A stretch of 64,000 bases of DNA, taken from a virus. Numbering within the stretch: position 1 is the first letter of the stretch; the number at the start of each line of letters is the position of its first letter. Where the stretch lies: IMG/VR virus record IMGVR_UViG_3300042691_027609; one strand, 5' to 3'. The position numbers and the translations under genes were made by a program. Positions 1-64,000 of this stretch are shown one piece after another. A model generated the notes under the pieces. It saw only the letters and a list, made by a program, of their open reading frames with translations. It had not been told where the DNA came from and did not search any database.

Positions 1-1
1 C

Positions 2-451
2 TGCACTTCAAATTCAGAAAACATGAACGAGCATGAAATACACATTGAACTTTCTAAATCTAATATCCCAGCCAGAGCAATCTCTCTAATGTGGAATCAA
101 CGCTCAGTGGATACATTCCTTGGTTTACCATTCAACATAGCAAGTTATGGTTTGTTGTTAGAGATTATAGCTAAGGAAGTGAATATGGTTCCTGATGAAC
201 TGATTGGTAACTTAGGCGATGTACATTTGTATTCAAATCATATTGAACAGGCTAAGGAGCAGATTAGTAGAGAGTCGTTTGAGTTACCAACCGTAACTGT
301 AAATGAAAGGAATTGGTATTTACATGAGAAAGTAAAAGAGCATTTAGGCGAGAAGACTTTTACTGAGAAGATAGAAAGTTACAGACCTGAGGATTTCATA
401 ATAAATAACTATCAATCGCACCCATCAATTAAAGCAACACTAAGTAATTAA
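2..451 (+). CDS. thyA: Thymidylate synthase, C-terminal part (5' truncated by window edge)
   Basis: Motifs LMWNQRSVDTFLGLPFNIASY and GDVHLYSNH; frame is open from base 2, upstream of the ATG at 23. Confidence 0.95.
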   Translation, partial: CTSNSENMNEHEIHIELSKSNIPARAISLMWNQRSVDTFLGLPFNIASYGLLLEIIAKEVNMVPDELIGNLGDVHLYSNHIEQAKEQISRESFELPTVTVNERNWYLHEKVKEHLGEKTFTEKIESYRPEDFIINNYQSHPSIKATLSN

Positions 452-528
452 TTAATCTACACACTTTAAAAAAATATAACTATCTGTATATCGATCTTGA
501 TTATATTTAAACTATAAAAAATTATCTT

Positions 529-945
529 ATGATGGAGTTTTTCATTTTTTGGGCAGTTGTAGTAATACTTTGCGCAGCGCTTGTATACGTCAGTTATCAA
601 CATTTTATGCTATGCAAATTACGTAGAAAAGTAGATAAAGACTGGTCAGAAATATCACAAACAATAGAAAGATTGGATAATAAGCTCAAACAAATTCAAG
701 ATGCGATAATAGATACAGAGGATAGAGTTGAACAAGTTAGAGAAGATCAGATTACAACCAGAAGGGAAGCAGATCATGTATCACTTAGCGTGCATAAAAC
801 AATAGAAGATTTAGTAAAAAAACAAAATACATACCCAATACAAACAACATTAGAAGCCAGTGATTCTATCAACGTTACTAATTATTCTGATAACAAAGCT
901 AAGAAAGTTGCCAAAATGTCATCTAAAAAGAAAAAAAGTCAATAA
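529..945 (+). CDS. Membrane-anchored coiled-coil protein
   Basis: N-terminal hydrophobic helix followed by heptad-rich segment. Confidence 0.7.
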   Translation: MMEFFIFWAVVVILCAALVYVSYQHFMLCKLRRKVDKDWSEISQTIERLDNKLKQIQDAIIDTEDRVEQVREDQITTRREADHVSLSVHKTIEDLVKKQNTYPIQTTLEASDSINVTNYSDNKAKKVAKMSSKKKKSQ

Positions 946-948
946 GAT

Positions 949-2031
949 ATGAATATAAAAGTTGCGTTAACGTACGACGACATTCAACTCGTTCCTAAAT
1001 ATAGTGAAATAACGAGTAGAAAAAATGTAAATCTCTGTACTCTCTTTACAAAACGTTATGGTATACTTAGACCATTCGTCGCAGCTCCGATGGATACAGT
1101 CTGTGAATCAGATATGGCCATTGAAATGATGCGTCAAGGCGGTGTGGGTGTCATACATAGATTTATGACTATTGAACAACAAGTTGAGCATGTAAAGAAA
1201 GTGCACGAATACAAAAACATGTCGATCAATAATGAACCAACAATGTATGAGAATTGGGGAGTTATGTACGACGATTGGCATGGAGAAATCAAAGACATAC
1301 CAGTTTGTGCAGCAGTTGGAGCCAACGGAGATTTTTATGAAAGATCTAAAGCATTGATTGAAGCGGGAGCAAATGTTATTCTCATAGATGTGGCACACGG
1401 TCATCACGAAAATGTAAAGCAGGCAATTGGCATGGTAAAAAGCATTGATCCATATATTGACGTTATCGCAGGAAACATTGCAACTGCAGATGCCGCAGAC
1501 GATCTTATCGAATGGGGTGCTGATGCTTTACGTGTGGGTGTGGGTGGAGGATCTTTGTGTACAACGCGTATCAAGACTGGATTTGGTGTGCCTAATGTAA
1601 CGTGTTTAAATGAGATTTGCGCTGTGTCAACAAAACCTGTTATTGCAGACGGAGGAATCAGAACGAGCGGAGATATTGCCAAAGCCATAGCTCTCGGAGC
1701 AGATACAGTGATGTTGGGATCTATATTAGCTGGAACAGAAGAAGCTCCTGGTCAAATCATAGAAAAACCTAGCGGCTTATACAAAAGATATAGAGGCGCT
1801 GCATCACTTGAAACTAAGATGACTCACGGACAATCAGCAAGAAATATTGAAGGCGAGAGCACAGTCATACCTTACAAAGGCGGAGTTAAGTATATTATTG
1901 AGTCAGTAACAGACGGATTAAGATCAGCATTCTCATACGCAGGAGCTAAGAGCTTTAGAGAATACAAACCAGAAATTGTACAAGTGACAGGCGCAGGTCA
2001 AAACGAAGCTAAACCACACCTAATAGCATGA
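949..2031 (+). CDS. guaB: IMP dehydrogenase / GMP reductase family protein, no CBS domains
   Basis: ALTYDDIQLVP, AAPMDTV, IDVAHGH, catalytic loop GGGSLCTTR, IADGGI, VMLGS, YRG motifs. Confidence 0.9.
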   Translation: MNIKVALTYDDIQLVPKYSEITSRKNVNLCTLFTKRYGILRPFVAAPMDTVCESDMAIEMMRQGGVGVIHRFMTIEQQVEHVKKVHEYKNMSINNEPTMYENWGVMYDDWHGEIKDIPVCAAVGANGDFYERSKALIEAGANVILIDVAHGHHENVKQAIGMVKSIDPYIDVIAGNIATADAADDLIEWGADALRVGVGGGSLCTTRIKTGFGVPNVTCLNEICAVSTKPVIADGGIRTSGDIAKAIALGADTVMLGSILAGTEEAPGQIIEKPSGLYKRYRGAASLETKMTHGQSARNIEGESTVIPYKGGVKYIIESVTDGLRSAFSYAGAKSFREYKPEIVQVTGAGQNEAKPHLIA

Positions 2032-2228
2032 TGCTAGAATTTAGAAATCCCATACATGTTGTAGTCAAAGATACAAACGAAGAAGGATTCGCTATATACG
2101 TTAGAGATAACGGAACCTTTGAGAACGACGTTTGGTGTGTAGTCTTAAAAGATAAAGGCATAATTAGACACTACTTGTCAAATCAAATAGTTGTCTACCA
2201 AAATTTAACTTTTGGAATTAAGAAATAA
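2028..2228 (+). CDS. Hypothetical phage protein
   Basis: ORF overlapping the upstream stop (ATGA coupling). Confidence 0.7.
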   Translation: MMLEFRNPIHVVVKDTNEEGFAIYVRDNGTFENDVWCVVLKDKGIIRHYLSNQIVVYQNLTFGIKK

Positions 2229-2258
2229 AAAGTTTATATTAATTAAAAAATAAAGAGT

Positions 2259-2495
2259 ATGAAATGCATCAGAGCTGTTAAAGCAACCAAACAAACCAAA
2301 ATTGGAGAATTAAAAAGACTATCTGATAAAGAAGCAGACTTAGCCACAAAAGGCGGATATTGGCAGTATGTGCCGAAATCAGAGTGGAAATACCTCAACA
2401 AAAAGAAAGTAGAAGAAGAGAAACAATCGGTTTCAATCAATGTAGAAACAACAGAACAATCTAATAAACCGAATAAAAAACAAAAAAGCAAATGA
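2259..2495 (+). CDS. Hypothetical basic protein
   Basis: Tightly packed ORF with A-rich start context. Confidence 0.7.
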   Translation: MKCIRAVKATKQTKIGELKRLSDKEADLATKGGYWQYVPKSEWKYLNKKKVEEEKQSVSINVETTEQSNKPNKKQKSK

Positions 2496-2779
2496 AACTC
2501 GTAACATTCCCAGAACAAATACACTGGACAGAAACAAGAGAGTTCACAATATTAGATGATCAAGGACAAGAGCAACCAATAAGAATTATCGAAAGTACAA
2601 ATGGCATCAATGTATTCACGAAGAAGGCTGGTATATGGTACCAATCAGATGATACAAAACTAATAGATTGGATTCATAATGAATTAGAAAGCGAAGAGCT
2701 TAGATTGGACCTTGAACAAAGAGAAGAATACCAATTGAAAAAAGAAGCTGAAATAGATGATAGGAACTCTGATAAATAA
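2492..2779 (+). CDS. Hypothetical protein
   Basis: ATGA-coupled ORF. Confidence 0.7.
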   Translation: MKLVTFPEQIHWTETREFTILDDQGQEQPIRIIESTNGINVFTKKAGIWYQSDDTKLIDWIHNELESEELRLDLEQREEYQLKKEAEIDDRNSDK

Positions 2780-2963
2780 AAACAATAGCGTATACGTAAG
2801 ATACGTGCAACAATACGACGGTTACGTAATAAACACATACGACATAGAACTTCATCCGAAAGACAAAGATTTAAACTTGTTAGAAGGACAAACAGTTCAA
2901 TTCGATATGATATATGGAAACCCTCCAGCAGGAAAAAACTACGCAAAAATAAAAAAGAAATAA
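2757..2963 (+). CDS. Small beta-rich protein (paralog family with 4772 and 5357)
   Basis: Shared pattern G-x6/7-(W/Y)xV ... L/V-H-P/R ... V-x-F/Y ... A-K/L. Confidence 0.65.
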   Translation: MIGTLINKNNSVYVRYVQQYDGYVINTYDIELHPKDKDLNLLEGQTVQFDMIYGNPPAGKNYAKIKKK

Positions 2964-3194
2964 ATGATGGATAAAGTACAAACAAATACAAGCGAGTCGA
3001 TAGACTTATCACTCACAGAAAAAATAGAGACTAATCAAGAAAAACACATTTATACCGCTATAGAATCCAAACTAATTGAAACTCCAAAACCAAAGATGAG
3101 TATCGAAGAAAAGACAAACATACTCAATCAACTCAAATCACATGATTTATCTGATGCGACAAGAAACGCATTGATTAAAATGTTAAGCGAATAA
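2964..3194 (+). CDS. Hypothetical protein
   Basis: Abutting ORF in operon. Confidence 0.65.
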   Translation: MMDKVQTNTSESIDLSLTEKIETNQEKHIYTAIESKLIETPKPKMSIEEKTNILNQLKSHDLSDATRNALIKMLSE

Positions 3195-3197
3195 GTT

Positions 3198-3461
3198 ATG
3201 ACTGCATTAAAGATAGAATACGAAGTTTACTTACAAGAACTTCTCGAGAGATCTGCGCGATACTCATACGATGAAGACGGGCACATAGTCGCTGTAGTAC
3301 ACTTGATAACAAACCCACCGCTAAATTATTTGGATTGGTTAGACACCGAAATGCAAGACGCAATAGACCAAGAAGATTACGAGTATGCCGCAAAAATAAG
3401 AGACGAGATTATCTACTTGAAACTTTACACCGTAGAAGAATTTGAAAGGTATTTGGCTTAG
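3198..3461 (+). CDS. UvrB/UvrC (UVR) coiled-coil motif protein
   Basis: MQDAIDQEDYEYAAKIRDEI matches the UVR consensus. Confidence 0.75.
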   Translation: MTALKIEYEVYLQELLERSARYSYDEDGHIVAVVHLITNPPLNYLDWLDTEMQDAIDQEDYEYAAKIRDEIIYLKLYTVEEFERYLA

Positions 3462-3492
3462 AAAATAAATTTTTTGGCCATCCTATAGTTTA

Positions 3493-3500
3493 GTATATTA
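3493..3500 (+). promoter_or_regulatory. Putative early promoter core GTATATT(A/T); also at 7902, 11370, 12763, 13911
   Basis: Same motif in intergenic gaps 17-57 nt upstream of start codons; resembles the Bacteroidota -7 element TAnnTTTG. Confidence 0.55.
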
Positions 3501-3527
3501 GATTATAAACCTAATAAACAATACATT

Positions 3528-3800
3528 ATGCCTAGTACCAAAAAATTATCGTCGGAAGAAAAAACTAAGATTGAAAAAATTAAGATTATCAACGACGCTC
3601 AACTCTTGAAACTTAACGAGATAGCGTCAAGAGTATCGGACATTAGACGCACCCTACAAGATCTCAAAGGAGAAGACAACATCAGTTCGATTTTATATGA
3701 TATCGGTCAATGCGCTACACTAGCAGATTGGTCTGAAGATGCATTATACGAAATAGTAAATTCTTACGAAGAAGAAGAAAATGATAACGATTGGCAATAA
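3528..3800 (+). CDS. Hypothetical helical protein
   Basis: ORF downstream of promoter motif. Confidence 0.7.
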   Translation: MPSTKKLSSEEKTKIEKIKIINDAQLLKLNEIASRVSDIRRTLQDLKGEDNISSILYDIGQCATLADWSEDALYEIVNSYEEEENDNDWQ

Positions 3801-3806
3801 AAAGAA

Positions 3807-3995
3807 ATGAATACTAGAATAGTAACAAATAATTACATAAGACTGGAGCTCATCAACAGACAAGTCATTTGGATAAACAAAACGCTTGTTGAGAGTGTAC
3901 AAAAAACAGGCGATACATGCCTCATAAACATGTTCAGCGGCAAATCATATAGCGCATCAGAAAGCGTTGAAGTCGTATTAGAAAAAATAAGATAG
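3807..3995 (+). CDS. FlbD/SwrD-like small protein
   Basis: IRLELINRQVIWINKTLVESV...DTCLINMFSGKSYSASESVEVVLEKI follows the FlbD family pattern. Confidence 0.65.
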   Translation: MNTRIVTNNYIRLELINRQVIWINKTLVESVQKTGDTCLINMFSGKSYSASESVEVVLEKIR

Positions 3996-4009
3996 ATTAA
4001 ATAAAGGTT

Positions 4010-4525
4010 ATGAAATTAAAATACATCAAAGAAGATCTCAGATTCGTAAAAGCTCTGTTCAGTCCGTTCAAACCGTTTGGACTAAGTTTTTATTTCGGCA
4101 AAGTTGCCATAGGTACGCCGTATTTTTTACCGAGGAAATGGGTTAAAAATAAAGATAAACCGTGGTATCTCAAAGCAATCCCGCGTAAGTTCGGATTTGA
4201 CTTCGTTCGGTTAGGATGGAAAACAAAATGGAGTGAAAAAGATTTTAGATTTGAATGGGCACCGATGATATCTTTTGTTTGTTTTAACAGACAATTTGTA
4301 ATATCTGTTAGAGCACCTCATCAACATCATTATTGGGAAGCTTGGTTATATTACGAGTACTGTACTGATCACCGTCTACCAAAATGGTTGAGACTTAGAC
4401 ACTGCAGAGAGAACTTCCCAATAACATGGACAGTTTACCACAAGTCAAAAGAGACGTGGGAGACAGATAGAGAAGAGACTATAGATTATTACACCAAGAT
4501 AATTAAACCTAAATACTTAGTATAA
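4010..4525 (+). CDS. Hypothetical aromatic-rich protein
   Basis: 171-aa ORF with AAAGGTTATG start context. Confidence 0.75.
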   Translation: MKLKYIKEDLRFVKALFSPFKPFGLSFYFGKVAIGTPYFLPRKWVKNKDKPWYLKAIPRKFGFDFVRLGWKTKWSEKDFRFEWAPMISFVCFNRQFVISVRAPHQHHYWEAWLYYEYCTDHRLPKWLRLRHCRENFPITWTVYHKSKETWETDREETIDYYTKIIKPKYLV

Positions 4526-4526
4526 C

Positions 4527-4775
4527 ATGGCAAAAGCAACATTGGAATACGATCTCAATGATCCTGACGATATCATGGCACATATGAGAGCTGTAAAATC
4601 CCTTGATATGGCATTAGTGCTTTGGGAAATGGCATACAATGCAAAGAAAAGCATTCAGTACGATATAGAAGGAAAGAAAATAGAAGATCCATACGAAGCA
4701 ATCAATATGGTATTTGAAAAGCTTCACGAAGAACTGAACGATCGAGGCATTAACTTAGACGATTTGGTGGCATGA
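4527..4775 (+). CDS. Hypothetical phage protein
   Basis: Packed ORF starting MAKATLEYDL. Confidence 0.75.
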   Translation: MAKATLEYDLNDPDDIMAHMRAVKSLDMALVLWEMAYNAKKSIQYDIEGKKIEDPYEAINMVFEKLHEELNDRGINLDDLVA

Positions 4776-5020
4776 CGCAAGGTAAAATTACATACGACAA
4801 AGGAACATGGCAAGTAGAAACTAAAAACGGACCACTGCCAGTACACAGAAGTTGTTTGCCCGACTTGACCGAAGATCTCGATGGTAAAACAGTTGATTAC
4901 GCAACATTAAAAGACTTTACATCAAATAAACAAGGAGTAGATTATGCACTACCGATATTACAAGATCCAGATTCGATCTTTCTTCCGACAGATAATAATA
5001 GGGATAAAAAACCTGATTAA
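4772..5020 (+). CDS. Small beta-rich protein (paralog family)
   Basis: Similarity to 2757 and 5357 products. Confidence 0.6.
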   Translation: MTQGKITYDKGTWQVETKNGPLPVHRSCLPDLTEDLDGKTVDYATLKDFTSNKQGVDYALPILQDPDSIFLPTDNNRDKKPD

Positions 5021-5345
5021 ATGGGCTCCCACCATTTGGAGAGACAGGGATTTTGATCACGCATTCTTGGAGTACATGATGCACAAGAAGATGGTCAACA
5101 TGTACAACTTCTTCATATCCGAAGATGCAGTCACCAATTGGGATACGGCTGAGGGACAAAAGGCACTCAAAGCCCTCAAGATATGCATAACCATATTAGA
5201 GAGGCGCAACAACAGTTTCTATGTGGACCTTGTCGACGACGATATGTCGTTTAAACAGTTAGACATGATCTATAACGTAGAAGCAAGAGATGAGAAGATA
5301 TTGGGAGCCTTGATCGGCAAGTACATTAGTTGGTGGTGGGATTAA
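4944..5345 (+). CDS. Hypothetical phage protein
   Basis: IWRDRDFDH ... C-terminal WWD pattern; packed ORF. Confidence 0.7.
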   Translation: MHYRYYKIQIRSFFRQIIIGIKNLIKWAPTIWRDRDFDHAFLEYMMHKKMVNMYNFFISEDAVTNWDTAEGQKALKALKICITILERRNNSFYVDLVDDDMSFKQLDMIYNVEARDEKILGALIGKYISWWWD

Positions 5346-5356
5346 AACAATAAGTT

Positions 5357-5599
5357 ATGAAAGGAAAAATGATCAAGAAAGAAAACGTTTGGTACGTAAC
5401 TAGACTCGAAGAAAACGAATGGGAGACATACTATCCATTGCACCCTCACGATGTAGAACAGATCAAAGAGGTTTCCCAACGATTTGACAACATAGACGCA
5501 CGCATAGCTGCGTATCCCGATGTTGAGTTTGAGATATACGACTGGTGGGAAACAGGACTGGAGGAAGTTATCAAAGTGGCCAAATTAGTAAAACAATAA
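5357..5599 (+). CDS. Small beta-rich protein (paralog family)
   Basis: MKGKMIKKENVWYV...YPLHPHD...VEFEI...VAKL. Confidence 0.7.
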   Translation: MKGKMIKKENVWYVTRLEENEWETYYPLHPHDVEQIKEVSQRFDNIDARIAAYPDVEFEIYDWWETGLEEVIKVAKLVKQ

Positions 5600-5608
5600 A
5601 CACACAAT

Positions 5609-5704
5609 ATGCAGTACGTAGCAGGAATAGCAATACTATTTGTATTTGCAGTCGCAATCTATTCAATAATAGACATGATCAGACAGATATCAAAACTAAA
5701 GTAA
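5609..5704 (+). CDS. 31-aa single-TM peptide (not in ORF track)
   Basis: MQYVAGIAILFVFAVAIYSIIDMIRQISKLK fills the gap between neighbouring genes. Confidence 0.6.
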   Translation: MQYVAGIAILFVFAVAIYSIIDMIRQISKLK

Positions 5705-5710
5705 TAAACC

Positions 5711-5947
5711 ATGACAGTGAAAGAACTAATAGACACTCTTCAACAGTTGGATCCAGAACTTCACGTGTTCACAAGGGGATACGAGAGCGGACTAGAATAT
5801 GTAAACCGTCCAGAGAAGACCGTAGAAGTGGTGCTCGATTACTACAACAGCGAAGAGTGGTGGTACGGACCGCACGAAGTGGCAAAGAACATCGACACAA
5901 GAGACGACGTATCGATGCACAAAACGGTCAAAGGCATAGTATTATAA
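5711..5947 (+). CDS. Hypothetical phage protein (MTVKELI-type)
   Basis: MTVKELIDTLQQLDPELHV...GYESG. Confidence 0.75.
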   Translation: MTVKELIDTLQQLDPELHVFTRGYESGLEYVNRPEKTVEVVLDYYNSEEWWYGPHEVAKNIDTRDDVSMHKTVKGIVL

Positions 5948-5952
5948 TCGTG

Positions 5953-5963
5953 CCCCCCCCCCC
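5953..5963. repeat. C11 homopolymer tract
   Basis: 11 consecutive C in an intergenic gap. Confidence 0.9.
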
Positions 5964-5987
5964 AAGCGTAAAACAAAAGCAAACACA

Positions 5988-6434
5988 ATGTCAGTACAAG
6001 ATCAAGTAGACAATCCGATGTGGTTCGATACAAGCGTAATCAACCAAGACTTCACGAGGGGTTACTGCCAAGCAGTGTACCAAATGAGGTTGAAGTTGAC
6101 CTCAATGGACCAAGAGCCGAAAGAGATCAGAGAGTACACAGAATACATGATAGAGGAGCTAAACAATAAAAAAAATAGAAATACTATGACAGCAGTAGAA
6201 TGGTTAATAGAACAATGCCCAAGAATAAACACAATAGCATCAATTGAATTGATTGAACAAGCCAAAGAAATGGAACAAGAACAGATGATAAAGTTTGCAG
6301 AGTTCGTAGCATCGTATCCAGATAAAAATAGAAATGCATACGGTGAACGGTTACACGCTAAATCAAAATACGATGGTGCCGAACGAACTGTTGACTTACT
6401 AGAACAATACTACAACGAAACGTATGGAAAATAA
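5988..6434 (+). CDS. Hypothetical protein; C-terminal part (from ATG 6186) is a TAVEWL-family module
   Basis: Internal MTAVEWLIEQ...IEQAKEMEQEQ paralogous to the 6424 ORF. Confidence 0.7.
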   Translation: MSVQDQVDNPMWFDTSVINQDFTRGYCQAVYQMRLKLTSMDQEPKEIREYTEYMIEELNNKKNRNTMTAVEWLIEQCPRINTIASIELIEQAKEMEQEQMIKFAEFVASYPDKNRNAYGERLHAKSKYDGAERTVDLLEQYYNETYGK

Positions 6435-6741
6435 ACAAACAGCAGTAGACTACCTCATAGAACAGTTACAAGCACCGTGTAGAGGCATTCCGTCCCACAT
6501 CATCGAGGAAGCCAAGCGCATCGAACAAGAACAGCGCACCGTCCCGCCCCAAGACGAATTGGACCAAGTAAGACAGGCCAAGGACCGCCACGTAAAGCAA
6601 CAGAACTACATGATCGCCACCCTGTACCGAGAGATAGAGAGGCTGCTATCAAAACACGCACAAACTGCAAGTTTTGCTAAAACCGGTAAGATGACCGAAG
6701 AGGAGTGGCAAGAGGCAGAAAGACAATCAAAAAAGAAATAA
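6424..6741 (+). CDS. TAVEWL-family hypothetical protein
   Basis: KQTAVDYLIEQL...IIEEAKRIEQEQ. Confidence 0.7.
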   Translation: MENKQTAVDYLIEQLQAPCRGIPSHIIEEAKRIEQEQRTVPPQDELDQVRQAKDRHVKQQNYMIATLYREIERLLSKHAQTASFAKTGKMTEEEWQEAERQSKKK

Positions 6742-6742
6742 C

Positions 6743-6973
6743 ATGACACCACAAGAAAAAGCCAAGCAATTAGTACAGAGATTCTACTTCTCACTGCCGA
6801 ACAACGGCAGCCAAACTGGCATCAACAGCGTACATGATAGATGGGCAGAGGGCAAGCAGTGTGCTCTGATAGCAGTAGACGAGATAATACAAGCCCACAT
6901 CCACAACGAAGGAGTTAGACACTTGAAATGGTGGCAAGAAGTAAAAGCCGAGATAGATAAGATAGCAGAGTAA
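6743..6973 (+). CDS. MTPxEKAK-family hypothetical protein
   Basis: MTPQEKAKQLV...CALIAVDEII...EVKAEI; paralog of 7187. Confidence 0.75.
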   Translation: MTPQEKAKQLVQRFYFSLPNNGSQTGINSVHDRWAEGKQCALIAVDEIIQAHIHNEGVRHLKWWQEVKAEIDKIAE

Positions 6974-7007
6974 GAAAGAATAAAGAATAATAATAATATA
7001 CCCAGAA

Positions 7008-7190
7008 ATGTACCAGATAGACCAGAACCAACTAGAAGATCCAAGACAGATAGAACTAAGCCGTATAACAAGACTGCTGAAGACAATAGAACAGGTAATA
7101 CCGGATGCAATAGCGAGAGAACACTACGAACTTGCAGCATCACTGACAGAAGCAAAGAGCCAATTAGAAAAAGAAATAGAAGAGATATGA
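7008..7190 (+). CDS. UVR-motif protein
   Basis: DAIAREHYELAASL resembles the UvrB/C motif. Confidence 0.6.
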   Translation: MYQIDQNQLEDPRQIELSRITRLLKTIEQVIPDAIAREHYELAASLTEAKSQLEKEIEEI

Positions 7191-7387
7191 CACCAAAAGA
7201 AAAAGCAAAAGAGTTAGTTTATAAATTTGATGATGCCATGGAGTTTGCTACACCACAAAGGTTTGCTAAAAAATGTGCATTAATAGCAGTAGACGAGATA
7301 TTACACGCTTTGGAATACAAAGACACAGCCAATCTTGAGGAATTGTGCTTTTACGAAGAAGTAAAACAAGAAATAGAAGAGTTATGA
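7187..7387 (+). CDS. MTPxEKAK-family hypothetical protein
   Basis: MTPKEKAKELV...CALIAVDEIL...EVKQEIEEL. Confidence 0.75.
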   Translation: MTPKEKAKELVYKFDDAMEFATPQRFAKKCALIAVDEILHALEYKDTANLEELCFYEEVKQEIEEL

Positions 7388-7584
7388 AACTAATATTAAA
7401 GACCAAACACATAGAACTGGAATACGCAGACGACTACTCTATGTTAGAAGCCCAAGCAAAAGACAGAATAGAGAGCCTGATCAAAACGATGTACGAGTAC
7501 GAAGCCAAAGCAAGCCCGATGGCGATACACCATGCGCCCGTAATAGGAACAGTAGAAGAGATATTCTGCAACAAAACAAAATAA
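7384..7584 (+). CDS. Hypothetical protein (start re-called at ATG 7384)
   Basis: ATGA overlap with upstream stop and GTTATG context. Confidence 0.65.
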   Translation: MKLILKTKHIELEYADDYSMLEAQAKDRIESLIKTMYEYEAKASPMAIHHAPVIGTVEEIFCNKTK

Positions 7585-7585
7585 C

Positions 7586-7661
7586 TGCCATTTTGTCACG
7601 AGCAGAGAAAAACTGACAACACGTACCGAAATCTTGACACAACGTCATATCGAATATGTCA
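7586..7661. promoter_or_regulatory. Array of imperfect TGACA-N3-TGTCA palindromes (putative operators)
   Basis: TGCCA-TTT-TGTCA (7586), TGACA-ACA-CGTAC (7614), TGACA-CAA-CGTCA (7635), half-site TGTCA (7657). Confidence 0.45.
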
Positions 7662-7965
7662 CGATAACACATAACAACAGCGCTGCATACAACCCGCCGC
7701 CATTTGATGCCCGCGTCTCGCACCACCCACACCCGTACACGGGACACCATGGATCTCCGTATTTCCATATTAAGATTGTCAATAATGCATAACCGATTGA
7801 AGTTCGGAAGCCACAATCCAAGCCTGTCCCTAACTGCTTGGTTCTCAATCAAGAATTTTTAAAAAAAGTCTATAAATATTTTTTAGTGTCAAAAAGTCGT
7901 CGTATATTTACCTTATATCAATCAAACAGCTGCTAAAACAGCTTAACAGTTAAAAAAAACATAAT

Positions 7966-8856
7966 ATGAACAAAAACATTATCCTCGCCGCTCTTCAATC
8001 CCAGTTAGAAACAGTTAAAGCTGCAGCTATCAGCCACGAAGAGAACGTCTTCAATCCCGCTGTTGAGAAGCTTAAAGCCAAGATAGCTGAGTGGTTCCAC
8101 AACAACGTTATCACTGGGCTTCACGACATCGAGATCTCTTCTGAGCGTTTGACTATTACGCCTAACGATACTACCGCTTACGGATCTACTATCACTATCG
8201 ATTATAGATCTAACTGGAGAGGAGAGAATGGTTATTTTGAAACGTCTTGTTACCGTCCCGATCTAAAGTCTAACCAGGACAATTCTGAGACTGTGTTTTA
8301 TTTCAACGCTATGGCTGCAATTGCAACCAAATTCAGTGGCATCTGCGATAAGTTCAAAAGCAGTTGGTTGCCAGCTTACAGCAAATTGGCCGCTGCCAAG
8401 TCTGAGAAGTACGATGGGATCTACAATATAGAGAGAGAAATACGTACGTGCGAGGCTGAGATTGCTGTGCTAGAGAAAGAGATCTACAACCAGTCTGGCT
8501 TTGAGTTGACGTTGAAGCCGTATACAAATTACGACTCTAACTACGATAACGGCGAATGCGTATACACCAAGAAGCAAGACGAACACCACATCAGGGCTTA
8601 CTACGGTCGTAGCAAATGGGATTACGCTTACATCAATTCGTTCAAGGTTGTCAGCTTCCCTAAAGCCAAACACGGCAAAGTCGTATTAGAGTGGAAAGGC
8701 GGATCTGATGATACCAAGACTCGTACGGTTGAATTGAACAAAACACGTTACGCAGAGTTCATCAACGACGTATACGCTTGGGAAACCAAAGGCGCTGCTA
8801 GCAGAGAAGAAGACGTAAACGAAAGAGTAGCGAGATATAACAAAGTAGACGCCTAA
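7966..8856 (+). CDS. Hypothetical early protein
   Basis: 296-aa ORF after promoter motif; codon usage rich in AAC/ATC/TTC/GCT. Confidence 0.85.
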   Translation: MNKNIILAALQSQLETVKAAAISHEENVFNPAVEKLKAKIAEWFHNNVITGLHDIEISSERLTITPNDTTAYGSTITIDYRSNWRGENGYFETSCYRPDLKSNQDNSETVFYFNAMAAIATKFSGICDKFKSSWLPAYSKLAAAKSEKYDGIYNIEREIRTCEAEIAVLEKEIYNQSGFELTLKPYTNYDSNYDNGECVYTKKQDEHHIRAYYGRSKWDYAYINSFKVVSFPKAKHGKVVLEWKGGSDDTKTRTVELNKTRYAEFINDVYAWETKGAASREEDVNERVARYNKVDA

Positions 8857-8900
8857 TCCCATTCCATATTAAACATTAATCAAATATAAAAATAAAAGTT

Positions 8901-9374
8901 ATGTATCTAGTAAAAAACATTATCAACGCAATCCAGACCAGTAACTACTCTGAAATGTCAGAGAGCGAGATCAAAGTATTAGTAAAGAAAGCCAAGCGCG
9001 ACTACGGCACCACGAACAACACTCTTCGCAGGCTGTGCAATCACGGAGTGCTACGCAGAGACGTAGGCGTGTGTAAGAGCAGCAAACGTCCAAGTTGGTT
9101 GTACAAAATGGACATGAGCGAAGAGAGCGTGATCGAGTACATCGCCCGCAAAGAAGAGCAACAGGCCAAGTACAAGAATCGCGGTAAGCTGTTTGACTTC
9201 GGAGAGGAGTTCGGCATCAGCACCCATTTCGGAGACCGTCCGCTTGTTATCGGCCACGGACTTGCACCCGAACACCTTGAAGGCAAGTGCCTGATCGTGT
9301 CTGCCGATTTCGAGATGAGTATCACCGAAAACAGAAACGGCAGTCAGATGCTAACTTTCAAGAGAAAGCATTAA
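8901..9374 (+). CDS. Putative winged-helix DNA-binding protein
   Basis: TTNNTLRRLCNHGVLRR...KRPSWLY resembles a wHTH recognition helix plus wing. Confidence 0.55.
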   Translation: MYLVKNIINAIQTSNYSEMSESEIKVLVKKAKRDYGTTNNTLRRLCNHGVLRRDVGVCKSSKRPSWLYKMDMSEESVIEYIARKEEQQAKYKNRGKLFDFGEEFGISTHFGDRPLVIGHGLAPEHLEGKCLIVSADFEMSITENRNGSQMLTFKRKH

Positions 9375-9444
9375 TACCGAAAAGTTAATCTTTACCCTAT
9401 AGAACTAATCACGTAAATTTAATAATAATAAAACAATAAAAGTT

Positions 9445-10266
9445 ATGTCAACAAAAGCAACAGCATTCAAAGCCGGATCTATCAACACGATTTCTAGAGC
9501 AGTAGCAAAAGAGCAGGCGCCAGCCATCTTCGCAACCAAGCCTGCCGATTACATCAACCTAAACAGGTACCACTTCACACCAACCTTCGAGATCATAGAC
9601 ATGATGGAGGATATGGGCTACATGTTAACAGGAGCCAAGCAGAGCAAGACCAAGATACCTCTGCGCCGCGACCACGGTGTGCATATCGTAGAGTTTCAAC
9701 ACCCCGATCTGTACGTAAAGGACTCCGCTACAAACGAAGTAGAAGCCAGACCAACCATCGTATTGGTTAACTCATCTGACGGTAGTAGGCCAATCGACTT
9801 TCAAATGGGTATGTTCCGATTGGTATGTAGTAACGGTCTGATCGTTAAAGACAAAGACTTGGGAGGATTCAAAGAGAGACACACCAAGTTCAAGTTCCAA
9901 GAGATCAAGGATCTGATAGCAAGCAAGGTAGACATGTTGCCTAAGACCATAGAGAAGATAAACAAATGGAACGGTATAGAGATGGATGCCAAAGCCAGAC
10001 ACGCCTTCGCAGTAGAAGCATTAGCACTGCGTCTGAGTTCGGACAGACAACCCGAAACATACGAGATCCACGAGATCCTGAACCCACGCCGTAAGGAAGA
10101 CCAAGCTCACAACCTCTGGTGCACGTACAACGTTATCCAAGAGAACCTGATCAAGGGCGGCTTCCAAATGAATGAGAGGTCTGCTAGGCCCATCACCAAC
10201 CCTTGGCAAGACTTACAGCTGAACAAATCCCTCTGGGAGATGGCTGAGAAGTACGAGAACGCGTAA
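9445..10266 (+). CDS. DUF932-family protein
   Basis: APAIFA, RYHFTPT, LVNSSDGS, GMFRLVCSNGL, RRKED...LWCTYNVIQENLIKGG. Confidence 0.9.
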   Translation: MSTKATAFKAGSINTISRAVAKEQAPAIFATKPADYINLNRYHFTPTFEIIDMMEDMGYMLTGAKQSKTKIPLRRDHGVHIVEFQHPDLYVKDSATNEVEARPTIVLVNSSDGSRPIDFQMGMFRLVCSNGLIVKDKDLGGFKERHTKFKFQEIKDLIASKVDMLPKTIEKINKWNGIEMDAKARHAFAVEALALRLSSDRQPETYEIHEILNPRRKEDQAHNLWCTYNVIQENLIKGGFQMNERSARPITNPWQDLQLNKSLWEMAEKYENA

Positions 10267-10469
10267 GCGCGTCGGTTAAGACTCACTCACTAGTCGGTCG
10301 TTAGCGTCTCTCTACTGAGGCGCTAGCACCTAGCTAGCAACCCTTTAGCTCCCCGCCAAAGTGATAATATTCGTAGCTAGCGCTTTTGATAGGGGGCCCC
10401 TGGGGGTTAGCTGATCCCACACACAAGGAAATTTTCAAACTTAGTCAAAAAAATATTTACGTAAATACA

Positions 10470-10709
10470 ATGATTGATATGAAAAAACTAATGGCAATCT
10501 GTGTACTCGCTTTGGTCGGCTGTTACAACGATCCGCAGTCAACGAGCATGGAAGGCAACGGTGTCAAAGTAGAGCTGCTGTTTGTCAAAGACAGCATCAG
10601 AGTCTATCGCTTCTCCGACGGAGGGCGCTATCACTACTTCACCGATCGGTTGGAGACCATCAGCACAGCGAACGAAGGCAAGACACAAATAGACGAAAAC
10701 ATAAAATAA
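10470..10709 (+). CDS. DUF4884-like lipoprotein (start re-called at 10470 or 10479)
   Basis: Lipobox LVGC; VELLFVKDSIRVYRFSDGGRYHYFT. Confidence 0.7.
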   Translation: MIDMKKLMAICVLALVGCYNDPQSTSMEGNGVKVELLFVKDSIRVYRFSDGGRYHYFTDRLETISTANEGKTQIDENIK

Positions 10710-10715
10710 AACAAC

Positions 10716-10934
10716 ATGATAATCAAATTAACAACCATTGAAAACGAGCCGATACTTATCGGTACTGAAAGCATCATTGATATTAAGAATACTGCCATCA
10801 ACTACCCTGATAGTAAGGTTAAGGTAGTATGCGCAAAGATACAAAGCAGAGGTGCTATGGTACAAACAAACTATGTAAAAGAAACAGTCGAAGTAATCTT
10901 CGATATTATAAACAACCAAAATAAAACAGCATGA
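10716..10934 (+). CDS. FlbD/SwrD-like small protein
   Basis: MIIKLTTIENEPILIGTESI...YVKETVEVIFDII. Confidence 0.55.
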   Translation: MIIKLTTIENEPILIGTESIIDIKNTAINYPDSKVKVVCAKIQSRGAMVQTNYVKETVEVIFDIINNQNKTA

Positions 10935-11317
10935 AAAAAGCAGTAAACGAATTTTTGGACCTAGTAGAGGACGCACAAGACAGGATCATCGGGTTGGCAA
11001 ACGATTTGAACGCCAACAGTCACCGGGTCGAGTGGAGCATCGAGGACGAGGGCGATGGCGAGTTGAAGTTTAGGTGCCGTGTTCAGTGTACGTTTGGTCG
11101 CTTCGACAACTACCACTGCGGCAGCTACGTCAGCCTCAATCACCCGTTCGAAGAGGCCGAAGAGAGCATCCGCGAGATGCACTCCAAGTGGGCAGCAGAT
11201 AATGATCGCTACGAACGCAAGCGAGAAGAGGAAGAGATCAAACAGCGTCTGTACGACGAGTACCTGCAGGCGAACTCACGTAAAACCCCAACCCAGCTTT
11301 CGAGTACTACGGACTAA
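10931..11317 (+). CDS. Hypothetical protein
   Basis: ATGA-coupled ORF. Confidence 0.7.
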   Translation: MKKAVNEFLDLVEDAQDRIIGLANDLNANSHRVEWSIEDEGDGELKFRCRVQCTFGRFDNYHCGSYVSLNHPFEEAEESIREMHSKWAADNDRYERKREEEEIKQRLYDEYLQANSRKTPTQLSSTTD

Positions 11318-11394
11318 ATTGCGGTCGGGGACACGGGGAAGTTTTTCTTCTCCATCAGAAAGTAAATACGTATATTTAACTAAACAAACAAGTT

Positions 11395-11631
11395 ATGCAA
11401 GCAGAATTTATCCAAGAAGAACGCATCGACGGCACTGTCGTCTACTACACGCGTGTTGATGGTTACTACGTATCGGACTCTCTCAGCTTTCACCGGGATC
11501 GGGCCGAACAGTACTACGCTCGCATCGTGGCAGAGAGATCTAATACGCCAAAACAAACGGTACTCCAATCGCACCAGTTCGCACAGGGTTCAGCGGAGCC
11601 TGCGGACCTAACGGTTGCATCGGCAGATTGA
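11395..11631 (+). CDS. Hypothetical protein
   Basis: Promoter motif at 11370 and AAGTTATG start. Confidence 0.7.
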   Translation: MQAEFIQEERIDGTVVYYTRVDGYYVSDSLSFHRDRAEQYYARIVAERSNTPKQTVLQSHQFAQGSAEPADLTVASAD

Positions 11632-11680
11632 TTACGATGTGTCCTGTGAGTCACACTTTCACAAATTAGTTTTCGGTACT

Positions 11681-11749
11681 AGTCAGGTAGCTTAATTGGT
11701 AAAGCGGTTGCGCGAGTTTCCGTTACCGGTTCGAATCCGGTTCTGACTA
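11681..11749 (+). tRNA. tRNA-like gene with degenerate anticodon arm (isotype undetermined)
   Basis: Acceptor AGTCAGG/TCTGACT, D arm GCTT-AATTGGTA-AAGC, T arm ACCGG-TTCGAAT-CCGGT; only 19 nt between D and T arms, no 5-bp anticodon stem. Confidence 0.75.
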
Positions 11750-11754
11750 CAGAC

Positions 11755-11909
11755 TTTCACCTATGGCTGCACAGAGATCTGGTGAAACCCGTTAGGAGCT
11801 GCAGACTCATTGAACGGGGGCGTAGGCAACATTAACCTACAACGGTAGAGTGCCTTTAACCGGGTAAATTGGCGCCGCAAGCGACCAAGTGACCGTGGAA
11901 ATCTCTACC
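11755..11909 (+). ncRNA. Candidate structured ncRNA between the two tRNA-like genes
   Basis: Consecutive stems TTTCACC/GGTGAAA, CCCGTT/AACGGG, GTAGG/CCTAC, GGTAGAG/CTCTACC. Confidence 0.55.
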
Positions 11910-11914
11910 AACAC

Positions 11915-12018
11915 AGTCAGGTGGCGGAATGGTAGACGCTGCTAATCGGATATAGCAATTGGGACCGATCCTCCAACCGCGGAGTGCCCAAATAAAGGTT
12001 CGAATCCTTTCCTGACTA
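11915..12018 (+). tRNA. tRNA-like gene (Leu-type D arm) with 8-nt anticodon loop and oversized variable arm
   Basis: Acceptor AGTCAGG/CCTGACT, GGCGGAATGGTAGACGC, stem TGCTA/TAGCA around ATCGGATA, 33-nt extra arm, T arm AAAGG-TTCGAAT-CCTTT. Confidence 0.75.
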
Positions 12019-12181
12019 CAAAAAATAAAAGTTATGATAAACAGTGCATTTGAATTTACGTGGTCCGAACTGCTTAACTGCAAAATATACGTGTCGCTAA
12101 ACTAGGCTGGATGCTGACAAGCGATATATACGAATATACGTGGGGGGCGGCACGAATCCTAAATCCATTAAAATTTAACAC

Positions 12182-12304
12182 ATGAAAAGAAAATTTGAAG
12201 ACGCGTTTTACTTCTTTACTATATGGTTTGCCACTTCGATGATAGTCTTGTGGGTTATCGCAATTATTTGTAAATTAGTAATATCTATCAAGGAATCCAT
12301 TTAA
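12182..12304 (+). CDS. 40-aa single-TM peptide (not in ORF track)
   Basis: MKRKFEDAFYFFTIWFATSMIVLWVIAIICKLVISIKESI. Confidence 0.55.
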   Translation: MKRKFEDAFYFFTIWFATSMIVLWVIAIICKLVISIKESI

Positions 12305-12322
12305 ACAATCAAAATAAAAGTT

Positions 12323-12520
12323 ATGAACAACAATTACGATGCGTGCCGATCTGTGCACCAACTTGCAGGCTGTTACGAGGCGTTAACTGAGCTAGCTGTG
12401 ACTTATCTAAAGATAGGACCTGCGGAAAAGCGAGAGTTTTTTGCTAACTACTTGGAAGAGCGACTCGCTCAACTCAAAGAAGACTACAACACTATCTATA
12501 ACGTTAAAAAATCCAAGTAA
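12323..12520 (+). CDS. Hypothetical protein
   Basis: AAATAAAAGTTATG start context. Confidence 0.7.
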   Translation: MNNNYDACRSVHQLAGCYEALTELAVTYLKIGPAEKREFFANYLEERLAQLKEDYNTIYNVKKSK

Positions 12521-12738
12521 TGATAAAGTACAAAAAAACAAAAACTGGTCCCGTTGAGATAGATCTTACAGGACCCGATGGCAACGCTTTTAGTCTGATC
12601 GCTACGGCCGGCAGTTTGGCCAAGCAACTAGACTTGGACAAGAAAAAGATCCAATCTGAAATGATGGCTGGGGATTACGAGAACTTGCTTAAGGTGTTCG
12701 ATAAGTACTTCGGTGAGTACGTTACACTTTACAGATAA
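12520..12738 (+). CDS. Hypothetical phage protein
   Basis: EIDLTGPDGNAFSL...MMAGDYENLL; TAATG coupling. Confidence 0.8.
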   Translation: MIKYKKTKTGPVEIDLTGPDGNAFSLIATAGSLAKQLDLDKKKIQSEMMAGDYENLLKVFDKYFGEYVTLYR

Positions 12739-12786
12739 TCGCTTATCGATACCCAGCATTTTGTATATTAGTTAAAACAATTCAAC

Positions 12787-13014
12787 ATGAATAATCTACA
12801 GGAAAAATTTATACGTGGTTTGATGAGGTTCATCATCGGTATGGCAGTATTGTTTGGCGTTATGCTAGTTATGGTTATCTCTTGGGTGCTGTTTTGGGAT
12901 CGTCCAAACTTGGCAACCTCGATATGTACAGTAGCTATCGCCTACTTCATAGGATACGCTATAGATAAAACTCTCATACAACCCGATCAGAACAAAGTTG
13001 ACAACAAGCAATAA
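12787..13014 (+). CDS. Two-TM membrane protein
   Basis: Two hydrophobic helices. Confidence 0.7.
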   Translation: MNNLQEKFIRGLMRFIIGMAVLFGVMLVMVISWVLFWDRPNLATSICTVAIAYFIGYAIDKTLIQPDQNKVDNKQ

Positions 13015-13210
13015 CAATCAGATGGACAGACAAGAAGAAAAACAAGCGGAATACGTGGTTGAGATACTGGAAGCCAAGTTTCTGGGCGAATTGACGACCG
13101 CTATCAGACTCTATAAAGAAGAGTGGGAAGGCGATAAGTATCAACCAAGCGTCAGTTCTCCCAAGTTTGTAGATGGAGTTTGGAGAGCAGAAGCATCAAG
13201 ATTAGCTTAA
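12998..13210 (+). CDS. Hypothetical protein
   Basis: Packed ORF; the ATG at 13022 may be the true start. Confidence 0.6.
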   Translation: MTTSNNNQMDRQEEKQAEYVVEILEAKFLGELTTAIRLYKEEWEGDKYQPSVSSPKFVDGVWRAEASRLA

Positions 13211-13221
13211 AAAAACTAAAC

Positions 13222-13317
13222 ATGATAATGCTGTTAATCATATTGTCTATACTGTTAGCGTTTTCATTATACACAGTAGCTTTTTTTATAGACGAAGAAG
13301 AAAATACTAAGTTATGA
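13222..13317 (+). CDS. 31-aa single-TM peptide (not in ORF track)
   Basis: MIMLLIILSILLAFSLYTVAFFIDEEENTKL; stop overlaps next ATG. Confidence 0.55.
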   Translation: MIMLLIILSILLAFSLYTVAFFIDEEENTKL

Positions 13318-13619
13318 CAAAAAACTATCCGGTTAAAAGTGCGTCGGAACTCTACTCACAAGCCGACAAGATACTTGAAAATTTTAATTTTGAAAGAGTA
13401 CACGATCACATGAAATATACCAAATGGAGTTGGTATAACGGTGATGGAGAATACGGGGTGCCTTCTGTAGAGCAACTCAAGCAAACAGCAAACCAATTAC
13501 TGTTAGGCGTCATATCAAACGGAGAAGAAGTCGGTATGCACGCAACAGGCGGATTGCAAGCCATCAAATTTCCATGGGGATTAACACTAAATTTTATATA
13601 TGAACATTCAGAGGGTTAA
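13314..13619 (+). CDS. Hypothetical phage protein
   Basis: ILENFNFERVHDHM...WSW...PSVEQLK...ATGGL. Confidence 0.8.
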   Translation: MTKNYPVKSASELYSQADKILENFNFERVHDHMKYTKWSWYNGDGEYGVPSVEQLKQTANQLLLGVISNGEEVGMHATGGLQAIKFPWGLTLNFIYEHSEG

Positions 13620-13623
13620 AATT

Positions 13624-13848
13624 ATGCCAACAGTATCAGTAAGCAAAATCATCAACAAGTTTCTTTACGGAGAACTTGCACAACTAAAAGCCAAAGGCGA
13701 AAGCATGCCGTTAGACTACTTGGCTCTCATCCAGGAGTGCACAACTCTTGAAGATCTAATAGACGCCATAAACGGATATTACGATATGCGGTCCAGAGCA
13801 TCAGCTTGCCAGCACATCCTAAACGTGATGGACTACGAAGACGATTAA
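13624..13848 (+). CDS. Hypothetical protein (start re-called at 13624)
   Basis: ATG 4 nt after upstream stop. Confidence 0.65.
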   Translation: MPTVSVSKIINKFLYGELAQLKAKGESMPLDYLALIQECTTLEDLIDAINGYYDMRSRASACQHILNVMDYEDD

Positions 13849-13934
13849 TCTATCTTTTTGGTATCTATCTTTCACGTAGATAATATTCTTGTTTTTTATC
13901 GGGATATTTAGTATATTTAATAAAACAATTAGTT

Positions 13935-14549
13935 ATGATAGAGATGACAGTAAAAGAGAGAGCGTTTGTTAAATGGGTAAAAAACGAATGTAAAAAACAC
14001 GGTGTTGAATGTTGCCTACGTAAAGTAAAATATCTTAGATTAGAAAAAACCATTAAGTGTTCCGGATACTTCGATGATGGTTGTGGTGGTGGAGCACCAA
14101 AGCTAGTAGTTGCTGTAAACCGTCCGGATTGGTTAGAGATACTAGTACACGAATATTGCCACTTGACTCAGTGGAAATCAGGATACAAATTATGGAATCG
14201 AGCTGGAGAAAGTCTACATCACATAGAAAAATGGTTATCTGGTGAAAGGGTGTCTAGGATATCTAATCACTTAGCTAATGCTAGAGACCTCGAATTGGAC
14301 AACGAGAAGAGATCTGTAGAACTCATAAAGAAATGGAATCTCGATATTGATGTTGATAACTACATTAGAAAAGCCAATGCTTACATACAGTTTTATAATT
14401 ACTTGAGGATGAGTCGCAAGTGGAGTCTGCCAAGCAATTCTCCCTACACTAACAAAAATCTACTAAGCGTTATGTCTAATAAGTTCAATATGAACTATAA
14501 GAAAATGTCAAAGCGAGTAGAAAAAATATTCATTAAAGAAAATATATAA
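13935..14549 (+). CDS. Zincin-like metallopeptidase domain protein
   Basis: ILVHEYCH motif plus downstream LELDNE. Confidence 0.7.
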   Translation: MIEMTVKERAFVKWVKNECKKHGVECCLRKVKYLRLEKTIKCSGYFDDGCGGGAPKLVVAVNRPDWLEILVHEYCHLTQWKSGYKLWNRAGESLHHIEKWLSGERVSRISNHLANARDLELDNEKRSVELIKKWNLDIDVDNYIRKANAYIQFYNYLRMSRKWSLPSNSPYTNKNLLSVMSNKFNMNYKKMSKRVEKIFIKENI

Positions 14550-14551
14550 TC

Positions 14552-14764
14552 ATGATTGTTCAAGACAAGTATAGAACTAATCCGCTCTCTCACCAACCAG
14601 GCGGCCACACAGTGCATGTAATATTCGAAGATGGGTTCGAACAAATTTATGACAAAGTAAAATACCCCAAAGCATTCGTTAAAAAAATACACGGATCAAA
14701 CAAAACAGGTCGCAAGATAATTCATGTATATGTGGATGGCAAACCTCTTGTTAAATTCTTGTGA
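14552..14764 (+). CDS. Hypothetical protein
   Basis: Packed ORF. Confidence 0.7.
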   Translation: MIVQDKYRTNPLSHQPGGHTVHVIFEDGFEQIYDKVKYPKAFVKKIHGSNKTGRKIIHVYVDGKPLVKFL

Positions 14765-14766
14765 TT

Positions 14767-14782
14767 TGGCATAATTTTTGAT
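14767..14782 (+). promoter_or_regulatory. Sigma54-like -24/-12 promoter
   Basis: TGGCATAATTTTTGAT: GG with correct spacing to TTG(A). Confidence 0.5.
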
Positions 14783-14892
14783 ATTTATTTATAAAATGTT
14801 TAGTTTTGTTAAGATTTATTTCACTATTTCGCGATCTTATCAAAATTTAACAATTTACAGGACAAGTATTGTTAAACATTTAAAATAAAATC

Positions 14893-16278
14893 ATGAAAAA
14901 TCGTTTTTTTCTAGCAATCATTGCGATTGTATTACTTTTCTCGTGCAACAAAACACAAGACATTACACAAACTTTTAACCAACAAGAAAGAGCATCAGGT
15001 GTACTTCCAGACCCACCCGAACTCAAAGCAAAAATGAAATTACAGGTTTCACAAGAGTTTGCTCTACGTGGAAGAACTATCTCATTCGTCAATGGTAAAA
15101 GAACTCTAGACTTATCGGCTGTTGAAGCAAATCAATTTTTTCAAACCGAAGCAAAACCATCGAAAGGCAATTGGTCAGGTGGAAACGGTAGTGGAGGTGG
15201 AAATGGTGGAACTACCGGCGGTTCAACTAGTGGTGGAACTGTTGTAGTAGGTGATGTAACCGCACCAAGAATAATGATTACCACGCCTGAACCTGCACAA
15301 ATGTACAACTTACAATCTATGCAGTACACTAGAATGAGTTGGTTTATAGCAGCTGATGATGAAACTGACCTTCGCAGAGTTGTGGTGAAGATTAAAGGAG
15401 ATGTTGTTAAAGATACGTCAGGAATTATCAATGCAGATGGTACTAATGGTATATGGACCGTAATACAGGATATTTACAACTTTCCTTATGGTGACGGCGC
15501 TTACGATATGACAGCGCAAGCTTGGGATGCAAAAGGAAACACTACCATAACATCATTAGTGTTTTACCGTAATACGCAAATGACTCCTCTACCAACTAAC
15601 TTTCCATCAGCTTACACGATGCCTCATATGACTACCAACCAATACATTTCACAAGGTGGTGAAGGTAGTTGTGCAGCGTTCACTGTTGCAAATGCTTATT
15701 CTATCGACAGGTACAACAAAGAAGGTCAGACTGGTGGCTTCAATAGCAATAATGTATACTCGCCAGAATGGATTTACAATATCAGTCTTGCTAGATCTGG
15801 TAATACAGGATGTGGAGCTGGCTCAAGTATATTAGGTAACATGGGCATCGTTGTTAATTGTGGTGTTCCAACTTGGAATTACTTGCCGTATAGTTCTCAA
15901 AATGGATGTGATACATCTATGTTTACTGATGCTATCCGCAATAATGCTTCTCAAAATAAAGGTGTTTGGGGATATGCTGTTGCAACTGCAGATAGATCTT
16001 TAATTAAGATGAAAGTAACGCAAAATAAACCCGCTATGTTTGGGACTCAGATGGACCGACAGCTAACATACTGGATTTCTCCAAATACAATCTGGACTTT
16101 TCCACACTATCGTGATGGCGGACCACACAGTATGATAATCGTTGGGTACGATGATAGTAAAAATGCGTATCTAGTTCTTAATTCTTGGAGTTATGATTGG
16201 GGAAATGCTGGTAGAGTATGGATTGATTACGATTTCTTTGAACAAGAAGTTACAGGTGCTTGTTGGTACTTTGGATAA
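14893..16278 (+). CDS. Lipoprotein: Ig-like domain plus papain-family (C1) cysteine protease
   Basis: Lipobox LLFSC; Gly-rich linker; DVTAP...AWDAKGN Ig-like domain; QGGEGSCAAF, HSMIIVGYDD, NSW, WG catalytic motifs. Confidence 0.9.
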   Translation: MKNRFFLAIIAIVLLFSCNKTQDITQTFNQQERASGVLPDPPELKAKMKLQVSQEFALRGRTISFVNGKRTLDLSAVEANQFFQTEAKPSKGNWSGGNGSGGGNGGTTGGSTSGGTVVVGDVTAPRIMITTPEPAQMYNLQSMQYTRMSWFIAADDETDLRRVVVKIKGDVVKDTSGIINADGTNGIWTVIQDIYNFPYGDGAYDMTAQAWDAKGNTTITSLVFYRNTQMTPLPTNFPSAYTMPHMTTNQYISQGGEGSCAAFTVANAYSIDRYNKEGQTGGFNSNNVYSPEWIYNISLARSGNTGCGAGSSILGNMGIVVNCGVPTWNYLPYSSQNGCDTSMFTDAIRNNASQNKGVWGYAVATADRSLIKMKVTQNKPAMFGTQMDRQLTYWISPNTIWTFPHYRDGGPHSMIIVGYDDSKNAYLVLNSWSYDWGNAGRVWIDYDFFEQEVTGACWYFG

Positions 16279-16308
16279 CATTCATATTTTTTATAATAAT
16301 TCAATAAT

Positions 16309-16337
16309 ATCCCTCACTTAATTGTGGGGGATTTTTA
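16309..16337 (+). terminator. Rho-independent terminator
   Basis: ATCCCTCAC-ttaatt-GTGGGGGAT followed by T run. Confidence 0.75.
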
Positions 16338-16455
16338 TTACAGTTAACATATTTATACAAGTCTTAGTGCGTATTTTATCGCATTTGCTTTTTTGTTGCT
16401 TCTATGCAATATTATCGATGTCTATTACCTAGACGCAGATATAAACTAGTATAAA

Positions 16456-17454
16456 ATGAAATGTTTAACTTGGCTAATATCGTCAATATTATTGACATTG
16501 CAAATTCATGCTCAATGTAAAGATGTCTATGGGCACAAAACAGAATGTCCTACTGAAGCGGACAGTCTGGCTGTGTACAATAATGCTCTAAAAGTTTATG
16601 AGTTCTACGAAACCAGCACAAAATACGAAAGGACTAGACAAGTTGAGTTGACTTCAGAAATGGATAAACGAAACGTGTTTGATGATCTAGCAACGGCAAG
16701 ACGATTATTCTTCGTGATTAGACGTGAATTTGGCACAACGAATGCCGCGCAAAAAAAGTTTGCCGCAGGGAAACCGGTACCAGCTTATAAAGATATAAAA
16801 TACAGTCAGTATTATCAGGAGATTGACGAGTATCGATTTTATCAAAGAGAATTAGAAAGTCAAATAGTAAATGCGTCTGCACCGGCTTCGCTGTTTGATA
16901 TACGAATATCTCCAATTATCATAAACGAGTATCACTGCATTGATTCAACAGATTCACACTTCGGAGATCTAGTGAACATACCACTATATGTACCCGTTAC
17001 AGTGAAACCTGTGATGTTATTGACGGAAGATGAGTTGGAAAGTCGAAACCAAATACTTGCAAAGATCGACGCTAATTATAAACCGATTCAAATTCCTAAG
17101 CCGTACGAAGATCCTCCTAAAATTGTATCAGTATCTAATGATACGCCTGTAGCAACTCCTCCAACAAAGACGATTGATAGACCTATTGGTAGCAAGGTGA
17201 GTGTTGAGAAGCCAATCTATTTACCAACTATTTACAGAAAGTGTCAATTTCCAATTCCTACATACGCGTATAATCCCAATACTGGTGGCACAATTATTGG
17301 ATTTGTGTGTGGTAAAACTTTTATTAAGATTAAACCAGATGAGTATAAACACTATGCTGTACCTAATTGGGCAAAATATATTTTAGAAAATGAAAAAAGT
17401 TTACTCGAATTGATAAAAAACAAATTTGGAGAATACATAAATAGCATTGAATAG
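16456..17454 (+). CDS. Secreted hypothetical protein
   Basis: Sec signal ending IHA-Q; Pro/Thr-rich linker. Confidence 0.75.
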   Translation: MKCLTWLISSILLTLQIHAQCKDVYGHKTECPTEADSLAVYNNALKVYEFYETSTKYERTRQVELTSEMDKRNVFDDLATARRLFFVIRREFGTTNAAQKKFAAGKPVPAYKDIKYSQYYQEIDEYRFYQRELESQIVNASAPASLFDIRISPIIINEYHCIDSTDSHFGDLVNIPLYVPVTVKPVMLLTEDELESRNQILAKIDANYKPIQIPKPYEDPPKIVSVSNDTPVATPPTKTIDRPIGSKVSVEKPIYLPTIYRKCQFPIPTYAYNPNTGGTIIGFVCGKTFIKIKPDEYKHYAVPNWAKYILENEKSLLELIKNKFGEYINSIE

Positions 17455-17460
17455 AAAATA

Positions 17461-17476
17461 TGGTATAATTTTTGCA
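17461..17476 (+). promoter_or_regulatory. Sigma54-like -24/-12 promoter
   Basis: TGGTATAATTTTTGCA has exact GG-N10-GC spacing. Confidence 0.6.
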
Positions 17477-17520
17477 CTATATATAGTTATGCACAAATTG
17501 TAAATCATTAAAAAAAATCT

Positions 17521-19803
17521 ATGAAAAAACTGTTATTTTTATTTTTATTTTCTCTTTTATTTTTCTCAGTTAATGCTCGCAAGTATTATTTTAGTTCATC
17601 GACTGGTAATGATACTTACACAGCAACGCAAGCACTAAACCCTGCTACTCCGTGGGCATCTCTAAAAAAGATGGAGCAAATGAGTAGAGTGGCAGGTACA
17701 TTCCAACCCGGAGATACATTAGCATTCAAACGTGGTGATGTATTTGCAAATGGTTACAACAATACTTTTGCCAGTATGCAGTGGAGAAACATATCCGGCG
17801 ACAACTATTGGACAGCACCAAGCGGTACGCCCGATAGACCAATAGTAATTACAAACTATGGTGATCCTTCACTTCCACTACCTAATTGGTTATGGCCATC
17901 CACAACATCTCCCGTAAATGCCTGGCCGAACACAAGACCTGCAAGACACGTTGTATGTTTTACGGGTGTTAGTAATTTTATTATTGAAGGCATACAATCA
18001 AACGATACCAGATTTCCGATTAATGATAAATCTACACCTGCATATACGGGTGGTTGGTTGATTGGTGAATGGACAAACTCAAAAACAATAAATGGTGTTT
18101 ACGTTCAGGGTGCAAATAATCCAAACAATCGTAAATTAATGGTTACGAATTTCAAAGTTCGTAATTGTGTTTTTAGTAATGTACAATATGCATTTGGTGG
18201 TATATCGGCAATCAATAGTGAATTTAGTTACAATACAATTACAAATCTAAAATCAAGTGCAGATACCGCAGGCGTAAATGATGTAATGGCAGGAGCATTT
18301 GAAGCTCTTAGCGGATTCAATCTTAATATTCATCACAATTACATTAAAGGAGCTTGGGCTAAATCAGGGCGTATTGGTTCTTGTAGTGGATTAGGCGGTG
18401 TTGCTTTTGATATATTCAACTTAAAGAATAGTCGTATCGCATATAATACCGTTATTGATTGTTCTGGTATGTGGGAAATTGGAAATCTTGATAGGTTGGA
18501 TTCAACATCAGGAGCACAATACGATACATTCGCTTTCAATAAAGTAATCAACTGCGGTAATTTTGGTTACTTACATGGTTCAACTGGTTCATTTATTGGT
18601 AACAATCATCACCTATCTTATTGGAATAATGTAATTGTATTCAATAATAAAGACCGGCAAAACGGAATTGGATTTGGAAAAGACCTTTATGGAGATGGAC
18701 AGGGATTTGCTCCTGGTACTGCAAATCCGTGGTGGTTTTGTAGAAACCCTTTGAGCACATGGAATCAAAGTCCACAAGTACCTTCAACAACTACAAATGC
18801 TGGCTCCAATATAGTTACCGTAACCAATGCGACAGGAATACGAATAGGTAGTGTAGCATTCGCAAACAACGATAGCCTTTTAGGTGCAGCATATCAAACT
18901 GTAACGGTTACTGCAATTAGTGGAAATCAATTAACGCTGAGTGTAAATTGTACTCGTTCAACAACTACAACAAATGTTGCTTACTATCTTCCCGTTTCTG
19001 ACACAACTTGGAGCACCCCACTTAATTCAGCATATGCAAACTATGGAGGCAGCAGGGCATTCATTCAATACGCATCGGATAACACTACATTCGGATCGTA
19101 TATTGATACAATGATTGATAGCAGAAATAACATAATGTATTGGACTACAGGTATTCAAGGTGTTTATGATCGTAACCGATTCAAACGGAATAGCAACATT
19201 TATATTCCATTGGGAAGTGCACGATTTGCTACAGCTGTTGGTAGTCCATTGAGAGCAACCGAAAGAACAATTACAACAAAAGTATTCAAAGATACAACGG
19301 CTCAATTTCCTGAAGATTGGAATTTAAGACCCGAAGATACGAGTTATGCATATAGAGCAGGTGTACCAACGCCTGGTTTTGATAAAGATTTTAATGGAAT
19401 ACCAATTACGACTCCGTTCATAGGTCTATATGCTAAAGTGGGAACGGTATCAATAGATACATGTCGGTTTACTTACGGACAATGGAGTGCATGTAATGGA
19501 AGTTTTCAAACACGTCCTTACACAGCAAGTCCGAATGGTTGTGTTGGAGTTCCACCAATGGATAGTATTCAAAGAGTGTGTGTGACACCTGTAGTTGTTC
19601 GTTATTTTTACTATAGTCCACAAAGACGCAACATTAGGATTGATTGTAATTATTCGGGTGTAATTAGAGTATCTAATGTGTTGGGCAATATTATGAGAAC
19701 ATACACATATAGAGCCAACGGACAGTGGGTTAGTGTAAATGATTTGCCCGCAGGAGTTTATTTTGCAGAAACTTATGGACGTAATTTCACATTTATGCGA
19801 TGA
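17521..19803 (+). CDS. Secreted right-handed beta-helix protein with probable T9SS C-terminal sorting domain
   Basis: Signal VNA-RKYYFSSSTGND; PGDTLAFKRG; Asn-ladder repeats; TSP1-like WSAC motif; C-terminus IRVSNVLG...VNDLPAGVYF. Confidence 0.75.
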   Translation: MKKLLFLFLFSLLFFSVNARKYYFSSSTGNDTYTATQALNPATPWASLKKMEQMSRVAGTFQPGDTLAFKRGDVFANGYNNTFASMQWRNISGDNYWTAPSGTPDRPIVITNYGDPSLPLPNWLWPSTTSPVNAWPNTRPARHVVCFTGVSNFIIEGIQSNDTRFPINDKSTPAYTGGWLIGEWTNSKTINGVYVQGANNPNNRKLMVTNFKVRNCVFSNVQYAFGGISAINSEFSYNTITNLKSSADTAGVNDVMAGAFEALSGFNLNIHHNYIKGAWAKSGRIGSCSGLGGVAFDIFNLKNSRIAYNTVIDCSGMWEIGNLDRLDSTSGAQYDTFAFNKVINCGNFGYLHGSTGSFIGNNHHLSYWNNVIVFNNKDRQNGIGFGKDLYGDGQGFAPGTANPWWFCRNPLSTWNQSPQVPSTTTNAGSNIVTVTNATGIRIGSVAFANNDSLLGAAYQTVTVTAISGNQLTLSVNCTRSTTTTNVAYYLPVSDTTWSTPLNSAYANYGGSRAFIQYASDNTTFGSYIDTMIDSRNNIMYWTTGIQGVYDRNRFKRNSNIYIPLGSARFATAVGSPLRATERTITTKVFKDTTAQFPEDWNLRPEDTSYAYRAGVPTPGFDKDFNGIPITTPFIGLYAKVGTVSIDTCRFTYGQWSACNGSFQTRPYTASPNGCVGVPPMDSIQRVCVTPVVVRYFYYSPQRRNIRIDCNYSGVIRVSNVLGNIMRTYTYRANGQWVSVNDLPAGVYFAETYGRNFTFMR

Positions 19804-20465
19804 AGAAACTGATCACCACACTGATACTATTTTTGACATTCGCGATTTCATATTCGCAACCGGTGGTGGATGTGTATAACGTTGTGATGAAATGGCCACC
19901 TGAAAGAATGTTTATACGGATATTCAAACACGAAATGGAATTAGAAGTTTGGGTATCGGATAGCGTAGATTTTTATTTATACAAACGCTATAACATTTGT
20001 AAACTAAGCGGTGACTTTGGACCTAAAAGAAAGCAAGGGGATTTGCAAGTACCAGAGGGGTTTTACTATATAAATGATTTTAACCCTTTTAGTAAGTATC
20101 ATTTAAGTATGGGTATAAACTACCCAAATCAATCAGACAAAATATTGAGTCCATACAAAAACATGGGTGGATTGATTTACATTCACGGAGATTGTGTGTC
20201 TGTCGGATGCATTGCTATGGGAAATAAAAACGTTGAAGAGATTTATAAGATAGCAAGAAAAATAAAAACCCCAATAGAAGTTCACATTTTTCCAGTTAAT
20301 TACTTATATTTAAAATCTTTGAATTGGTTTGATAAGAAAATAAAACAAAATCCTGAATTGATAGATTTTGAAAAAAATTTATTTGAGGGTTATTTATACT
20401 TCCAAGAATCAAATAGATTACCAAACGTAATTTTTTTAGAGAACGGGTTTTATAGATTCGAGTGA
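19800..20465 (+). CDS. YkuD-family L,D-transpeptidase (YafK/DpaA-like)
   Basis: IRIFKHEMELEVW, GPKRKQGDLQVPEGFY, INYPN, IHGDCVSVGCIAM; signal peptide. Confidence 0.9.
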   Translation: MKKLITTLILFLTFAISYSQPVVDVYNVVMKWPPERMFIRIFKHEMELEVWVSDSVDFYLYKRYNICKLSGDFGPKRKQGDLQVPEGFYYINDFNPFSKYHLSMGINYPNQSDKILSPYKNMGGLIYIHGDCVSVGCIAMGNKNVEEIYKIARKIKTPIEVHIFPVNYLYLKSLNWFDKKIKQNPELIDFEKNLFEGYLYFQESNRLPNVIFLENGFYRFE

Positions 20466-20516
20466 TGCGTAATTATTTATTGGTGCATATACATTAAATT
20501 TATTTTATTTCTTTTG

Positions 20517-20524
20517 ATATTTAT
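20517..20524 (+). promoter_or_regulatory. Putative late promoter ATATTTAT; also at + 16349, 22218, 24445, 25077, 25652, 47684, 50522, 53809, 57712, 61251 and - 27265, 31064, 39606, 43404
   Basis: Same octamer on the coding strand, mostly 4-45 nt before starts of structural and late genes, on both strands. Confidence 0.75.
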
Positions 20525-20564
20525 TTATGATATTTAAGTAGTCGTAATAATATAAACAGAAAAA

Positions 20565-21386
20565 ATGAAAGATTTCAACTTAAAAAAATTTCTATTAGAA
20601 AATCCTCTTACAAAAAATAAGAAGCCCGTTAACGAAGCGTTTGAAGGATTTGGTGGTGTTAAAGGCGTTGCTCCGATTCAAGAAGCTCCAGTTCAACCAA
20701 AAGACTTTAAAACAAACACCGACCCTTGGGGTTGGGATGATCATGTAAAAAGCGTGAAAGACGATGAAGAAAATCGCGCAAACAAATGGATCATGAACAT
20801 CGATAGATATCCAAATCCATATAAAGATTGGAGTATAAGTTGGGAATACCCAGGAATAATTGTTTGGGCGCATCCTGATATTCATGACGCTATCGTTGCC
20901 GCCACACCAGGATGGGATGGTAAAGGCACGCCGATAGAATTTCAATCTGAAAAAGGATCAACTCAGATGTTGAAAGTCCTAGATCAAGACGAATTTCCTT
21001 CTTTTAGTGCATATGTAAAAGCTGTAGCTCCGTATCTTGATATGGTAGAAGATGCTAATTTAAATCCCACCGGTGATAATTACGATGATGCTGGTGTAAC
21101 TCCAGGCGCGCAGCGTATGCCATCTGATAAGGATTTTCAAGGCATTCACGAAGATGATGGAGTAAATGAAACTATGACGGCTGATAAAGGTTGGCAATAC
21201 GATGATGACGATTTTCCTGAAGCGGGATATTCTAATATGGATAGAATGAAAGGGCTTGTTAATCAAAACCATTTAAAAATGTTTGTAACAGGCGCGAGAG
21301 GAATCATGGGAGATTTGTTAGACGACGGATTTGAACCAGACGACGTATACGAATTTTTGATGGACACTTTAAAAAACGTAGATTAG
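20565..21386 (+). CDS. Putative virion-internal protein with FNLxxFLxEN leader
   Basis: MKDFNLKKFLLEN; internal VNE/IQE/IHE sites; late motif upstream. Confidence 0.7.
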   Translation: MKDFNLKKFLLENPLTKNKKPVNEAFEGFGGVKGVAPIQEAPVQPKDFKTNTDPWGWDDHVKSVKDDEENRANKWIMNIDRYPNPYKDWSISWEYPGIIVWAHPDIHDAIVAATPGWDGKGTPIEFQSEKGSTQMLKVLDQDEFPSFSAYVKAVAPYLDMVEDANLNPTGDNYDDAGVTPGAQRMPSDKDFQGIHEDDGVNETMTADKGWQYDDDDFPEAGYSNMDRMKGLVNQNHLKMFVTGARGIMGDLLDDGFEPDDVYEFLMDTLKNVD

Positions 21387-21409
21387 TTAATTTACACATA
21401 AAATTTATT

Positions 21410-21432
21410 AAGCCCCTTTTTGGGGCTTTTTT
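21410..21432 (+). terminator. Rho-independent terminator
   Basis: AAGCCCC-ttttt-GGGGCTT plus T run. Confidence 0.8.
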
Positions 21433-21460
21433 ATTATATTTAATAAAATAAATAAAGGTT

Positions 21461-22216
21461 ATGAGACTAGAAACTTCTCCGTACAACACTCGACAGGAGC
21501 AATATCGTGATGATCCGTGGAAGATGCTTATGATTTGTTTTATGCTTAACCAAACAAGTCACAAACAAGTCGACCAGATACGCGATGCTTTCTTTAATAG
21601 GTTTCCCAATGCAGAATCTTTGACTGCAGCCAGTGAATCAGAAATAGCAGAGATGATACGTCCTTTAGGCTTCTATAATAGAAGAGCAAAAGCATGGAAA
21701 CTTTTTAGTGAGCAATGGATAGCAGCAGTCGATAAATTCGGTGGTACAGATATATCACCCGAAGAATTATCTAAAATGAGAGGCGTAGGTAAATATGCAC
21801 TAGATTCTTGGAAAGTTTTTCAACTTTACGATTACGATATTGAAGTAGACGATCATGTTTTGAATTGGTATGTTGATTGGGCTAGAGTAGAAAAAGAGAG
21901 ACTAATTCGAGAGAGTTTGCCTTGGAAGCCTATGAGTGTATATTATTTGCATTTCGAAGACGACAGAGAGGTGTTTCCTAATTGGAAAAATTGTAAAGAT
22001 CATGTTTGTTGTGTTATGGCTCGAACTCAAAAAGAAGCAATAGAAGTTACCAAATCTATTGCCTTAGATCAAGATTATGCAATGCACATTAAAATACTCG
22101 GAATTGGATATTGTAAAGAGGAGTGGACAGATTGCGAACAACCCATGACGACAGATGAGCAACACATGAGAGCACAATTAGATGCGATGTGGGAAAGAAT
22201 GAAATCGAGATCTTAG
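21461..22216 (+). CDS. HhH-GPD DNA glycosylase (MBD4/EndoIII-like) with extra C-terminal domain
   Basis: DPWKMLMICFMLNQT, IRPLGFYNRRA, HhH MRGVGKYALDS, DDHVL. Confidence 0.85.
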   Translation: MRLETSPYNTRQEQYRDDPWKMLMICFMLNQTSHKQVDQIRDAFFNRFPNAESLTAASESEIAEMIRPLGFYNRRAKAWKLFSEQWIAAVDKFGGTDISPEELSKMRGVGKYALDSWKVFQLYDYDIEVDDHVLNWYVDWARVEKERLIRESLPWKPMSVYYLHFEDDREVFPNWKNCKDHVCCVMARTQKEAIEVTKSIALDQDYAMHIKILGIGYCKEEWTDCEQPMTTDEQHMRAQLDAMWERMKSRS

Positions 22217-22268
22217 AATATTTATTTATATAGGTTTATTTAATAGTTTATAAAAAACAAAAAACGTT

Positions 22269-23441
22269 ATGAGTTTATTACAAATGACTCATTATTACCC
22301 AGAATTTCTGAGGTATTATGAGAAGGCAAAACGCCAACAAGAAGAGTGCAATTTAGGCCTCATTCCCCACGCAGAATCCACAATCGACGACGATTTAATG
22401 AAACACGTAGAACTCTACGATGTTGTTGAACGCAAGTATGCAGGATTCTCTCAAATAGTCAATGACATATTCTACGGATGGACTGAGGATCATCCATATT
22501 GGCAGCGCATGCGAGCTGGATTGGCTAGCGAACCAAGAGAAGAGATTGCTCCAAAGTGGAACGGTAAAAGAACTCAATTAAACGTAGAGGATTGGTTCTA
22601 TTTATTCTTAGTTCACAGATTGACAGGATCCGCTATTAATTACGCTAAGAAACCAAGCGGCTACCACAATAGTATTCTGTTTCACTTGCACGAATGCGAA
22701 AACATTGAACAGATGGTAGAAGTTATCAAGAATCACAAGCAACCTTACTACACTTCTGTTGGCTATCAGATCGCTGCATTTCCAAAACCACAAGGAGAAT
22801 ACAAACGTGGAGGAGATTATTTCCTTTGCGAGTGGGTTCCGCAATTAGCGAGAGATGTTGTTCGATTCTTAGAAACTGGAAAACCTAAAAAGAATTTCAG
22901 AGAGATCGGAGATTTCATGTTTGCTTGGAACAAAGAGCGAGTATTTAGAGCGTTCAAATTCCAATACGCTGCGTTTATTGCAGACATCGCAGATTGGTTT
23001 CCTTATTACATAAATAAAGAGAGTCCTTTTTATTATGGAACAAATGCTATCGAGTGTTTGAACTATCTTGCATACAAAATCAAAGGCGTTCCTCAAGAAG
23101 CATTCTTAGATAGAATTACACAAAAGATATACGAAGATACTGGTGCGTATCCTTACAATAGCGAGGACGTTACATGTGACTTTATTAGATACGTAGAAAA
23201 TTACGTAAAACCTGGTGCGGACTATAGACACTTAGACTACGATAATTTGTGGAATAGTTGCGGTATCAAAGATCATCCGTACGGTCGCCAGAAAGCTATG
23301 CTTGATCTTGGATTAGTTTTTACTTTTAAAGATATTACTGATCATCCTTCTGACGACAAGATCATCAAAGCTGCAGGTGTAACGCCTGAGAAATATAGAG
23401 AAATGGTTATTAATGACAAAATAGAAAAACAAGTTCAATGA
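22269..23441 (+). CDS. aGPT-Pplase / amino-acid:DNA transferase-like protein
   Basis: YDVVERK, FQYAAFIADI, YYGTNAIECL and EDVTCDFIRY resemble the family motifs (NVxRxxD; F..Q...D; GPGA..GL; E..LCEF.KY). Confidence 0.6.
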   Translation: MSLLQMTHYYPEFLRYYEKAKRQQEECNLGLIPHAESTIDDDLMKHVELYDVVERKYAGFSQIVNDIFYGWTEDHPYWQRMRAGLASEPREEIAPKWNGKRTQLNVEDWFYLFLVHRLTGSAINYAKKPSGYHNSILFHLHECENIEQMVEVIKNHKQPYYTSVGYQIAAFPKPQGEYKRGGDYFLCEWVPQLARDVVRFLETGKPKKNFREIGDFMFAWNKERVFRAFKFQYAAFIADIADWFPYYINKESPFYYGTNAIECLNYLAYKIKGVPQEAFLDRITQKIYEDTGAYPYNSEDVTCDFIRYVENYVKPGADYRHLDYDNLWNSCGIKDHPYGRQKAMLDLGLVFTFKDITDHPSDDKIIKAAGVTPEKYREMVINDKIEKQVQ

Positions 23442-24445
23442 CTGACATACTGTATCAAAACACCTGCGAAGTTGACTTCAAAGGAAAAAAGCCTAAAGAT
23501 TCTTGGATGATGAATTGGTCTTTAGAAGATCGCATAGAAAAATTTTTCGAGTTCTGTAGAGTATTTGACGATAGACAAGATTCTTTACTTAGATCAGAAT
23601 ACCAAATATTTAGTCATCGCTTGCATTGGGACGAACATCCTTTTTGTCAAGAGATGCAGTCTGTGACAGATAATCGTGAAAGATTATTCTTAACGCTTGT
23701 ATTTAGTTTTACTAACGAGCATTGGGGAACTTTTATGAAACTAAAGAACGAAGGCATAGATGCAACTCGTTTACACTTTCAAGACAATCGACACGCAAGA
23801 AACGATTTGTTTCAGATATACTATCCAAAAGGTACAAATGTAAAAGAATGGTTGTTGAGTGGACCTGCTATGGCGGCTGATCACTTACACGATGCTCTAT
23901 TGGGTAGAGTAGAGAGAGGTGAAAGAAAAACTTGGACAATGATGGAATTTGCCAAAGCATTAGAAAACTATTTCAAATCTCATCAGCGCTTTAGAAGTCC
24001 TCTTTATCCGTGTAAAAATACTGCTCGTTACATAGCCATGTCGTATCCTCATTTGGTAGATCCCGAATCAGTGTTATTTGGAGGAACAGGACACTTCGAT
24101 GGATTACATCAGATTTTCGGTGGACGCAATCTAAATGGTAAAGTAAAATACACCGTTGACGAAAACGGGATTTTTTTACCTGAGAATAAACAAGCTGAAT
24201 CATGGTTATTTCAGATGGATACTTTAGTAAATCATCCGAGCAATCCAATGGTCAGACAAAAATACTTGAATGTAGAAGATAAAACCTGTTTCTTTTGGAA
24301 ACACATAGGCATACATCACGGAGCTAAAAAACCAACCAAGAATATTCCATATACGTGGATATTCTCAGACAACTTTAATCTTAGCAATCACTCAGACTTT
24401 TTACAAAACATTCAAGAGAGAAATCTAATGTACGAAGAGGCTTAA
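23438..24445 (+). CDS. Second, divergent aGPT-Pplase-like protein
   Basis: YQIFSHRLHWDE, FGGTGHFDGL, NVEDKTCFFWKH. Confidence 0.5.
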   Translation: MTDILYQNTCEVDFKGKKPKDSWMMNWSLEDRIEKFFEFCRVFDDRQDSLLRSEYQIFSHRLHWDEHPFCQEMQSVTDNRERLFLTLVFSFTNEHWGTFMKLKNEGIDATRLHFQDNRHARNDLFQIYYPKGTNVKEWLLSGPAMAADHLHDALLGRVERGERKTWTMMEFAKALENYFKSHQRFRSPLYPCKNTARYIAMSYPHLVDPESVLFGGTGHFDGLHQIFGGRNLNGKVKYTVDENGIFLPENKQAESWLFQMDTLVNHPSNPMVRQKYLNVEDKTCFFWKHIGIHHGAKKPTKNIPYTWIFSDNFNLSNHSDFLQNIQERNLMYEEA

Positions 24446-24456
24446 TATTTATAAAC

Positions 24457-25077
24457 GTGAAATTACTAAATATCCTTAAAGAAATAGGAGATGCTTCTGC
24501 GAAACCATTTGTATGGAGTTCAAAAGGCGATATCTCTGTGTTGGCAAATCAATTCGCATCAGTTATTGATAGTGCAAAAAAAGGCATGAATATGGTCGGG
24601 CCTTCTATTTTTGGATATACTATGCAAAGCGATAGTGCTACCTATGATATAAGTATAGAAGCAATGGGACGTAGAAGATTATTACTTCAATTACCAGGAA
24701 AGCCAAAACGAAAACAAGTTGGTCCATCATATGAAATGGAAATTTGGATTAGTTTTACAGTCGATAATAGTGATGAAGACACAAATCTAAACGAACAATA
24801 TAGAGTAATGGCAACGGTTATTGCATGTATTCAAGACTTCGTTAGAAAAGTTAGTGATGTATTTTTTATCAAAGAAATTAATATTCTCCCAAAATCAGAT
24901 ACAAGTTCAGACGCTCAATTCGACTCTCATCGAGGTCGTTTATATTTGGCGTATGTAAAAAGAAATATAGATAAACTTCCAGGAAAATGGACAGCTTATG
25001 CTGATGAAGATGGAATATCTATAAAGAACGGATCTTGGGAAGGAGGAAACATTGTCGCTAAATCAACAAATCAGTAA
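24457..25077 (+). CDS. Putative virion-internal protein (KLxxILxE leader), possible degenerate GNAT-like fold
   Basis: MKLLNILKEI; late motif 4 nt upstream; RVMATV...RGRLY. Confidence 0.7.
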   Translation: MKLLNILKEIGDASAKPFVWSSKGDISVLANQFASVIDSAKKGMNMVGPSIFGYTMQSDSATYDISIEAMGRRRLLLQLPGKPKRKQVGPSYEMEIWISFTVDNSDEDTNLNEQYRVMATVIACIQDFVRKVSDVFFIKEINILPKSDTSSDAQFDSHRGRLYLAYVKRNIDKLPGKWTAYADEDGISIKNGSWEGGNIVAKSTNQ

Positions 25078-25088
25078 TATTTATAGGT

Positions 25089-25646
25089 ATGAAATTAATG
25101 TCTATACTATTAGAAGCAGAATCCGAGCAAAAGGTTGATTCTGTAGTTTCTCAGTTAAAATCTCAAATGGGTGATCTCATAGGAGATATGAAAGACGAAT
25201 TAGAAGACAAAGCGAATCAACAAAAAGAGGGCGTAGCAACGTATTTAGGAGTTGCGCTCGCAATTCCTCCAATATTGGGGCTTATTGCGAAATTCGGTAA
25301 ATTTGCTTCAGGCATTATTAAAAAAGCATTAGGAAAAAAGCCTGACGATCAGACAGGTGCCGAAAGATATTTTCAACAAATGGGTAGAATCGCTGATGAA
25401 TTACATCACATATACATAAAACCGCTTGAGTTAGCTATTAGACCGTTCGTAAAAGAAGAGGCGAAAGCCAAAAAAGTAGCCAATTTTATATACCACGTAA
25501 TTATAGCATACATGTTTATAAATGCAGGCATAACGGCTGTTAAAGCAATCCAAGCAAAGAATGTGTCTTTGGCTACATTAGAAACTGCGTTAGCTAGCAT
25601 TAAAGGCGGAGAAGTGAAATCGTATATTTCCAAACTACTAGCATAA
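25089..25646 (+). CDS. Putative virion-internal helical protein with hydrophobic segments
   Basis: MKLMSILLEA leader; two amphipathic/hydrophobic helices. Confidence 0.7.
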   Translation: MKLMSILLEAESEQKVDSVVSQLKSQMGDLIGDMKDELEDKANQQKEGVATYLGVALAIPPILGLIAKFGKFASGIIKKALGKKPDDQTGAERYFQQMGRIADELHHIYIKPLELAIRPFVKEEAKAKKVANFIYHVIIAYMFINAGITAVKAIQAKNVSLATLETALASIKGGEVKSYISKLLA

Positions 25647-25668
25647 TTGATATATTTATAAAAAAACT

Positions 25669-26631
25669 TTGATGAAAAAGAACAAATTATTTTTAAAAAC
25701 ACTGATTGAAAGTCTACTAAAAGAAGACGTAGCTACACAAGATATTAAAAAGGGCGAAGAGATAACTCCTGAAAAAGTTAAAAAAACTGGAGGAGATAAA
25801 GGAGAGGGTGGAGGAAACTACGATGACAAGCTTAAAAAGATATTTAAGCAAAACTATCCTGGATTCGTTGCTGCTCTCGGGAAATTTGCTGGAGATCCAA
25901 AATTCCAAAACTTCGTAAAGAGCAACGCTGCTACAAAATCAGCAGTTAAATTGACTTCTATACCAGTAACTAAATTGATACCTACTCAAAACGAAATAGA
26001 CGTTGATAAGAGTTTGAAGTTTCCGTTAACCAAAAAAGAATCTGCAGGAGCATCTTTAAAAGGCGGAGCAGTAAAAGTACAATCTCCAATCATAACATTT
26101 AACGGAAAATATATTATTGACGGTCACCATAGATGGTCACAAGTATATGCTATAAACAAAGATGCGAGCATAGTATCTTTTGATTTTACTAACGCTGAAA
26201 TTAAAAATCCGTTAGATGCGTTAAAGCTGACTCAGTTGGCTATTGTTGGAGCAGGAGCTTCAAAGATACCATCGGAAAGCGTAAAAGGCAACAACTTATT
26301 GACTATGGCCGAAGCTGATTTGAAAGCTTACGTTGAAAAAACTTTGACAGACGATGTACTTGAGTTGTTTAAAAAAGTTAAAAAGCTTGAGACAAAAGCC
26401 GATGTAGCAAGTTATATTTGGACAAATGTTCAGTCTATGCAAAAAACATCTCAACCTGTATCAGGTGCACCAAAAAGAGATATTATGCCTCAGGCAGGAG
26501 AAGTTCCAGGTGGACAAAACGCAACTATTGATGCACTAAAAAAAGGTTTACCAGCACTAAAAGAAAGAAATAAAACAGATCTAAACGAAGTAAGAAAGCT
26601 TCAAAAGATAGCAGGATTGCGCAGAAGATAA
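25669..26631 (+). CDS. ParB/Srx-like domain protein with leader
   Basis: LIPTQNEID...YIIDGHHRW; N-terminal LIESLLKED; C-terminal LNEVRKLQKIAGL. Confidence 0.75.
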   Translation: MMKKNKLFLKTLIESLLKEDVATQDIKKGEEITPEKVKKTGGDKGEGGGNYDDKLKKIFKQNYPGFVAALGKFAGDPKFQNFVKSNAATKSAVKLTSIPVTKLIPTQNEIDVDKSLKFPLTKKESAGASLKGGAVKVQSPIITFNGKYIIDGHHRWSQVYAINKDASIVSFDFTNAEIKNPLDALKLTQLAIVGAGASKIPSESVKGNNLLTMAEADLKAYVEKTLTDDVLELFKKVKKLETKADVASYIWTNVQSMQKTSQPVSGAPKRDIMPQAGEVPGGQNATIDALKKGLPALKERNKTDLNEVRKLQKIAGLRRR

Positions 26632-26665
26632 TAATAAAATAGAGGAAACTTCACCATTGAATATG

Positions 26666-26692
26666 GGGAGCTCATGGTAGCTCCCTTTTTTT
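26666..26692 (+). terminator. Rho-independent terminator at convergence point
   Basis: GGGAGCT-catggt-AGCTCCC plus T7. Confidence 0.85.
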
Positions 26693-26779
26693 ATGCCTAA
26701 TATTGTCTATCGATAAGCTTTTTGGACTAACCCAATGTGATCCCATAAGCTGTGGAAATGACGGGCAATTGATTGGTTA

Positions 26780-27253
26780 TCAATCAGTTATAACAGATTG
26801 GTTTTCAATAGGTTGTATAGCGTCCCTTTTGAACCATTTGCCTTGGATATTCTCATTGTACGAATCTGTCTCAAGCACTCGAAGCAGCATTTGCCACTTG
26901 ACTTCGCAATACGATAAGTGTTTTTTTGTGTAGCAAAATTCAAGAATTTCACGAGTAAAACTTGGAGGACCAAAGTGTTTGAGATCTACTAATAACGGTT
27001 TACAACTACCGTAGTATTTTGCCCAATCGCTTTCTTTGGTTTCTTTCTTTTTTGCGGGAATTTTACCTGGTTTATTCCAAGCCTCTTTCTCTTTGATTGT
27101 GAGTTTCTTTGTGAGAGTGTTGTGTAGGATTTTCTTACCTACGTAGATGCGATCGTTTTCTAAGTTTGTGATTTTGTAAACAAATCCAACGCATCCTTTG
27201 GGGAATTGATCAAGAGTCAAAAACTCTTGAGATCCGTGTAACCAATTTGTCAT
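26780..27253 (-). CDS. GIY-YIG family nuclease
   Basis: GFVYKITNLENDRIYVGKK; YYGS; FTREILE; SYNENI. Confidence 0.8.
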   Translation of the reverse strand: MTNWLHGSQEFLTLDQFPKGCVGFVYKITNLENDRIYVGKKILHNTLTKKLTIKEKEAWNKPGKIPAKKKETKESDWAKYYGSCKPLLVDLKHFGPPSFTREILEFCYTKKHLSYCEVKWQMLLRVLETDSYNENIQGKWFKRDAIQPIENQSVITD

Positions 27254-27271
27254 AGCCTTTTATTATAAATA

Positions 27272-27694
27272 TCAAGCCTTTTTGTTGGCCACTCTTTCCA
27301 TATCTCCAAATCCGTCTTCTCCATCTTGAAAATCAAATCCAAATTTTTTGTAGAATTGAACCAGTTGGTTGTAGTTTAGTTTGTTTGGATCTTTACCATA
27401 AGGATTTGGATCTAATGCGAGAGTTACGTTGTATTTGTCTGCTATTTTACAAACCATGTTCATGACTCGAGTTGCGTTACCGAGACCCTTTTCTAAAGAA
27501 TGCAAACCGCTTATCCAAAGACGCTTGTCCCAATTTGCAACTTCTATCATCACGTTATTGTTTATAAGCGTTTCTTGAGGTCTAAGTGGATTTCTAACGC
27601 CCAATCTTTTTATAGCAGCGATAGCTTTATCAATGAGCACAGGATCGCTTGGAGTGTACTCTTTTATTAGGTCTTTTAATTTTATTTTTGACAT
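27272..27694 (-). CDS. GNAT-fold acetyltransferase with leader
   Basis: KGLGNAT motif A; LVQFYKKFGF; MSKIKLKDLIKE. Confidence 0.75.
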   Translation of the reverse strand: MSKIKLKDLIKEYTPSDPVLIDKAIAAIKRLGVRNPLRPQETLINNNVMIEVANWDKRLWISGLHSLEKGLGNATRVMNMVCKIADKYNVTLALDPNPYGKDPNKLNYNQLVQFYKKFGFDFQDGEDGFGDMERVANKKA

Positions 27695-27695
27695 A

Positions 27696-28373
27696 TTAAG
27701 GAGTGAATTTTACATACGGTCCAGTTGTCGTATCTACGTAACTGTCAATAAACGCAACAGTTTCTGCTGTAGGTGTGTAATATGGATCAGGTATAGTCGT
27801 TGGAACTATCAATCCAGGAACATAAAAATCGTTTGTGATAATTATAACACCTTGTGAATATATTATGTTGCCTACGTGAGCATTGCTATTCTCTGTATCG
27901 ATAAGATTGCCATTTCCGTCATCAATTATGTTATATTCGTTTCCTATTATAGGTCTTATAACAAATGTTTTTCTAGAGACTTGTTCTCCATAAAGATTCG
28001 GCGGAATGTATATGACCAAAACAGGCTGAGCAGACGATGTAGGTATGTAGCGATACTCGTATTCAGAAGACCCTGAATAAGCTGTTGATTGAACGTTACA
28101 ATTCCAAGATCCGGATTTTAATTGTTGAGAACCGGTCAAAAACTCATCATAATACATGTGTCTAATAGACCTATACAGAATGCTTTGAGATCCTGTAATT
28201 CCAGTTTTTGTTGGGTTATCGTTTCTTGCGTATTGTACAGTTATGCTGCTTGACGGAAATGTTATGCCTTGTTCGAACCCGTCGTAACTACTCGTATGCA
28301 CAGTTTGATGCTTCAACTTTATTGGAGTCGTAGAAACATCTTTTGCGTATATGGAGTTTTTTGATAGGCTCAT
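27696..28373 (-). CDS. Tail/baseplate structural protein (paralog of 28377)
   Basis: TTPIKLK, SGSSEYEYRY, DDGNGNLID, GNIIYSQG shared with neighbour. Confidence 0.7.
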   Translation of the reverse strand: MSLSKNSIYAKDVSTTPIKLKHQTVHTSSYDGFEQGITFPSSSITVQYARNDNPTKTGITGSQSILYRSIRHMYYDEFLTGSQQLKSGSWNCNVQSTAYSGSSEYEYRYIPTSSAQPVLVIYIPPNLYGEQVSRKTFVIRPIIGNEYNIIDDGNGNLIDTENSNAHVGNIIYSQGVIIITNDFYVPGLIVPTTIPDPYYTPTAETVAFIDSYVDTTTGPYVKFTP

Positions 28374-28376
28374 TAA

Positions 28377-28985
28377 TTATTGTGATATTAGTATACCTAA
28401 ATAGTCTGTGTTAGTGATTATAATTAAGCCTTGGGAATATATTATATTTCCGATATGAACATTATTATTTACAACGTCAATCAGGTTTCCGTTACCATCG
28501 TCATGTATTAAATAATTATTCGGGGTTTCTGGTCGCATTACAAACGTGGATCTGCTAATTTGTTCTCCGAATTTTTTATGAGATATTGTAATAAACCCAA
28601 TGTAATCATTAGAAGATGTTGGAAAATACCTGTATTCGTATTCTGAAGACCCTGAGCAGGCTGTTGATTGTTGATTCCAATCCCAATAACTTGCACTATC
28701 TAATAAAGATCCTGTTAAGTGGTTTTGATAGTATAACTGTTTTATTGATTTATATAATAAAACGCCCGTATCTTGATATAGACCTATATCTCCACCTAAA
28801 CTAGTATTGAAAGGTCCATTTAATGCACTGCCTGCATTTCCATTGACTTGATATCCGTATATGTCTGTGAAATGTTCAGGAAATTGGGGAGTACTAGTGC
28901 TCGAATAATAAGACGAAGAGTACTTCAACTTTATTGGAGTCGTAGTTATATCTGATTGTTTTATGGTCTTTTTACAGTTATTCAT
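28377..28985 (-). CDS. Tail/baseplate structural protein (paralog of 27696)
   Basis: Same motifs as the 27696 product. Confidence 0.7.
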   Translation of the reverse strand: MNNCKKTIKQSDITTTPIKLKYSSSYYSSTSTPQFPEHFTDIYGYQVNGNAGSALNGPFNTSLGGDIGLYQDTGVLLYKSIKQLYYQNHLTGSLLDSASYWDWNQQSTACSGSSEYEYRYFPTSSNDYIGFITISHKKFGEQISRSTFVMRPETPNNYLIHDDGNGNLIDVVNNNVHIGNIIYSQGLIIITNTDYLGILISQ

Positions 28986-28998
28986 AATGCTTTAACGA

Positions 28999-29301
28999 TT
29001 ATGAATCCCATCTGACCACAAAAGTTATGTCCGTATTAGGAGGTATGGGATATGGTTGAGATAATTTTGCTACAACTAATAATTCATCAGATTCGTTATA
29101 CAATCCTATTGTGGTTGCGTACGGTCTAAAATCTGACCCCGTTACTGCGTCTATGTAAGATCCTGTTGAATTGGACTTTATTGCACTTGGATTGAGCGTA
29201 TAATTAAAATCATTTTCATTTACGTGACATCTGTATTCATTTTGGTATATTGTGGTTTCAGCACAAAAACTCATGGAATATGGCTCGAATGTAAGTGGCA
29301 T
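28999..29301 (-). CDS. Stand-alone copy of the C-terminal domain of the 29339 structural protein
   Basis: FNYTLNPS...YATTIGLYNESDELLVVAKLSQP versus YNYTTNPS...YVTTVGMYNDNNELLAVAKLSKP. Confidence 0.75.
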   Translation of the reverse strand: MPLTFEPYSMSFCAETTIYQNEYRCHVNENDFNYTLNPSAIKSNSTGSYIDAVTGSDFRPYATTIGLYNESDELLVVAKLSQPYPIPPNTDITFVVRWDS

Positions 29302-29338
29302 CTATCGATTAAAATTATAAACTTATATAAAGAATTCT

Positions 29339-30376
29339 TTACCAATCTAATTTAATTCTTATCAACGCTTCTTTAGTAAAATCTTTTACAAGTGGCTTAG
29401 AAAGTTTTGCGACAGCCAACAATTCGTTGTTGTCGTTATACATACCAACTGTAGTAACATATGTTTGAGAATTATTAATAAAATTAGAATAAACCAAATT
29501 ACCCGATCCGGTAATATATGACGGATTAGTCGTGTAATTATAATCGCTATTTCTTACTCTTGCGAATACATAATTAGATGATACTGTTTCTTGTGAATTC
29601 AACTGGAATGAACTACCAGATTGAATTATTTCGAACAATTGATTATTATTAGAATTATTTATTGCACTATTTCCTGTACCAGCATAGTATGTTGCACCGA
29701 GTCCTCCATTTGCGGCTGTCTGTTCGAGAGCCATGGGATTTAAAACAATCAATCCAACATCAGGTAAAAATAATCCGTAAGATCCAGAAGCAGTGAATCC
29801 TTTTTGCGAAGCTCCTGTCAATTGAGTCACTGACGCAGCTGATCCATTGGATCCAGAAACTATGTAAAAAAGTCTACCAGCATCAGTATATCTAGCGATA
29901 CTCGTGTCTAATGAATCGTCTGTTAAAAATAGATTATTAGAACCTGATGTTAATTTAAGATTAAATGTACCTGGCATTAATGACTCTTTGTATCTGTTTC
30001 TATCAATTTGGATAGCGAACATATTTATTGAGCCGGTATTACCTTGACCAAAATTAAATCGACTTTCATTGTCTCCGTATACTATGTTTCTATATTGACC
30101 ATAGTTTATTCTAGTGTATGTATTTGAGGACACCAATGAATTTATTGGAGCTGATCCTGTTGCCAATACGTGACCGTAAGCAATCGTAAATTGTACGGCT
30201 GAATTTATGTTCGATGAAGCAGTGTTATACACAGACACATAAAAACTACTTGTTGCTGTTCCGGCGGATGCTGTAAAAAAAGTACTTAGCGTAGGAACAT
30301 TTGAACTCCACGCTGGAGCTGTTACTGTGTCTGATGATATTACTATATCTGCTGGGTCTAATCTTGTAAATGACAT
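29339..30376 (-). CDS. Tail/baseplate structural protein
   Basis: S/T/G/N-rich; C-terminal GMYND-ELLAVAKL resembles tail-collar/fiber attachment domains. Confidence 0.7.
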   Translation of the reverse strand: MSFTRLDPADIVISSDTVTAPAWSSNVPTLSTFFTASAGTATSSFYVSVYNTASSNINSAVQFTIAYGHVLATGSAPINSLVSSNTYTRINYGQYRNIVYGDNESRFNFGQGNTGSINMFAIQIDRNRYKESLMPGTFNLKLTSGSNNLFLTDDSLDTSIARYTDAGRLFYIVSGSNGSAASVTQLTGASQKGFTASGSYGLFLPDVGLIVLNPMALEQTAANGGLGATYYAGTGNSAINNSNNNQLFEIIQSGSSFQLNSQETVSSNYVFARVRNSDYNYTTNPSYITGSGNLVYSNFINNSQTYVTTVGMYNDNNELLAVAKLSKPLVKDFTKEALIRIKLDW

Positions 30377-30382
30377 GTTTTA

Positions 30383-31042
30383 TTATTGATTTACGTATGA
30401 TATTGTTACTGGAATTGTTATTCTTGCACCTGAATCTCTACCTGTGATTGTGAGCGTTGTATAAAGCGTTGTATTAGATCCGAATAGAGTGTTAACAGTA
30501 GTAGCACTCAAATTAATAGTTGTACCTATAACTGTTTTACTTACGTTCGTACCTATTGTCGCAGTGCCATTCAATGCAGTTGCTTCAGGAGTGTTGATTC
30601 CTACTCCTGCGAATGTTGACATTGTTCTCACATCACCTATAGTGGCAACATACCCTGATTGTTCGAATGTCGAATTTGCACCCAAATAGTTTAAAGTTTG
30701 AGGAGTAACTGATATAGATGAACCTTGTTTTAGGGATATGTTTGTAAATCCGCAATCCAATACAGGTAGTTTTGCTGTACCTCTTGGAAGAGTTATGAGT
30801 TTATATTTCATAATCTCTTGATCGTTAGGGTATGCTTGGAGAATTGGCATATTTTCAATAGCCTCTCCATAAAACGCTGATCCTGATGGGTGTGTTGGAT
30901 TGTACAAACTATAATCTATCTCATCATCTGCTAATGAGAACTGTGTTATTCTAAATGATCCATCGTTTCTTGATAGTAATTCCCTACCTTTTTTTGTGAG
31001 AATCGCATCTACTACCACTGAGGTATTGCTTAAATATGACAT
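30383..31042 (-). CDS. Tail/baseplate structural protein
   Basis: DAILTKKGRELL...ITQFSLADDE resembles the N-terminus of tail-collar domains; late motif upstream. Confidence 0.7.
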   Translation of the reverse strand: MSYLSNTSVVVDAILTKKGRELLSRNDGSFRITQFSLADDEIDYSLYNPTHPSGSAFYGEAIENMPILQAYPNDQEIMKYKLITLPRGTAKLPVLDCGFTNISLKQGSSISVTPQTLNYLGANSTFEQSGYVATIGDVRTMSTFAGVGINTPEATALNGTATIGTNVSKTVIGTTINLSATTVNTLFGSNTTLYTTLTITGRDSGARITIPVTISYVNQ

Positions 31043-31085
31043 GTTATTAGTTGTTTTATAATAATAAATATAAGTTTTTGCTATT

Positions 31086-34000
31086 TTAAATTAAATTATC
31101 CGATTTCAGTGATTTAATAATATCTCCGGAAGATCTTCTTAGATTTTCGTTTATGTATTGTGGATATAACATTCCTTCTTCGGTTATGTTGCTTTCAGGA
31201 TTGTATCTTAGTACAAGATTTGTTTCATCAGGAATTTTTTTAACGAATACGTATCTTTTTGATCCACTATTGCAAAGAGTCACTGGGTCTATGGGTTGCC
31301 CGTTTAATGACGATAAATTTACTGTTTTATCTATATCCATATACAATCTAGCGTCAGGTGCAACTCCTCCTGTATACGCAGATCTGATTACGTATTCTTC
31401 TTTTTCGTACCAACCCGATTGACTATTATATAAGTGAATTTCGTCTCCTGTTTGTAACGTAAACGGAACTACTACTTTTTCCATAATATCAGGACTCCAA
31501 GCATCATCGCTTGTTGAATCATAAACTAATTCATACCCATAATAATTAGCAAGAGGTCCCTTTAAAATAAACTGATTGGACGCAGTACTATAATATAAAA
31601 TGGATTCTGTTACAGATGATGTTATTGAAGTTATATACGTTGTTGTGGAAGTATCAGGTAATTCAGGACCCGGTAGTAATGGTTGGGATATTGACCAAAT
31701 CCACTGTGTTCCATATAGAGATCCTGTATATCTTTCAAACCAGGTGTCTGTTGGCCACGGGGATTCTAAATCAACGCTGCATGAGAAGGCTGTTCCTCCA
31801 AAATCAGTAGAAAACGTACCATTTGGATTAACTACTGAAGCACTAACTTTTGTTGTAAAAGAAACCCTTCTGAATCCGGTTAGGTCGGATATCGATCCAC
31901 CAGCGCCAATATCCGGATTAAAGTTAGCTTTGCCTGCGCCCTCCCAATCACCATAATCAAAAACATACTTCCTATATGGACCATAAGCCGAAGGACTATC
32001 GTCCCCAGCATATATAGTAAAATTAATAAACCAAGTACCGTTTGTTGGTATCGGAGTTGCTCCTACATAGCGTAACCTAAAATAAAAATAATCAAATGAT
32101 AAATCAAATTCTCTTTTTATTTCAACTTTCCAATTTGCTTGATTTATGACATCTGCAGGTAAAAAACCAACATATTGTATTCCTCCATCAATAGTTGAAG
32201 TTGATTCAATCGCAGGAAATATATCAAACGCTTGTTTTATTGTAGATGATGCAGATATTTGGTGAAGTATCGGCAAGTATTTAAATCCACCTTGATAAAT
32301 TTCAAGAGTTGAATTGTTGGACAATCTCTGTATCTCGGGGTCTGCGCTATCGTACTTAAACAAGGATACGTCAATAGTTTCTCCTGATTTGAATACGTTT
32401 TGAACTTGGAATATGTTTGTATTCGTTTTAGAGAGATCGACTACCTGATTTTGATCGTTTATCAAATACTTGATTTCTGCGTTCGCTCTATTAGGTAATG
32501 TTAAAGATGCGGTACTAATAGTTTTTAAATACGCAAAATTGTATTTTATTTTATCAATAGCAGCAGTATTACCGTAAGACGTATCTCCATCGGTGTAGAA
32601 TAGGTATTTACTGCTTTGAGTTTTTGATCCAAAGTATCTTGGTATAGTACTCCTTTGTATATTATAGTTGTAATCCTGTAGTTGTGCGTAAGGCGCATTA
32701 GGATCTGAGTATGTACCTATATTATCAACTATGGATCGTGATATTGTTTCATTTATGATAGACATATTCACAGGAATTATTGGATTTGATGAGTAATCAA
32801 CATCTAAAAATCTCTGTGATTTTACAGCATTTGAAACGTTTTGAAATATAGGAGACCTAAGTATCGATATTGGTCCTATGCCGTGTCTATAGTTTTCATT
32901 AAATTCAACAACGTCTCCGAAATACAAACTTTGAGAAGTACCACTTATTGTTATGCTATTTAAAATAGACGCGTCATTTGATGGATCGTTTTGATTAAAC
33001 TCATAAGATTCCCGTGCTTTTAATTCGCTATTTTGAAATTCTCCCGTATATCTCTCGAATCCAAAAGAACTCGTATACGGGATGTATCCTATAGCTGTAG
33101 AAATACTTTTTTGTGTAGTGGTATCGATAGTGTACGAATTAGCAGCATCCCCTGATATGCTAATCATGTCAATAGATTCGCTAACTTGTTCCACCGAACC
33201 AGAAGGCTCATGTCTAGCGTACTTACTTCTTTCTAAAATGTGAGGTTTTATTATTATACCTGAGGAAATTGTGGCTCTAGCAGGCACAAAATCCCTAATC
33301 ATTTTAAATAGAGAGTTATTATAATACTTAATTAGTCGTATGTATTCCCAGACGTTGTGTTTTTTATTGTACGAAGAAAAATAACTGTCTCTCTGTCTGT
33401 CTAGCGCAGGGTAATTTTGCAGATATTGGTAAGAGGGATCTCCTATTAAATTATCTATGCTAAAATATCCTAATGATGAAGATATATTTTTATTAAGCTG
33501 ATCAGACGGAGAAAAACCCACTTCTATCGCTGTACTATTCAATCTATTATCATCATCATAATATTGTATTGTAGAATAAGGTGATAATACGGATTGGGAC
33601 AACTCTAAACTTTGACTGATAACTGTTATTTTATCATTGTTTAAATCAATTAGTCCGATTTTATCTAGTCTGTCAAATCCCCCAAATTGGTTGATGTTTA
33701 ATATATCACTAGGTATACCGAAACAAGAAATCAGTGCTTTTACTCCTCTTTCAGTTCCTCTTGTTTTAAGTAGATACGGTAAGTTATGGTATAGTCTTTT
33801 ATAAACTTCTTTTTGAACTTGATCGTACGGTAACGTTTCGTAACTAGATGTAACGTAGTTTTTAATTACCTCTGATCCTGTTGGCGGCAATAGAGTACCG
33901 GATTGCCCGATTCCAAAAAGAGTGTAGTACACTTCATCTGATAGATTTGTGTTGGTGTACAATTCTATTCCAAAACTCTTTATCGCGTCTGCGACAACAT

Positions 34001-35420
34001 CTAAAGATATACCAGTTTTTGGATTATTTGTTGCATTATACCTATTTGATAAATCTTTATAGTAAACCCAAATATTATCAAAATGCTGACCTATCATGTT
34101 TATAAACGTTGTGTAGGGTGCATTACTTGGGTCGTCTACCAAGTATAAAGGAATAGCGTTAACGAGGTTGTTAACGTTATTTCCATCATACGCAGAAGCT
34201 GAATAGAGTAAAGATGGCGCGTTTATTCCTGATGGTTGAGTATCTGCTGATCCCAACCAATTGATAGCTTGGGAAGAAGTTGCAGAATACAGTTGGTACG
34301 GTTTAGTTGTATTTCTTTTTGGCCACGCAAAAGATTCAGATTTATAATATAGATAGTATTCGTATATATCAAACTTCTCTATTATTTTGTCTATACTGTT
34401 TTGCAACAATCTTACTGACGCTGATGTAACTTGATTATTCCCCGATATCGATTGTTGTTGGGATATTTGACCAGTGTAAGATTCTATAAGTTCAATTTTA
34501 TACTTAAAATTTTCTAATCTTTCTGTAGCACTAGAAAAATGTACAAAGTTAGAAAAATCTGAAAAATCTACATTTATCGAAATTGATTTATCTTCATAGT
34601 ATGATAATAGTTGTTGAATTGATGAAGATACATTAGCTGAGAATAGACTGTTATAGCTATAGTATGGGGTAGTTTGCCCAATTTTTTCTATGAGTTTGAT
34701 ATTATAGTTAGGACCTCTTAACTTATTTTCGTTAAATACGGCCTCTGCTTCAATTTGAATATCAACAGCATAGCTAACAGATTCTGCAACTTTATCAACT
34801 ATCCATAGAGTTGATTTTATATCATAATCGAACGGTAAAGGATCATACAACTTTATTATTATCGCAGGATTTCCATCATCATCTTCTACGTATGCAGCAT
34901 TAACTGCTAATATTAAATTATTAAGTCCAAAATTTAAATAAAAATCTCCGTAATAATTCTTAGATAGTATGTACGATTGGAAAGAATCAAGTCCAGATTT
35001 CATTGCTGAATCTGTGATGACTTGCGACGATAGTTTTATCTCTCTTCTACTACTAGATATTTCTTTTATCCAATAAACTTGACCTTGTTTTGAATTAAAA
35101 AGTCTTTTAAGAAAATTATATTGTATTGTTACTCGACCCCTATCAAAGCCAGCATCTTTTGCGTCCTGTGCAGGATCTATTACTAATGAAGAATACTTAT
35201 TTGATCCTACGATTGAAGGATCTCCTAATTTATAATTTGTAAAATTATAATTAGAACTAAGTAACTGATTAGATTCATCATATATAAATTGTTCTATGTA
35301 ATCGTTAGAGTCTCCAATTTGGGAATTTATGTAATTCAGAGAAAGTAATACATCGTCTTTCTGAGAATAGTCTGAGGCTTTTATTCCCTCTCCCACATAA
35401 TTTACATTAATTATTTCCAT
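31086..35420 (-). CDS. Large baseplate wedge protein (gpI/gp7-like domain)
   Basis: 1444 aa; NLPYLLKTRGTERGVKALISCFGIP motif; position in baseplate cluster. Confidence 0.7.
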   Translation of the reverse strand: MEIINVNYVGEGIKASDYSQKDDVLLSLNYINSQIGDSNDYIEQFIYDESNQLLSSNYNFTNYKLGDPSIVGSNKYSSLVIDPAQDAKDAGFDRGRVTIQYNFLKRLFNSKQGQVYWIKEISSSRREIKLSSQVITDSAMKSGLDSFQSYILSKNYYGDFYLNFGLNNLILAVNAAYVEDDDGNPAIIIKLYDPLPFDYDIKSTLWIVDKVAESVSYAVDIQIEAEAVFNENKLRGPNYNIKLIEKIGQTTPYYSYNSLFSANVSSSIQQLLSYYEDKSISINVDFSDFSNFVHFSSATERLENFKYKIELIESYTGQISQQQSISGNNQVTSASVRLLQNSIDKIIEKFDIYEYYLYYKSESFAWPKRNTTKPYQLYSATSSQAINWLGSADTQPSGINAPSLLYSASAYDGNNVNNLVNAIPLYLVDDPSNAPYTTFINMIGQHFDNIWVYYKDLSNRYNATNNPKTGISLDVVADAIKSFGIELYTNTNLSDEVYYTLFGIGQSGTLLPPTGSEVIKNYVTSSYETLPYDQVQKEVYKRLYHNLPYLLKTRGTERGVKALISCFGIPSDILNINQFGGFDRLDKIGLIDLNNDKITVISQSLELSQSVLSPYSTIQYYDDDNRLNSTAIEVGFSPSDQLNKNISSSLGYFSIDNLIGDPSYQYLQNYPALDRQRDSYFSSYNKKHNVWEYIRLIKYYNNSLFKMIRDFVPARATISSGIIIKPHILERSKYARHEPSGSVEQVSESIDMISISGDAANSYTIDTTTQKSISTAIGYIPYTSSFGFERYTGEFQNSELKARESYEFNQNDPSNDASILNSITISGTSQSLYFGDVVEFNENYRHGIGPISILRSPIFQNVSNAVKSQRFLDVDYSSNPIIPVNMSIINETISRSIVDNIGTYSDPNAPYAQLQDYNYNIQRSTIPRYFGSKTQSSKYLFYTDGDTSYGNTAAIDKIKYNFAYLKTISTASLTLPNRANAEIKYLINDQNQVVDLSKTNTNIFQVQNVFKSGETIDVSLFKYDSADPEIQRLSNNSTLEIYQGGFKYLPILHQISASSTIKQAFDIFPAIESTSTIDGGIQYVGFLPADVINQANWKVEIKREFDLSFDYFYFRLRYVGATPIPTNGTWFINFTIYAGDDSPSAYGPYRKYVFDYGDWEGAGKANFNPDIGAGGSISDLTGFRRVSFTTKVSASVVNPNGTFSTDFGGTAFSCSVDLESPWPTDTWFERYTGSLYGTQWIWSISQPLLPGPELPDTSTTTYITSITSSVTESILYYSTASNQFILKGPLANYYGYELVYDSTSDDAWSPDIMEKVVVPFTLQTGDEIHLYNSQSGWYEKEEYVIRSAYTGGVAPDARLYMDIDKTVNLSSLNGQPIDPVTLCNSGSKRYVFVKKIPDETNLVLRYNPESNITEEGMLYPQYINENLRRSSGDIIKSLKSDNLI

Positions 35421-35432
35421 TTAACTCTTTTA

Positions 35433-35771
35433 TTAGTTCGTTATTGAATCAACGGTCAAATACGTTTCGCTTAATTCAATTATTTGTTGTTTTAACGTAT
35501 TGATTTCTTCAATTAAAGCTTGTTTTTCTAAATCTATTACATTAGTACCTAAATATTGACTACTTTGTTCTATAAGAGTAGTATGTGAATATTCTCCTGT
35601 TAATGGTATTGTATAAAATAGTTGGTTATACAACCTAAATAAATCAAATATATCCAATTCAGGAACTGCTAAAGTTGGAGTGTTAACAATTAGCTCGGAA
35701 AAATTTACGTCTATCGCATTAGTGTACGTATTAATGCCTCTAACTTCTTTTAATAGTTTTACTTTTTCCAT
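35433..35771 (-). CDS. Structural-module hypothetical protein
   Basis: Packed ORF with C-terminal coiled coil. Confidence 0.7.
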   Translation of the reverse strand: MEKVKLLKEVRGINTYTNAIDVNFSELIVNTPTLAVPELDIFDLFRLYNQLFYTIPLTGEYSHTTLIEQSSQYLGTNVIDLEKQALIEEINTLKQQIIELSETYLTVDSITN

Positions 35772-36829
35772 TATCTCGTAATTTTAAAAATATCATCGTT
35801 ATCAACAACAACAGTTTCACCAGAATCTAATATTGTTTTGATTAATATTTTATAATATCTTTCTGGTTCCAACCCAGATATATAAACATTAAAATAGTTT
35901 CCGTTAGAATCACAACTTATCTTTGTGTAATTATCATCAAAATCTATGATTGTATCCTCTGTCTTAACATCTTTTAAACTCCAATATGAACTACTGGGTA
36001 AACATTTGTTTGTCATATACCATGATGATGTAGTAAATGTTCTTGTCGGGAATAAATCTCTAGCAGAGACTCTAAATTGGAATTTATCAGTTTTTGATTT
36101 TATGTTGCTAGGATTATTCGATACGTGAATAACAGATCTATTATCGTTAATCTTTGTTAACGATCCAGTATTATATGCACTATCATCCCATCTTACTTCT
36201 AAGCACGGAGGATATATAGTTGGAGTATCTACACTAAAAAAATTTAATTTTATATAACTACCAGATGCATTTTCTAAAGATGATGAGTGTTTTAGTATGA
36301 ATCCATAGTTGCTACTTCCATTAAACCAATTATTTACTATTGGCGTTACATTAGCACACACGTCTTTTTCGTCTTTATAATCAAAAGATTGAGAACAAAC
36401 AGTAGTCCACGATCCTCCACCAGAAGTTATATAAAAAGATGGATTTGTCCAATTACTAGCAGTAGCTACATATGACGACGTATTATACCAAGAAACTCCA
36501 TTCTTTTTTTCTGGCTCATCAGTAAATTTACCTGTGCCCATTGTCCAATAATCGCTTACTTGATTTACTTCTAATTTATACGGTAAAGATAGGTTTTCTG
36601 CGTTTGATACATACAATTTCAAATAAGCATCCCAAGATCCAGATTTAAGATTTTTTAATTTAGTTATATCATTATCTGAAAATAAAATAAGAGATCTTCT
36701 AATATTGTCACCCGATTTGTTGTCATTCAAAACAGACACTTCTAATATCTCATCTAATCCAGTATTCTTAGTTGGAAAATACGAATATATCGATGCATCA
36801 GCTGTAGGAAATATTTTATATATGGCCAT
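35771..36829 (-). CDS. Virion structural protein (DNRLRE-like jelly-roll plus C-terminal domain)
   Basis: PTADASIY...RRSLILF...NYGFILK...PCLEVRW pattern. Confidence 0.6.
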   Translation of the reverse strand: MAIYKIFPTADASIYSYFPTKNTGLDEILEVSVLNDNKSGDNIRRSLILFSDNDITKLKNLKSGSWDAYLKLYVSNAENLSLPYKLEVNQVSDYWTMGTGKFTDEPEKKNGVSWYNTSSYVATASNWTNPSFYITSGGGSWTTVCSQSFDYKDEKDVCANVTPIVNNWFNGSSNYGFILKHSSSLENASGSYIKLNFFSVDTPTIYPPCLEVRWDDSAYNTGSLTKINDNRSVIHVSNNPSNIKSKTDKFQFRVSARDLFPTRTFTTSSWYMTNKCLPSSSYWSLKDVKTEDTIIDFDDNYTKISCDSNGNYFNVYISGLEPERYYKILIKTILDSGETVVVDNDDIFKITR

Positions 36830-36852
36830 TATGAATTTTTATTATAATTATT

Positions 36853-38712
36853 TTAATATGCAACAACTCTACCTCTTATATCTGTATCGGGGTACTTTAT
36901 TTCAAATATTGATGGATCAAGAGATGGATATATAACTCCTTTTAATGTTGCTCCTGGAATATCGTATGCATATTTTGAATATCCATCAGCTTCTCCAACT
37001 TTATTTGTTATATCTACTTTGGTGACCGTTTGAACTCCTTCTACTTGATCTAATATAGAATATACGTTAGACAAAACAATTGGTTGATTTATTTGCCAAT
37101 TTCCTATATTAAAGTAGTTTTTAAGAACAGCTATGCATCTAGCTAATACATCTTGTCCTGAGAAATTGGGATATATAACTATTTCAAAATTACAAGCTAT
37201 GTTGATTATATACGCATTTTTTAAATTAATCGCATCAGTTAGTAGTTTATATTCGTTCAAATACGTTTTAACATTATTTAATAATGCTTGTGAAGGGAAA
37301 TCCAAATTTCCGTTTGAATTGTAACTTAATAAGTACAAACTTATTAGTATCTGATCTTTAGTATAAGCTGATGAGTTTATATAGTTTTTAAATGTTGCAT
37401 CGTCTTTTGTAACAAATACTTTAGAAATTTTTCCAAATTTAGCTGGCATGCTAATAACTCTTGACATGTAATCCTGTTGAGTAACAGCTCTCATTTGAGA
37501 AGGAAATTGCGATAGTATGTTATATCTTAACTCCTCGATTGTTTCTCCATCTCCACCTCCCGCTGCAGGCGAAGGATTGTTAACCACAACCGTATTCACT
37601 CTCGATGGAGATGAAACAGACGTTGATGATATAGATGACACTCTATTTAATTCGTTGGAAAATACATTAGAGTTTGCTCCTCCTCCAGCTAAATATTTTA
37701 CAGTAAGAGTAGTATTTTTAGGAACCAATCCATATGTTTGAGTTACTACAAAATTAGTTGGATCAAAAGCTGTATTCATTAGCGTTAGTGAATCTGTTAA
37801 TCCCAAACTTGCGCTCTGTGGTAACGGTAATATTTGATTATCAGCTTTAGTCGAGTCTATTCCAGATCCAAATTCTATCATCATTGTTCCATTTGATAAA
37901 AATCTAGTTGTGAATCTTCTTGGAACCGACAATTTTTCAATCATGTAAGGAACCTGGTTGTTGAATTGATATAGATCTGGATAATTTGAAGCTATATTAG
38001 CAACAGGGTTTAATATGTAGTCTTGCGCTAGATATGGAACCTCATACCATTTATTACCATCGCTATCAGTGATACTGATTATATCTATGATATTTGAATC
38101 TTGTAAAGTTATTGATGGAAATCTATCAGAATTACCGAAATCGAAAGCGGCTGATTTAACCTGTCCTGATATTGCTTTAACTGTTTTTTTCAATAAAAAA
38201 GTGTCTGGATTATTTCCCGTTAAAGAATACACTGATACTTCCGTGGGATCCATAGATGAGGACATCGTAAAATCTATTTTATCAGGCACGTAAAACGTTA
38301 TAGACGAATCCGTTGCTGGTGTTACTTGCATTCCTTCGGCTATCGTTAAAGCGTATCCAAAATCAGGTAAGTAGTCTGCTCCTGATTGAACTGATAAAAC
38401 TGTTTGATACACGTCTAAATCAACCACAGCTGCGGATGTGACTTTGGGTCTATAACCCAACATATATGCAAGAGTATATAAATTATTTGGCTGTTTTGCG
38501 TATTGTAAAAAACTTTCTTGAATTTGGTTATCTAAGTAATACGATAGTACATCTCCCACATAAGCAGCCATCTCAATAAACATAGTACCTGGTGAAGCTG
38601 CACTAAAATCATTGTATGAATTGGGAAAATAAGATTTTGCGTACTCTATTAAATCTGTTTTAAAAGTAGAAAAATCTTTATTTAAATATTTTATGTCTTT
38701 ATTTTCTGCCAT
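36853..38712 (-). CDS. Baseplate wedge subunit (T4 gp6 / baseplate J-like)
   Basis: DFSTFKTDL, YNDFSAASPG..FIEMAAYVGDVLSYYLD, GGGDGETIEELR, RAVTQQDY. Confidence 0.9.
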   Translation of the reverse strand: MAENKDIKYLNKDFSTFKTDLIEYAKSYFPNSYNDFSAASPGTMFIEMAAYVGDVLSYYLDNQIQESFLQYAKQPNNLYTLAYMLGYRPKVTSAAVVDLDVYQTVLSVQSGADYLPDFGYALTIAEGMQVTPATDSSITFYVPDKIDFTMSSSMDPTEVSVYSLTGNNPDTFLLKKTVKAISGQVKSAAFDFGNSDRFPSITLQDSNIIDIISITDSDGNKWYEVPYLAQDYILNPVANIASNYPDLYQFNNQVPYMIEKLSVPRRFTTRFLSNGTMMIEFGSGIDSTKADNQILPLPQSASLGLTDSLTLMNTAFDPTNFVVTQTYGLVPKNTTLTVKYLAGGGANSNVFSNELNRVSSISSTSVSSPSRVNTVVVNNPSPAAGGGDGETIEELRYNILSQFPSQMRAVTQQDYMSRVISMPAKFGKISKVFVTKDDATFKNYINSSAYTKDQILISLYLLSYNSNGNLDFPSQALLNNVKTYLNEYKLLTDAINLKNAYIINIACNFEIVIYPNFSGQDVLARCIAVLKNYFNIGNWQINQPIVLSNVYSILDQVEGVQTVTKVDITNKVGEADGYSKYAYDIPGATLKGVIYPSLDPSIFEIKYPDTDIRGRVVAY

Positions 38713-38717
38713 TTTAT

Positions 38718-39128
38718 TTAATTTTGTATTTGTATACTAACTTCGTCAAACTCACTTGTGCTTAGTATACTATAAGAGAATTGTATGCTAATCTCATTCT
38801 TGTCTGGATTTGCTAGTACATCCACTGATTCGACTTTTACATTAGGAAAAAATTTTTCTAGTTTAGATGTCAATGCTAGTTTAATTTCATCGACAGTTTT
38901 TTGATTTATGTATTCAAATATCTTAGATCGTAATCCTGCACCAAAAGTCGGACTAAACGGTCTTTCTCTTGGATCTGATAATAGATAGTTTATAAGATTG
39001 TATTTTGTTTGTTCTTTGGTCGTATAAACCGTAGTAAATACGCCATTAGATGAAAATGGAATTTTGACACCCACTCCAGTAGATGGTCGCGTATCGACTA
39101 TTGGTATTATTTTTACTCCGTATGCCAT
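38718..39128 (-). CDS. Baseplate gp25-like protein
   Basis: NLINYLLSDPRERPFSPTFGAGL. Confidence 0.85.
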   Translation of the reverse strand: MAYGVKIIPIVDTRPSTGVGVKIPFSSNGVFTTVYTTKEQTKYNLINYLLSDPRERPFSPTFGAGLRSKIFEYINQKTVDEIKLALTSKLEKFFPNVKVESVDVLANPDKNEISIQFSYSILSTSEFDEVSIQIQN

Positions 39129-39129
39129 A

Positions 39130-39600
39130 TTACATTACTCCGTTGTTAATCATTTTTTTCATTAAATTAGAATAATCTGGAACTTCGTTGATTTGTACTG
39201 CTTCTAGATTTGAACTTTGTCTCGCTGTAGATAACATGCCATTCACATCACCAACTGATGCTTCTTTTGGTTGGAAAAAAGAAACAGGATTGACATCATC
39301 AGATGTGAAATTGATTGATGCATCTTCGTTATCAATCATATTCATAGCTGTTTCGTTAAGCAAGTCATTCAATGGAGAATTACCGTAGAATGTTGATTGA
39401 ATATTAGACTGAATTCTTTTTTGGTAAGTTTCAGGCGTATTTAACGATAGTGGAATTTGGGATTTTTTTGTCTCTTTTATCACATTTTTAATTCCAGTTT
39501 CTTTATTTATATTTTCTGATAGAAGACGAGGCAATTCTTGCCTTAGGGCTTTTACCACCTCTTCTTTAATTATCTGTCTAAGTATATCTAATTTTGCCAT
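39130..39600 (-). CDS. Late protein with leader-like N-terminus
   Basis: MAKLDILRQIIKEEV; LLSE and LLNE sites; late motif 5 nt upstream. Confidence 0.7.
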   Translation of the reverse strand: MAKLDILRQIIKEEVVKALRQELPRLLSENINKETGIKNVIKETKKSQIPLSLNTPETYQKRIQSNIQSTFYGNSPLNDLLNETAMNMIDNEDASINFTSDDVNPVSFFQPKEASVGDVNGMLSTARQSSNLEAVQINEVPDYSNLMKKMINNGVM

Positions 39601-39627
39601 ATCTTATAAATATTATTTTCTATTTTT

Positions 39628-41685
39628 TTATGGGGATGTTTTACTTAATTTAGACAATTCGTTTTCTTTTTGTTTTAACAATTTTACTAAATCGTCTACG
39701 CGTTTTTTGAATATAATAATAACAGGTCTTAAAAGAGGATTCAAAACTGCAGCTGCAATGGTAACCGTTAGTTTTCTTTTTGCTGCGGCTATATCATCTT
39801 TAACTACACCAATTTCTGCTTTTAGTGAATCAATCTTAGATTTTTTAGTAGCTTGAGAATTTGGATCTGATGATCTAAGTTCATTTGCCAATTTTCTTTT
39901 TGCTTTAGCCGTTTCTCTACGCATTCTGCGTCTCAATCTTCTACCGCCCTTTAATTTATTAACGAATCCTTGTAAACCCAATCCAGCAGGTGGATCGCTG
40001 TCTTCATCATCATTATCCTCTTCTATTTCTTCGTCCTCAGTAAAAACGTCTTGTTCTGCAGGTTCATCTGTATCTAAGTAATTAGCAGATTCGTCCATGA
40101 CTGCTAAATATTCACTAGGTATTAAACCAGTTAAGTTTTGTTTTGGCAGCAATAGTTTAACTTCGTCTATAATCACTCTATCATCGGTAGCAAAAGTAGG
40201 CACAGATTTTGCAACTACAATGCCTCTATTATTTAGAGCTATTCCATATCTACGACGTAAATTTATCCCCTCATCAACCACTTCTTCAGTTAAAATTTGA
40301 ATAGTGTATTCACCGATTCGCTTCTTTCTTTTCGAATTATTATTATCATACGTGTTTATATAGTTATTTAAATCATTTATAGTTGATTGTGTATCGGTTA
40401 CTGCTGAATCTATATTTTGTATAGTTTCATTTTTAGATTCTTGTAAATCACAATTCTGTAAATTTATACGTACAACTTGTAAATAATTTAATATTTGGCC
40501 AAATTCAGTAAGTCTTTTTTGACAAAAAAAGTAAACCGCTGATAAAATTCTATTAATTTCATTTAATCTGTCTGTAAAAAAATCGACTTTCTTTTGAAGT
40601 TTAGCGACTGCATCTCCAATAGTAACTGGTTCAGCTGTTGTGGTAAATATCGATGGTATTGGCAGTTTCTTTAAGAACTTAGCTATAACAAAAAGAACTT
40701 TAATTATTATACTAGCTATGCTAATAATAGTTCTAACGATATTGATAGCGGTTAAGAGCGATTTAATTGCTTTGTATGCTACGTTAACGCCTTTTTGAAT
40801 ACTTTTTACAACGCTTTCTATTTTTTTTGGATCGATTAACTTTTGTAGTTTTTGTATTTGCTCAGCTAGTTTACCACCCAAAAAAGTATCTGCAAAGGCA
40901 ATAAGATCTCTCGGTTTATTTAGACCTTGTATCAATATACACGTTGATCTTGTTTTATCTATATAGGATAGTATTTTTTTAAAATCAGGCCCTGTGGGTA
41001 TCCTTCTTATGTCTGTATACTGATCAAAAAAAGTATTTGCGACAGTAAAAAAATTTGTGTAATTAGCTAATTGAGGAAAAGCGTTATTTAATTCCGCGTT
41101 ATTGAATAAATCATCTGTTGTTTCTGTCAAATTTCTAAACTCTTGCACTATTTTTATAACGACGTCTTGAGCCTTACTAACATTTTCAGGATTTTTTGGA
41201 TTTGATATATCGTCAATTGCATTATAATATCCATCTATATACCCCTGTATTCTATACGCTGCGTATTGTAATTTATATTTAGCTCTACCTAATGCTGTAT
41301 CTCTTTCTTTAGTATCATTAGGATTAAATTTTTTACCTCCTGGTACTTGATCGATTAAGTAATTTAGTATATTACACAAATCAATGGACGACATTAACTC
41401 AACTAGTGGTATAAGCCCATATTTTAATGGATTTATTTTTTGTGCTCCTACATCAGTTGGAACTCCTTGTAAGATATCCGTCGTTGTTCTATCAACTTTT
41501 TTTACTATTTTAATAAATTCTGTAGAAAATCGATTTAGTCCAATAGCTGTTGTTCCTGCGACCTGTTGCGTAAGTTTTTTAGACGCTTTAGCGTTAAATC
41601 CCATTAACTGAAATCCCACTTGAAGACTTGCTTCTTCACTTTTAGTTAAAGTGCGAGGAGGTTGCGCTGTTTTTGTGGTTGCCAT
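39628..41685 (-). CDS. Large helical tail-associated protein
   Basis: Hydrophobic central helices, acidic tract then Arg-rich tract; follows spike-like genes. Confidence 0.65.
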   Translation of the reverse strand: MATTKTAQPPRTLTKSEEASLQVGFQLMGFNAKASKKLTQQVAGTTAIGLNRFSTEFIKIVKKVDRTTTDILQGVPTDVGAQKINPLKYGLIPLVELMSSIDLCNILNYLIDQVPGGKKFNPNDTKERDTALGRAKYKLQYAAYRIQGYIDGYYNAIDDISNPKNPENVSKAQDVVIKIVQEFRNLTETTDDLFNNAELNNAFPQLANYTNFFTVANTFFDQYTDIRRIPTGPDFKKILSYIDKTRSTCILIQGLNKPRDLIAFADTFLGGKLAEQIQKLQKLIDPKKIESVVKSIQKGVNVAYKAIKSLLTAINIVRTIISIASIIIKVLFVIAKFLKKLPIPSIFTTTAEPVTIGDAVAKLQKKVDFFTDRLNEINRILSAVYFFCQKRLTEFGQILNYLQVVRINLQNCDLQESKNETIQNIDSAVTDTQSTINDLNNYINTYDNNNSKRKKRIGEYTIQILTEEVVDEGINLRRRYGIALNNRGIVVAKSVPTFATDDRVIIDEVKLLLPKQNLTGLIPSEYLAVMDESANYLDTDEPAEQDVFTEDEEIEEDNDDEDSDPPAGLGLQGFVNKLKGGRRLRRRMRRETAKAKRKLANELRSSDPNSQATKKSKIDSLKAEIGVVKDDIAAAKRKLTVTIAAAVLNPLLRPVIIIFKKRVDDLVKLLKQKENELSKLSKTSP

Positions 41686-42128
41686 TATCTAGTGAATGTG
41701 TTTTTAGATAGCATAAAATTAGGACCTTGCGTATCGCTAAGTAAACCAACCATTCTTTCGCTCATGTTTCTTAACTCAATGCCTGTTTCTTGAACTATCA
41801 ACCAAGATTTAGCATCTCCCGTTTTTGATACTGCTGATAGTTGTGTACCGCAATAATTTATAGTTGTCAACATTTCAAGTAGTAGGTTTATTAACTTATA
41901 CCCCTTAACTACTGGTTCTCCTCTTAGTACAGCATCATTTCCTAATTCAATAACGTCAGAGTCGATTAGGATCTTTTCTTTTGCATCTATATTAACTGTT
42001 CCGTTAGACGCTATTGCAACCATTTGTTTTCCAAATAAGAATATTCCATCAGATTTAGCGTGTAATACTACTCTATCAGAAGATAGTATTATTTGGTTGT
42101 TTTTATATGGGAATTGAGGATTAAGCAT
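41685..42128 (-). CDS. Baseplate spike (gp5 C-terminal-like) protein
   Basis: QIILSSDRVVLHAK beta-repeats; IELG...EPVVKG. Confidence 0.6.
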   Translation of the reverse strand: MLNPQFPYKNNQIILSSDRVVLHAKSDGIFLFGKQMVAIASNGTVNIDAKEKILIDSDVIELGNDAVLRGEPVVKGYKLINLLLEMLTTINYCGTQLSAVSKTGDAKSWLIVQETGIELRNMSERMVGLLSDTQGPNFMLSKNTFTR

Positions 42129-43036
42129 TATATATTTAATGATTTATCGTCTTGATCTTTCGCTGATATGAATTCGTTAGATCTCGGAACTTGTTCAGGT
42201 ATTACCACAACATTTACTTTTGGATCAACAGATGTAGATAACTTCCAAGATCTTATTTGAAAAGTGTTTATGTCGTCAATAATTATAGGTTGAGTAGATG
42301 TCATATATATAGATGATCCGTCCTTGTTTATATCTTCCACTGTAGTAGGAGAATTCTTTTCTACGTTAGTGACATATTTTCTTTGCGAATTAACGAAAAT
42401 ACTTATAGGATCACCAGAATTTAATAATTCATTAGATGCCAAAGACCACGGATTTGATGATTTCATAGTTGGCACTGTAGATCCAAATCTAATGGATTGT
42501 CCCCATCGACCTTGAATTATAGTATCACCTTCAAACGGTCTTAGATTTTTTACGTTATCTTTTTCCACGAACGTAGCTCCTACAGGTAGCGATAGATAAC
42601 TAGTATCAGTTTCAGCTCTTGTTGTATCTACTAATTGATTTTTTATATATGCTGCGTATTCTTCCATATTTGGAAAAGGATTCATATGCGCAGAATTAAA
42701 TAAAGAAAACGGGGGAAAGTAAAACAGGTCTTGATTCTGAGATGAATCATTCATATCAGCAGAAGGACCCTGAACCAACAAAACTATTTCATTAATTAGC
42801 GGATATTGTCTAATAAATCCATGGATTGGATAAGCTGGTTTGGTCGTATCAAGTTGACCAGTGGTCATTTTTCCTGAGTATAGTAATTCATATTTTATAG
42901 CACCCAAATCCTTTTCGCTCGTGTAATCAGGATCCACCGTCGAATCATTTATCTTTGGACCTAAAATAACTTTTTTTACCCTCGCTATTAAGAGTTGTTT
43001 GCCTTGTCCCTGAATATTTTTATACGCGTTAAACAT
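42128..43036 (-). CDS. Baseplate hub/spike N-terminal (gp5 OB-like) protein
   Basis: YPLINEIV; PFEGDTIIQGRWGQSIRFGS. Confidence 0.6.
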   Translation of the reverse strand: MFNAYKNIQGQGKQLLIARVKKVILGPKINDSTVDPDYTSEKDLGAIKYELLYSGKMTTGQLDTTKPAYPIHGFIRQYPLINEIVLLVQGPSADMNDSSQNQDLFYFPPFSLFNSAHMNPFPNMEEYAAYIKNQLVDTTRAETDTSYLSLPVGATFVEKDNVKNLRPFEGDTIIQGRWGQSIRFGSTVPTMKSSNPWSLASNELLNSGDPISIFVNSQRKYVTNVEKNSPTTVEDINKDGSSIYMTSTQPIIIDDINTFQIRSWKLSTSVDPKVNVVVIPEQVPRSNEFISAKDQDDKSLNI

Positions 43037-43037
43037 T

Positions 43038-43394
43038 TTACTGTTTTAGTTTTTTAGTATCGTCTATTTGTAAAATGTTAACATCTTTAAAAAGTTGAGC
43101 TATATCATTCTCAGATAATATTGACGAATCTGCATCTTGAGATTGACTTTTTTCAGAAGCTTTTTGAAAAATACCGAGTATTTTCATTAAAACTTCATCG
43201 TTTTTTAAACTAGAATCAAAAAAACCTTTTAGAAGAGGCACAATAATGATAGCATCTCCAGGAGAAGATATAAGTTCTGACAACCTAGTTATTTCACGGG
43301 AGATATTCTCGTCTTGGGATTTATGTTTTTCATATATTTCTTTGACGAGATCAGATATTTTTTTGCCATCAAATAATTCCTTATCTAGTTCCAT
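43038..43394 (-). CDS. Hypothetical late protein (start re-called at 43394)
   Basis: Late motif lies 9 nt upstream of the ATG of MELDKE. Confidence 0.7.
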   Translation of the reverse strand: MELDKELFDGKKISDLVKEIYEKHKSQDENISREITRLSELISSPGDAIIIVPLLKGFFDSSLKNDEVLMKILGIFQKASEKSQSQDADSSILSENDIAQLFKDVNILQIDDTKKLKQ

Positions 43395-43413
43395 ATCTTT
43401 AGAATAAATATTG

Positions 43414-44157
43414 CTAATCAATATTTTCAATATGACTATTGAGTATCTTACGGTATATGATTTTTATTTGCTTTATCACCTTCGTAATTGTAATTGAGTT
43501 TACATCAGTCATTTCTTTTACATATATGAATATAGCTTTTTTATTTGTTATATCAAGTTTGTCTCTCTTTTTAAATATTTCTATGATAGCATCAGCTGTT
43601 TTTATTTCGTCTGCTTTTTCAAAAAGATCAAAAAGATTATCTTCTAAATATTTTACCAGAATATCTATAACGTCTAATCTGTCTATGGGATTTTCGTTGG
43701 GCTGTTCTATTAACTTTGAAATTGTGTTTTCTTCGTTGTGTATCTCTTGAAAATCTATTTTAGAAGTTACCTTTTTGTAATTTTTTTGATTGTATAAGAT
43801 CAGATATCTTTTAACAATTGTCCCAAAATACGAATACGCTTTGCCTTTTGATTGATCGTATAAATCTATTTTTTGTAATAAAAACGATATAACTTCGTAT
43901 TTAAGATCTTCAATATTATCGACGTCTGTATAGTAAAACTTAAACGTATGGATAATATTTTCTGCTAATTTATAAAAAGCATAGTGAATACTTTGATTGT
44001 ATAGTTTATTTTTTTCTTCGTAAGTCTTAGCAGATCTATATTGCAGAATAGCGTTTTCTGTTTCTTCTGTAAAATATACGTTTTTTGTCTTAGGTTTTCT
44101 TTTTCTTGGCTTACCAACTTTGGTTAAACCCAAGTCTAAATTTGTTTCTAATTCCAT
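43414..44157 (-). CDS. RNA polymerase sigma factor (T4 gp55-like, probably late)
   Basis: Region-2-like KLAENII...EDLKYEVISFLLQKIDLYDQSKGKAYSYFGTIVKR. Confidence 0.75.
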   Translation of the reverse strand: MELETNLDLGLTKVGKPRKRKPKTKNVYFTEETENAILQYRSAKTYEEKNKLYNQSIHYAFYKLAENIIHTFKFYYTDVDNIEDLKYEVISFLLQKIDLYDQSKGKAYSYFGTIVKRYLILYNQKNYKKVTSKIDFQEIHNEENTISKLIEQPNENPIDRLDVIDILVKYLEDNLFDLFEKADEIKTADAIIEIFKKRDKLDITNKKAIFIYVKEMTDVNSITITKVIKQIKIIYRKILNSHIENID

Positions 44158-44162
44158 GCTAA

Positions 44163-44435
44163 TTAGTTATTATCTAAATAATCTTTTACCCTTGATTGTA
44201 TTTCTTTTACAGAATCGAAAAGATTGGTTAACTCTGGATCGGATTGTACCCAAATCTTTGCGTCTATTTGCTCTACTGCTTTATTTAGATCTTTAAATGT
44301 GGATAAGATGTTGTTTATAAAATTCGATTGTTTTATTACGGTATTCTCTAACTTTACATTTTTATTATAGAGATTATATATTACCCATGAGAGTATTGTA
44401 ACTACCCAAAGAATTATTGTTATTGTTGTAATCAT
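44163..44435 (-). CDS. Membrane-anchored coiled-coil protein
   Basis: N-terminal TM helix. Confidence 0.7.
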   Translation of the reverse strand: MITTITIILWVVTILSWVIYNLYNKNVKLENTVIKQSNFINNILSTFKDLNKAVEQIDAKIWVQSDPELTNLFDSVKEIQSRVKDYLDNN

Positions 44436-44438
44436 ATA

Positions 44439-45074
44439 TTATTTATTTTGTGTTTCTACTTTTGATGCGAGTAAATCTGCCTGGTGTATGATATATGGTA
44501 GATTAGATCTTATTGCTGTGTCCTCAGAGAACGTTATGTAGTATGGTTTATTACCTTCTTCATATAACCCATCGTGTAACTTTATTGCTAAGAACTCGTT
44601 TTCTGTAACTGGTATGTTGGATCTTTGCAAATAATATAAACTTCTGTCTGCGATTCTCATGTGCGACATTTTTGTGTTTATTTTGTAGTATGCGCCTTGG
44701 TTTTTAATATGCCAATCTGAATCGTTCGGAATGTAAAAAGATTCTCCGTCACATCCTAACTTACCTAGATCGTGATTGATACACGAAAAAACTAATTCTT
44801 CTAAAGTATAATTTTTTTTCTGATCAAATTTATCCCACACTCGATCTAACACAAGTGCAGCTTCAACGACTCTTAAAACATGGTCCAAATATCCACCTGG
44901 GAAACAGTTGTGATGAGATACTTTTGTACTTGCTGGTGCTGTAGCAAGATCATATTCCACTGCATTATAGAATTTGATTAGTTGATCTTTCCGTTCTCCA
45001 GTTATATATTTTTCAATATATGCATAAAACTTTTCCAGATTTTCGCTGATTTGTTCAGCTGTTAATTTTTTCAT
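44439..45074 (-). CDS. HD-domain phosphohydrolase
   Basis: APAS...HH..PGGYLDHVLRV, HDLGK, LHDG, HQAD. Confidence 0.9.
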   Translation of the reverse strand: MKKLTAEQISENLEKFYAYIEKYITGERKDQLIKFYNAVEYDLATAPASTKVSHHNCFPGGYLDHVLRVVEAALVLDRVWDKFDQKKNYTLEELVFSCINHDLGKLGCDGESFYIPNDSDWHIKNQGAYYKINTKMSHMRIADRSLYYLQRSNIPVTENEFLAIKLHDGLYEEGNKPYYITFSEDTAIRSNLPYIIHQADLLASKVETQNK

Positions 45075-45084
45075 AAACTATTTT

Positions 45085-45402
45085 TTATAAATGTAACAAA
45101 TTCATAACGATATTATGCATATTATTTATCGAGTGAGCATACATTATAAATTGATTATCAACAGTGGTAACCCCTGATAGTTTCTGGTAATCCATTGTTA
45201 ATGATACGATATATTTGTTATCGACAATAGTTATTGGGTATAAATCACACGAGATAATATTTTCTACACTATCGCAAAATTTAGAATTGTTAGAATCATT
45301 GCATGATATATCAATATATACTACCATCGATTCGCGTAACAAATTTTTATATTTTTTGCACTTATCGCAATCGTCAAGACTCAGTATCTGTATCTTCTTC
45401 AT
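45085..45402 (-). CDS. Glutaredoxin/thioredoxin-like protein
   Basis: CDKC near the N-terminus and YP cis-Pro motif. Confidence 0.65.
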   Translation of the reverse strand: MKKIQILSLDDCDKCKKYKNLLRESMVVYIDISCNDSNNSKFCDSVENIISCDLYPITIVDNKYIVSLTMDYQKLSGVTTVDNQFIMYAHSINNMHNIVMNLLHL

Positions 45403-45592
45403 CTATTTCTTCATTATATTCAGGATCAAATTTTTCTAGTAATACAGCCCAAAAAGCCTTTTCTTCAGTACTAATATCGTCACTAAACATTGAAAGATAT
45501 GCGTATATTCCATCAAGTTCATTTTCTCCAATTGATAATTCATTCAACGCAGCTAAAAAATCTTTGTTAAAGATGTTGTTTTCCTGTACCAT
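45374..45592 (-). CDS. Small acidic hypothetical protein
   Basis: ORF heading the minus-strand operon; ATG at 45592 preferred over TTG at 45619. Confidence 0.6.
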   Translation of the reverse strand: MVQENNIFNKDFLAALNELSIGENELDGIYAYLSMFSDDISTEEKAFWAVLLEKFDPEYNEEIDEEDTDTES

Positions 45593-45678
45593 ATTATTTT
45601 GTTTTTTTGCATATCCCAATTATTAACAGGGTATTATCTTTTTTTTCGGTGACTCCATTTTAATATGTTAGTTTATTT

Positions 45679-45836
45679 CTATCGCCCTGCGGAAATTACC
45701 CCGTCGTTATTACGATATTCGATAGCTTTTATTTAGCATATTTATTTTTATACCTGACGTATTTGTCTCGCGCCTGGTAGTGCTATACCAATTGATCTAC
45801 GACTCGCTCATGGAATCCCACCAAGCTACGGTATAG
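45679..45836 (-). ncRNA. Candidate structured ncRNA or leader RNA
   Basis: Three stem domains whose G-U pairs form only on the minus strand. Confidence 0.5.
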
Positions 45837-45942
45837 AGCTCAATTTTGCACATTAATATATGCAATATTGTATTTTTATTTTTACAAAGAAAATTTTTTT
45901 TCTTAGTACATAGAAAAAAAGCTTCTTTATATAGAATAATTA

Positions 45943-46893
45943 TTGCAAATTTATAGTATGGATAATAGTAAATACATCTTAGGACTACTCGAATCGGTTT
46001 TAGGTAAATCAAAACCCGACAAAAATGGAGCTGATCATATGTTCCATTGTCCGGTGTGCAAACATAAAAAGCCAAAATTAGTGGTAAACATAAAAACAGG
46101 TCAATATAACTGTTGGACTTGTCATCCTCCTACCAAAGGTAAATCTCCTGTTTCATTATTAAAAAAATTGGGAATAAGTGTAGACAAGCAAAAAGAAATG
46201 AAAAGCTATTTCGATGGAGATAAAACCGTTATAGAAAAACCAGATTTTGAATCTGTTGAATTACCAAAAGAATTTGTACCGTTAAGTATAATACCAAAAG
46301 GTATAAACATAGAACATAGACACGCTATAAGTTATCTCAAAAATCGTAAGATAACTGATCACGATATTGTAAAATACAATATTGGATATTGCTCATCGGG
46401 TCGATATAGAAATAGGATTATTGTGCCTTCATATGACAAATCTGGTAAGCTGAATTATTTTATAGCCAGATCATTTGAAAAAGATGCAAGACTTAAATAT
46501 GACGCTCCAAGCTGCTCAAAAACTGACATAATAGGGTTCGAATACTATATAAATTGGAAAATTCCAGTTATTCTGTGCGAAGGTTCTTTTGACGCTATCG
46601 CGATAAAAAGAAATGCTATACCGTTATTTGGAAAAACAATACCAAAAGCCTTAATGCTAAGATTGGCTCAATCTGAAGTTAAGACGGTGTACATCGCATT
46701 AGATAACGATGCGCTAGAGGAAGCCTTAACGTATGCTGAAAATTTAATTAATATGGGAAAAGAAGTCTATCTAATAGAATTAGGAGGAAAAGACCCTTCT
46801 GATCTGGGATTTGAAGCTATGATAAAACTTTTGCACAACGCAAAACAGCTAACATTCGCAGATTTATTTACCAAAAAAATGCAATTAGTATGA
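45943..46893 (+). CDS. DNA primase (zinc finger plus TOPRIM)
   Basis: CPVC...CWTC zinc finger; RIIVP; ILCEGSFDA; ALDND; KDPS. Confidence 0.9.
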   Translation: MQIYSMDNSKYILGLLESVLGKSKPDKNGADHMFHCPVCKHKKPKLVVNIKTGQYNCWTCHPPTKGKSPVSLLKKLGISVDKQKEMKSYFDGDKTVIEKPDFESVELPKEFVPLSIIPKGINIEHRHAISYLKNRKITDHDIVKYNIGYCSSGRYRNRIIVPSYDKSGKLNYFIARSFEKDARLKYDAPSCSKTDIIGFEYYINWKIPVILCEGSFDAIAIKRNAIPLFGKTIPKALMLRLAQSEVKTVYIALDNDALEEALTYAENLINMGKEVYLIELGGKDPSDLGFEAMIKLLHNAKQLTFADLFTKKMQLV

Positions 46894-47678
46894 TTCAAAA
46901 ATCAAGTAATATCTTTAAAGATAAACGCTTAAAAATGATCGTGGAAACCGATCCTGAACTTAGACAAATCACATTACCAGACGCGAGATACTATCAGAGA
47001 TCTCCTGGGGTTTTCTATCCATCTGTAACAACTATTTTAGGATATTTTCCTAAAGGAGCTTTTTTTGAAACATGGCTAAAAGACACAGGACATAATGCAG
47101 ATATAGTTATGAGAAGAGCTGGCGATGAGGGAAATCAAGTACATCATGCTGCAGAAAAGATCCTCAAAGGAGAAGAAGTAAGGTGGATTGATCACGATGG
47201 ACATGTAAATTATAATACTCATGTGTGGAAAATGATATTAGGGTTTTATGATTTTTGGACAACGTACAAACCAGAACTACTAATGTCTGAAGAATTTATG
47301 TATTCTGATACTCACAAATATTCTGGGACTCTTGATCTATTAGTTAAGTTGAATGGAGAGATATGGGTTATTGATATTAAAACATCTACAATGATTCACA
47401 ATAGTTATTTTTTACAAATGGCAGCATACACTAAAGCGTATGAAGAAACATTTGGTCAAAAAGTAGATAGAACAGGCGTACTGTGGTTAAAGTCAAGTAA
47501 AAGAGGTGCAGATAAAACAGGCAAAAGAATTCAAGGAAACGGATGGGAATTAAAAGAAGGCGATAAACCTATAGACGATTATTTTAAAATGTTTTTACAC
47601 ACATACGAAACGTACAGAATGATGAATCCTGAACAAGAAATAGAAATGCTTACATTACCTAACAGCATTAAGTTATAA
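46890..47678 (+). CDS. PD-(D/E)XK exonuclease
   Basis: YPSVTTIL, GNQVH, YSGTLDL, VIDIKTS, LQMAAY. Confidence 0.9.
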   Translation: MIQKSSNIFKDKRLKMIVETDPELRQITLPDARYYQRSPGVFYPSVTTILGYFPKGAFFETWLKDTGHNADIVMRRAGDEGNQVHHAAEKILKGEEVRWIDHDGHVNYNTHVWKMILGFYDFWTTYKPELLMSEEFMYSDTHKYSGTLDLLVKLNGEIWVIDIKTSTMIHNSYFLQMAAYTKAYEETFGQKVDRTGVLWLKSSKRGADKTGKRIQGNGWELKEGDKPIDDYFKMFLHTYETYRMMNPEQEIEMLTLPNSIKL

Positions 47679-47695
47679 GTCTAATATTTATATGT

Positions 47696-48499
47696 ATGAT
47701 ATCGCTAAAATCTCTATTCTTAGAAGAAAAAAATAACAAACCACTAGCTATTTTTATGGCAGGTTCTGCTGGAGCAGGTAAAACATCTTTTAGAAAAGAG
47801 TATATTGACACTATTGGAGATTTTATTGTACTAAATATAGACGATATCTATGAACCTCTTTTACAAAAGTCAGATTTGCCATTGGATTTTAGAAAGTATA
47901 CATCACCAGAACAACTATCAGCAGCGGCTAAAGCAATGGGATCTGCGCAAAAAATGCACAAACAAAGATATGAAAAATCGAAAACAGATTTAAAAGATAT
48001 AATTATTGATGGTACTGGTGCATCTAAAAGAGAGGTGGCAAAGAAAAAACAGGAGCTAGAGTCTTTAGGTTATAAGACTATGATGGTTCTTGTATTTGTT
48101 ACGCCTGATATATCTCTAAGCAGGAATATTAGAAGAGGCGAAGAAGGAGGCAGAACATTAATGCCATCAATAATACTAAGAAGTTGGTCATCTTTATTTG
48201 ATAATATAAAAGATTATGAGAATTTGTTTGGAAAAAATCTTATAGTCTATAAAGCTTACGATGAGACGGATGTAGAGTTCCCAAACTTCGATCCATCAAA
48301 TCCAGAAATAAAAAGAAAATTTTTCGATCCATTTAAAGTACGAGGCAAAGAAAAAACGCCTGAAGAAAAAGCTGAGTCTTTGGCGAAAATAAAAGCTATG
48401 AACGATAAGATATTATCGCAAATTAAAAATATAAACCAATTAAGTTTCGATGATCCACAAACAATAGTAAAAAAGCTAAATAATTTTGTTAATGCGTGA
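47696..48499 (+). CDS. P-loop kinase (zeta/AAA_33-like) with leader
   Basis: MAGSAGAGKT, NIDD, IIDGTG, SLSRNIRR; MISLKSLFLEE. Confidence 0.8.
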   Translation: MISLKSLFLEEKNNKPLAIFMAGSAGAGKTSFRKEYIDTIGDFIVLNIDDIYEPLLQKSDLPLDFRKYTSPEQLSAAAKAMGSAQKMHKQRYEKSKTDLKDIIIDGTGASKREVAKKKQELESLGYKTMMVLVFVTPDISLSRNIRRGEEGGRTLMPSIILRSWSSLFDNIKDYENLFGKNLIVYKAYDETDVEFPNFDPSNPEIKRKFFDPFKVRGKEKTPEEKAESLAKIKAMNDKILSQIKNINQLSFDDPQTIVKKLNNFVNA

Positions 48500-49082
48500 T
48501 TATTCACTAATAGGAAAAGAGATCATTGAGGATATACTAAAAGAAGTTAACGAATTAACAGGACCTTGTTTTTATCCCGGAAAATTTAAACCTCCTCATA
48601 AAGGTCATTTTGAAGCCGCTAAATATTTGGCAAATCAACCAAATGTTAATATGGTATATGTTATAATAAGTAACGTATCTAAATTTGGAATAACATCAAA
48701 AGACAGTTTAAAAATATGGCAAGATTATTTATTGTCTGAACCAAATAGTAAAATACGCGTTAAAGAATCAACAGAAGGCACACCAATAAAAGATATATTT
48801 AGGTACATAGAACAGAATCCTGAAGTAAAAACGATATACGTTGGAGCTGCAAAAGAAGAGGCTGAAAATCTTGGATACTTTTCAAAACTTAAAGAAAAAT
48901 ACCCAGAAAAAGTAAAGCAAATAGTTATACCAGATCAATTTGACAGAATAAGCGCAACGCAAATGCGACAAGCTCTAAAAAACGGAGATTTTGAAGCATT
49001 CGCAAAATTTTTACCGGATTCAGCTTATAATAAGGGCATAACTAAAAAAGTTTTTGGTTTACTAACCAAGATAATAAAATGA
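48486..49082 (+). CDS. HxGH nucleotidyltransferase (cytidylyltransferase/NMNAT-like)
   Basis: PGKFKPPHKGH and ISATQMR motifs; EDILKEV leader. Confidence 0.85.
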   Translation: MLMRDYSLIGKEIIEDILKEVNELTGPCFYPGKFKPPHKGHFEAAKYLANQPNVNMVYVIISNVSKFGITSKDSLKIWQDYLLSEPNSKIRVKESTEGTPIKDIFRYIEQNPEVKTIYVGAAKEEAENLGYFSKLKEKYPEKVKQIVIPDQFDRISATQMRQALKNGDFEAFAKFLPDSAYNKGITKKVFGLLTKIIK

Positions 49083-49963
49083 CGCCAGAAGAAAAAACAT
49101 CTATAATAAAAGATTTTTTACTGTTCTGTAAACAGTATTTAAACATCGATAAGCTTCCTAAAATGGTGTTTTTTGATGATGATAAGTGGGCTAAAGAAAA
49201 TACGAGTTTTGGTAAATACGATCCAAGAATCAATACATTATACGTTTATATAGGTAAAAGAAATTTAGCAGATATACTAAGAACACTATCCCACGAATTA
49301 GTTCATCACAAACAAAATGAAGATAGCATGCTTTATATGGGTGCAGGCGGTGATGGAACTAATATCGAAAACGAAGCAAACGCAGTGTCAGGAATGATTA
49401 TGAGAAAATACGGAGCAAAAAACAATATGATATATGAATCTCGTTTACTAGAAATTCTAGAAATGAGCAAACCTACGAGGTTCAATATATTTTGTGACAT
49501 GGATGGAGTCTTATGCGATTTTGAAAAACAGTTCGATCACTACTACGGAGTGTTACCGAGAGAATACGCCAATGAAAAAGGTCCAGAAATACTGAAAAAA
49601 GCTATCGATGATGTTGGAATCAAATATTGGTCAGAGATGCCATGGTTTCCAGGAGCTGAAAAACTATGGGCATACATAGCAGATTATTCTCCGATGATAT
49701 TATCGAGTCCCAGTAAATTCAAATATGCTGAACAAGGTAAATTATTGTGGATTAAAAATAATCTGAATCCCCAACCAAAAGACATCATATTTGAACAAAC
49801 AGGAAACAAGCATATAGTATTAAATAATTACGAACCTAAAAATTCTATACTAATAGATGATTATTATAGAAATACAATTCCATGGAGAGATGCTGGTGGA
49901 ATAGGAATTAGACATACAGATGCAGACAAAACAATTTCAATACTTCAAAAATTTGGTTTATGA
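49079..49963 (+). CDS. Fusion: zincin metallopeptidase plus HAD 5'(3')-deoxyribonucleotidase
   Basis: RTLSHELVHHKQ...ENEAN; IFCDMDGVLCDF, LSSP, LIDDY, AGGIGI. Confidence 0.85.
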   Translation: MTPEEKTSIIKDFLLFCKQYLNIDKLPKMVFFDDDKWAKENTSFGKYDPRINTLYVYIGKRNLADILRTLSHELVHHKQNEDSMLYMGAGGDGTNIENEANAVSGMIMRKYGAKNNMIYESRLLEILEMSKPTRFNIFCDMDGVLCDFEKQFDHYYGVLPREYANEKGPEILKKAIDDVGIKYWSEMPWFPGAEKLWAYIADYSPMILSSPSKFKYAEQGKLLWIKNNLNPQPKDIIFEQTGNKHIVLNNYEPKNSILIDDYYRNTIPWRDAGGIGIRHTDADKTISILQKFGL

Positions 49964-50520
49964 GTTTAAAAAGAGAGTTTAATAAGAGTACGGTACAAAG
50001 AATGCGTAATATAATTACAGGTAACGCAGGAGATCGTACGCAGATACAGTCTGGATATGAGAAGGACATTAAAGATCGTACAGATGGAGAAATCTGGGAA
50101 GAGAACGGAAAAAAGTGGACAATTAAAAATGGAATTAAACAATCTATAACAAAGATAGATAAAATAAAAAACTTGGCTATCATGCCATTATTATGTCCTA
50201 ATTGTAAAAAGCCATTACGCACAGATCAAGTTAATAAAAAAATGTATGCTATACATAAAATGTGTTTAGATTGCGTAGCAGAAATGGAAACAAAAATAAA
50301 ACTAGAGGGCAAATGGGAAGATTATGCTAGTAATATCGTTAATAATAATAAAAATGCTAGTCTTGAAGATTTTGAAATGGCTTTAGAATCGTGGATGAAA
50401 GAAAACAATACATTTGTAACAGAAAATGGAGATATAGAAGATTGGTCAAAAATAGATAAAACTAAAGTTTACAGTGAAATAAAATCGAATATAGAAAAAC
50501 TTAAAAACACTAAAATTTAA
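49960..50520 (+). CDS. Zinc-finger phage protein
   Basis: CPNC...CLDC; GEIWEENGKKW. Confidence 0.75.
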   Translation: MSLKREFNKSTVQRMRNIITGNAGDRTQIQSGYEKDIKDRTDGEIWEENGKKWTIKNGIKQSITKIDKIKNLAIMPLLCPNCKKPLRTDQVNKKMYAIHKMCLDCVAEMETKIKLEGKWEDYASNIVNNNKNASLEDFEMALESWMKENNTFVTENGDIEDWSKIDKTKVYSEIKSNIEKLKNTKI

Positions 50521-50538
50521 AATATTTATTAAAAACAC

Positions 50539-51171
50539 ATGCCTTATTCTATAGATAGAAAAAACAAGTGCGTTTATAAAAAGAAATCAGACGGATCAAG
50601 GGGCGAAAAAGTTGGATGCACAAAAGGAAATTTAAATGACTATATAGCAGCTTTACAAATACATGCAGAAATGAAAACAAACAAAAAGAAACAATTGAAA
50701 GAATCTGAAAATCCAGTTATACCTGGAGCGATAAATCAACTATTCGTTGTCCAAAAACCATATTCAGGTTGTCAATTAACATCATTAGTAAAACCAATAG
50801 ATCCTTTAATGGGTATCGGAGCAGGACATCAACTAGCGCCTGACCAGGTTCACGCTACTTTTGCAGACGAAGATATGGCAAAAGATGTTGCAAACGAATT
50901 ATACGAAGAATACGGAAAAAAACAAAAAGCACTCGAAGAAAAAAAAGGCACTGTTACAGATAAACTAAAAAAAGCCATTGATACTCTTGAAAAGAAGCGT
51001 AAAGAGCACATGGATATGGCTAAAGAAGATCCAAAAAGTGCTTCTAAACACAAAGAGCATATAGCACAAATAATGGATAAAGTAGACGATCTTATGACAA
51101 AACTTGAACAAATAGAAAAGTCTAAAAAACCAGAAGAAAACAAAAAGAAAACCGAAAAAGATAAAAAATAA
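50539..51171 (+). CDS. Late hypothetical protein
   Basis: Late motif upstream; internal QLKES; C-terminal coiled coil. Confidence 0.7.
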   Translation: MPYSIDRKNKCVYKKKSDGSRGEKVGCTKGNLNDYIAALQIHAEMKTNKKKQLKESENPVIPGAINQLFVVQKPYSGCQLTSLVKPIDPLMGIGAGHQLAPDQVHATFADEDMAKDVANELYEEYGKKQKALEEKKGTVTDKLKKAIDTLEKKRKEHMDMAKEDPKSASKHKEHIAQIMDKVDDLMTKLEQIEKSKKPEENKKKTEKDKK

Positions 51172-51542
51172 TGGAACAATTAACACTTTTTATAGGCACA
51201 TTACTACAGTCTAGAAATCAAGCTCACATATACCATTGGCAAGTTAATGGACCTGGCTCCCATGCTGCACACGGTGCTCTTGGAGACTACTATGAAGGCA
51301 TCATTGGCAAGATTGATGATCTCGTAGAATCTATTCAGGGTAGATACGGGATCATTCGTGGATATAAAATGGCGGCAACATTAAGAGAAGACGATAATTT
51401 TGTCACTTATTTTGAAGCTTTATGCAAATTCGTAGAAACCACTAGAAAACAAATTCCACAAGATAGTTATATTCAAAATCAAGTGGATGAAATAGTATCT
51501 CTAATAGAGACCACTAAATATAAATTGGTTAATTTAAAGTAA
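51171..51542 (+). CDS. Ferritin/Dps-like four-helix protein (DUF5856-like)
   Basis: HIYHWQV, AHGALGDYYE, DDLVESIQG, TKYKL. Confidence 0.75.
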   Translation: MEQLTLFIGTLLQSRNQAHIYHWQVNGPGSHAAHGALGDYYEGIIGKIDDLVESIQGRYGIIRGYKMAATLREDDNFVTYFEALCKFVETTRKQIPQDSYIQNQVDEIVSLIETTKYKLVNLK

Positions 51543-52132
51543 TGAATTGCTGCACTCGCATAAAATTAGACGAAACTGTTAATCGATTATTATTATCAGA
51601 GGGTCTTTTGTATCATTTAGAAAAAGATATTCCACTAAACGAAAACATATATCGCCCGCAATCAGTAAAATATCTTGAACTATTTGAAGAATCAAGAAAA
51701 TTATACGAAGAAGGTAAATTAGATTTAGTAGAAGAGGATAAGTGGTATTTTGATAATACAGATCTCGGTAAATGGGGTAACTATAAAGGTGTTAGAGTGC
51801 CTCTTGATTATCCTATTACGCTTGATTTTTTATTAGAAGTAAAATATAAAAAGAAGAAAAAACAACCAGAATTAAATAAACCCAAACGTGGAGGATCAAA
51901 AAAATTCTACGTTTATGTTCGTAAACCGGGAGGAGGAATTAAAAAAGTTTCTTTCGGCGACACCACAGGATTATCTGCAAAAATAAATAATCCAGAAGCA
52001 AGAAGATCTTTCGCAGCAAGACATAAATGTTCTCAAGCGAAAGATAAAACAACCCCAAGATACTGGAGCTGTAGACTTCCAAGATATGCGAAGCTATTGG
52101 GATTAAAATCGAATTTTTCTGGATTTTGGTAA
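51542..52132 (+). CDS. Two-domain late protein; C-terminal basic domain (DUF5754-like)
   Basis: KKFYVYV...KKVSFGD...RRSFAARHKC...YWS. Confidence 0.7.
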   Translation: MNCCTRIKLDETVNRLLLSEGLLYHLEKDIPLNENIYRPQSVKYLELFEESRKLYEEGKLDLVEEDKWYFDNTDLGKWGNYKGVRVPLDYPITLDFLLEVKYKKKKKQPELNKPKRGGSKKFYVYVRKPGGGIKKVSFGDTTGLSAKINNPEARRSFAARHKCSQAKDKTTPRYWSCRLPRYAKLLGLKSNFSGFW

Positions 52133-52142
52133 AATATAATCA

Positions 52143-52364
52143 ATGATAATACCAATCGATAAAGCAAATCATTTTATAGCAGGAACAATCGTATATTGTC
52201 TTGCTATTTTGTTTTTGTCACCTATAGCGGCTTTAGTACCTGTTATAATGGTAGGAGTAGCGAAAGAATTGTATGATTTGTGGTCTGGAAAAGGAACACC
52301 TGATATTAACGATTTTTCATTCACTTTACTAGGAGCAATCCCAGTGTTAATAACTCATCTATGA
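52143..52364 (+). CDS. Small membrane protein (DKxxHF-type)
   Basis: DKANHFIAG...KELYD...TLLGA; hydrophobic. Confidence 0.7.
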   Translation: MIIPIDKANHFIAGTIVYCLAILFLSPIAALVPVIMVGVAKELYDLWSGKGTPDINDFSFTLLGAIPVLITHL

Positions 52365-52636
52365 AAATAAAAAGAATAATAGCTTTGCCATTTTTAATAG
52401 GAATACCATTTCCTATATTGTTTGCTAATTGGGATCATCAAGTGTGGTTTACTGTTTTAGCATATATCTTTGCTTTTATTGGAGCTGGTTTAGCGATGGA
52501 TTTTAAAGAGTATAAAATACAACCAAAATTTATCGGAAATGTTCCTGAAGATGGGATAAAACCTGTTATTAACCAAACTTGGATGATATTTTTTATATCG
52601 CTCGTAATCAATTTAACAATAGCTAACTTATTCTAA
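52361..52636 (+). CDS. Three-TM membrane protein, holin candidate
   Basis: Hydrophobic helices immediately upstream of the amidase. Confidence 0.45.
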   Translation: MKIKRIIALPFLIGIPFPILFANWDHQVWFTVLAYIFAFIGAGLAMDFKEYKIQPKFIGNVPEDGIKPVINQTWMIFFISLVINLTIANLF

Positions 52637-52638
52637 CC

Positions 52639-53298
52639 ATGAGATTAACACAAGCATCATTCCCAGCAGGACAATATATAGCTGAAGAACAACCCAAAAA
52701 ACAAATTTATATACATCATACAGCTGGTAACGCTAATCCGCATCAAGTATTTACGTATTGGGCTGGAAATCAAGAGCGTATTGCTACCTGCGTCACCGTA
52801 GGTGGTTTACCTAAAGCAGGAGACAACTGGATAGATGGTGAAGTAGTGCAAGGATTTAGTTCAAAATATTGGGCTTATCACTTAGGTCTTAAAGAATCAA
52901 CATTTCAAAAATTTAATTTACAATATAGATCATTAGACAAAACATCTATTGGCATTGAAATTTGTAATTGGGGACAATTAACTTATACGAATGGAAAATT
53001 TTACAATTATGTTAATAGAGAAGTTCCGGCTAGCGAAGTATGTGAACTATCTACACCTCATAGAGGACACAAATTTTATCACAACTATACTGACGCTCAA
53101 ATCGCCGCAGTAAAAGAGTTATTGATATTATGGAATCAAAAATATGGTATTCCTTTAACGTATTACGCAGATATTTGGGACGTTACGCCAAGAGCTCTTA
53201 AATGCGAATCAGGTGTTTTTACACATAATTCAGTTAGGTATGATAAGGTAGATGTATATCCGCATCCAAAACTTGTCGCGATGCTTCAATCACTATAA
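52639..53298 (+). CDS. N-acetylmuramoyl-L-alanine amidase (Amidase_2), probable endolysin
   Basis: IYIHHTAG, WAYHLG, SIGIEICN, YTDAQI, THN...KVD. Confidence 0.85.
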   Translation: MRLTQASFPAGQYIAEEQPKKQIYIHHTAGNANPHQVFTYWAGNQERIATCVTVGGLPKAGDNWIDGEVVQGFSSKYWAYHLGLKESTFQKFNLQYRSLDKTSIGIEICNWGQLTYTNGKFYNYVNREVPASEVCELSTPHRGHKFYHNYTDAQIAAVKELLILWNQKYGIPLTYYADIWDVTPRALKCESGVFTHNSVRYDKVDVYPHPKLVAMLQSL

Positions 53299-53607
53299 AT
53301 GAAACTAGCTAATATGAAACTTAAAAATTTATTTGAATTAGTAGGAACTAAAATCATAACTAAACAAACCTCAATAGATCCAAATACAGGAAAAATATCA
53401 TGGGATGTTGAGTATGAACCTGATTTTACTGATGTATTAAACAGTTTTAATACACTAATTGAAGATTTAGATAATACAATAAAAAAACACGGAATTAGAG
53501 ACGCATCAATAATAACTTCATTGAAAGCACTAAGAGCGACAAAATCTGCCCTACTAAAAACATTGCAATCCAAGTATCCAGAATACATAAAAGATTACAA
53601 AAACTAA
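53299..53607 (+). CDS. Putative virion-internal protein with leader
   Basis: MKLKNLFE. Confidence 0.65.
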   Translation: MKLANMKLKNLFELVGTKIITKQTSIDPNTGKISWDVEYEPDFTDVLNSFNTLIEDLDNTIKKHGIRDASIITSLKALRATKSALLKTLQSKYPEYIKDYKN

Positions 53608-53625
53608 CAATTATATCCCAAACCA

Positions 53626-53886
53626 ATGAGGCCGTATAACGACCTAGAAGTTACAGAAGACTATGTCATAAGAGAGTTTGATCAAAACATTGATCCCATT
53701 GAGTTAATGTGGCATAGAGATCAAGAAGATAGAGTAGTTCAATCCATCACTTCAACAGACTGGCAATTACAATTAGACAATAGTTTACCTATTTCTTTAA
53801 ATAATTCGATATTTATACCAAAGCATTTATGGCATCGAGTAATAAAAGGAAGCAATACACTGAAAATAAAGATAGCAAAACTCTAG
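53626..53886 (+). CDS. Cupin-fold protein
   Basis: WHRD...W.LQLD...IFIPKHLWHRVIKG. Confidence 0.75.
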   Translation: MRPYNDLEVTEDYVIREFDQNIDPIELMWHRDQEDRVVQSITSTDWQLQLDNSLPISLNNSIFIPKHLWHRVIKGSNTLKIKIAKL

Positions 53887-54143
53887 ATTTTCAACTAGTT
53901 TCTCTATTAATCGAAGCAGAAAGAACAAAAGGCGGTGTAAAGGTCAAAGCTGCATATCTAACAAAAGATAAATCAGCGATGAAAAAAGAAATAGATAGAG
54001 TTAAAAAATTGAAGTCAGACGATCCATCTGCATACAATAAATGGGATGCTGATTACGCTGACAAAGATAAAACAAAAAAATACAAAACAAAAAAATCGGC
54101 CGCTACTACAGCATACGAAAAAAGATTTGGTAAGAAAAAATGA
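53829..54143 (+). CDS. Basic late protein
   Basis: Late motif at 53809 within the upstream gene; SLLIEAE. Confidence 0.65.
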   Translation: MASSNKRKQYTENKDSKTLDFQLVSLLIEAERTKGGVKVKAAYLTKDKSAMKKEIDRVKKLKSDDPSAYNKWDADYADKDKTKKYKTKKSAATTAYEKRFGKKK

Positions 54144-54421
54144 TAAGTCTACTTAGATTACTTTTAGAGTACGATGACAATGTAGAAAAAGCATTGTCAA
54201 ATAAAGCTAAAGCCACAAAAATATCTAAGACTATACTTAAACAAGTATATGAAAAGGGACTTAGTGCGTGGAAAGGAGGACATAGACCTGGAGTTAGTCA
54301 ACACCAATGGGCTATGGGAAGAGTAAATTCGTTCGTTACTGGAAAAGGTGGATCAAGAAAAGTTGATAAGGAATTATGGAAAAAAGCAAGAAAAAGTAAA
54401 CAGAAAAAATCAAAAAAATGA
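54140..54421 (+). CDS. DUF5824-like basic protein with leader
   Basis: ILKQVYEKGLSAWKGGHRPGVSQHQWAMGRVNSF; MISLLRLLLE. Confidence 0.75.
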   Translation: MISLLRLLLEYDDNVEKALSNKAKATKISKTILKQVYEKGLSAWKGGHRPGVSQHQWAMGRVNSFVTGKGGSRKVDKELWKKARKSKQKKSKK

Positions 54422-54903
54422 TAAAGTTAAAAAATCTATTAAACGAAGTATCATATGATAAATCGGGTTTAGAAAAACCTCATTTAGCAGATAGAAATAA
54501 AGATAAAAAAATCTCTTCTTGGGAAAAAAAGGTGGCTTCAAAAATCGAAAAAAATGTCGATGAGGGAGCTCCTCAAGACGAGTACATGATTGGCACGAAA
54601 AAGTATTCAGTGGGCAGACCCCAACAATATCCAGAAATGTGTCAAGAGTGTGGAACAAAAATGTATGAAGGCGCATGTATGGAGTGCGATTACATGGATC
54701 AATCGTCAGAAATGTCGTCAGATCATGAAGTTGGAATGGCGCAAAATCTACTACAAGATATTATTCGAAACGCACAAGAGTTAATGCAAAAAATAGGAAA
54801 TCAAGAAATAAACCTTCCAGGTTGGATACAAGATCACATATCACAAGCTCAAAACTATATTGATCAAGCCAATGTTGGATATCATACTTTAGGAGAAGAT
54901 TAA
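54418..54903 (+). CDS. Modular late protein (leader, CxxC-CxxC finger, helical domain)
   Basis: MIKLKNLLNE; CQEC...CMEC; DHEVGMA...LPGWIQ. Confidence 0.75.
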   Translation: MIKLKNLLNEVSYDKSGLEKPHLADRNKDKKISSWEKKVASKIEKNVDEGAPQDEYMIGTKKYSVGRPQQYPEMCQECGTKMYEGACMECDYMDQSSEMSSDHEVGMAQNLLQDIIRNAQELMQKIGNQEINLPGWIQDHISQAQNYIDQANVGYHTLGED

Positions 54904-54916
54904 AATTGACAGCGTA

Positions 54917-56542
54917 ATGCAAATAGACAAATTATTAGAACAACTGCTAATTATCGAAGACGATAAACTTCGTATGGAAAAACCGCCAAAAACTTTTGAG
55001 GATGATCCTATGAATTTTATTTTGAATAAGTATCAGAATCTAAATGAGATTTTGACAGAATTATTGACTGATAATTTTCAAGAATACATCACTGGTATTT
55101 ACATAATCGCACCAAAACCTACTACGTTTAAAATAGTTTTGCATAACGGGCAATACTTCTTTTTAACATATACACAAGAAGCGTATCAAGCAACAATAGC
55201 AGGAAAAAATTATTTCTTAATGACGGTTGGAGAAAAACAAAGAGCGATGTTAGCGATCTCTAGATTGTTAAGATGGGGAAGTCCACTTAAGACAAAAGGT
55301 CCTGAAGGAGCTGAACAAGGTGCAGAGGCTACAGATGCAACAGAAACACCCGCAGAAACTCCGCCAGCAGAAGGAGGAGAAAGTGGAGGCGAAGAAGAAA
55401 CTTTAGCTGAATCGAAAAATATAATAAAAAACCTTTTAGAGGTAGAAGTCAGCGGACAAGAAGCTGAAGTATTGGGCGTTGAATTATGGAACGCGTCGGT
55501 AAACTACAAAAAAGTACCACCAAAATACTCAAAATACGAAAAAGTATTTGACGAGTTACAAAAAATATCATCTAAATACAAAGTAGAAATACAACAGTAT
55601 TCTGGACAAAGAATATCAACAACTGATTTTTGGCAACAAGAAACAGGAAAATCAAAAGACGAACCAAAAACAGATCTAATATCAGTCGATAAAAAGAAAT
55701 TGAGACTTTCAGCAAAAAAAGGTCCTGCTCAAATAATGAGCGGAATAAAAGAAGAATCTAAAGCCACAATCCTTGCAGCCGCTAGGTCTGTTGGACTAGA
55801 TTCAGAAATCAAAAGTAGACTAATGAAAGAGATTGGTAGGTTGGCTGATACTACAAAAACTGAAAAATTAAATACTGGCGAATTAAGAAAAACTGATATT
55901 AAAAATTTAAAATCTAAAGTAAATATACAAGCAAAAAAAGTTTTAAATTCTGCTATTAAAGCTAACGCAGCTTTACAAAAAGATTTAGACGATCTATTCG
56001 TTAAAAATAAAGAATTTAAAAAAGCGTTTGTGTATGAAGCTATGACAGGAACTCAAAAATTTGGCAAAGGATCTCCAGCTGAAGCAAACTACGTAATCGC
56101 ATTTAGTAATGATTTTAATCACGTTAAATTTGAAGACGTATCAAAAATGAGTTCTCCTGTAATCGATAAGATTTCTGATAAAACAAAACTCTCAGTTAGT
56201 TTTAAGTCTACATCGTATAAAATAAAAGGCGAAAAAGCTGGATACAATTTCTTCTCAGTAATAAGACTTGGTCTTGAAGATTTAGTGGAAAAGCAAGACA
56301 AGCTAAACGAAGCAATGAAAAACGCAAATTTGAGTGAAAACGTTGTCATCGACAAAATAAAACAATTTTTGGCTTATTTACAAGATAAGTTTAATAAAGT
56401 GATAGATTATATATCAGAAAGTGTAAAAAAGCTTACTGAGCTTATCCAACAAGGAATTGAAAAAGCTTTAGAATTTCTTGGTATAGAAATACGAACATCT
56501 ATCGATTACACAGGACCAGAAGATTTTTATAGCATAATATAA
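54917..56542 (+). CDS. Two-domain late protein; C-terminal PD-(D/E)XK-like nuclease domain
   Basis: Acidic linker, then KNLLEVE, then E...PKTDL...RLSAKK. Confidence 0.6.
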   Translation: MQIDKLLEQLLIIEDDKLRMEKPPKTFEDDPMNFILNKYQNLNEILTELLTDNFQEYITGIYIIAPKPTTFKIVLHNGQYFFLTYTQEAYQATIAGKNYFLMTVGEKQRAMLAISRLLRWGSPLKTKGPEGAEQGAEATDATETPAETPPAEGGESGGEEETLAESKNIIKNLLEVEVSGQEAEVLGVELWNASVNYKKVPPKYSKYEKVFDELQKISSKYKVEIQQYSGQRISTTDFWQQETGKSKDEPKTDLISVDKKKLRLSAKKGPAQIMSGIKEESKATILAAARSVGLDSEIKSRLMKEIGRLADTTKTEKLNTGELRKTDIKNLKSKVNIQAKKVLNSAIKANAALQKDLDDLFVKNKEFKKAFVYEAMTGTQKFGKGSPAEANYVIAFSNDFNHVKFEDVSKMSSPVIDKISDKTKLSVSFKSTSYKIKGEKAGYNFFSVIRLGLEDLVEKQDKLNEAMKNANLSENVVIDKIKQFLAYLQDKFNKVIDYISESVKKLTELIQQGIEKALEFLGIEIRTSIDYTGPEDFYSII

Positions 56543-56550
56543 TCAAATAT

Positions 56551-56907
56551 ATGTCATTTAATTTACAAAAATATCTCATAGAAAATAATTTGACCCTAAC
56601 AGGTAAAATAAGACTTCGTGAAGAGGAAGAAGATGCAGAAACTGAACCTTCAAAAGAAGACATGAAATCGACAGAAAAGGATATGAGAGATCTCGATAAA
56701 AATAAAAACCAACTTAAAAATTTACAAGCAAAAGTAAAAGACATAATCTTCAAGTTTACTAAAGATACACCTCAGGGTAAAGTCTTGATAGATGTAACAG
56801 CATATAAAAAAGCAATTGGAGATTTACCTAAAAAAATAAAAGATCTCAAAAAGAAAATTGACGCGGTAGAAAATCCACAAGCAGATGATTCAGAAGATCA
56901 AGACTAA
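56551..56907 (+). CDS. Putative virion-internal protein with FNLxxYLxEN leader
   Basis: MSFNLQKYLIENNL. Confidence 0.7.
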   Translation: MSFNLQKYLIENNLTLTGKIRLREEEEDAETEPSKEDMKSTEKDMRDLDKNKNQLKNLQAKVKDIIFKFTKDTPQGKVLIDVTAYKKAIGDLPKKIKDLKKKIDAVENPQADDSEDQD

Positions 56908-56918
56908 TAGAGTAAAAT

Positions 56919-57251
56919 ATGAAAAACATAATAACATATATCGCAATAACAATTGGATTGATTTGTATTGGAATATCAATATATGAACCAAAACCTACTA
57001 TGCCAAGCGAATATAAGAATGCTATAGATTCTCTTACCAAAGCAAACAATGCATTACAACAAAAACAAAGGGAGTTAGATAGCGTAATAGGTAATTATCA
57101 GATACAGATATACGATTTAGATTATAAACTGTCTAATATCAAAGAAAAAACAACTGTCATTAAAGAATATTACCACGAAATAAGCAAACAAACGCAGTCA
57201 TACAATACAACGCAAGTAGACTCATTTTTAAGAAATCGATTTAACTACTAA
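56919..57251 (+). CDS. Membrane-anchored coiled-coil protein (spanin-like candidate)
   Basis: N-terminal TM plus coiled coil. Confidence 0.5.
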   Translation: MKNIITYIAITIGLICIGISIYEPKPTMPSEYKNAIDSLTKANNALQQKQRELDSVIGNYQIQIYDLDYKLSNIKEKTTVIKEYYHEISKQTQSYNTTQVDSFLRNRFNY

Positions 57252-57652
57252 TGAAAAAGCTAATATTCATACTACTCATATCTCCGCTAAAACTAATAGC
57301 GCAAGATACCATACACATACCAGCTCCCGCTGCTAAAGCTATAGTTCAAGAATTAGTCGGTTGCGATAGTGTAAAAGCTATACACGAATTAACAAAAGAA
57401 CAATTGACTGTATTAGAAAAAAAGACTGAAATACAAGACAGCGCAATATCTGGATACAAAGAAAAGATGCGTATGTATAAAGAAATGTTATACAACGAAC
57501 AGGAAAAGTTTGACGTACAAAATAAATGGGTTGACGATCTAAAGAAAGACGTTAGAAAGCTCAGGATATCTAATAAGATATACAAAACCGGTTTTTGGGC
57601 TGGATTATTCATAGGCACTATTGGATACATTTATTTAGCAAAGCCGTTTTAA
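57251..57652 (+). CDS. Signal peptide, coiled coil and C-terminal TM protein (spanin-partner candidate)
   Basis: LIA-QD signal; C-terminal GFWAGLFIGTIGYIYL. Confidence 0.5.
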   Translation: MKKLIFILLISPLKLIAQDTIHIPAPAAKAIVQELVGCDSVKAIHELTKEQLTVLEKKTEIQDSAISGYKEKMRMYKEMLYNEQEKFDVQNKWVDDLKKDVRKLRISNKIYKTGFWAGLFIGTIGYIYLAKPF

Positions 57653-57682
57653 AAAACAAAACCTCTTCCCTACCATAAAAAT

Positions 57683-57709
57683 AGCTCAACGTAACAGTTG
57701 GGCTTTTTT
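57683..57709 (+). terminator. Rho-independent terminator
   Basis: AGCTCAAC-gtaaca-GTTGGGCT plus T run. Confidence 0.8.
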
Positions 57710-57723
57710 GTATATTTATATAC

Positions 57724-59322
57724 ATGAGTGAGCAACAAAATATAAAAGAAAAAATAAAGGAAGAGTTTGTAAAATGTGCTCAAGATCCTGTTTACTTCAT
57801 GAAGAAGTATTACATGATTCAACATCCGCAAAGAGGTCGACAATTGTTCGATCTTTATCCATTTCAGGAAAAAGTTTTACGTCTATTCCAAAAGTATCCC
57901 GACTCAATTATTAATAAATCTAGACAGTTGGGTATATCGACACTTGTTTCTGCATATTCTTTGTGGTTGATGATATTCAATAAGGATAAAAACGTTCTTG
58001 TAATAGCTACCAAACAAGATACCGCAAAAAATATGGTAACTAAAGTAAGATTTGCTTACGATAACCTACCAGTCTGGCTTAGAATAGGAGCTACTGCAAT
58101 TGAAAACAATAGGTTAAGCTTAAGATTGACAAATGGATCTCAGATTAAAGCCGTATCAGCTGCAGGTGACTCTGGTCGTTCTGAAGCTGTGTCGCTGCTT
58201 GTAATCGATGAGGCTGCGTTTATTGACAACATTGAAACTATATACACTGCGGCTAAAATGACTCTTGCTACCGGTGGTGGGTGCATTGCGCTTTCTACTC
58301 CAAATGGTATGGGTAATTGGTTCCATAAGACTTATACAACTGCTCAAAAGCAAGAGAATAATTTTATACCCATATCTTTACCGTGGACCGTCCATCCAGA
58401 AAGAGATCAAGCTTGGAGAGACGAACAAGACGTAGATTTAGGTAAAAGAAACGCTGCACAAGAATGCGATTGCGACTTCTTAAGCTCAGGTAATACAGTT
58501 ATCGAACCAGATATACTTACTTGGTACGAACAAAATATGATATGCGAACCAATTGAGAAAAGAGGTGTTGATAAATCTTATTGGATATGGGAATATCCTG
58601 ATCCTATGAAATATTATGCGGTGATCGCTGACGTTGCTCGAGGTGACGGATCAGATTATTCTGCTTTTCACGTAATAGATATAGATACTATGGCGCAAGT
58701 TGCAGAGTATCAATCTCAGTTGGGAACAAGAGAATACGCAAATGTTTTAATTTCTGCTGCCACCGAATACAATCAAGCGTTACTTGTCGTAGAAAATAAT
58801 AATATTGGATGGGACGTTGTTCAATCGATAGTAGAAAGTGGATACACTAATATGTATTATAGCTTAAGAACAGAGGGAAATTCGGATTTTGTTACATATA
58901 TAAACAAATACGAAAGATCAGATGGACTAGTCCCAGGATTTTCGATGAATCAAAGAACTAGACCACTTGCGATTGAAAGAATGAGAGATTCTATTGAGAA
59001 TAAAGTTGCGATAATAAAATCGCGTAGATTGTTAGAAGAGCTTAGAGTTTTTATTTGGAAAAATAATAAGCAACAAGCAATGAACGGATATAATGACGAT
59101 TTAACATTGTCTTTCGCAATGGGAATGTACTTGAGAGAAACATCTCTTAGGTATAGAAAGACAGCTGAAAGTTTGACATATAGTGCATTAAACAACTATT
59201 CAAGAACGACTAGTGAAATGCCTCTATACAACGCAAACAGTAACATAAATCAAAATCCGTGGGGAATGAACGTAAACAATGCCCAAGGTCAACAATTTGA
59301 AGATCTTAGGTGGCTAATATAA
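57724..59322 (+). CDS. terL: Terminase large subunit (T4 gp17-like)
   Basis: LYPFQ, KSRQLGIS (Walker A), LVIDEAAF (Walker B), STPNG, ADVARGDGSDYS, NDDL. Confidence 0.95.
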   Translation: MSEQQNIKEKIKEEFVKCAQDPVYFMKKYYMIQHPQRGRQLFDLYPFQEKVLRLFQKYPDSIINKSRQLGISTLVSAYSLWLMIFNKDKNVLVIATKQDTAKNMVTKVRFAYDNLPVWLRIGATAIENNRLSLRLTNGSQIKAVSAAGDSGRSEAVSLLVIDEAAFIDNIETIYTAAKMTLATGGGCIALSTPNGMGNWFHKTYTTAQKQENNFIPISLPWTVHPERDQAWRDEQDVDLGKRNAAQECDCDFLSSGNTVIEPDILTWYEQNMICEPIEKRGVDKSYWIWEYPDPMKYYAVIADVARGDGSDYSAFHVIDIDTMAQVAEYQSQLGTREYANVLISAATEYNQALLVVENNNIGWDVVQSIVESGYTNMYYSLRTEGNSDFVTYINKYERSDGLVPGFSMNQRTRPLAIERMRDSIENKVAIIKSRRLLEELRVFIWKNNKQQAMNGYNDDLTLSFAMGMYLRETSLRYRKTAESLTYSALNNYSRTTSEMPLYNANSNINQNPWGMNVNNAQGQQFEDLRWLI

Positions 59323-59331
59323 ATTTAAAAA

Positions 59332-61242
59332 ATGGCAGATCAACAACAACAAAAACAGAATAACTTATTTTCTACATTAAGAAGACTTTTTTCTACCGAC
59401 GTTATTATAAGAAATAATGGAGACGGTGCTCTTAAAGTAGTCGACGTAGATAGAATTCAAAACAATGGTGTTATTCAAACAAACGCTCTTGTAGATAGAT
59501 TTCATAAAATTTATACGACTTCTACCGCGTATGGAGTTAATCTTAACTTAGCACAAAACTACCAATCAGCCAGGATTCAAATTTATGCTGATTATGACGC
59601 TATGGATACAGATGCGATAGTATCTTCGGCTTTAGATATTATAGCTGACGAATGTACGCTTAAAAACGAACAGGGAGAAGTATTACAGATCAGATCTTCT
59701 GATGAAGCAATACAGAAAATACTTTACAACTTATTTTATTCTGTTCTAAATATAGAATTTACTCTTTGGTCATGGATTAGAAATATGTGTAAGTATGGAG
59801 ATTTCTATCTTAAGATGGAGATAGCCGATAAATATGGAGTGTACAATGTGATACCATTTTCTGCTTACAATATAATTAGACAAGAGGGATTCAACCCTAA
59901 CAATCCAAACGAAGTTAGATTCAAATACGATCCACTTGGAGCTCTAGGAACAACCTCAGGATTTAGCTCTGCTTACAACAACGAAGATCCAGGAATCTAT
60001 TTTGATAATTACGAAATGGCTCATTTTAGATTAACTGGAGATGTTAACTATTTACCGTACGGAAGATCTTATCTAGAACCAGGCAGAAAGTTATTTAAGC
60101 AGTACACTCTTATAGAAGATGCGATGCTGATCCATCGTATCACTCGTGCCCCAGAGAGAAGAACATTTTATGTGAATGTAGGAGCAATACCTCCAAACGA
60201 AGTAGAAAATTACATGCAGAGAATGATCAATAAGATGAAAAAAACTCCTCTTATAGATCCTAATACAGGTCAGTACAATCTAAAATACAACCAACAAAAT
60301 CTACTCGAAGATTTCTTTATCCCAGTCCGTGGCAACGATACTACAACAAAGATAGACACTGCAAAAGGTTTGGAATATAATGCTATTGAAGACGTACAGT
60401 ATTTTAGAGAGAAGCTTTTCGCAGCTCTAAAAATACCAAAAGCTTTCATGGGATACGAAAAGGATTTGACTGGTAAAGCCACATTAGCTGCAGAAGATAT
60501 TCGTTTTGCAAGAACAATAGAAAGAATACAGAGAATTATAGTTTCCGAATTAACTAAAGTTGCGCTAGTTCATTTATATGCTCATGGATATACAAACGAA
60601 TCAGCAGCTAATTTTACTCTCTCATTAACGAACCCTTCGATTATTTACGAACAAGAAAGAATCGCACTCTTCAAAGAAAAAGTTGCATTAGCGAAAGACG
60701 CTATGGAAGCAAACTTATTACCTAAAGATTTTATCTACGATAAGATATTCCAATTCTCTGAAGATCAATATGCTGAATTAGAAGATATGATCATTGAAGA
60801 TAAGAAAAAAGGGTTTAGAATAAAACAGATCGAAGAAGAAGGTAACGATCCAGCTGAAACAGGCCAAGTGTTTGGTACGCCTCATCAATTAGCTAGTTTG
60901 TACGGAGGAAAAGGGGATTCACCCGTGGACATTCCAACAGGCTATGATGAAACCGTAGAAAAAGGACCAGGAAGACCTAAAAAATACCAATCAAAAATTG
61001 GCACCGATGCGTCAGCTTTTGGAAGAGATCCTCTTGGTAAAAACGATATGAAATCAGCAACAGATCAAGGAGAAAATGATAAACTAAAGGTTCAATATAA
61101 AGGCGGACCTCTAGCTTACGAAGGCGCAATGGGAGAATATATAAAAAATAAACAAATGCTCGATCAGTTTGGAAGATCAACTAAAATGTACAATCAACCA
61201 AATCTTTTAAGTGAAGACAATATAAAAACTGATCTAGATTAA
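59332..61242 (+). CDS. Portal protein (T4 gp20-like)
   Basis: EDAMLIHRITRAPERRTFYVNVG, EDFFIPVRG, DVQYFREKLFAALKIP. Confidence 0.95.
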   Translation: MADQQQQKQNNLFSTLRRLFSTDVIIRNNGDGALKVVDVDRIQNNGVIQTNALVDRFHKIYTTSTAYGVNLNLAQNYQSARIQIYADYDAMDTDAIVSSALDIIADECTLKNEQGEVLQIRSSDEAIQKILYNLFYSVLNIEFTLWSWIRNMCKYGDFYLKMEIADKYGVYNVIPFSAYNIIRQEGFNPNNPNEVRFKYDPLGALGTTSGFSSAYNNEDPGIYFDNYEMAHFRLTGDVNYLPYGRSYLEPGRKLFKQYTLIEDAMLIHRITRAPERRTFYVNVGAIPPNEVENYMQRMINKMKKTPLIDPNTGQYNLKYNQQNLLEDFFIPVRGNDTTTKIDTAKGLEYNAIEDVQYFREKLFAALKIPKAFMGYEKDLTGKATLAAEDIRFARTIERIQRIIVSELTKVALVHLYAHGYTNESAANFTLSLTNPSIIYEQERIALFKEKVALAKDAMEANLLPKDFIYDKIFQFSEDQYAELEDMIIEDKKKGFRIKQIEEEGNDPAETGQVFGTPHQLASLYGGKGDSPVDIPTGYDETVEKGPGRPKKYQSKIGTDASAFGRDPLGKNDMKSATDQGENDKLKVQYKGGPLAYEGAMGEYIKNKQMLDQFGRSTKMYNQPNLLSEDNIKTDLD

Positions 61243-61278
61243 ATAACACTATATTTATAAATAGTATAAAATCTATTC

Positions 61279-62136
61279 ATGGCAGTCAAACATTCTAAAT
61301 ACAGAAATACGGGAGTTCTATTTGAGCTCTTAGTAAGACAAACTACATCAGACTTATTAAATAACAAAGACTCAAAAGCCGTAAAAATACTAAAAAAGTA
61401 TTTTAATAACACTGAATTGGGTAGAGAGTATGGTTTATATAACACTCTTGCAACGAGTAAAAAACTTAGCGAAGCTAAAGCTGAAATACTAATATCTACG
61501 TTAATAGAGCAGTTTAGAAAACTAGATATCGAAAAGATAAATAAGTTAAAATATAATTTAATAAAAGAAATTAAATTAAATTACGATATAGAAGATTTCT
61601 TTAAAGCCAAAATAGATAATTACAAAAATTACGCTTGTTTATATACTATATTTGAATCTCAGTATCATAAATTTATCGATACAAAACAAGTGTTACTCAA
61701 TAAAATAAATTTGTTAGAGTCGCTTAGCGATCAAAGCATAGTAGACAAAAAAGCTCCTCAATCTATAATGGAAGATTTCATGAGAGAGGACAAAGAAGTT
61801 AGATTGTTAGCATACAAAATTCTTGTTGATAAATTCAACGAGAGATACGAAACTCTTAGCGAAACACAAAAAACGATACTGAATAAATACGTTAGTAGCA
61901 TATCAGATACTAAGTCATTGGTGTCTTATCTAAACGAAAAAATCGAAGACGTAAAAACCAAATTAACTAAACTATCAAAATCTACCACTGATAAAGTGAT
62001 GAGAATAAAGTTACAAGAGGTAGTAAAGTTAATAAAGCCGTTGGAAGAAAACAAATCAATAAAAGACGAATCTGTTATTGGCATATTGCAATGTTACGAT
62101 TTAATAGATGAAATCAATGAACAAAAAGATAAATAA
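61279..62136 (+). CDS. Probable prohead core/scaffold-related protein
   Basis: Helical; directly after portal; late motif upstream; LSE/LLE sites. Confidence 0.55.
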   Translation: MAVKHSKYRNTGVLFELLVRQTTSDLLNNKDSKAVKILKKYFNNTELGREYGLYNTLATSKKLSEAKAEILISTLIEQFRKLDIEKINKLKYNLIKEIKLNYDIEDFFKAKIDNYKNYACLYTIFESQYHKFIDTKQVLLNKINLLESLSDQSIVDKKAPQSIMEDFMREDKEVRLLAYKILVDKFNERYETLSETQKTILNKYVSSISDTKSLVSYLNEKIEDVKTKLTKLSKSTTDKVMRIKLQEVVKLIKPLEENKSIKDESVIGILQCYDLIDEINEQKDK

Positions 62137-63697
62137 AGAGTTCGATATGCACTCAGCAAATCGTAATCTGAGAGCACCCGAAATAACTTTTTCTATAACA
62201 AATCCAAGATTGGACGACATATTTAATATGGAATTTGGTCCGACAGATTATATAGAAAAAGAAGGCGATATATACTATACGTTAACTCCAAATGAATTTG
62301 ATAGGTTCTTAGATTTTGCAATGTCTTCCGGATTTGATGTAGATAGATATGTAAACCAAATAGAAGATTTATCAGAAGAAGGATCAGTTACCGGTGGAGA
62401 AGCTTTTTTGCCATCATTACACGCTAAAAAGAAAAGCACTGTAAAAGAGGGGGAATATCCGTACAGAATAGAAGTCGCAGTAAGCGACGCTCATAAAGCT
62501 TTAGATATAGTTCGATCTGATAGAATGTTTAGTAATAATGTTAGAATATACTCTTCAAATTTTTTCTTATCAGATGATCCAAGCATTATTTCTGAATTGT
62601 TTGATGAATTTGAAAAACAAGGCGTTCAAATGATATCGTATGAAGTGCCTAGTGAAGCATCAGATTTTTACGAAAGCATACTATCAGGATATAAAGAAGT
62701 ACCAGGATTCAGACCTGGTCACACTCCAGACAAAGGCGGGTTTCAGTATAAAGATCTTTGGGGTATGAATGAATCTTATACTCCATCAAAAACCAATGCA
62801 GAAGAATTAGCTCGCGTAGAAGCATTATTATCTCAAGCTCATGTAGATAAAGCATACTCAGTAATGAGTTCTTATGAATTTAGAATTAAAATGCTTAGAT
62901 TACTAGTCGGACTAGAGAAAAAATATGGTATTGCACTACCATTTTTAAAATTTGGTTTGATGGTAGGTGATTATCTTGCTAAATATTTTCCAGGATTCAA
63001 AGGGAAATTTGGTCCATACGCTCAAAATTGGAAATCAGTAAAAGATCATATTGAACAGAATATTCAACAACAAAGTATGAATGAGGACGCATGTTGGTCA
63101 GGATACCAAATGGTTGGTATGAAAGACAAAGGCGGAAGACAAGTTCCCAATTGCGTGCCTGTTAACGAAGAAGAATTAGAAGAGGCGTATATTCCTTCAA
63201 ATATTGAAGAATTCGCTAAAAGAAAAGGTATAATGCCTATAGTTAAACAAGTCTCACGTTGGGCAGAAAAAGCGGGCAAACGTATTGTTGGTGGAACAGC
63301 GATTGGTAAAAATTATAGTACGTTAATCTTAGACTTAACTTACCAAGGCGGAGAAATAAGAATCAACACCGACACAGATGAGATAGAAGTTAAAGGCGAG
63401 GAAGTTTATGACTATAACAGTTTTGTTACTGCGTTAGGTACGTTAAATGAAAACTACGCTCGTTTTAGAAACGAAACCAAAACAAGATCAGGTTCAGAAC
63501 AGTATCATCAAGCTGTGAAGTTAGTGAAGAAAAAAGTACAAGAAATTTCTAAGCTACATAGTTACATGGAGAGAATGCAACAAGAGCTCAGCGAAACTCA
63601 AGACGGACTTAAAAAGAAAAAATACACACAAATGGCTATTGACAAAATCAAAGCTGAAGTAAAAGAACTAAATAATAAAATCAAAAAACTAAAATAA
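62108..63697 (+). CDS. Modular polyprotein-like late protein
   Basis: Short blocks separated by LSE, VKE, FYE, MNE, MNE, VNE, LEE, LNE sites. Confidence 0.7.
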   Translation: MKSMNKKINKEFDMHSANRNLRAPEITFSITNPRLDDIFNMEFGPTDYIEKEGDIYYTLTPNEFDRFLDFAMSSGFDVDRYVNQIEDLSEEGSVTGGEAFLPSLHAKKKSTVKEGEYPYRIEVAVSDAHKALDIVRSDRMFSNNVRIYSSNFFLSDDPSIISELFDEFEKQGVQMISYEVPSEASDFYESILSGYKEVPGFRPGHTPDKGGFQYKDLWGMNESYTPSKTNAEELARVEALLSQAHVDKAYSVMSSYEFRIKMLRLLVGLEKKYGIALPFLKFGLMVGDYLAKYFPGFKGKFGPYAQNWKSVKDHIEQNIQQQSMNEDACWSGYQMVGMKDKGGRQVPNCVPVNEEELEEAYIPSNIEEFAKRKGIMPIVKQVSRWAEKAGKRIVGGTAIGKNYSTLILDLTYQGGEIRINTDTDEIEVKGEEVYDYNSFVTALGTLNENYARFRNETKTRSGSEQYHQAVKLVKKKVQEISKLHSYMERMQQELSETQDGLKKKKYTQMAIDKIKAEVKELNNKIKKLK

Positions 63698-64000
63698 TGG
63701 ACAATTTTAACATCAAACAGTATTTGTTTGAAAACAATTTAGGACCATTTACCAAACCAGATGGTATTAGCGCTGATCAAGTCATTGATGTCGATGCGAC
63801 TTTAAGAACTATTCAGTCTGCAGTAAGATCTGGAGCGGTAGTAATGGTTGGAGACAAGAAAATTTTTAAGATGCCATTCATAAATTTGGCAACCTTTGAA
63901 GGCGGTGGCAAAGTACAGTTTCCAAGACAAGCTGAGCCTTTAGAAGATATGTTAGCAACTGAAATAACGATTGACGGAAAAACGATCAGTCCAATATATA
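63697..64000 (+). CDS. Partial ORF with FNIxxYLxEN leader (runs off window)
   Basis: MDNFNIKQYLFENNL...; TAATG coupling. Confidence 0.75.
   Translation, partial: MDNFNIKQYLFENNLGPFTKPDGISADQVIDVDATLRTIQSAVRSGAVVMVGDKKIFKMPFINLATFEGGGKVQFPRQAEPLEDMLATEITIDGKTISPIY

Follow-up and report, generated by a model that had tools for sequence, protein, structure and literature searches.

Two predicted tRNA-framed RNA genes of a freshwater T4-like phage and the large RNA family to which their sequences assign them

The locus and its two genes

The window, that is, the whole 64-kb stretch of DNA that was analysed, is a contig of an uncultured, freshwater, T4-like phage, with a T4-type portal gene at 59332-61242, a baseplate J gene and many small ORFs on the + strand. 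Its DNA was found in around 20 metagenome runs (freshwater, lake and river) from 17 studies. The window is A+T-rich except for an island at 8-12 kb with a G+C content of 0.445-0.48, and a pair of tRNA-framed genes sits at the 3' edge of this island. The features are given below, where RF00005 is the Rfam tRNA model, with a threshold of 29 bits, and R1 is a covariance model built from 15 members of the family presented in the next section, none of them from the window.

9445-10266: DUF932 gene, inside the G+C-rich island
11681..11749, + strand: copy 1, a predicted 69-nt tRNA-framed RNA of a short-middle subfamily (RF00005 45.4 bits; R1 45.3 bits)
Parts of copy 1: acceptor 11681-87 with 11742-48; D arm 11690-11705; middle hairpin 11706-11721 with loop GCGA; GUU 11722-24; T arm 11725-41; A73 11749; C74 11750
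11750..11914, + strand: G+C-rich spacer of 165 nt between the two frames, candidate separate structured RNA
11915..12018, + strand: copy 2, a predicted 104-nt RNA with a tRNA-Leu-like frame (RF00005 40.3 bits; R1 69.6 bits)
Parts of copy 2: 5' frame 11915-11939; first hairpin 11940-57 (8-nt loop); long arm 11959-91; U48 11993; T arm 11994-12010; acceptor 3' strand 12011-17; A73 12018; C74 12019
11935..11995, + strand: exchangeable middle of copy 2, swapped out in a related strain

An earlier note, made from the sequence of this DNA alone, had pointed to two tRNA-like RNAs with nearly the same acceptor stem and remodelled anticodon arms, and most of its structural description holds. Both copies start with AGTCAGG and end with TCTGACT-A-CA (copy 1) or CCTGACT-A-CA (copy 2), and both contain canonical D and T arms, with wholly paired T stems (ACCGG/CCGGT and AAAGG/CCTTT, each one compensating pair away from the family consensus ACAGG/CCUGU), a T loop UUCGAAU on a 5-bp stem, U48 and A15. 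Neither has a normal anticodon arm: the alignments to RF00005 span the full model and jump over the region in between by local ends that skip 12 nt in copy 1 and 49 nt in copy 2, and ARAGORN reports 0 genes. The 5-bp anticodon stem with its 7-nt loop (U33, the anticodon and a purine at 37) is absent from both, the loops being of 4 nt in copy 1 and 8 nt in copy 2.

With regard to copy 1, the count of 19 nt between the D and T arms (11706-11724) is correct, but these are not almost unpaired, as was first thought, since they contain a hairpin formed by G26-C41, G27-C40, two U.U oppositions, G30.U37 and C31-G36 and capped by GCGA. The same hairpin is part of the cloverleaf-like structure predicted for copy 1 by RNAfold. 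The D arm of this copy is class I and not Leu-like.

The first 25 nt of copy 2 are identical to the family consensus and correspond to the upper body of a class II tRNA-Leu, with a 3-bp D stem, G13.A22, AAUGGUAGA and A15; the Leu-type D arm reads GUGGCGGAAUGGUAGACGC, and U48 precedes the T stem. The 8-nt loop and the 33-nt extra arm already described for this copy were both recovered, the former in a hairpin at 11940-11957 (TGCTA / ATCGGATA / TAGCA) and the latter at 11959-11991, with an outer helix TTGGG/CCCAA and an inner helix CTCC/GGAG. Copy 2 is therefore like class II tRNA-Leu in its 3-bp D stem with G13.A22, its AAU(U)GGUAGA D loop, A15-U48, A73 and the long extra arm, and differs from it in the first pair, which is A1-U72, and in the lack of a 7-nt loop with a Leu anticodon (NAG or YAA), the loop reading AUCGGAUA instead. 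The family as a whole departs further from tRNA-Leu, with middles ranging from about 20 to more than 120 nt.

The unusual middles are not sequencing errors, since contigs from independent metagenomes match the window with 0 differences: runs X4 and X5 both contain copy 1, and X5 also contains copy 2 from position 11929 onward.

No third or partial copy was found in the window, and both ARAGORN and Rfam fail to call any real tRNA in the 64 kb, whereas most other family members sit in tRNA arrays. A position in or beside a tRNA cluster is a usual but not a defining trait of the family, and the pair in the window does not have it. The only further Rfam match in the window at E <= 1 was to the microRNA precursor MIR169_2, on the other strand and below threshold, and was taken as chance. 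A promoter and terminator scan of 11300-12400 returned nothing on the + strand, and blastn of the same region against 50,697 phage records gave no match. Regarding the neighbouring genes, no relative was found for the 78-aa ORF upstream of the pair, the 72-aa gene downstream has 291 relatives without synteny and without an element nearby, and none of the ORFs tested, small neighbouring ones and eight larger ones of the window, was recognised as a tRNA-processing enzyme.

A constant frame shared by a large family

The extent of the family was revealed by a scan of IMG/VR with a pattern made of the T loop and the acceptor 3' strand (GGTTCGAATCCNNTYCTGACTA), which matched at least 120 viral loci, many of them with 2-6 copies, and yielded 146 distinct elements of 52-182 nt. 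As this first scan fixed the 3' half, its conservation is partly imposed, while the 5' half was left free. Upstream of almost every match, and separated from it by 20 to more than 120 unrelated letters, lies AGTCAGG-T-G-GCGG-AAT(T)GGTAGACGC, so that the un-imposed 5' end common to the family reads, as RNA, AGTCAGG-U-G-GCGG-AAU(U)GGUAGACGC. The seven positions of the 5' acceptor strand are nearly invariant among the 146 elements (A141 G146 U146 C134 A144 G145 G141), and the elbow positions U48 and A15 are present in 122 and 121 of them, respectively. The frame runs in the order AGTCAGG, D arm, middle, T arm, YCTGACT and A73, and conservation falls steeply at its borders.

A family of non-decoding tRNA mimics had been proposed in the earlier note, together with a covariance model as a means of checking it. 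The window-free model R1 picks up both copies, copy 2 with 69.6 bits (E 1.4e-15) and copy 1 with 45.3 bits (E 2.6e-9), as compared with at most 37.3 bits for the ordinary tRNAs of the phages T4, T5, pT24 and Gundel_1. Judged by these sequence comparisons, the two genes belong to a large family of tRNA-framed small RNAs in phages. The proposal stands as far as a very large family and the membership of both copies are concerned; that these real, selected members do not decode we infer as almost certain. ARAGORN assigns '???' or scattered anticodons to family members. Most members are located inside phage tRNA arrays, whole phage records carry four to about ten clustered copies, and tandem members with short gaps are common in other loci.

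The family appears to be confined to uncultured material among the collections searched. In prokaryotic genomes, with one genome per species and 185,579 species, the pattern was found in 19 stretches, all of them on contigs of metagenome-assembled genomes (MAGs); 18 of these are family members with inconsistent taxon labels, many of them Bacteroidota, and the remaining one is a real tRNA-Leu(UAG) with the acceptor GGUCAGA/UCUGACU-A. No family member was found in isolate genomes and cultured phages, and blastn against the 50,697 phage records returned no full member. The 'tRNA-Undet' genes of Tenacibaculum phage pT24 were considered as cultured members and rejected, as they are analogous but score like ordinary tRNAs with R1. 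Exact scans with the T arm and acceptor of copy 1 gave nothing in viral or metagenome contigs, and those with the T arm and acceptor of copy 2 gave one contig only, from an unrelated phage. Furthermore, in three runs the frame halves were covered by reads 10 to more than 100 times as deeply as the flanks, an excess explained by the many other elements in the same samples that share these halves.

The flanks of the members are tRNA-like. C74 follows the discriminator in 148 of 151 members and in 214 of 216 real tRNAs from the same loci, CAA and CUA tails are found alike in members and in these real tRNAs, and CCA is seldom encoded. On the 5' side, position -1 is mostly U, which is enriched, and position -2 mostly A. 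U(-1) is the base preferred by bacterial RNase P.

DUF932 is the commonest neighbour of family members, being present at 15 of 139 family loci and at none of 176 controls. Its candidacy as a partner protein was rejected after a reverse test, in which DUF932 genes proved to be general companions of phage tRNA clusters (30 of 80 loci against 13 of 80). A predicted model of DUF932 (pLDDT 75.5) had no PDB match by Foldseek, no solved relative was found by sequence, and nothing on the function of DUF932 was found in the literature at title and abstract level.

Variable middles, a strain-level swap and the spacer

In contrast to the frame, the middles are highly diverse. The 135 distinct middles fall into 117 clusters, 104 of which are singletons, and no k-mer or motif is common to them. 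Members of the few small clusters differ from one another by compensating changes, which argues that the middles are folded RNAs under selection. No Rfam family besides tRNA was found in the middles of 17 loci, and a search of the window for antisense targets of the middles and the spacer gave matches at chance level only. The middle of copy 2 has a single exact 16-mer match elsewhere in viral contigs, in a context that is not tRNA-like. The constant frame with its exchangeable middles, which is the main feature of these genes, had not been foreseen in the earlier note.

Copy 1 represents a subfamily of its own, as its middle, GGUUGCG(CG/AU)AGUUUCCGUU, is present at 16 or more viral loci in 7 distinct sequences. 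When these 7 distinct homologues are aligned with the window, pairing extends to 99.4% of cells, and two acceptor pairs and three T-stem pairs, 5 in all, are changed on both sides. Of 500 shuffled alignments, 3 attained this count of changed pairs and none attained the covariation score or the share of paired cells, while in slid controls that share drops to 36-52%. The frame is thus kept through compensating changes. The hairpin stem, conversely, is invariant in the 7 distinct homologues, and the 16-nt hairpin varies at two loop bases only, so that this middle is constrained in its sequence and not in its fold alone. One locus retains the middle of copy 1 on the acceptor AGUAGGG/CUCUACU. A free exchange of middles does not fit copy 1, whose middle is just 16 nt long and invariant in sequence.

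For copy 2, an exchange can be observed directly. A 562-nt contig from DNA run X9 contains window positions 11579-11934 with 6 differences, followed by 27 other letters and by positions 11996-12174 with 3 differences; it is the same locus in a related strain, in which the 61-nt middle of copy 2 has been replaced. The frame pieces shared at the swap, of 20 and 23 nt, are shorter than the assembler word, which we take to be 31 letters, and a false join across a repeat is therefore unlikely. A swap between strains suggests a fast turnover of middles, as in counter-defence genes.

These results bear on the simplest alternative, namely that the two genes are decaying tRNA pseudogenes, or that copy 2 does decode, through a four-base anticodon in its 8-nt loop. 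The rejection of both copies by ARAGORN would agree with such a reading, and tRNAs that suppress +1 frameshifts classically have an 8-nt anticodon loop. Decay, which the earlier note had already argued against and which would have left random changes across all arms of the homologues, is contradicted by the covariation described above: the frame is conserved with compensating changes over hundreds of elements, and identical sequences were retrieved from independent samples. With regard to decoding, the related strain has 27 unrelated letters for the whole arm, the base 3' of the four-base anticodon in the 8-nt loop is U and not a purine, and the anticodons that ARAGORN assigns to members are scattered. 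Both forms of this explanation are hence highly improbable.

The position of the swap, exactly between the frame halves, together with the steep drop in conservation at the frame borders, could also indicate that the halves matter mainly as DNA, as recombination or homing targets or as homology arms, and that the RNA products have little function. Genes with a T5orf172 domain, a GIY-YIG-type putative homing nuclease, are found in 9 of the 139 family loci, and homing endonucleases are present in the tRNA clusters of T4, T5 and Gundel_1. Nevertheless, the compensating changes in acceptor and T stem and the kept tertiary positions of the D and T loops show selection on RNA folding, compensating changes are also seen in the middles, and the 5' and 3' flanks of tRNA type are kept, making an explanation at the DNA level improbable.

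A third product of the locus may be the spacer. In X20, the one RNA run in which any of the region was detected, the sole contig (168 nt, 100% identical) corresponds to 11766-11933, that is, the spacer and the first 19 nt of copy 2, and covers nothing else within 11300-12400, with the ORFs on both sides left without cover. Beyond these 19 nt, no frame is covered by RNA. This run holds a small share of the words of the region and counts for one contig, not for habitat or expression level, and the contig shows neither RNA ends nor amounts. Moreover, G11791A and C11815U occur jointly in a strain contig from X4; the two positions pair with each other (42:66) in helix 2 of the predicted spacer fold, and the other two substitutions of the contig fall at unpaired spacer positions. 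Given the X20 contig and this paired change, it is likely that the spacer forms a third, structured RNA, transcribed together with copy 2.

Among the roles listed in the earlier note was that of processing signals which free the RNA in between, and the spacer contig and the one compensating change hint in that direction. Taken further, the frames could be chiefly punctuation, where RNase P and 3' enzymes would release the 165-nt spacer RNA as the functional product. The spacer is the sole part of 11300-12400 seen in X20, apart from 19 nt of copy 2, a compensating change occurs at 11791/11815, and closely spaced tandem members are common at other loci. However, the spacer does not fold significantly better than shuffles (z -1.26), neither a homologue in 2.46 Mb of loci nor an Rfam match was found for it, and its single RNA contig could stem from DNA carry-over. 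As such an arrangement would, in addition, leave the conserved, structured middles and the family-wide frame unexplained, we give it little credence.

Possible roles and known counterparts

The reading that we favour, with a probability of about 0.6, is that the frame is a handle for maturation and stability and the middle is the working, exchangeable part. The acceptor stem, the D and T arms and A73 would adopt the fold of a tRNA's upper body and elbow, the 5' end would be cut by RNase P, and the 3' end would be trimmed and CCA added, as for the real tRNAs of the phage. The tRNA-like frame might then shield the transcript from decay, with the codon-reading arm replaced by another folded RNA module that would carry the function. 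Swapping of middles would probably be aided by recombination between the two conserved frame halves. In the window, processing of both frames would also release the 165-nt RNA between them.

The acceptor is closer to invariance than the shape requirements of RNase P and the CCA enzyme would demand, which implies either a sequence-specific partner or homogenisation at the DNA level. These two reasons, the latter with the halves as recombination arms for middle swaps, may apply together. A sequence-specific partner would be in keeping with a different division of labour, in which the frame is the working part, acting through the acceptor end and elbow, and the middle merely tunes or addresses it; examples would be charging with leucine by the host leucyl-tRNA synthetase (LeuRS), or titration of a tRNA-binding host factor, toxin or defence protein. 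Copy 2 has A73, U8, A14, A15-U48, G18G19 and a class II D arm with G13.A22 like tRNA-Leu. In bacterial LeuRS, A73 and the tertiary nucleotides of the D loop are crucial, and removing the anticodon stem-loop entirely, which is tolerated, costs a 2.5-fold loss of affinity (PMC2377443). The Leu-type frame provides A73, the tertiary bases of the D loop and a regular acceptor helix, as required by bacterial LeuRS. Leucine charging is for this reason a live rival, and a role of the Leu-type frame as an aminoacyl donor or synthetase ligand, both suggested in the earlier note, is possible. Against the frame as the working part, the middles are structured and conserved within subfamilies and hence do not look like filler, the D arm of copy 1 is class I and not Leu-like, and the real tRNA-Leu genes of the carrier phages have other acceptor stems, so that we regard it as rather unlikely. 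The further suggestion of a decoy for anticodon nucleases is also unlikely, as there is no anticodon loop to cut.

Returning to the middle as the working part, the family might constitute a natural 'RNA display' in phages of freshwater bacteria, with an invariant tRNA frame carrying hundreds of structured RNAs that are swapped at the frame halves and serve as fast-evolving effectors against the host. This extension is possible, and we put it forward tentatively; the effectors could be, for instance, aptamer-like decoys or inhibitors of host defence or RNA-binding proteins. If true, it would amount to a new, RNA-based class of accessory genes in phages. Should the middles be effectors, they would make up a large natural reservoir, as yet untapped, of functional small RNAs, and the frame would offer a ready expression chassis in Bacteroidota.

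A mechanistic parallel is provided by the engineered tRNA scaffold of Ponchon and Dardel, in which an arbitrary structured insert replaces the anticodon stem-loop and the product is precisely processed, modified and stable in E. coli (PMC3753655). The acceptor, T and D arms are kept in this scaffold (PMC3753655), and the phage frame is built like this RNA-stabilising tool of engineers. The scaffold is, however, man-made, with human tRNA-Lys3 or E. coli tRNA-Met frames, and it informs the mechanism by analogy rather than being a relative.

Several natural RNAs combine a tRNA-like part with another domain. Transfer-messenger RNA (tmRNA) is also a tRNA mimic with a large domain in place of the anticodon arm, but the copies have U3-A70 and not G3.U70 and no tag reading frame, and no tmRNA match was found in the window. 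YrlA, a bacterial Y RNA-like RNA, has a tRNA-like module fused to another domain. The ends of YrlA RNA lie in the Ro-binding stem and not in an acceptor stem, and the YrlA model (RF02553) gave 15.7 bits on the window, against a threshold of 69, with an E of 4.7 and a match to the D arm only. The TMERs of murid gammaherpesvirus 68 are viral tRNA-like RNAs that remain uncharged and act as processing handles for attached small RNAs. They are polymerase III transcripts of a eukaryotic virus and carry the small RNA downstream of the tRNA-like part rather than within it. The skipping-rope, DUF2693-FD and salivarius-1 tRNA mimics of a 2026 preprint are other RNAs.

The closest published analogues are RNA1 and RNA2 of phage T5 and rnaC and rnaD of phage T4, which are not sequence relatives. 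Like the copies in the window, they are phage-encoded, with a tRNA-like acceptor and T arm and no decoding arm. T5 RNA1 and RNA2 (NC_005859 30501-30644 and 32959-33083) are annotated as 'tRNA-like stable RNA with unknown functions', and RNA1 has a tRNA-like acceptor and T arm, a Leu-like D arm (GCCGGAAUUGGUAGACGG) and a large insert at the site of the anticodon arm. The acceptor and T-arm sequences of the two nevertheless differ from those of the family, with R1 scores of 13.5 and 21.6 bits (RNA1 reaches 24 bits with RF00005), and each is a single gene within the tRNA cluster of a coliphage, unlike the multi-copy invariant frame with its many middles. Similarly, T4 rnaC (species 1) and rnaD (species 2) are small stable phage RNAs that end a tRNA cluster, and rnaC has a terminal T arm (CCGGGUUCGAAUCCCGG), an acceptor-like helix and an A-CAA tail as in the window. 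On the other hand, rnaC is weakly tRNA-like (17.5 bits with the tRNA-Sec model, 24.5 bits with R1) and lacks a clear D arm, and rnaC and rnaD occur in one copy each, with no exchangeable middle known.

The AGTCAGG-frame family itself was not found described in the literature or RNA databases searched. At the locus in the window, the replacement of the middle of copy 2 in the related strain, the subfamily of copy 1 with its invariant 16-nt hairpin, and the spacer with its RNA contig and compensating change are new. RNAs of the T4 rnaC/rnaD and T5 RNA1/RNA2 type have been known for decades, and the family shows that this kind is neither rare nor a relic, being abundant in freshwater phage metagenomes and under clear selection at the RNA level. 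As tRNA finders miss these genes or assign random anticodons to them, analyses of phage tRNAs and codon usage are distorted.

Surroundings of the tRNA-like pair

The two tRNA-like RNAs of the window lie at the end of an island (8000-12000) in which the G+C content reaches 0.445-0.48, against 0.30-0.37 in the rest of the phage, and which contains a DUF932 gene together with several ORFs without family matches. This island may be a recent acquisition. The stretch between both tRNA frames (11750-11914) looks like a separate RNA and is a candidate as such. It was the sole portion of the region 11300-12400 recovered in an RNA library, its variation among strains includes one compensating change (11791/11815), and the loops of both its first and second predicted hairpins carry GCUGCA.

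Directly 3' of the second copy (11915-12018) lies an A-rich motif, CAAAAAATAAAAGTTATG (12019-12036), which is also found in many related loci of freshwater phages, there directly 5' of the point where a gene begins, with the following examples:
near 2488-2512 in L159, L162, L165 and L172: recurrence of CAAAAAATAAAAGTTATG
The motif is probably a promoter or translation-start signal common to these phage loci. Among the loci carrying family members, GTATATTTG-like words are enriched in the 60 nt upstream of about one tenth of the elements. These words are compatible with TAnnTTTG, the Bacteroidota -7 promoter box, which is in line with the taxon labels of the member-bearing MAG contigs, many of them Bacteroidota.

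DUF932 genes beside phage tRNA clusters

The DUF932 gene of the island is the following:
9445-10266, + strand: DUF932 (PF06067) gene
DUF932 genes tend to lie no more than about 2 kb from phage tRNA clusters, an observation placed at this gene of the window, at L002, L016, L020, L045, L054, L098-L100, L103, L110 and L138, and at L321-L400. DUF932 was present in 15 of the 139 family loci and in none of the 176 control loci; in the reverse count, a tRNA-shaped gene was found within 3 kb in 30 of 80 DUF932 loci, compared with 13 of 80 controls. Two loci, L002 and L099, have the start of a family member at most 10 nt from the DUF932 stop codon. Comparison of the DUF932 AlphaFold model (pLDDT 75.5) with the PDB gave no match.

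Analogous RNAs and a possible origin of the frame

RNAs analogous to the family are present in a cultured Bacteroidota phage, Tenacibaculum phage pT24 (LC168164; L140):
2790-2868 and 3157-3235: two near-identical genes with the annotation 'tRNA-Undet'
Their acceptor, D and T arms are normal, while a long hairpin replaces the anticodon arm, and the adjoining 'tRNA-Pro' has the T arm of the family. A real tRNA was found in an Anaeroplasmataceae MAG (L129):
7400-7485: tRNA-Leu(UAG), CCA encoded
Since its acceptor (GGUCAGA/UCUGACU-A) resembles the family frame, sequence likeness hints that the frame derived from a tRNA-Leu lineage.

On a further contig with family members (L010), a phage tmRNA match (49.2 bits) adjoins a group I intron match (97.8 bits) at 7609-8193 on the minus strand, a candidate for a tmRNA gene that may be interrupted by an intron.

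Follow-up and report, generated by a model that had tools for sequence, protein, structure and literature searches.

The question raised by this locus is why about fifteen late proteins with unrelated mature parts should begin with much the same short peptide. The window (the whole stretch of 64,000 nucleotides from IMG/VR virus record IMGVR_UViG_3300042691_027609) seems, from its genes, to belong to an uncultured, distant T4 relative that infects aquatic Bacteroidota; the nearest isolate is Flavobacterium phage immuto. A sequence-only reading had listed 15 leader peptides and proposed that they address their carriers to the virion. All 15 were recovered at the N-termini concerned, ten of them strong and five weaker with leader-bearing orthologues, and they are probably capsid-targeting and cleavage leaders of the T4 type.

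Occurrence of the leader

A leader was classed as strong when it lies at residue 1 and fits the lineage consensus. Strong class A leaders begin the genes at 24457, 25089, 47696, 54140 and 54418 (9-10 aa) and those at 27694(-) and 39600(-) (12-13 aa), and strong class B leaders begin those at 20565, 56551 and 63697. The weaker members are 25672 and 48492 (motif end at residue 18 in both), 54917 (residue 14), 53299 and 53829 (residue 29). Each of these has orthologues in related contigs that show, at the corresponding position, either a canonical leader or a conserved extension with hydrophobic-x-Glu.

The motif was counted in the window together with 81 related loci, 1140 genes in all. The anchored 9-10-aa leader was found in 63 of the 1140 genes, a frequency that 200 shuffles of the N-termini do not match (mean 4.0, maximum 8), and of 5708 internal Met sites 8 fit its pattern. 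The regular expressions had been adjusted once the data were inspected, and the enrichment was afterwards seen again on further loci: the unanchored pattern is enriched 8-fold at N-termini in the window, and independently so in the 81 related loci. The class B pattern occurs 22 times, compared with 0 in shuffles. Glu is the final leader residue in 46% of cases, compared with 8.6% at internal sites; Asp accounts for under 4%. When N-termini were picked solely by Met1, a hydrophobic residue at position 8 and Glu10, position 4 was hydrophobic in 82-89% and position 7 in 72-78%, versus 23% at internal sites. Synonymous codons differ between leader copies, so the repeat exists at the level of protein and not of DNA. 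A leader is borne by about 78 BLAST sequence clusters in the window and related loci, with kinase, nucleotidyltransferase, ParB/Srx-like and DUF5824 folds among them, which upholds the view that unrelated proteins share it.

Strong leaders are confined to the right of the window (10 of 54 genes, versus 0 of 35 left of 20.5 kb; Fisher p = 0.005), and none was found among the ~110 early genes of immuto. That phage has two isolated leader genes, each with its own late motif. In the window, 7 of the 15 leader genes and 6 of the 39 other genes have a late-type motif no more than 45 nt upstream (p = 0.03), in agreement with the observation that many leaders follow such a motif. The motif also precedes the large terminase gene and the gene just after the portal (61279). 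Late expression of the leader genes may be suggested by this promoter-like motif and by gene position.

The sequence-only reading had every leader end in hydrophobic-x-Glu. In class B, however, the internal Glu is not the conserved end, being replaced by Asp, Asn or Lys in orthologues of the 20565 protein; a later hydrophobic-x-Glu is found at residues 22-25 in 24 of 32 class B leaders.

Proteins that carry a leader

The class A carriers, apart from those with enzyme-like folds, are as follows.

24457..25077, + strand: 206-aa protein; 9-aa class A leader, GTG start, late motif 11 nt upstream
25089..25646, + strand: 185-aa basic protein; 9-aa class A leader, late motif 11 nt upstream
27272..27694, - strand: 140-aa basic protein; 12-aa class A leader
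39130..39600, - strand: 156-aa acidic protein; 13-aa leader, own late motif
53299..53607, + strand: 102-aa protein; weak leader
53829..54143, + strand: 104-aa basic protein; leader-like motif ending at residue 29, late motif 19 nt upstream
54140..54421, + strand: 93-aa basic DUF5824 protein; 10-aa class A leader
54418..54903, + strand: 161-aa acidic protein; 10-aa class A leader
54917..56542, + strand: 541-aa protein; 14-aa leader

The mature parts of class A carriers are mostly basic, with pI 8-10.5. The protein of 24457..25077 falls in virus-only clusters in the Atlas and has no match in Pfam, PHROG or PDB. Orthologues of several carriers display the leader in a more regular form. Those of 25089..25646 in loci L029 and L052 have a canonical 10-aa leader, L024_3864 (orthologous to 53299..53607) begins with a canonical 9-aa leader, and in L019_894 and L024_3556 the mature sequence of 53829..54143 lies directly behind a canonical leader. 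Orthologues of 54917..56542 such as L023_5709 have a 13-aa leader ending in L-L-A-E, and the 12-aa leader type of 27272..27694 occurs three times in immuto. The gene at 39130..39600 (-) is situated inside the baseplate gene cluster, adjoining a gp25-like gene, and its immuto orthologue (record position 81525) retains both leader and late motif. The leader had been described as absent from early genes and baseplate enzymes; none occurs in the 35 left-side genes, but this carrier does lie in the baseplate cluster. As a conserved gene of the baseplate cluster, 39130-39600 suggests that the motif may not always signify head cargo.

Three further carriers resemble enzymes.

47696..48499, + strand: 267-aa zeta-toxin/PNK-like P-loop kinase; 10-aa class A leader, late motif 11 nt upstream
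48492..49082, + strand: 196-aa NMNAT/cytidylyltransferase-like nucleotidyltransferase; 18-23-aa N-terminal extension with hydrophobic-x-Glu sites
25672..26631, + strand: 319-aa protein; 18-aa leader, disordered linker, ParB/Srx-like core with an invariant D-G-H-H-R-W

The kinase matches Pfam Zeta_toxin over residues 12-179, and its fold matches are PezT/zeta and PNK. Its leader is kept in nearly all 115 homologues, down to 35% identity, with L4 and E10 conserved in at least 90%. AF2 models the leader as a helix of low confidence that lies apart from a domain of 92.7 pLDDT. Orthologues of the 48492 protein have a conserved extension with L-I-x-E-E and V-N-E ahead of the fold, and several of their genes have an upstream late motif. 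In the 25672 family (722 homologues) one core is found behind at least five different leaders, the joint being hydrophobic-hydrophobic-x-Glu. The AF2 model of this protein has an overall pLDDT of 85.8, low over residues 1-47, and its similarity to the ParB/Srx fold is weak (Foldseek E 0.02-0.06, VIA Z 4-5.4, Atlas 0.86). In the models of both the 47696 and 25672 proteins the leader is thus predicted to lie outside the fold, yet it is conserved. Comparison between families indicates that leaders are exchanged exactly at the hydrophobic-x-Glu joint.

The carrier folds differ from one another (P-loop kinase, HIGH-type nucleotidyltransferase, ParB/Srx-like, DUF5824). The kinase and the nucleotidyltransferase are firm enzyme assignments and the ParB/Srx-like protein is probably a third. 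Of the enzyme labels proposed earlier, those two were borne out and the ParB-like one is weak, but neither a GNAT nor a nuclease could be reproduced for any leader-bearing protein in Pfam/PHROG searches. The same searches gave no recognisable enzyme domain for most carriers.

The class B carriers are all acidic.

20565..21386, + strand: 273-aa acidic protein; class B motif at residues 4-15, hydrophobic-x-Glu end at residue 24
56551..56907, + strand: 118-aa acidic protein; class B leader, two genes upstream of the large terminase
63697..64000, + strand: N-terminal part of an acidic protein that runs past the window end; class B leader

The motif of 20565..21386 is kept in 55 homologues, followed by a conserved I/V-N-E and then A-F-E-G-F-G-G; the protein has no Pfam or PHROG match. 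Among orthologues of 56551..56907, in which the hydrophobic-x-Glu end is at about residue 24, 10 of 16 fit class B strictly, and of the remaining 6, 4 begin with near-variants. Relatives also possess class C leader genes, located just before the protease, and the 63697 gene occupies the position of these genes.

Head genes of the lineage

Several head genes are situated close to the last carriers.

57724-59322, + strand: large terminase
59332-61242, + strand: portal of the T4 gp20 type
62108..63697, + strand: 529-aa multi-module protein, between the portal and the expected protease

The prohead protease is known here from the loci of relatives, and its position in this genome would be just past the window end. 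A Peptidase_S77 (T4 gp21-type) protease was found in 22 of the 23 related loci whose sequence extends 6.5 kb beyond the portal, at a distance of 2.2-4.4 kb after it. In L023 the Pfam match has E = 1.4e-23, and this protease is 30% identical to T4 gp21 across regions with conserved GELxHP and SSRxxGS motifs. Related contigs also encode a Gp23 capsid protein. It has an 11-aa N-terminal leader, comparable to the 10-aa propeptide of T4 gp24, and L-V-V-E about 33 residues before the L-P-L-V-R-K motif, which corresponds to the cut position of T4 gp23. The protease N-terminus begins with L-I-E, as in T4 gp21. Hydrophobic-x-Glu sites are thus found at T4-equivalent places in the relatives' capsid protein, scaffold and protease; the N-terminal site of the scaffold has Asp instead of Glu in most orthologues.

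The 62108..63697 protein has a Cys-knuckle module (residues 327-354) with M-N-E on one side and V-N-E on the other. In L015, L023 and L074 this module is a free-standing small protein tagged with a leader, and it begins immediately past the leader Glu.

Comparison with T4 and proposed function

[quoted passage not shown] Mutagenesis assigned targeting to residues 4 and 7 and processing to 8 and 10; cleavage is blocked when position 10 is Asp (PMC9026906). The leaders described here are likewise N-terminal peptides of about 10 residues, hydrophobic at 4, 7 and 8 and with Glu at 10, that are common to proteins with unrelated mature parts, in a lineage whose portal, capsid and S77 protease genes are homologous to those of T4. 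These features, together with the preference for Glu and the modular joint, support the likeness to the T4 sequence that had been proposed. They differ in that only the pattern is in common, with no recognisable sequence homology (the consensus here is M-I-K-L-x-D-I-L-K-E); in that the leaders fall into several classes, some of them longer and bipartite (B here, C in relatives); and in that carriers are far more numerous per genome, at about 10-15 in 43 kb, some of enzyme size. In PHROG and Pfam searches the mature parts of the carriers matched no T4 internal-protein family, and the likeness is confined to the leader pattern.

Because the leader matches the T4 head-loading tag in length, pattern and key residues, its carriers are probably packed into the virion. 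By analogy with T4, the tagged proteins would be made late in infection alongside the head proteins, and an amphipathic N-terminal helix, hydrophobic at positions 4, 7 and 8, would dock them on the scaffolding core of the assembling prohead. The gp21-type (Peptidase S77) protease would then cut past the Glu at position 9-13, or at residue 17-25 in class B and the relatives' class C. The freed proteins would remain in the capsid with the DNA, and some would probably be delivered into the next host, like IPI-III and Alt of T4. The leader would act as a portable module, new cargo being gained by the joining of gene and leader exactly at the cleavage site.

Alternative explanations

The tagged proteins might instead be accessories of the prohead core or scaffold that are cut up and expelled, or kept as DNA-packing proteins, rather than effectors for delivery into the host. 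In small size and acidity the class B carriers resemble T4 gp67 and gp68, and they adjoin head genes; the basic mature parts of most class A carriers recall the DNA-bound internal proteins of T4, and the scarcity of recognisable enzyme domains points the same way. This explanation is nevertheless unlikely, given that at least two and probably three carriers have enzyme folds and that in T4 the internal proteins that are retained, and Alt, enter the host by injection (PMC12373910). Under it the leader would work as in T4, and only the reading as effector delivery would be wrong.

It is quite improbable that the leader is a recognition tag for a partner other than the prohead core, for example a phage chaperonin, a membrane site or a modifying enzyme. 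The presence of GroEL and GroES genes in immuto and the place of the 39130 gene in the baseplate cluster would suit such a partner, but Glu is specific to the leader's end and the T4-critical positions are hydrophobic, the capsid protein and protease of the lineage have the same kind of N-terminus, and no further gene was observed to accompany the leaders. The motif might also be suspected of arising from AT-rich composition, from translation constraints on the start region in a host without Shine-Dalgarno sites, or from shared ancestry of paralogous N-termini, in a genome of ~33% G+C whose proteins are rich in K, I, L, N and E and in which many genes begin with M-K or M-I-K. This has been largely refuted already by the codon, shuffle, cluster and Glu/Asp results: the mature parts form dozens of unrelated clusters, and the early genes of the same genome have no leader. 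We regard it as very improbable indeed.

Related systems in other phages

The reading as T4-type leaders can be compared with three further systems. At least 10 polymorphic internal proteins, identified through their leader, are known from T-even phages (PMC12373910), the common leader of the corresponding ip genes being reported there from Repoila et al. (1994). The claim that the present set is much larger than T4's three is therefore fair as a count, but sets of such size were already on record. In both cases hypervariable, unrelated genes share just an N-terminal (here putative) packaging leader, behind which cargo is exchanged. Those of T-even phages are small basic inhibitors of type IV restriction enzymes, encoded in one or two hotspots of close T4 relatives, whereas in the present lineage, which is very distant and infects Bacteroidota, the carriers are dispersed over the late regions.

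Giant phages of the phiKZ type (SPN3US, phiKZ, 201phi2-1) have ejection proteins with long N-terminal propeptides (PMC5694885). A related prohead protease processes these head-internal proteins behind a Glu, and the propeptides are presumed to direct them into the prohead. However, they are 80-130 residues long with the motif A/S/G-x-E, compared with 9-25 residues and L/I/V-x-E here.

The closest experimental support for virion packaging of leader proteins may come, by analogy, from the Agrobacterium jumbo phage Atu_ph07. This T4-core phage has a gp21 homologue, and its 11 consecutive genes gp53-gp63 have a common 8-aa leader ending in L-x-E. All 11 proteins were detected in the virion proteome (PMC6102473, Table S5); the virions were PEG-purified, so some contamination is possible. 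The leader itself goes unmentioned in that paper. Its 8-residue sequence is distinct from those described here, and the carriers are mostly paralogues rather than unrelated families. The kinase module of Atu_ph07 gp53 is homologous to the 47696 kinase.

Presence and conservation of the leader

All 15 short N-terminal peptides claimed in the sequence-only reading were found in place, and the observation of a shared leader ending in hydrophobic-x-Glu is confirmed. A loose pattern (hydrophobic, two of any kind, two hydrophobic, any, Glu) is enriched 8-fold in the first 22 residues compared with protein interiors in the window (11 genes), and the enrichment was independently repeated in related loci. 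Hundreds of related contigs are present in IMG/VR, and the best 80 served as the comparison set. Comparison with shuffled sequences had been proposed, and the leader is far commoner than in shuffled N-termini: the Met1-anchored form of 9-10 residues occurs in 63 of the 1140 called genes of the window and the related loci, against a mean of 4.0 (maximum 8) after shuffling and 8 of 5708 internal Met sites. An 11-12-residue form was observed 33 times (3.9 in shuffled N-termini) and the longer class B leader 22 times (0 in shuffled N-termini). Class C, which occurs in relatives only and not in the window, consists of a basic residue, M/L-Q-K-L-A-G-I and a hydrophobic-x-Glu end, and was observed 21 times (again 0 when shuffled).

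Where the hydrophobic pattern is present, 46% of N-termini have Glu as the final residue, compared with 8.6% of internal sites, and Asp is rare. When N-termini were picked on Met1, hydrophobic-8 and Glu10 only, position 4 was hydrophobic in 82-89% and position 7 in 72-78%, compared with 23% in the internal control. An artefact of composition is ruled out by the shuffles and these internal controls. Spread of the leader as a DNA-level repeat or a mobile promoter cassette is likewise ruled out, because the copies differ from one another at synonymous codon sites, implying that selection acts on the peptide.

Genomic position of the leader genes

The genes of the window are ordered in three blocks:

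up to ~20.5 kb, plus strand: small-gene block
26.8 to 45.1 kb, minus strand: baseplate and tail block
then, plus strand: block running into the large terminase and portal
57724-59322, plus strand: large terminase
59332-61242, plus strand: T4 gp20-type portal

The G+C content is ~33%, and no Shine-Dalgarno sequences were found in the window. A megablast search of the phage collection with the head genes gave no match, and relatives were recovered at the protein level only. Among isolates, Flavobacterium phage vB_FspM_immuto, which infects Flavobacterium sp. LMO8, is the nearest (portals 55% identical); its annotation includes a protease of the gp21 kind and a capsid protein named gp23.

The claim that early genes have no leader holds: to the left of 20.5 kb all 35 genes are without one, versus 10 strong examples among the 54 on the right (p = 0.005). 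In the complete immuto genome the strict leader is present in 14 of 220 genes, nine of them within 20 kb upstream of the terminase, and in none of the ~110 genes of the early region at 26-78 kb. Two isolated leader genes at 24.5-25.4 kb in immuto each have the late motif upstream. In the window, where the promoter-like motif had been noted ahead of many leaders, A-T-A-T-T-T-A-T-A lies within 45 nt upstream of 7 of the 15 leader genes, and it is also found at the large terminase and the post-portal gene.

The core T-A-T-T-T-A-T-A, which is the T4 late promoter T-A-T-A-A-A-T-A read as its reverse complement, has 17 sites at 14781-61263 of the window (e.g., 24446, 25078, 47685, 57713), thirteen on the plus and four on the minus strand, and is situated 11-28 nt ahead of where the large terminase, the post-portal gene and many leader genes start. 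A SegE-like GIY-YIG homing endonuclease gene (26780-27253, minus strand; Pfam E = 8e-29), with the late motif upstream, is located where the plus-strand block changes to the minus-strand block.

Identities of the leader-bearing proteins

Two of the enzyme labels in the sequence-only reading are firmly supported: gene 47696 encodes a zeta/PezT- and PNK-like kinase, and the nucleotidyltransferase (48492) is an NMNAT/cytidylyltransferase-like enzyme. A DUF5824 protein is also firmly identified among the carriers. The ParB-like label of 25672 corresponds to a ParB/Srx fold by weak but consistent matches. The GNAT and nuclease labels were not borne out, as no leader-bearing protein has a Pfam or PHROGs match of either kind. 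The nuclease and glycosylase genes of the region, PD-(D/E)XK (46890), GIY-YIG (26780, minus strand) and HhH-GPD (21461), lack a leader. PDB sequence searches with three carriers of unassigned function gave no match. The mature parts of class A proteins are mostly basic and those of class B acidic. The gene at 39130 (minus strand) is one of the conserved genes of the baseplate cluster, and its status as head cargo is therefore doubtful.

Exchange of leaders between proteins

When all called proteins were clustered by their mature parts (from residue 23), 256 clusters resulted, and ~78 of these have a leader-bearing member. The kinase has 115 metagenomic homologues with identities down to 35%, and the leader is kept in nearly all of them; it ends ~12 residues ahead of the P-loop, and conservation of L4 and E10 matches that of catalytic residues. 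The 722 homologues of the 25672 protein share a single conserved core, preceded by a short class A leader, a long leader, class C, a 7-residue form or a 45-residue M-P-Y-K module, and the junction is always hydrophobic-x-Glu followed by an acidic stretch. Three members of this ParB/Srx family have signal-peptide-like N-termini in place of the leader. For the kinase, the ParB/Srx-like protein and the 20565 protein, every homologue that could be detected lies on a phage-like metagenomic contig. In AF2 models, the leaders of the kinase (overall pLDDT 92.7; mean 52 over the first ten residues) and of 25672 (overall 85.8; residues 1-47 low) are low-confidence helices outside well-predicted domains.

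Among 20565 orthologues, the Glu within the class B motif, taken earlier as its conserved end, is in most cases replaced by Asp and in some by Asn or Lys. Downstream of the motif there is a hydrophobic-x-Glu, and in 24 of 32 distinct leaders its Glu falls at residue 22-25; from the variable inner Glu and this later site, class B is a longer, bipartite leader. The class B copy at 63697 shows no such hydrophobic-x-Glu within the portion visible in the window.

A 210-aa protein (50539-51171), with the late motif upstream of its gene, starts with a ~45-residue module that begins M-P-Y-K/S and ends in hydrophobic-x-Glu. In other phages (P0137-P0186) the same module takes the place of the short leader in ParB/Srx-like proteins, and it may be an additional leader class. 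A modular-looking protein of 529 aa (62108-63697), encoded after the portal and ahead of where the protease is expected, contains a Cys-knuckle module at residues 327-354, flanked by M-N-E and V-N-E. In relatives this module occurs as separate small proteins with a class A leader, directly after the leader Glu.

Probable link to the prohead protease

The window ends short of the protease, scaffold and capsid genes, and the evidence on these comes from relatives. A 41-mer taken from the end of the window has no exact match among the metagenome contigs. In one related locus (L023), a Peptidase_S77 gene is situated 4.4 kb past the portal; its product is 30% identical to T4 gp21 over regions with conserved GELxHP and SSRxxGS motifs. 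An S77 gene was found in 22 of the 23 loci that extend far enough. In the T4 capsid targeting sequence (CTS; sequence reported in PMC8442874), residues 4 and 7 serve targeting and residues 8 and 10 processing, and Asp10 blocks cleavage (PMC9026906). In the relatives, the protease and the capsid protein bear the signal too. The S77 protease has L-I-E at its N-terminus, as in T4 gp21. The capsid protein of the relatives is of the gp23 type and begins with an 11-residue leader similar to the 10-residue propeptide of T4 gp24; L-V-V-E, ~33 residues upstream of a conserved L-P-L-V-R-K, matches the T4 gp23 cut site.

A gp22-type scaffold (L001 25626-26867 and related loci), annotated as 'DNA polymerase phi-like' in immuto, has an N-terminal A-I-A/L-D/E site with Asp, not Glu, in most relatives. 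With Asp at that position in T4, targeting still takes place and cleavage is blocked.

Precedent in Agrobacterium phage Atu_ph07

The kinase match pointed to Agrobacterium phage Atu_ph07 (NC_042013.1 39484-50592, our locus L087), in which a run of eleven adjacent genes, gp53-gp63, encodes proteins with a common N-terminal leader of 8 residues that ends in L-x-E. All eleven are listed in the virion proteome, with up to 31 peptides, and several leaderless neighbours (gp45, gp51, gp52, gp66, gp70 and gp71) are absent from it (PMC6102473 Table S5). For gp53, with a predicted mass of 87 kDa, the highest abundance was in a band low in the gel (PMC6102473 Table S5), as if processed. The gp21 homologue of this phage is gp204, and the paper makes no mention of the gp53-gp63 leader (PMC6102473). 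Because the virions were PEG-purified, the precedent is supportive, not decisive.

Interpretation and significance

A T4-type capsid-targeting function is the best explanation of the leader and probably the correct one; enzymes may plausibly be delivered into the host as well. The concept is not new: the T4 CTS is established, as are the ip genes of T-even phages, which are polymorphic and defined by their leader (PMC9026906; PMC12373910), and reviews propose the CTS as a general protein-loading device of T4-like phages. Our literature search found no paper on this leader or on the cargo of this lineage and none on Mel-JY01, and the immuto papers listed do not deal with virion proteins.

A more tentative possibility, taken as a whole, is that the lineage has a plug-in cargo system, in which at least three interchangeable leader classes end in a prohead-protease site and site-exact recombination recruits genes. 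Dozens of families, among them ready-made enzymes (the kinase, NMNAT-like and ParB/Srx-like proteins), would then enter the capsid and be injected as a kit, made in advance, for takeover of the host or against its defences.

If the leader acts as in T4, the capsid-carried proteins of aquatic phages that form a large and uncultured group could be read from sequence alone, and the long cargo list with its enzymes would point to protein delivery as a major and variable element of phage-host conflict well beyond the T-even phages. Foreign proteins could then also be loaded into T4-type heads with a second natural tag, of different sequence. An available isolate, immuto, makes it possible to test which residues in a short peptide direct prohead entry.

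Other features of the window

No standard tRNA was found across the window (ARAGORN). A higher-G+C island is located at 8000-12000 (0.46 vs ~0.33-0.36 elsewhere). At 14893-20465, four adjoining genes (461, 332, 760 and 221 aa) have signal-peptide or lipoprotein-like N-termini, and a YkuD L,D-transpeptidase domain is present in the last of them; phages do not usually carry exported proteins in a block like this.
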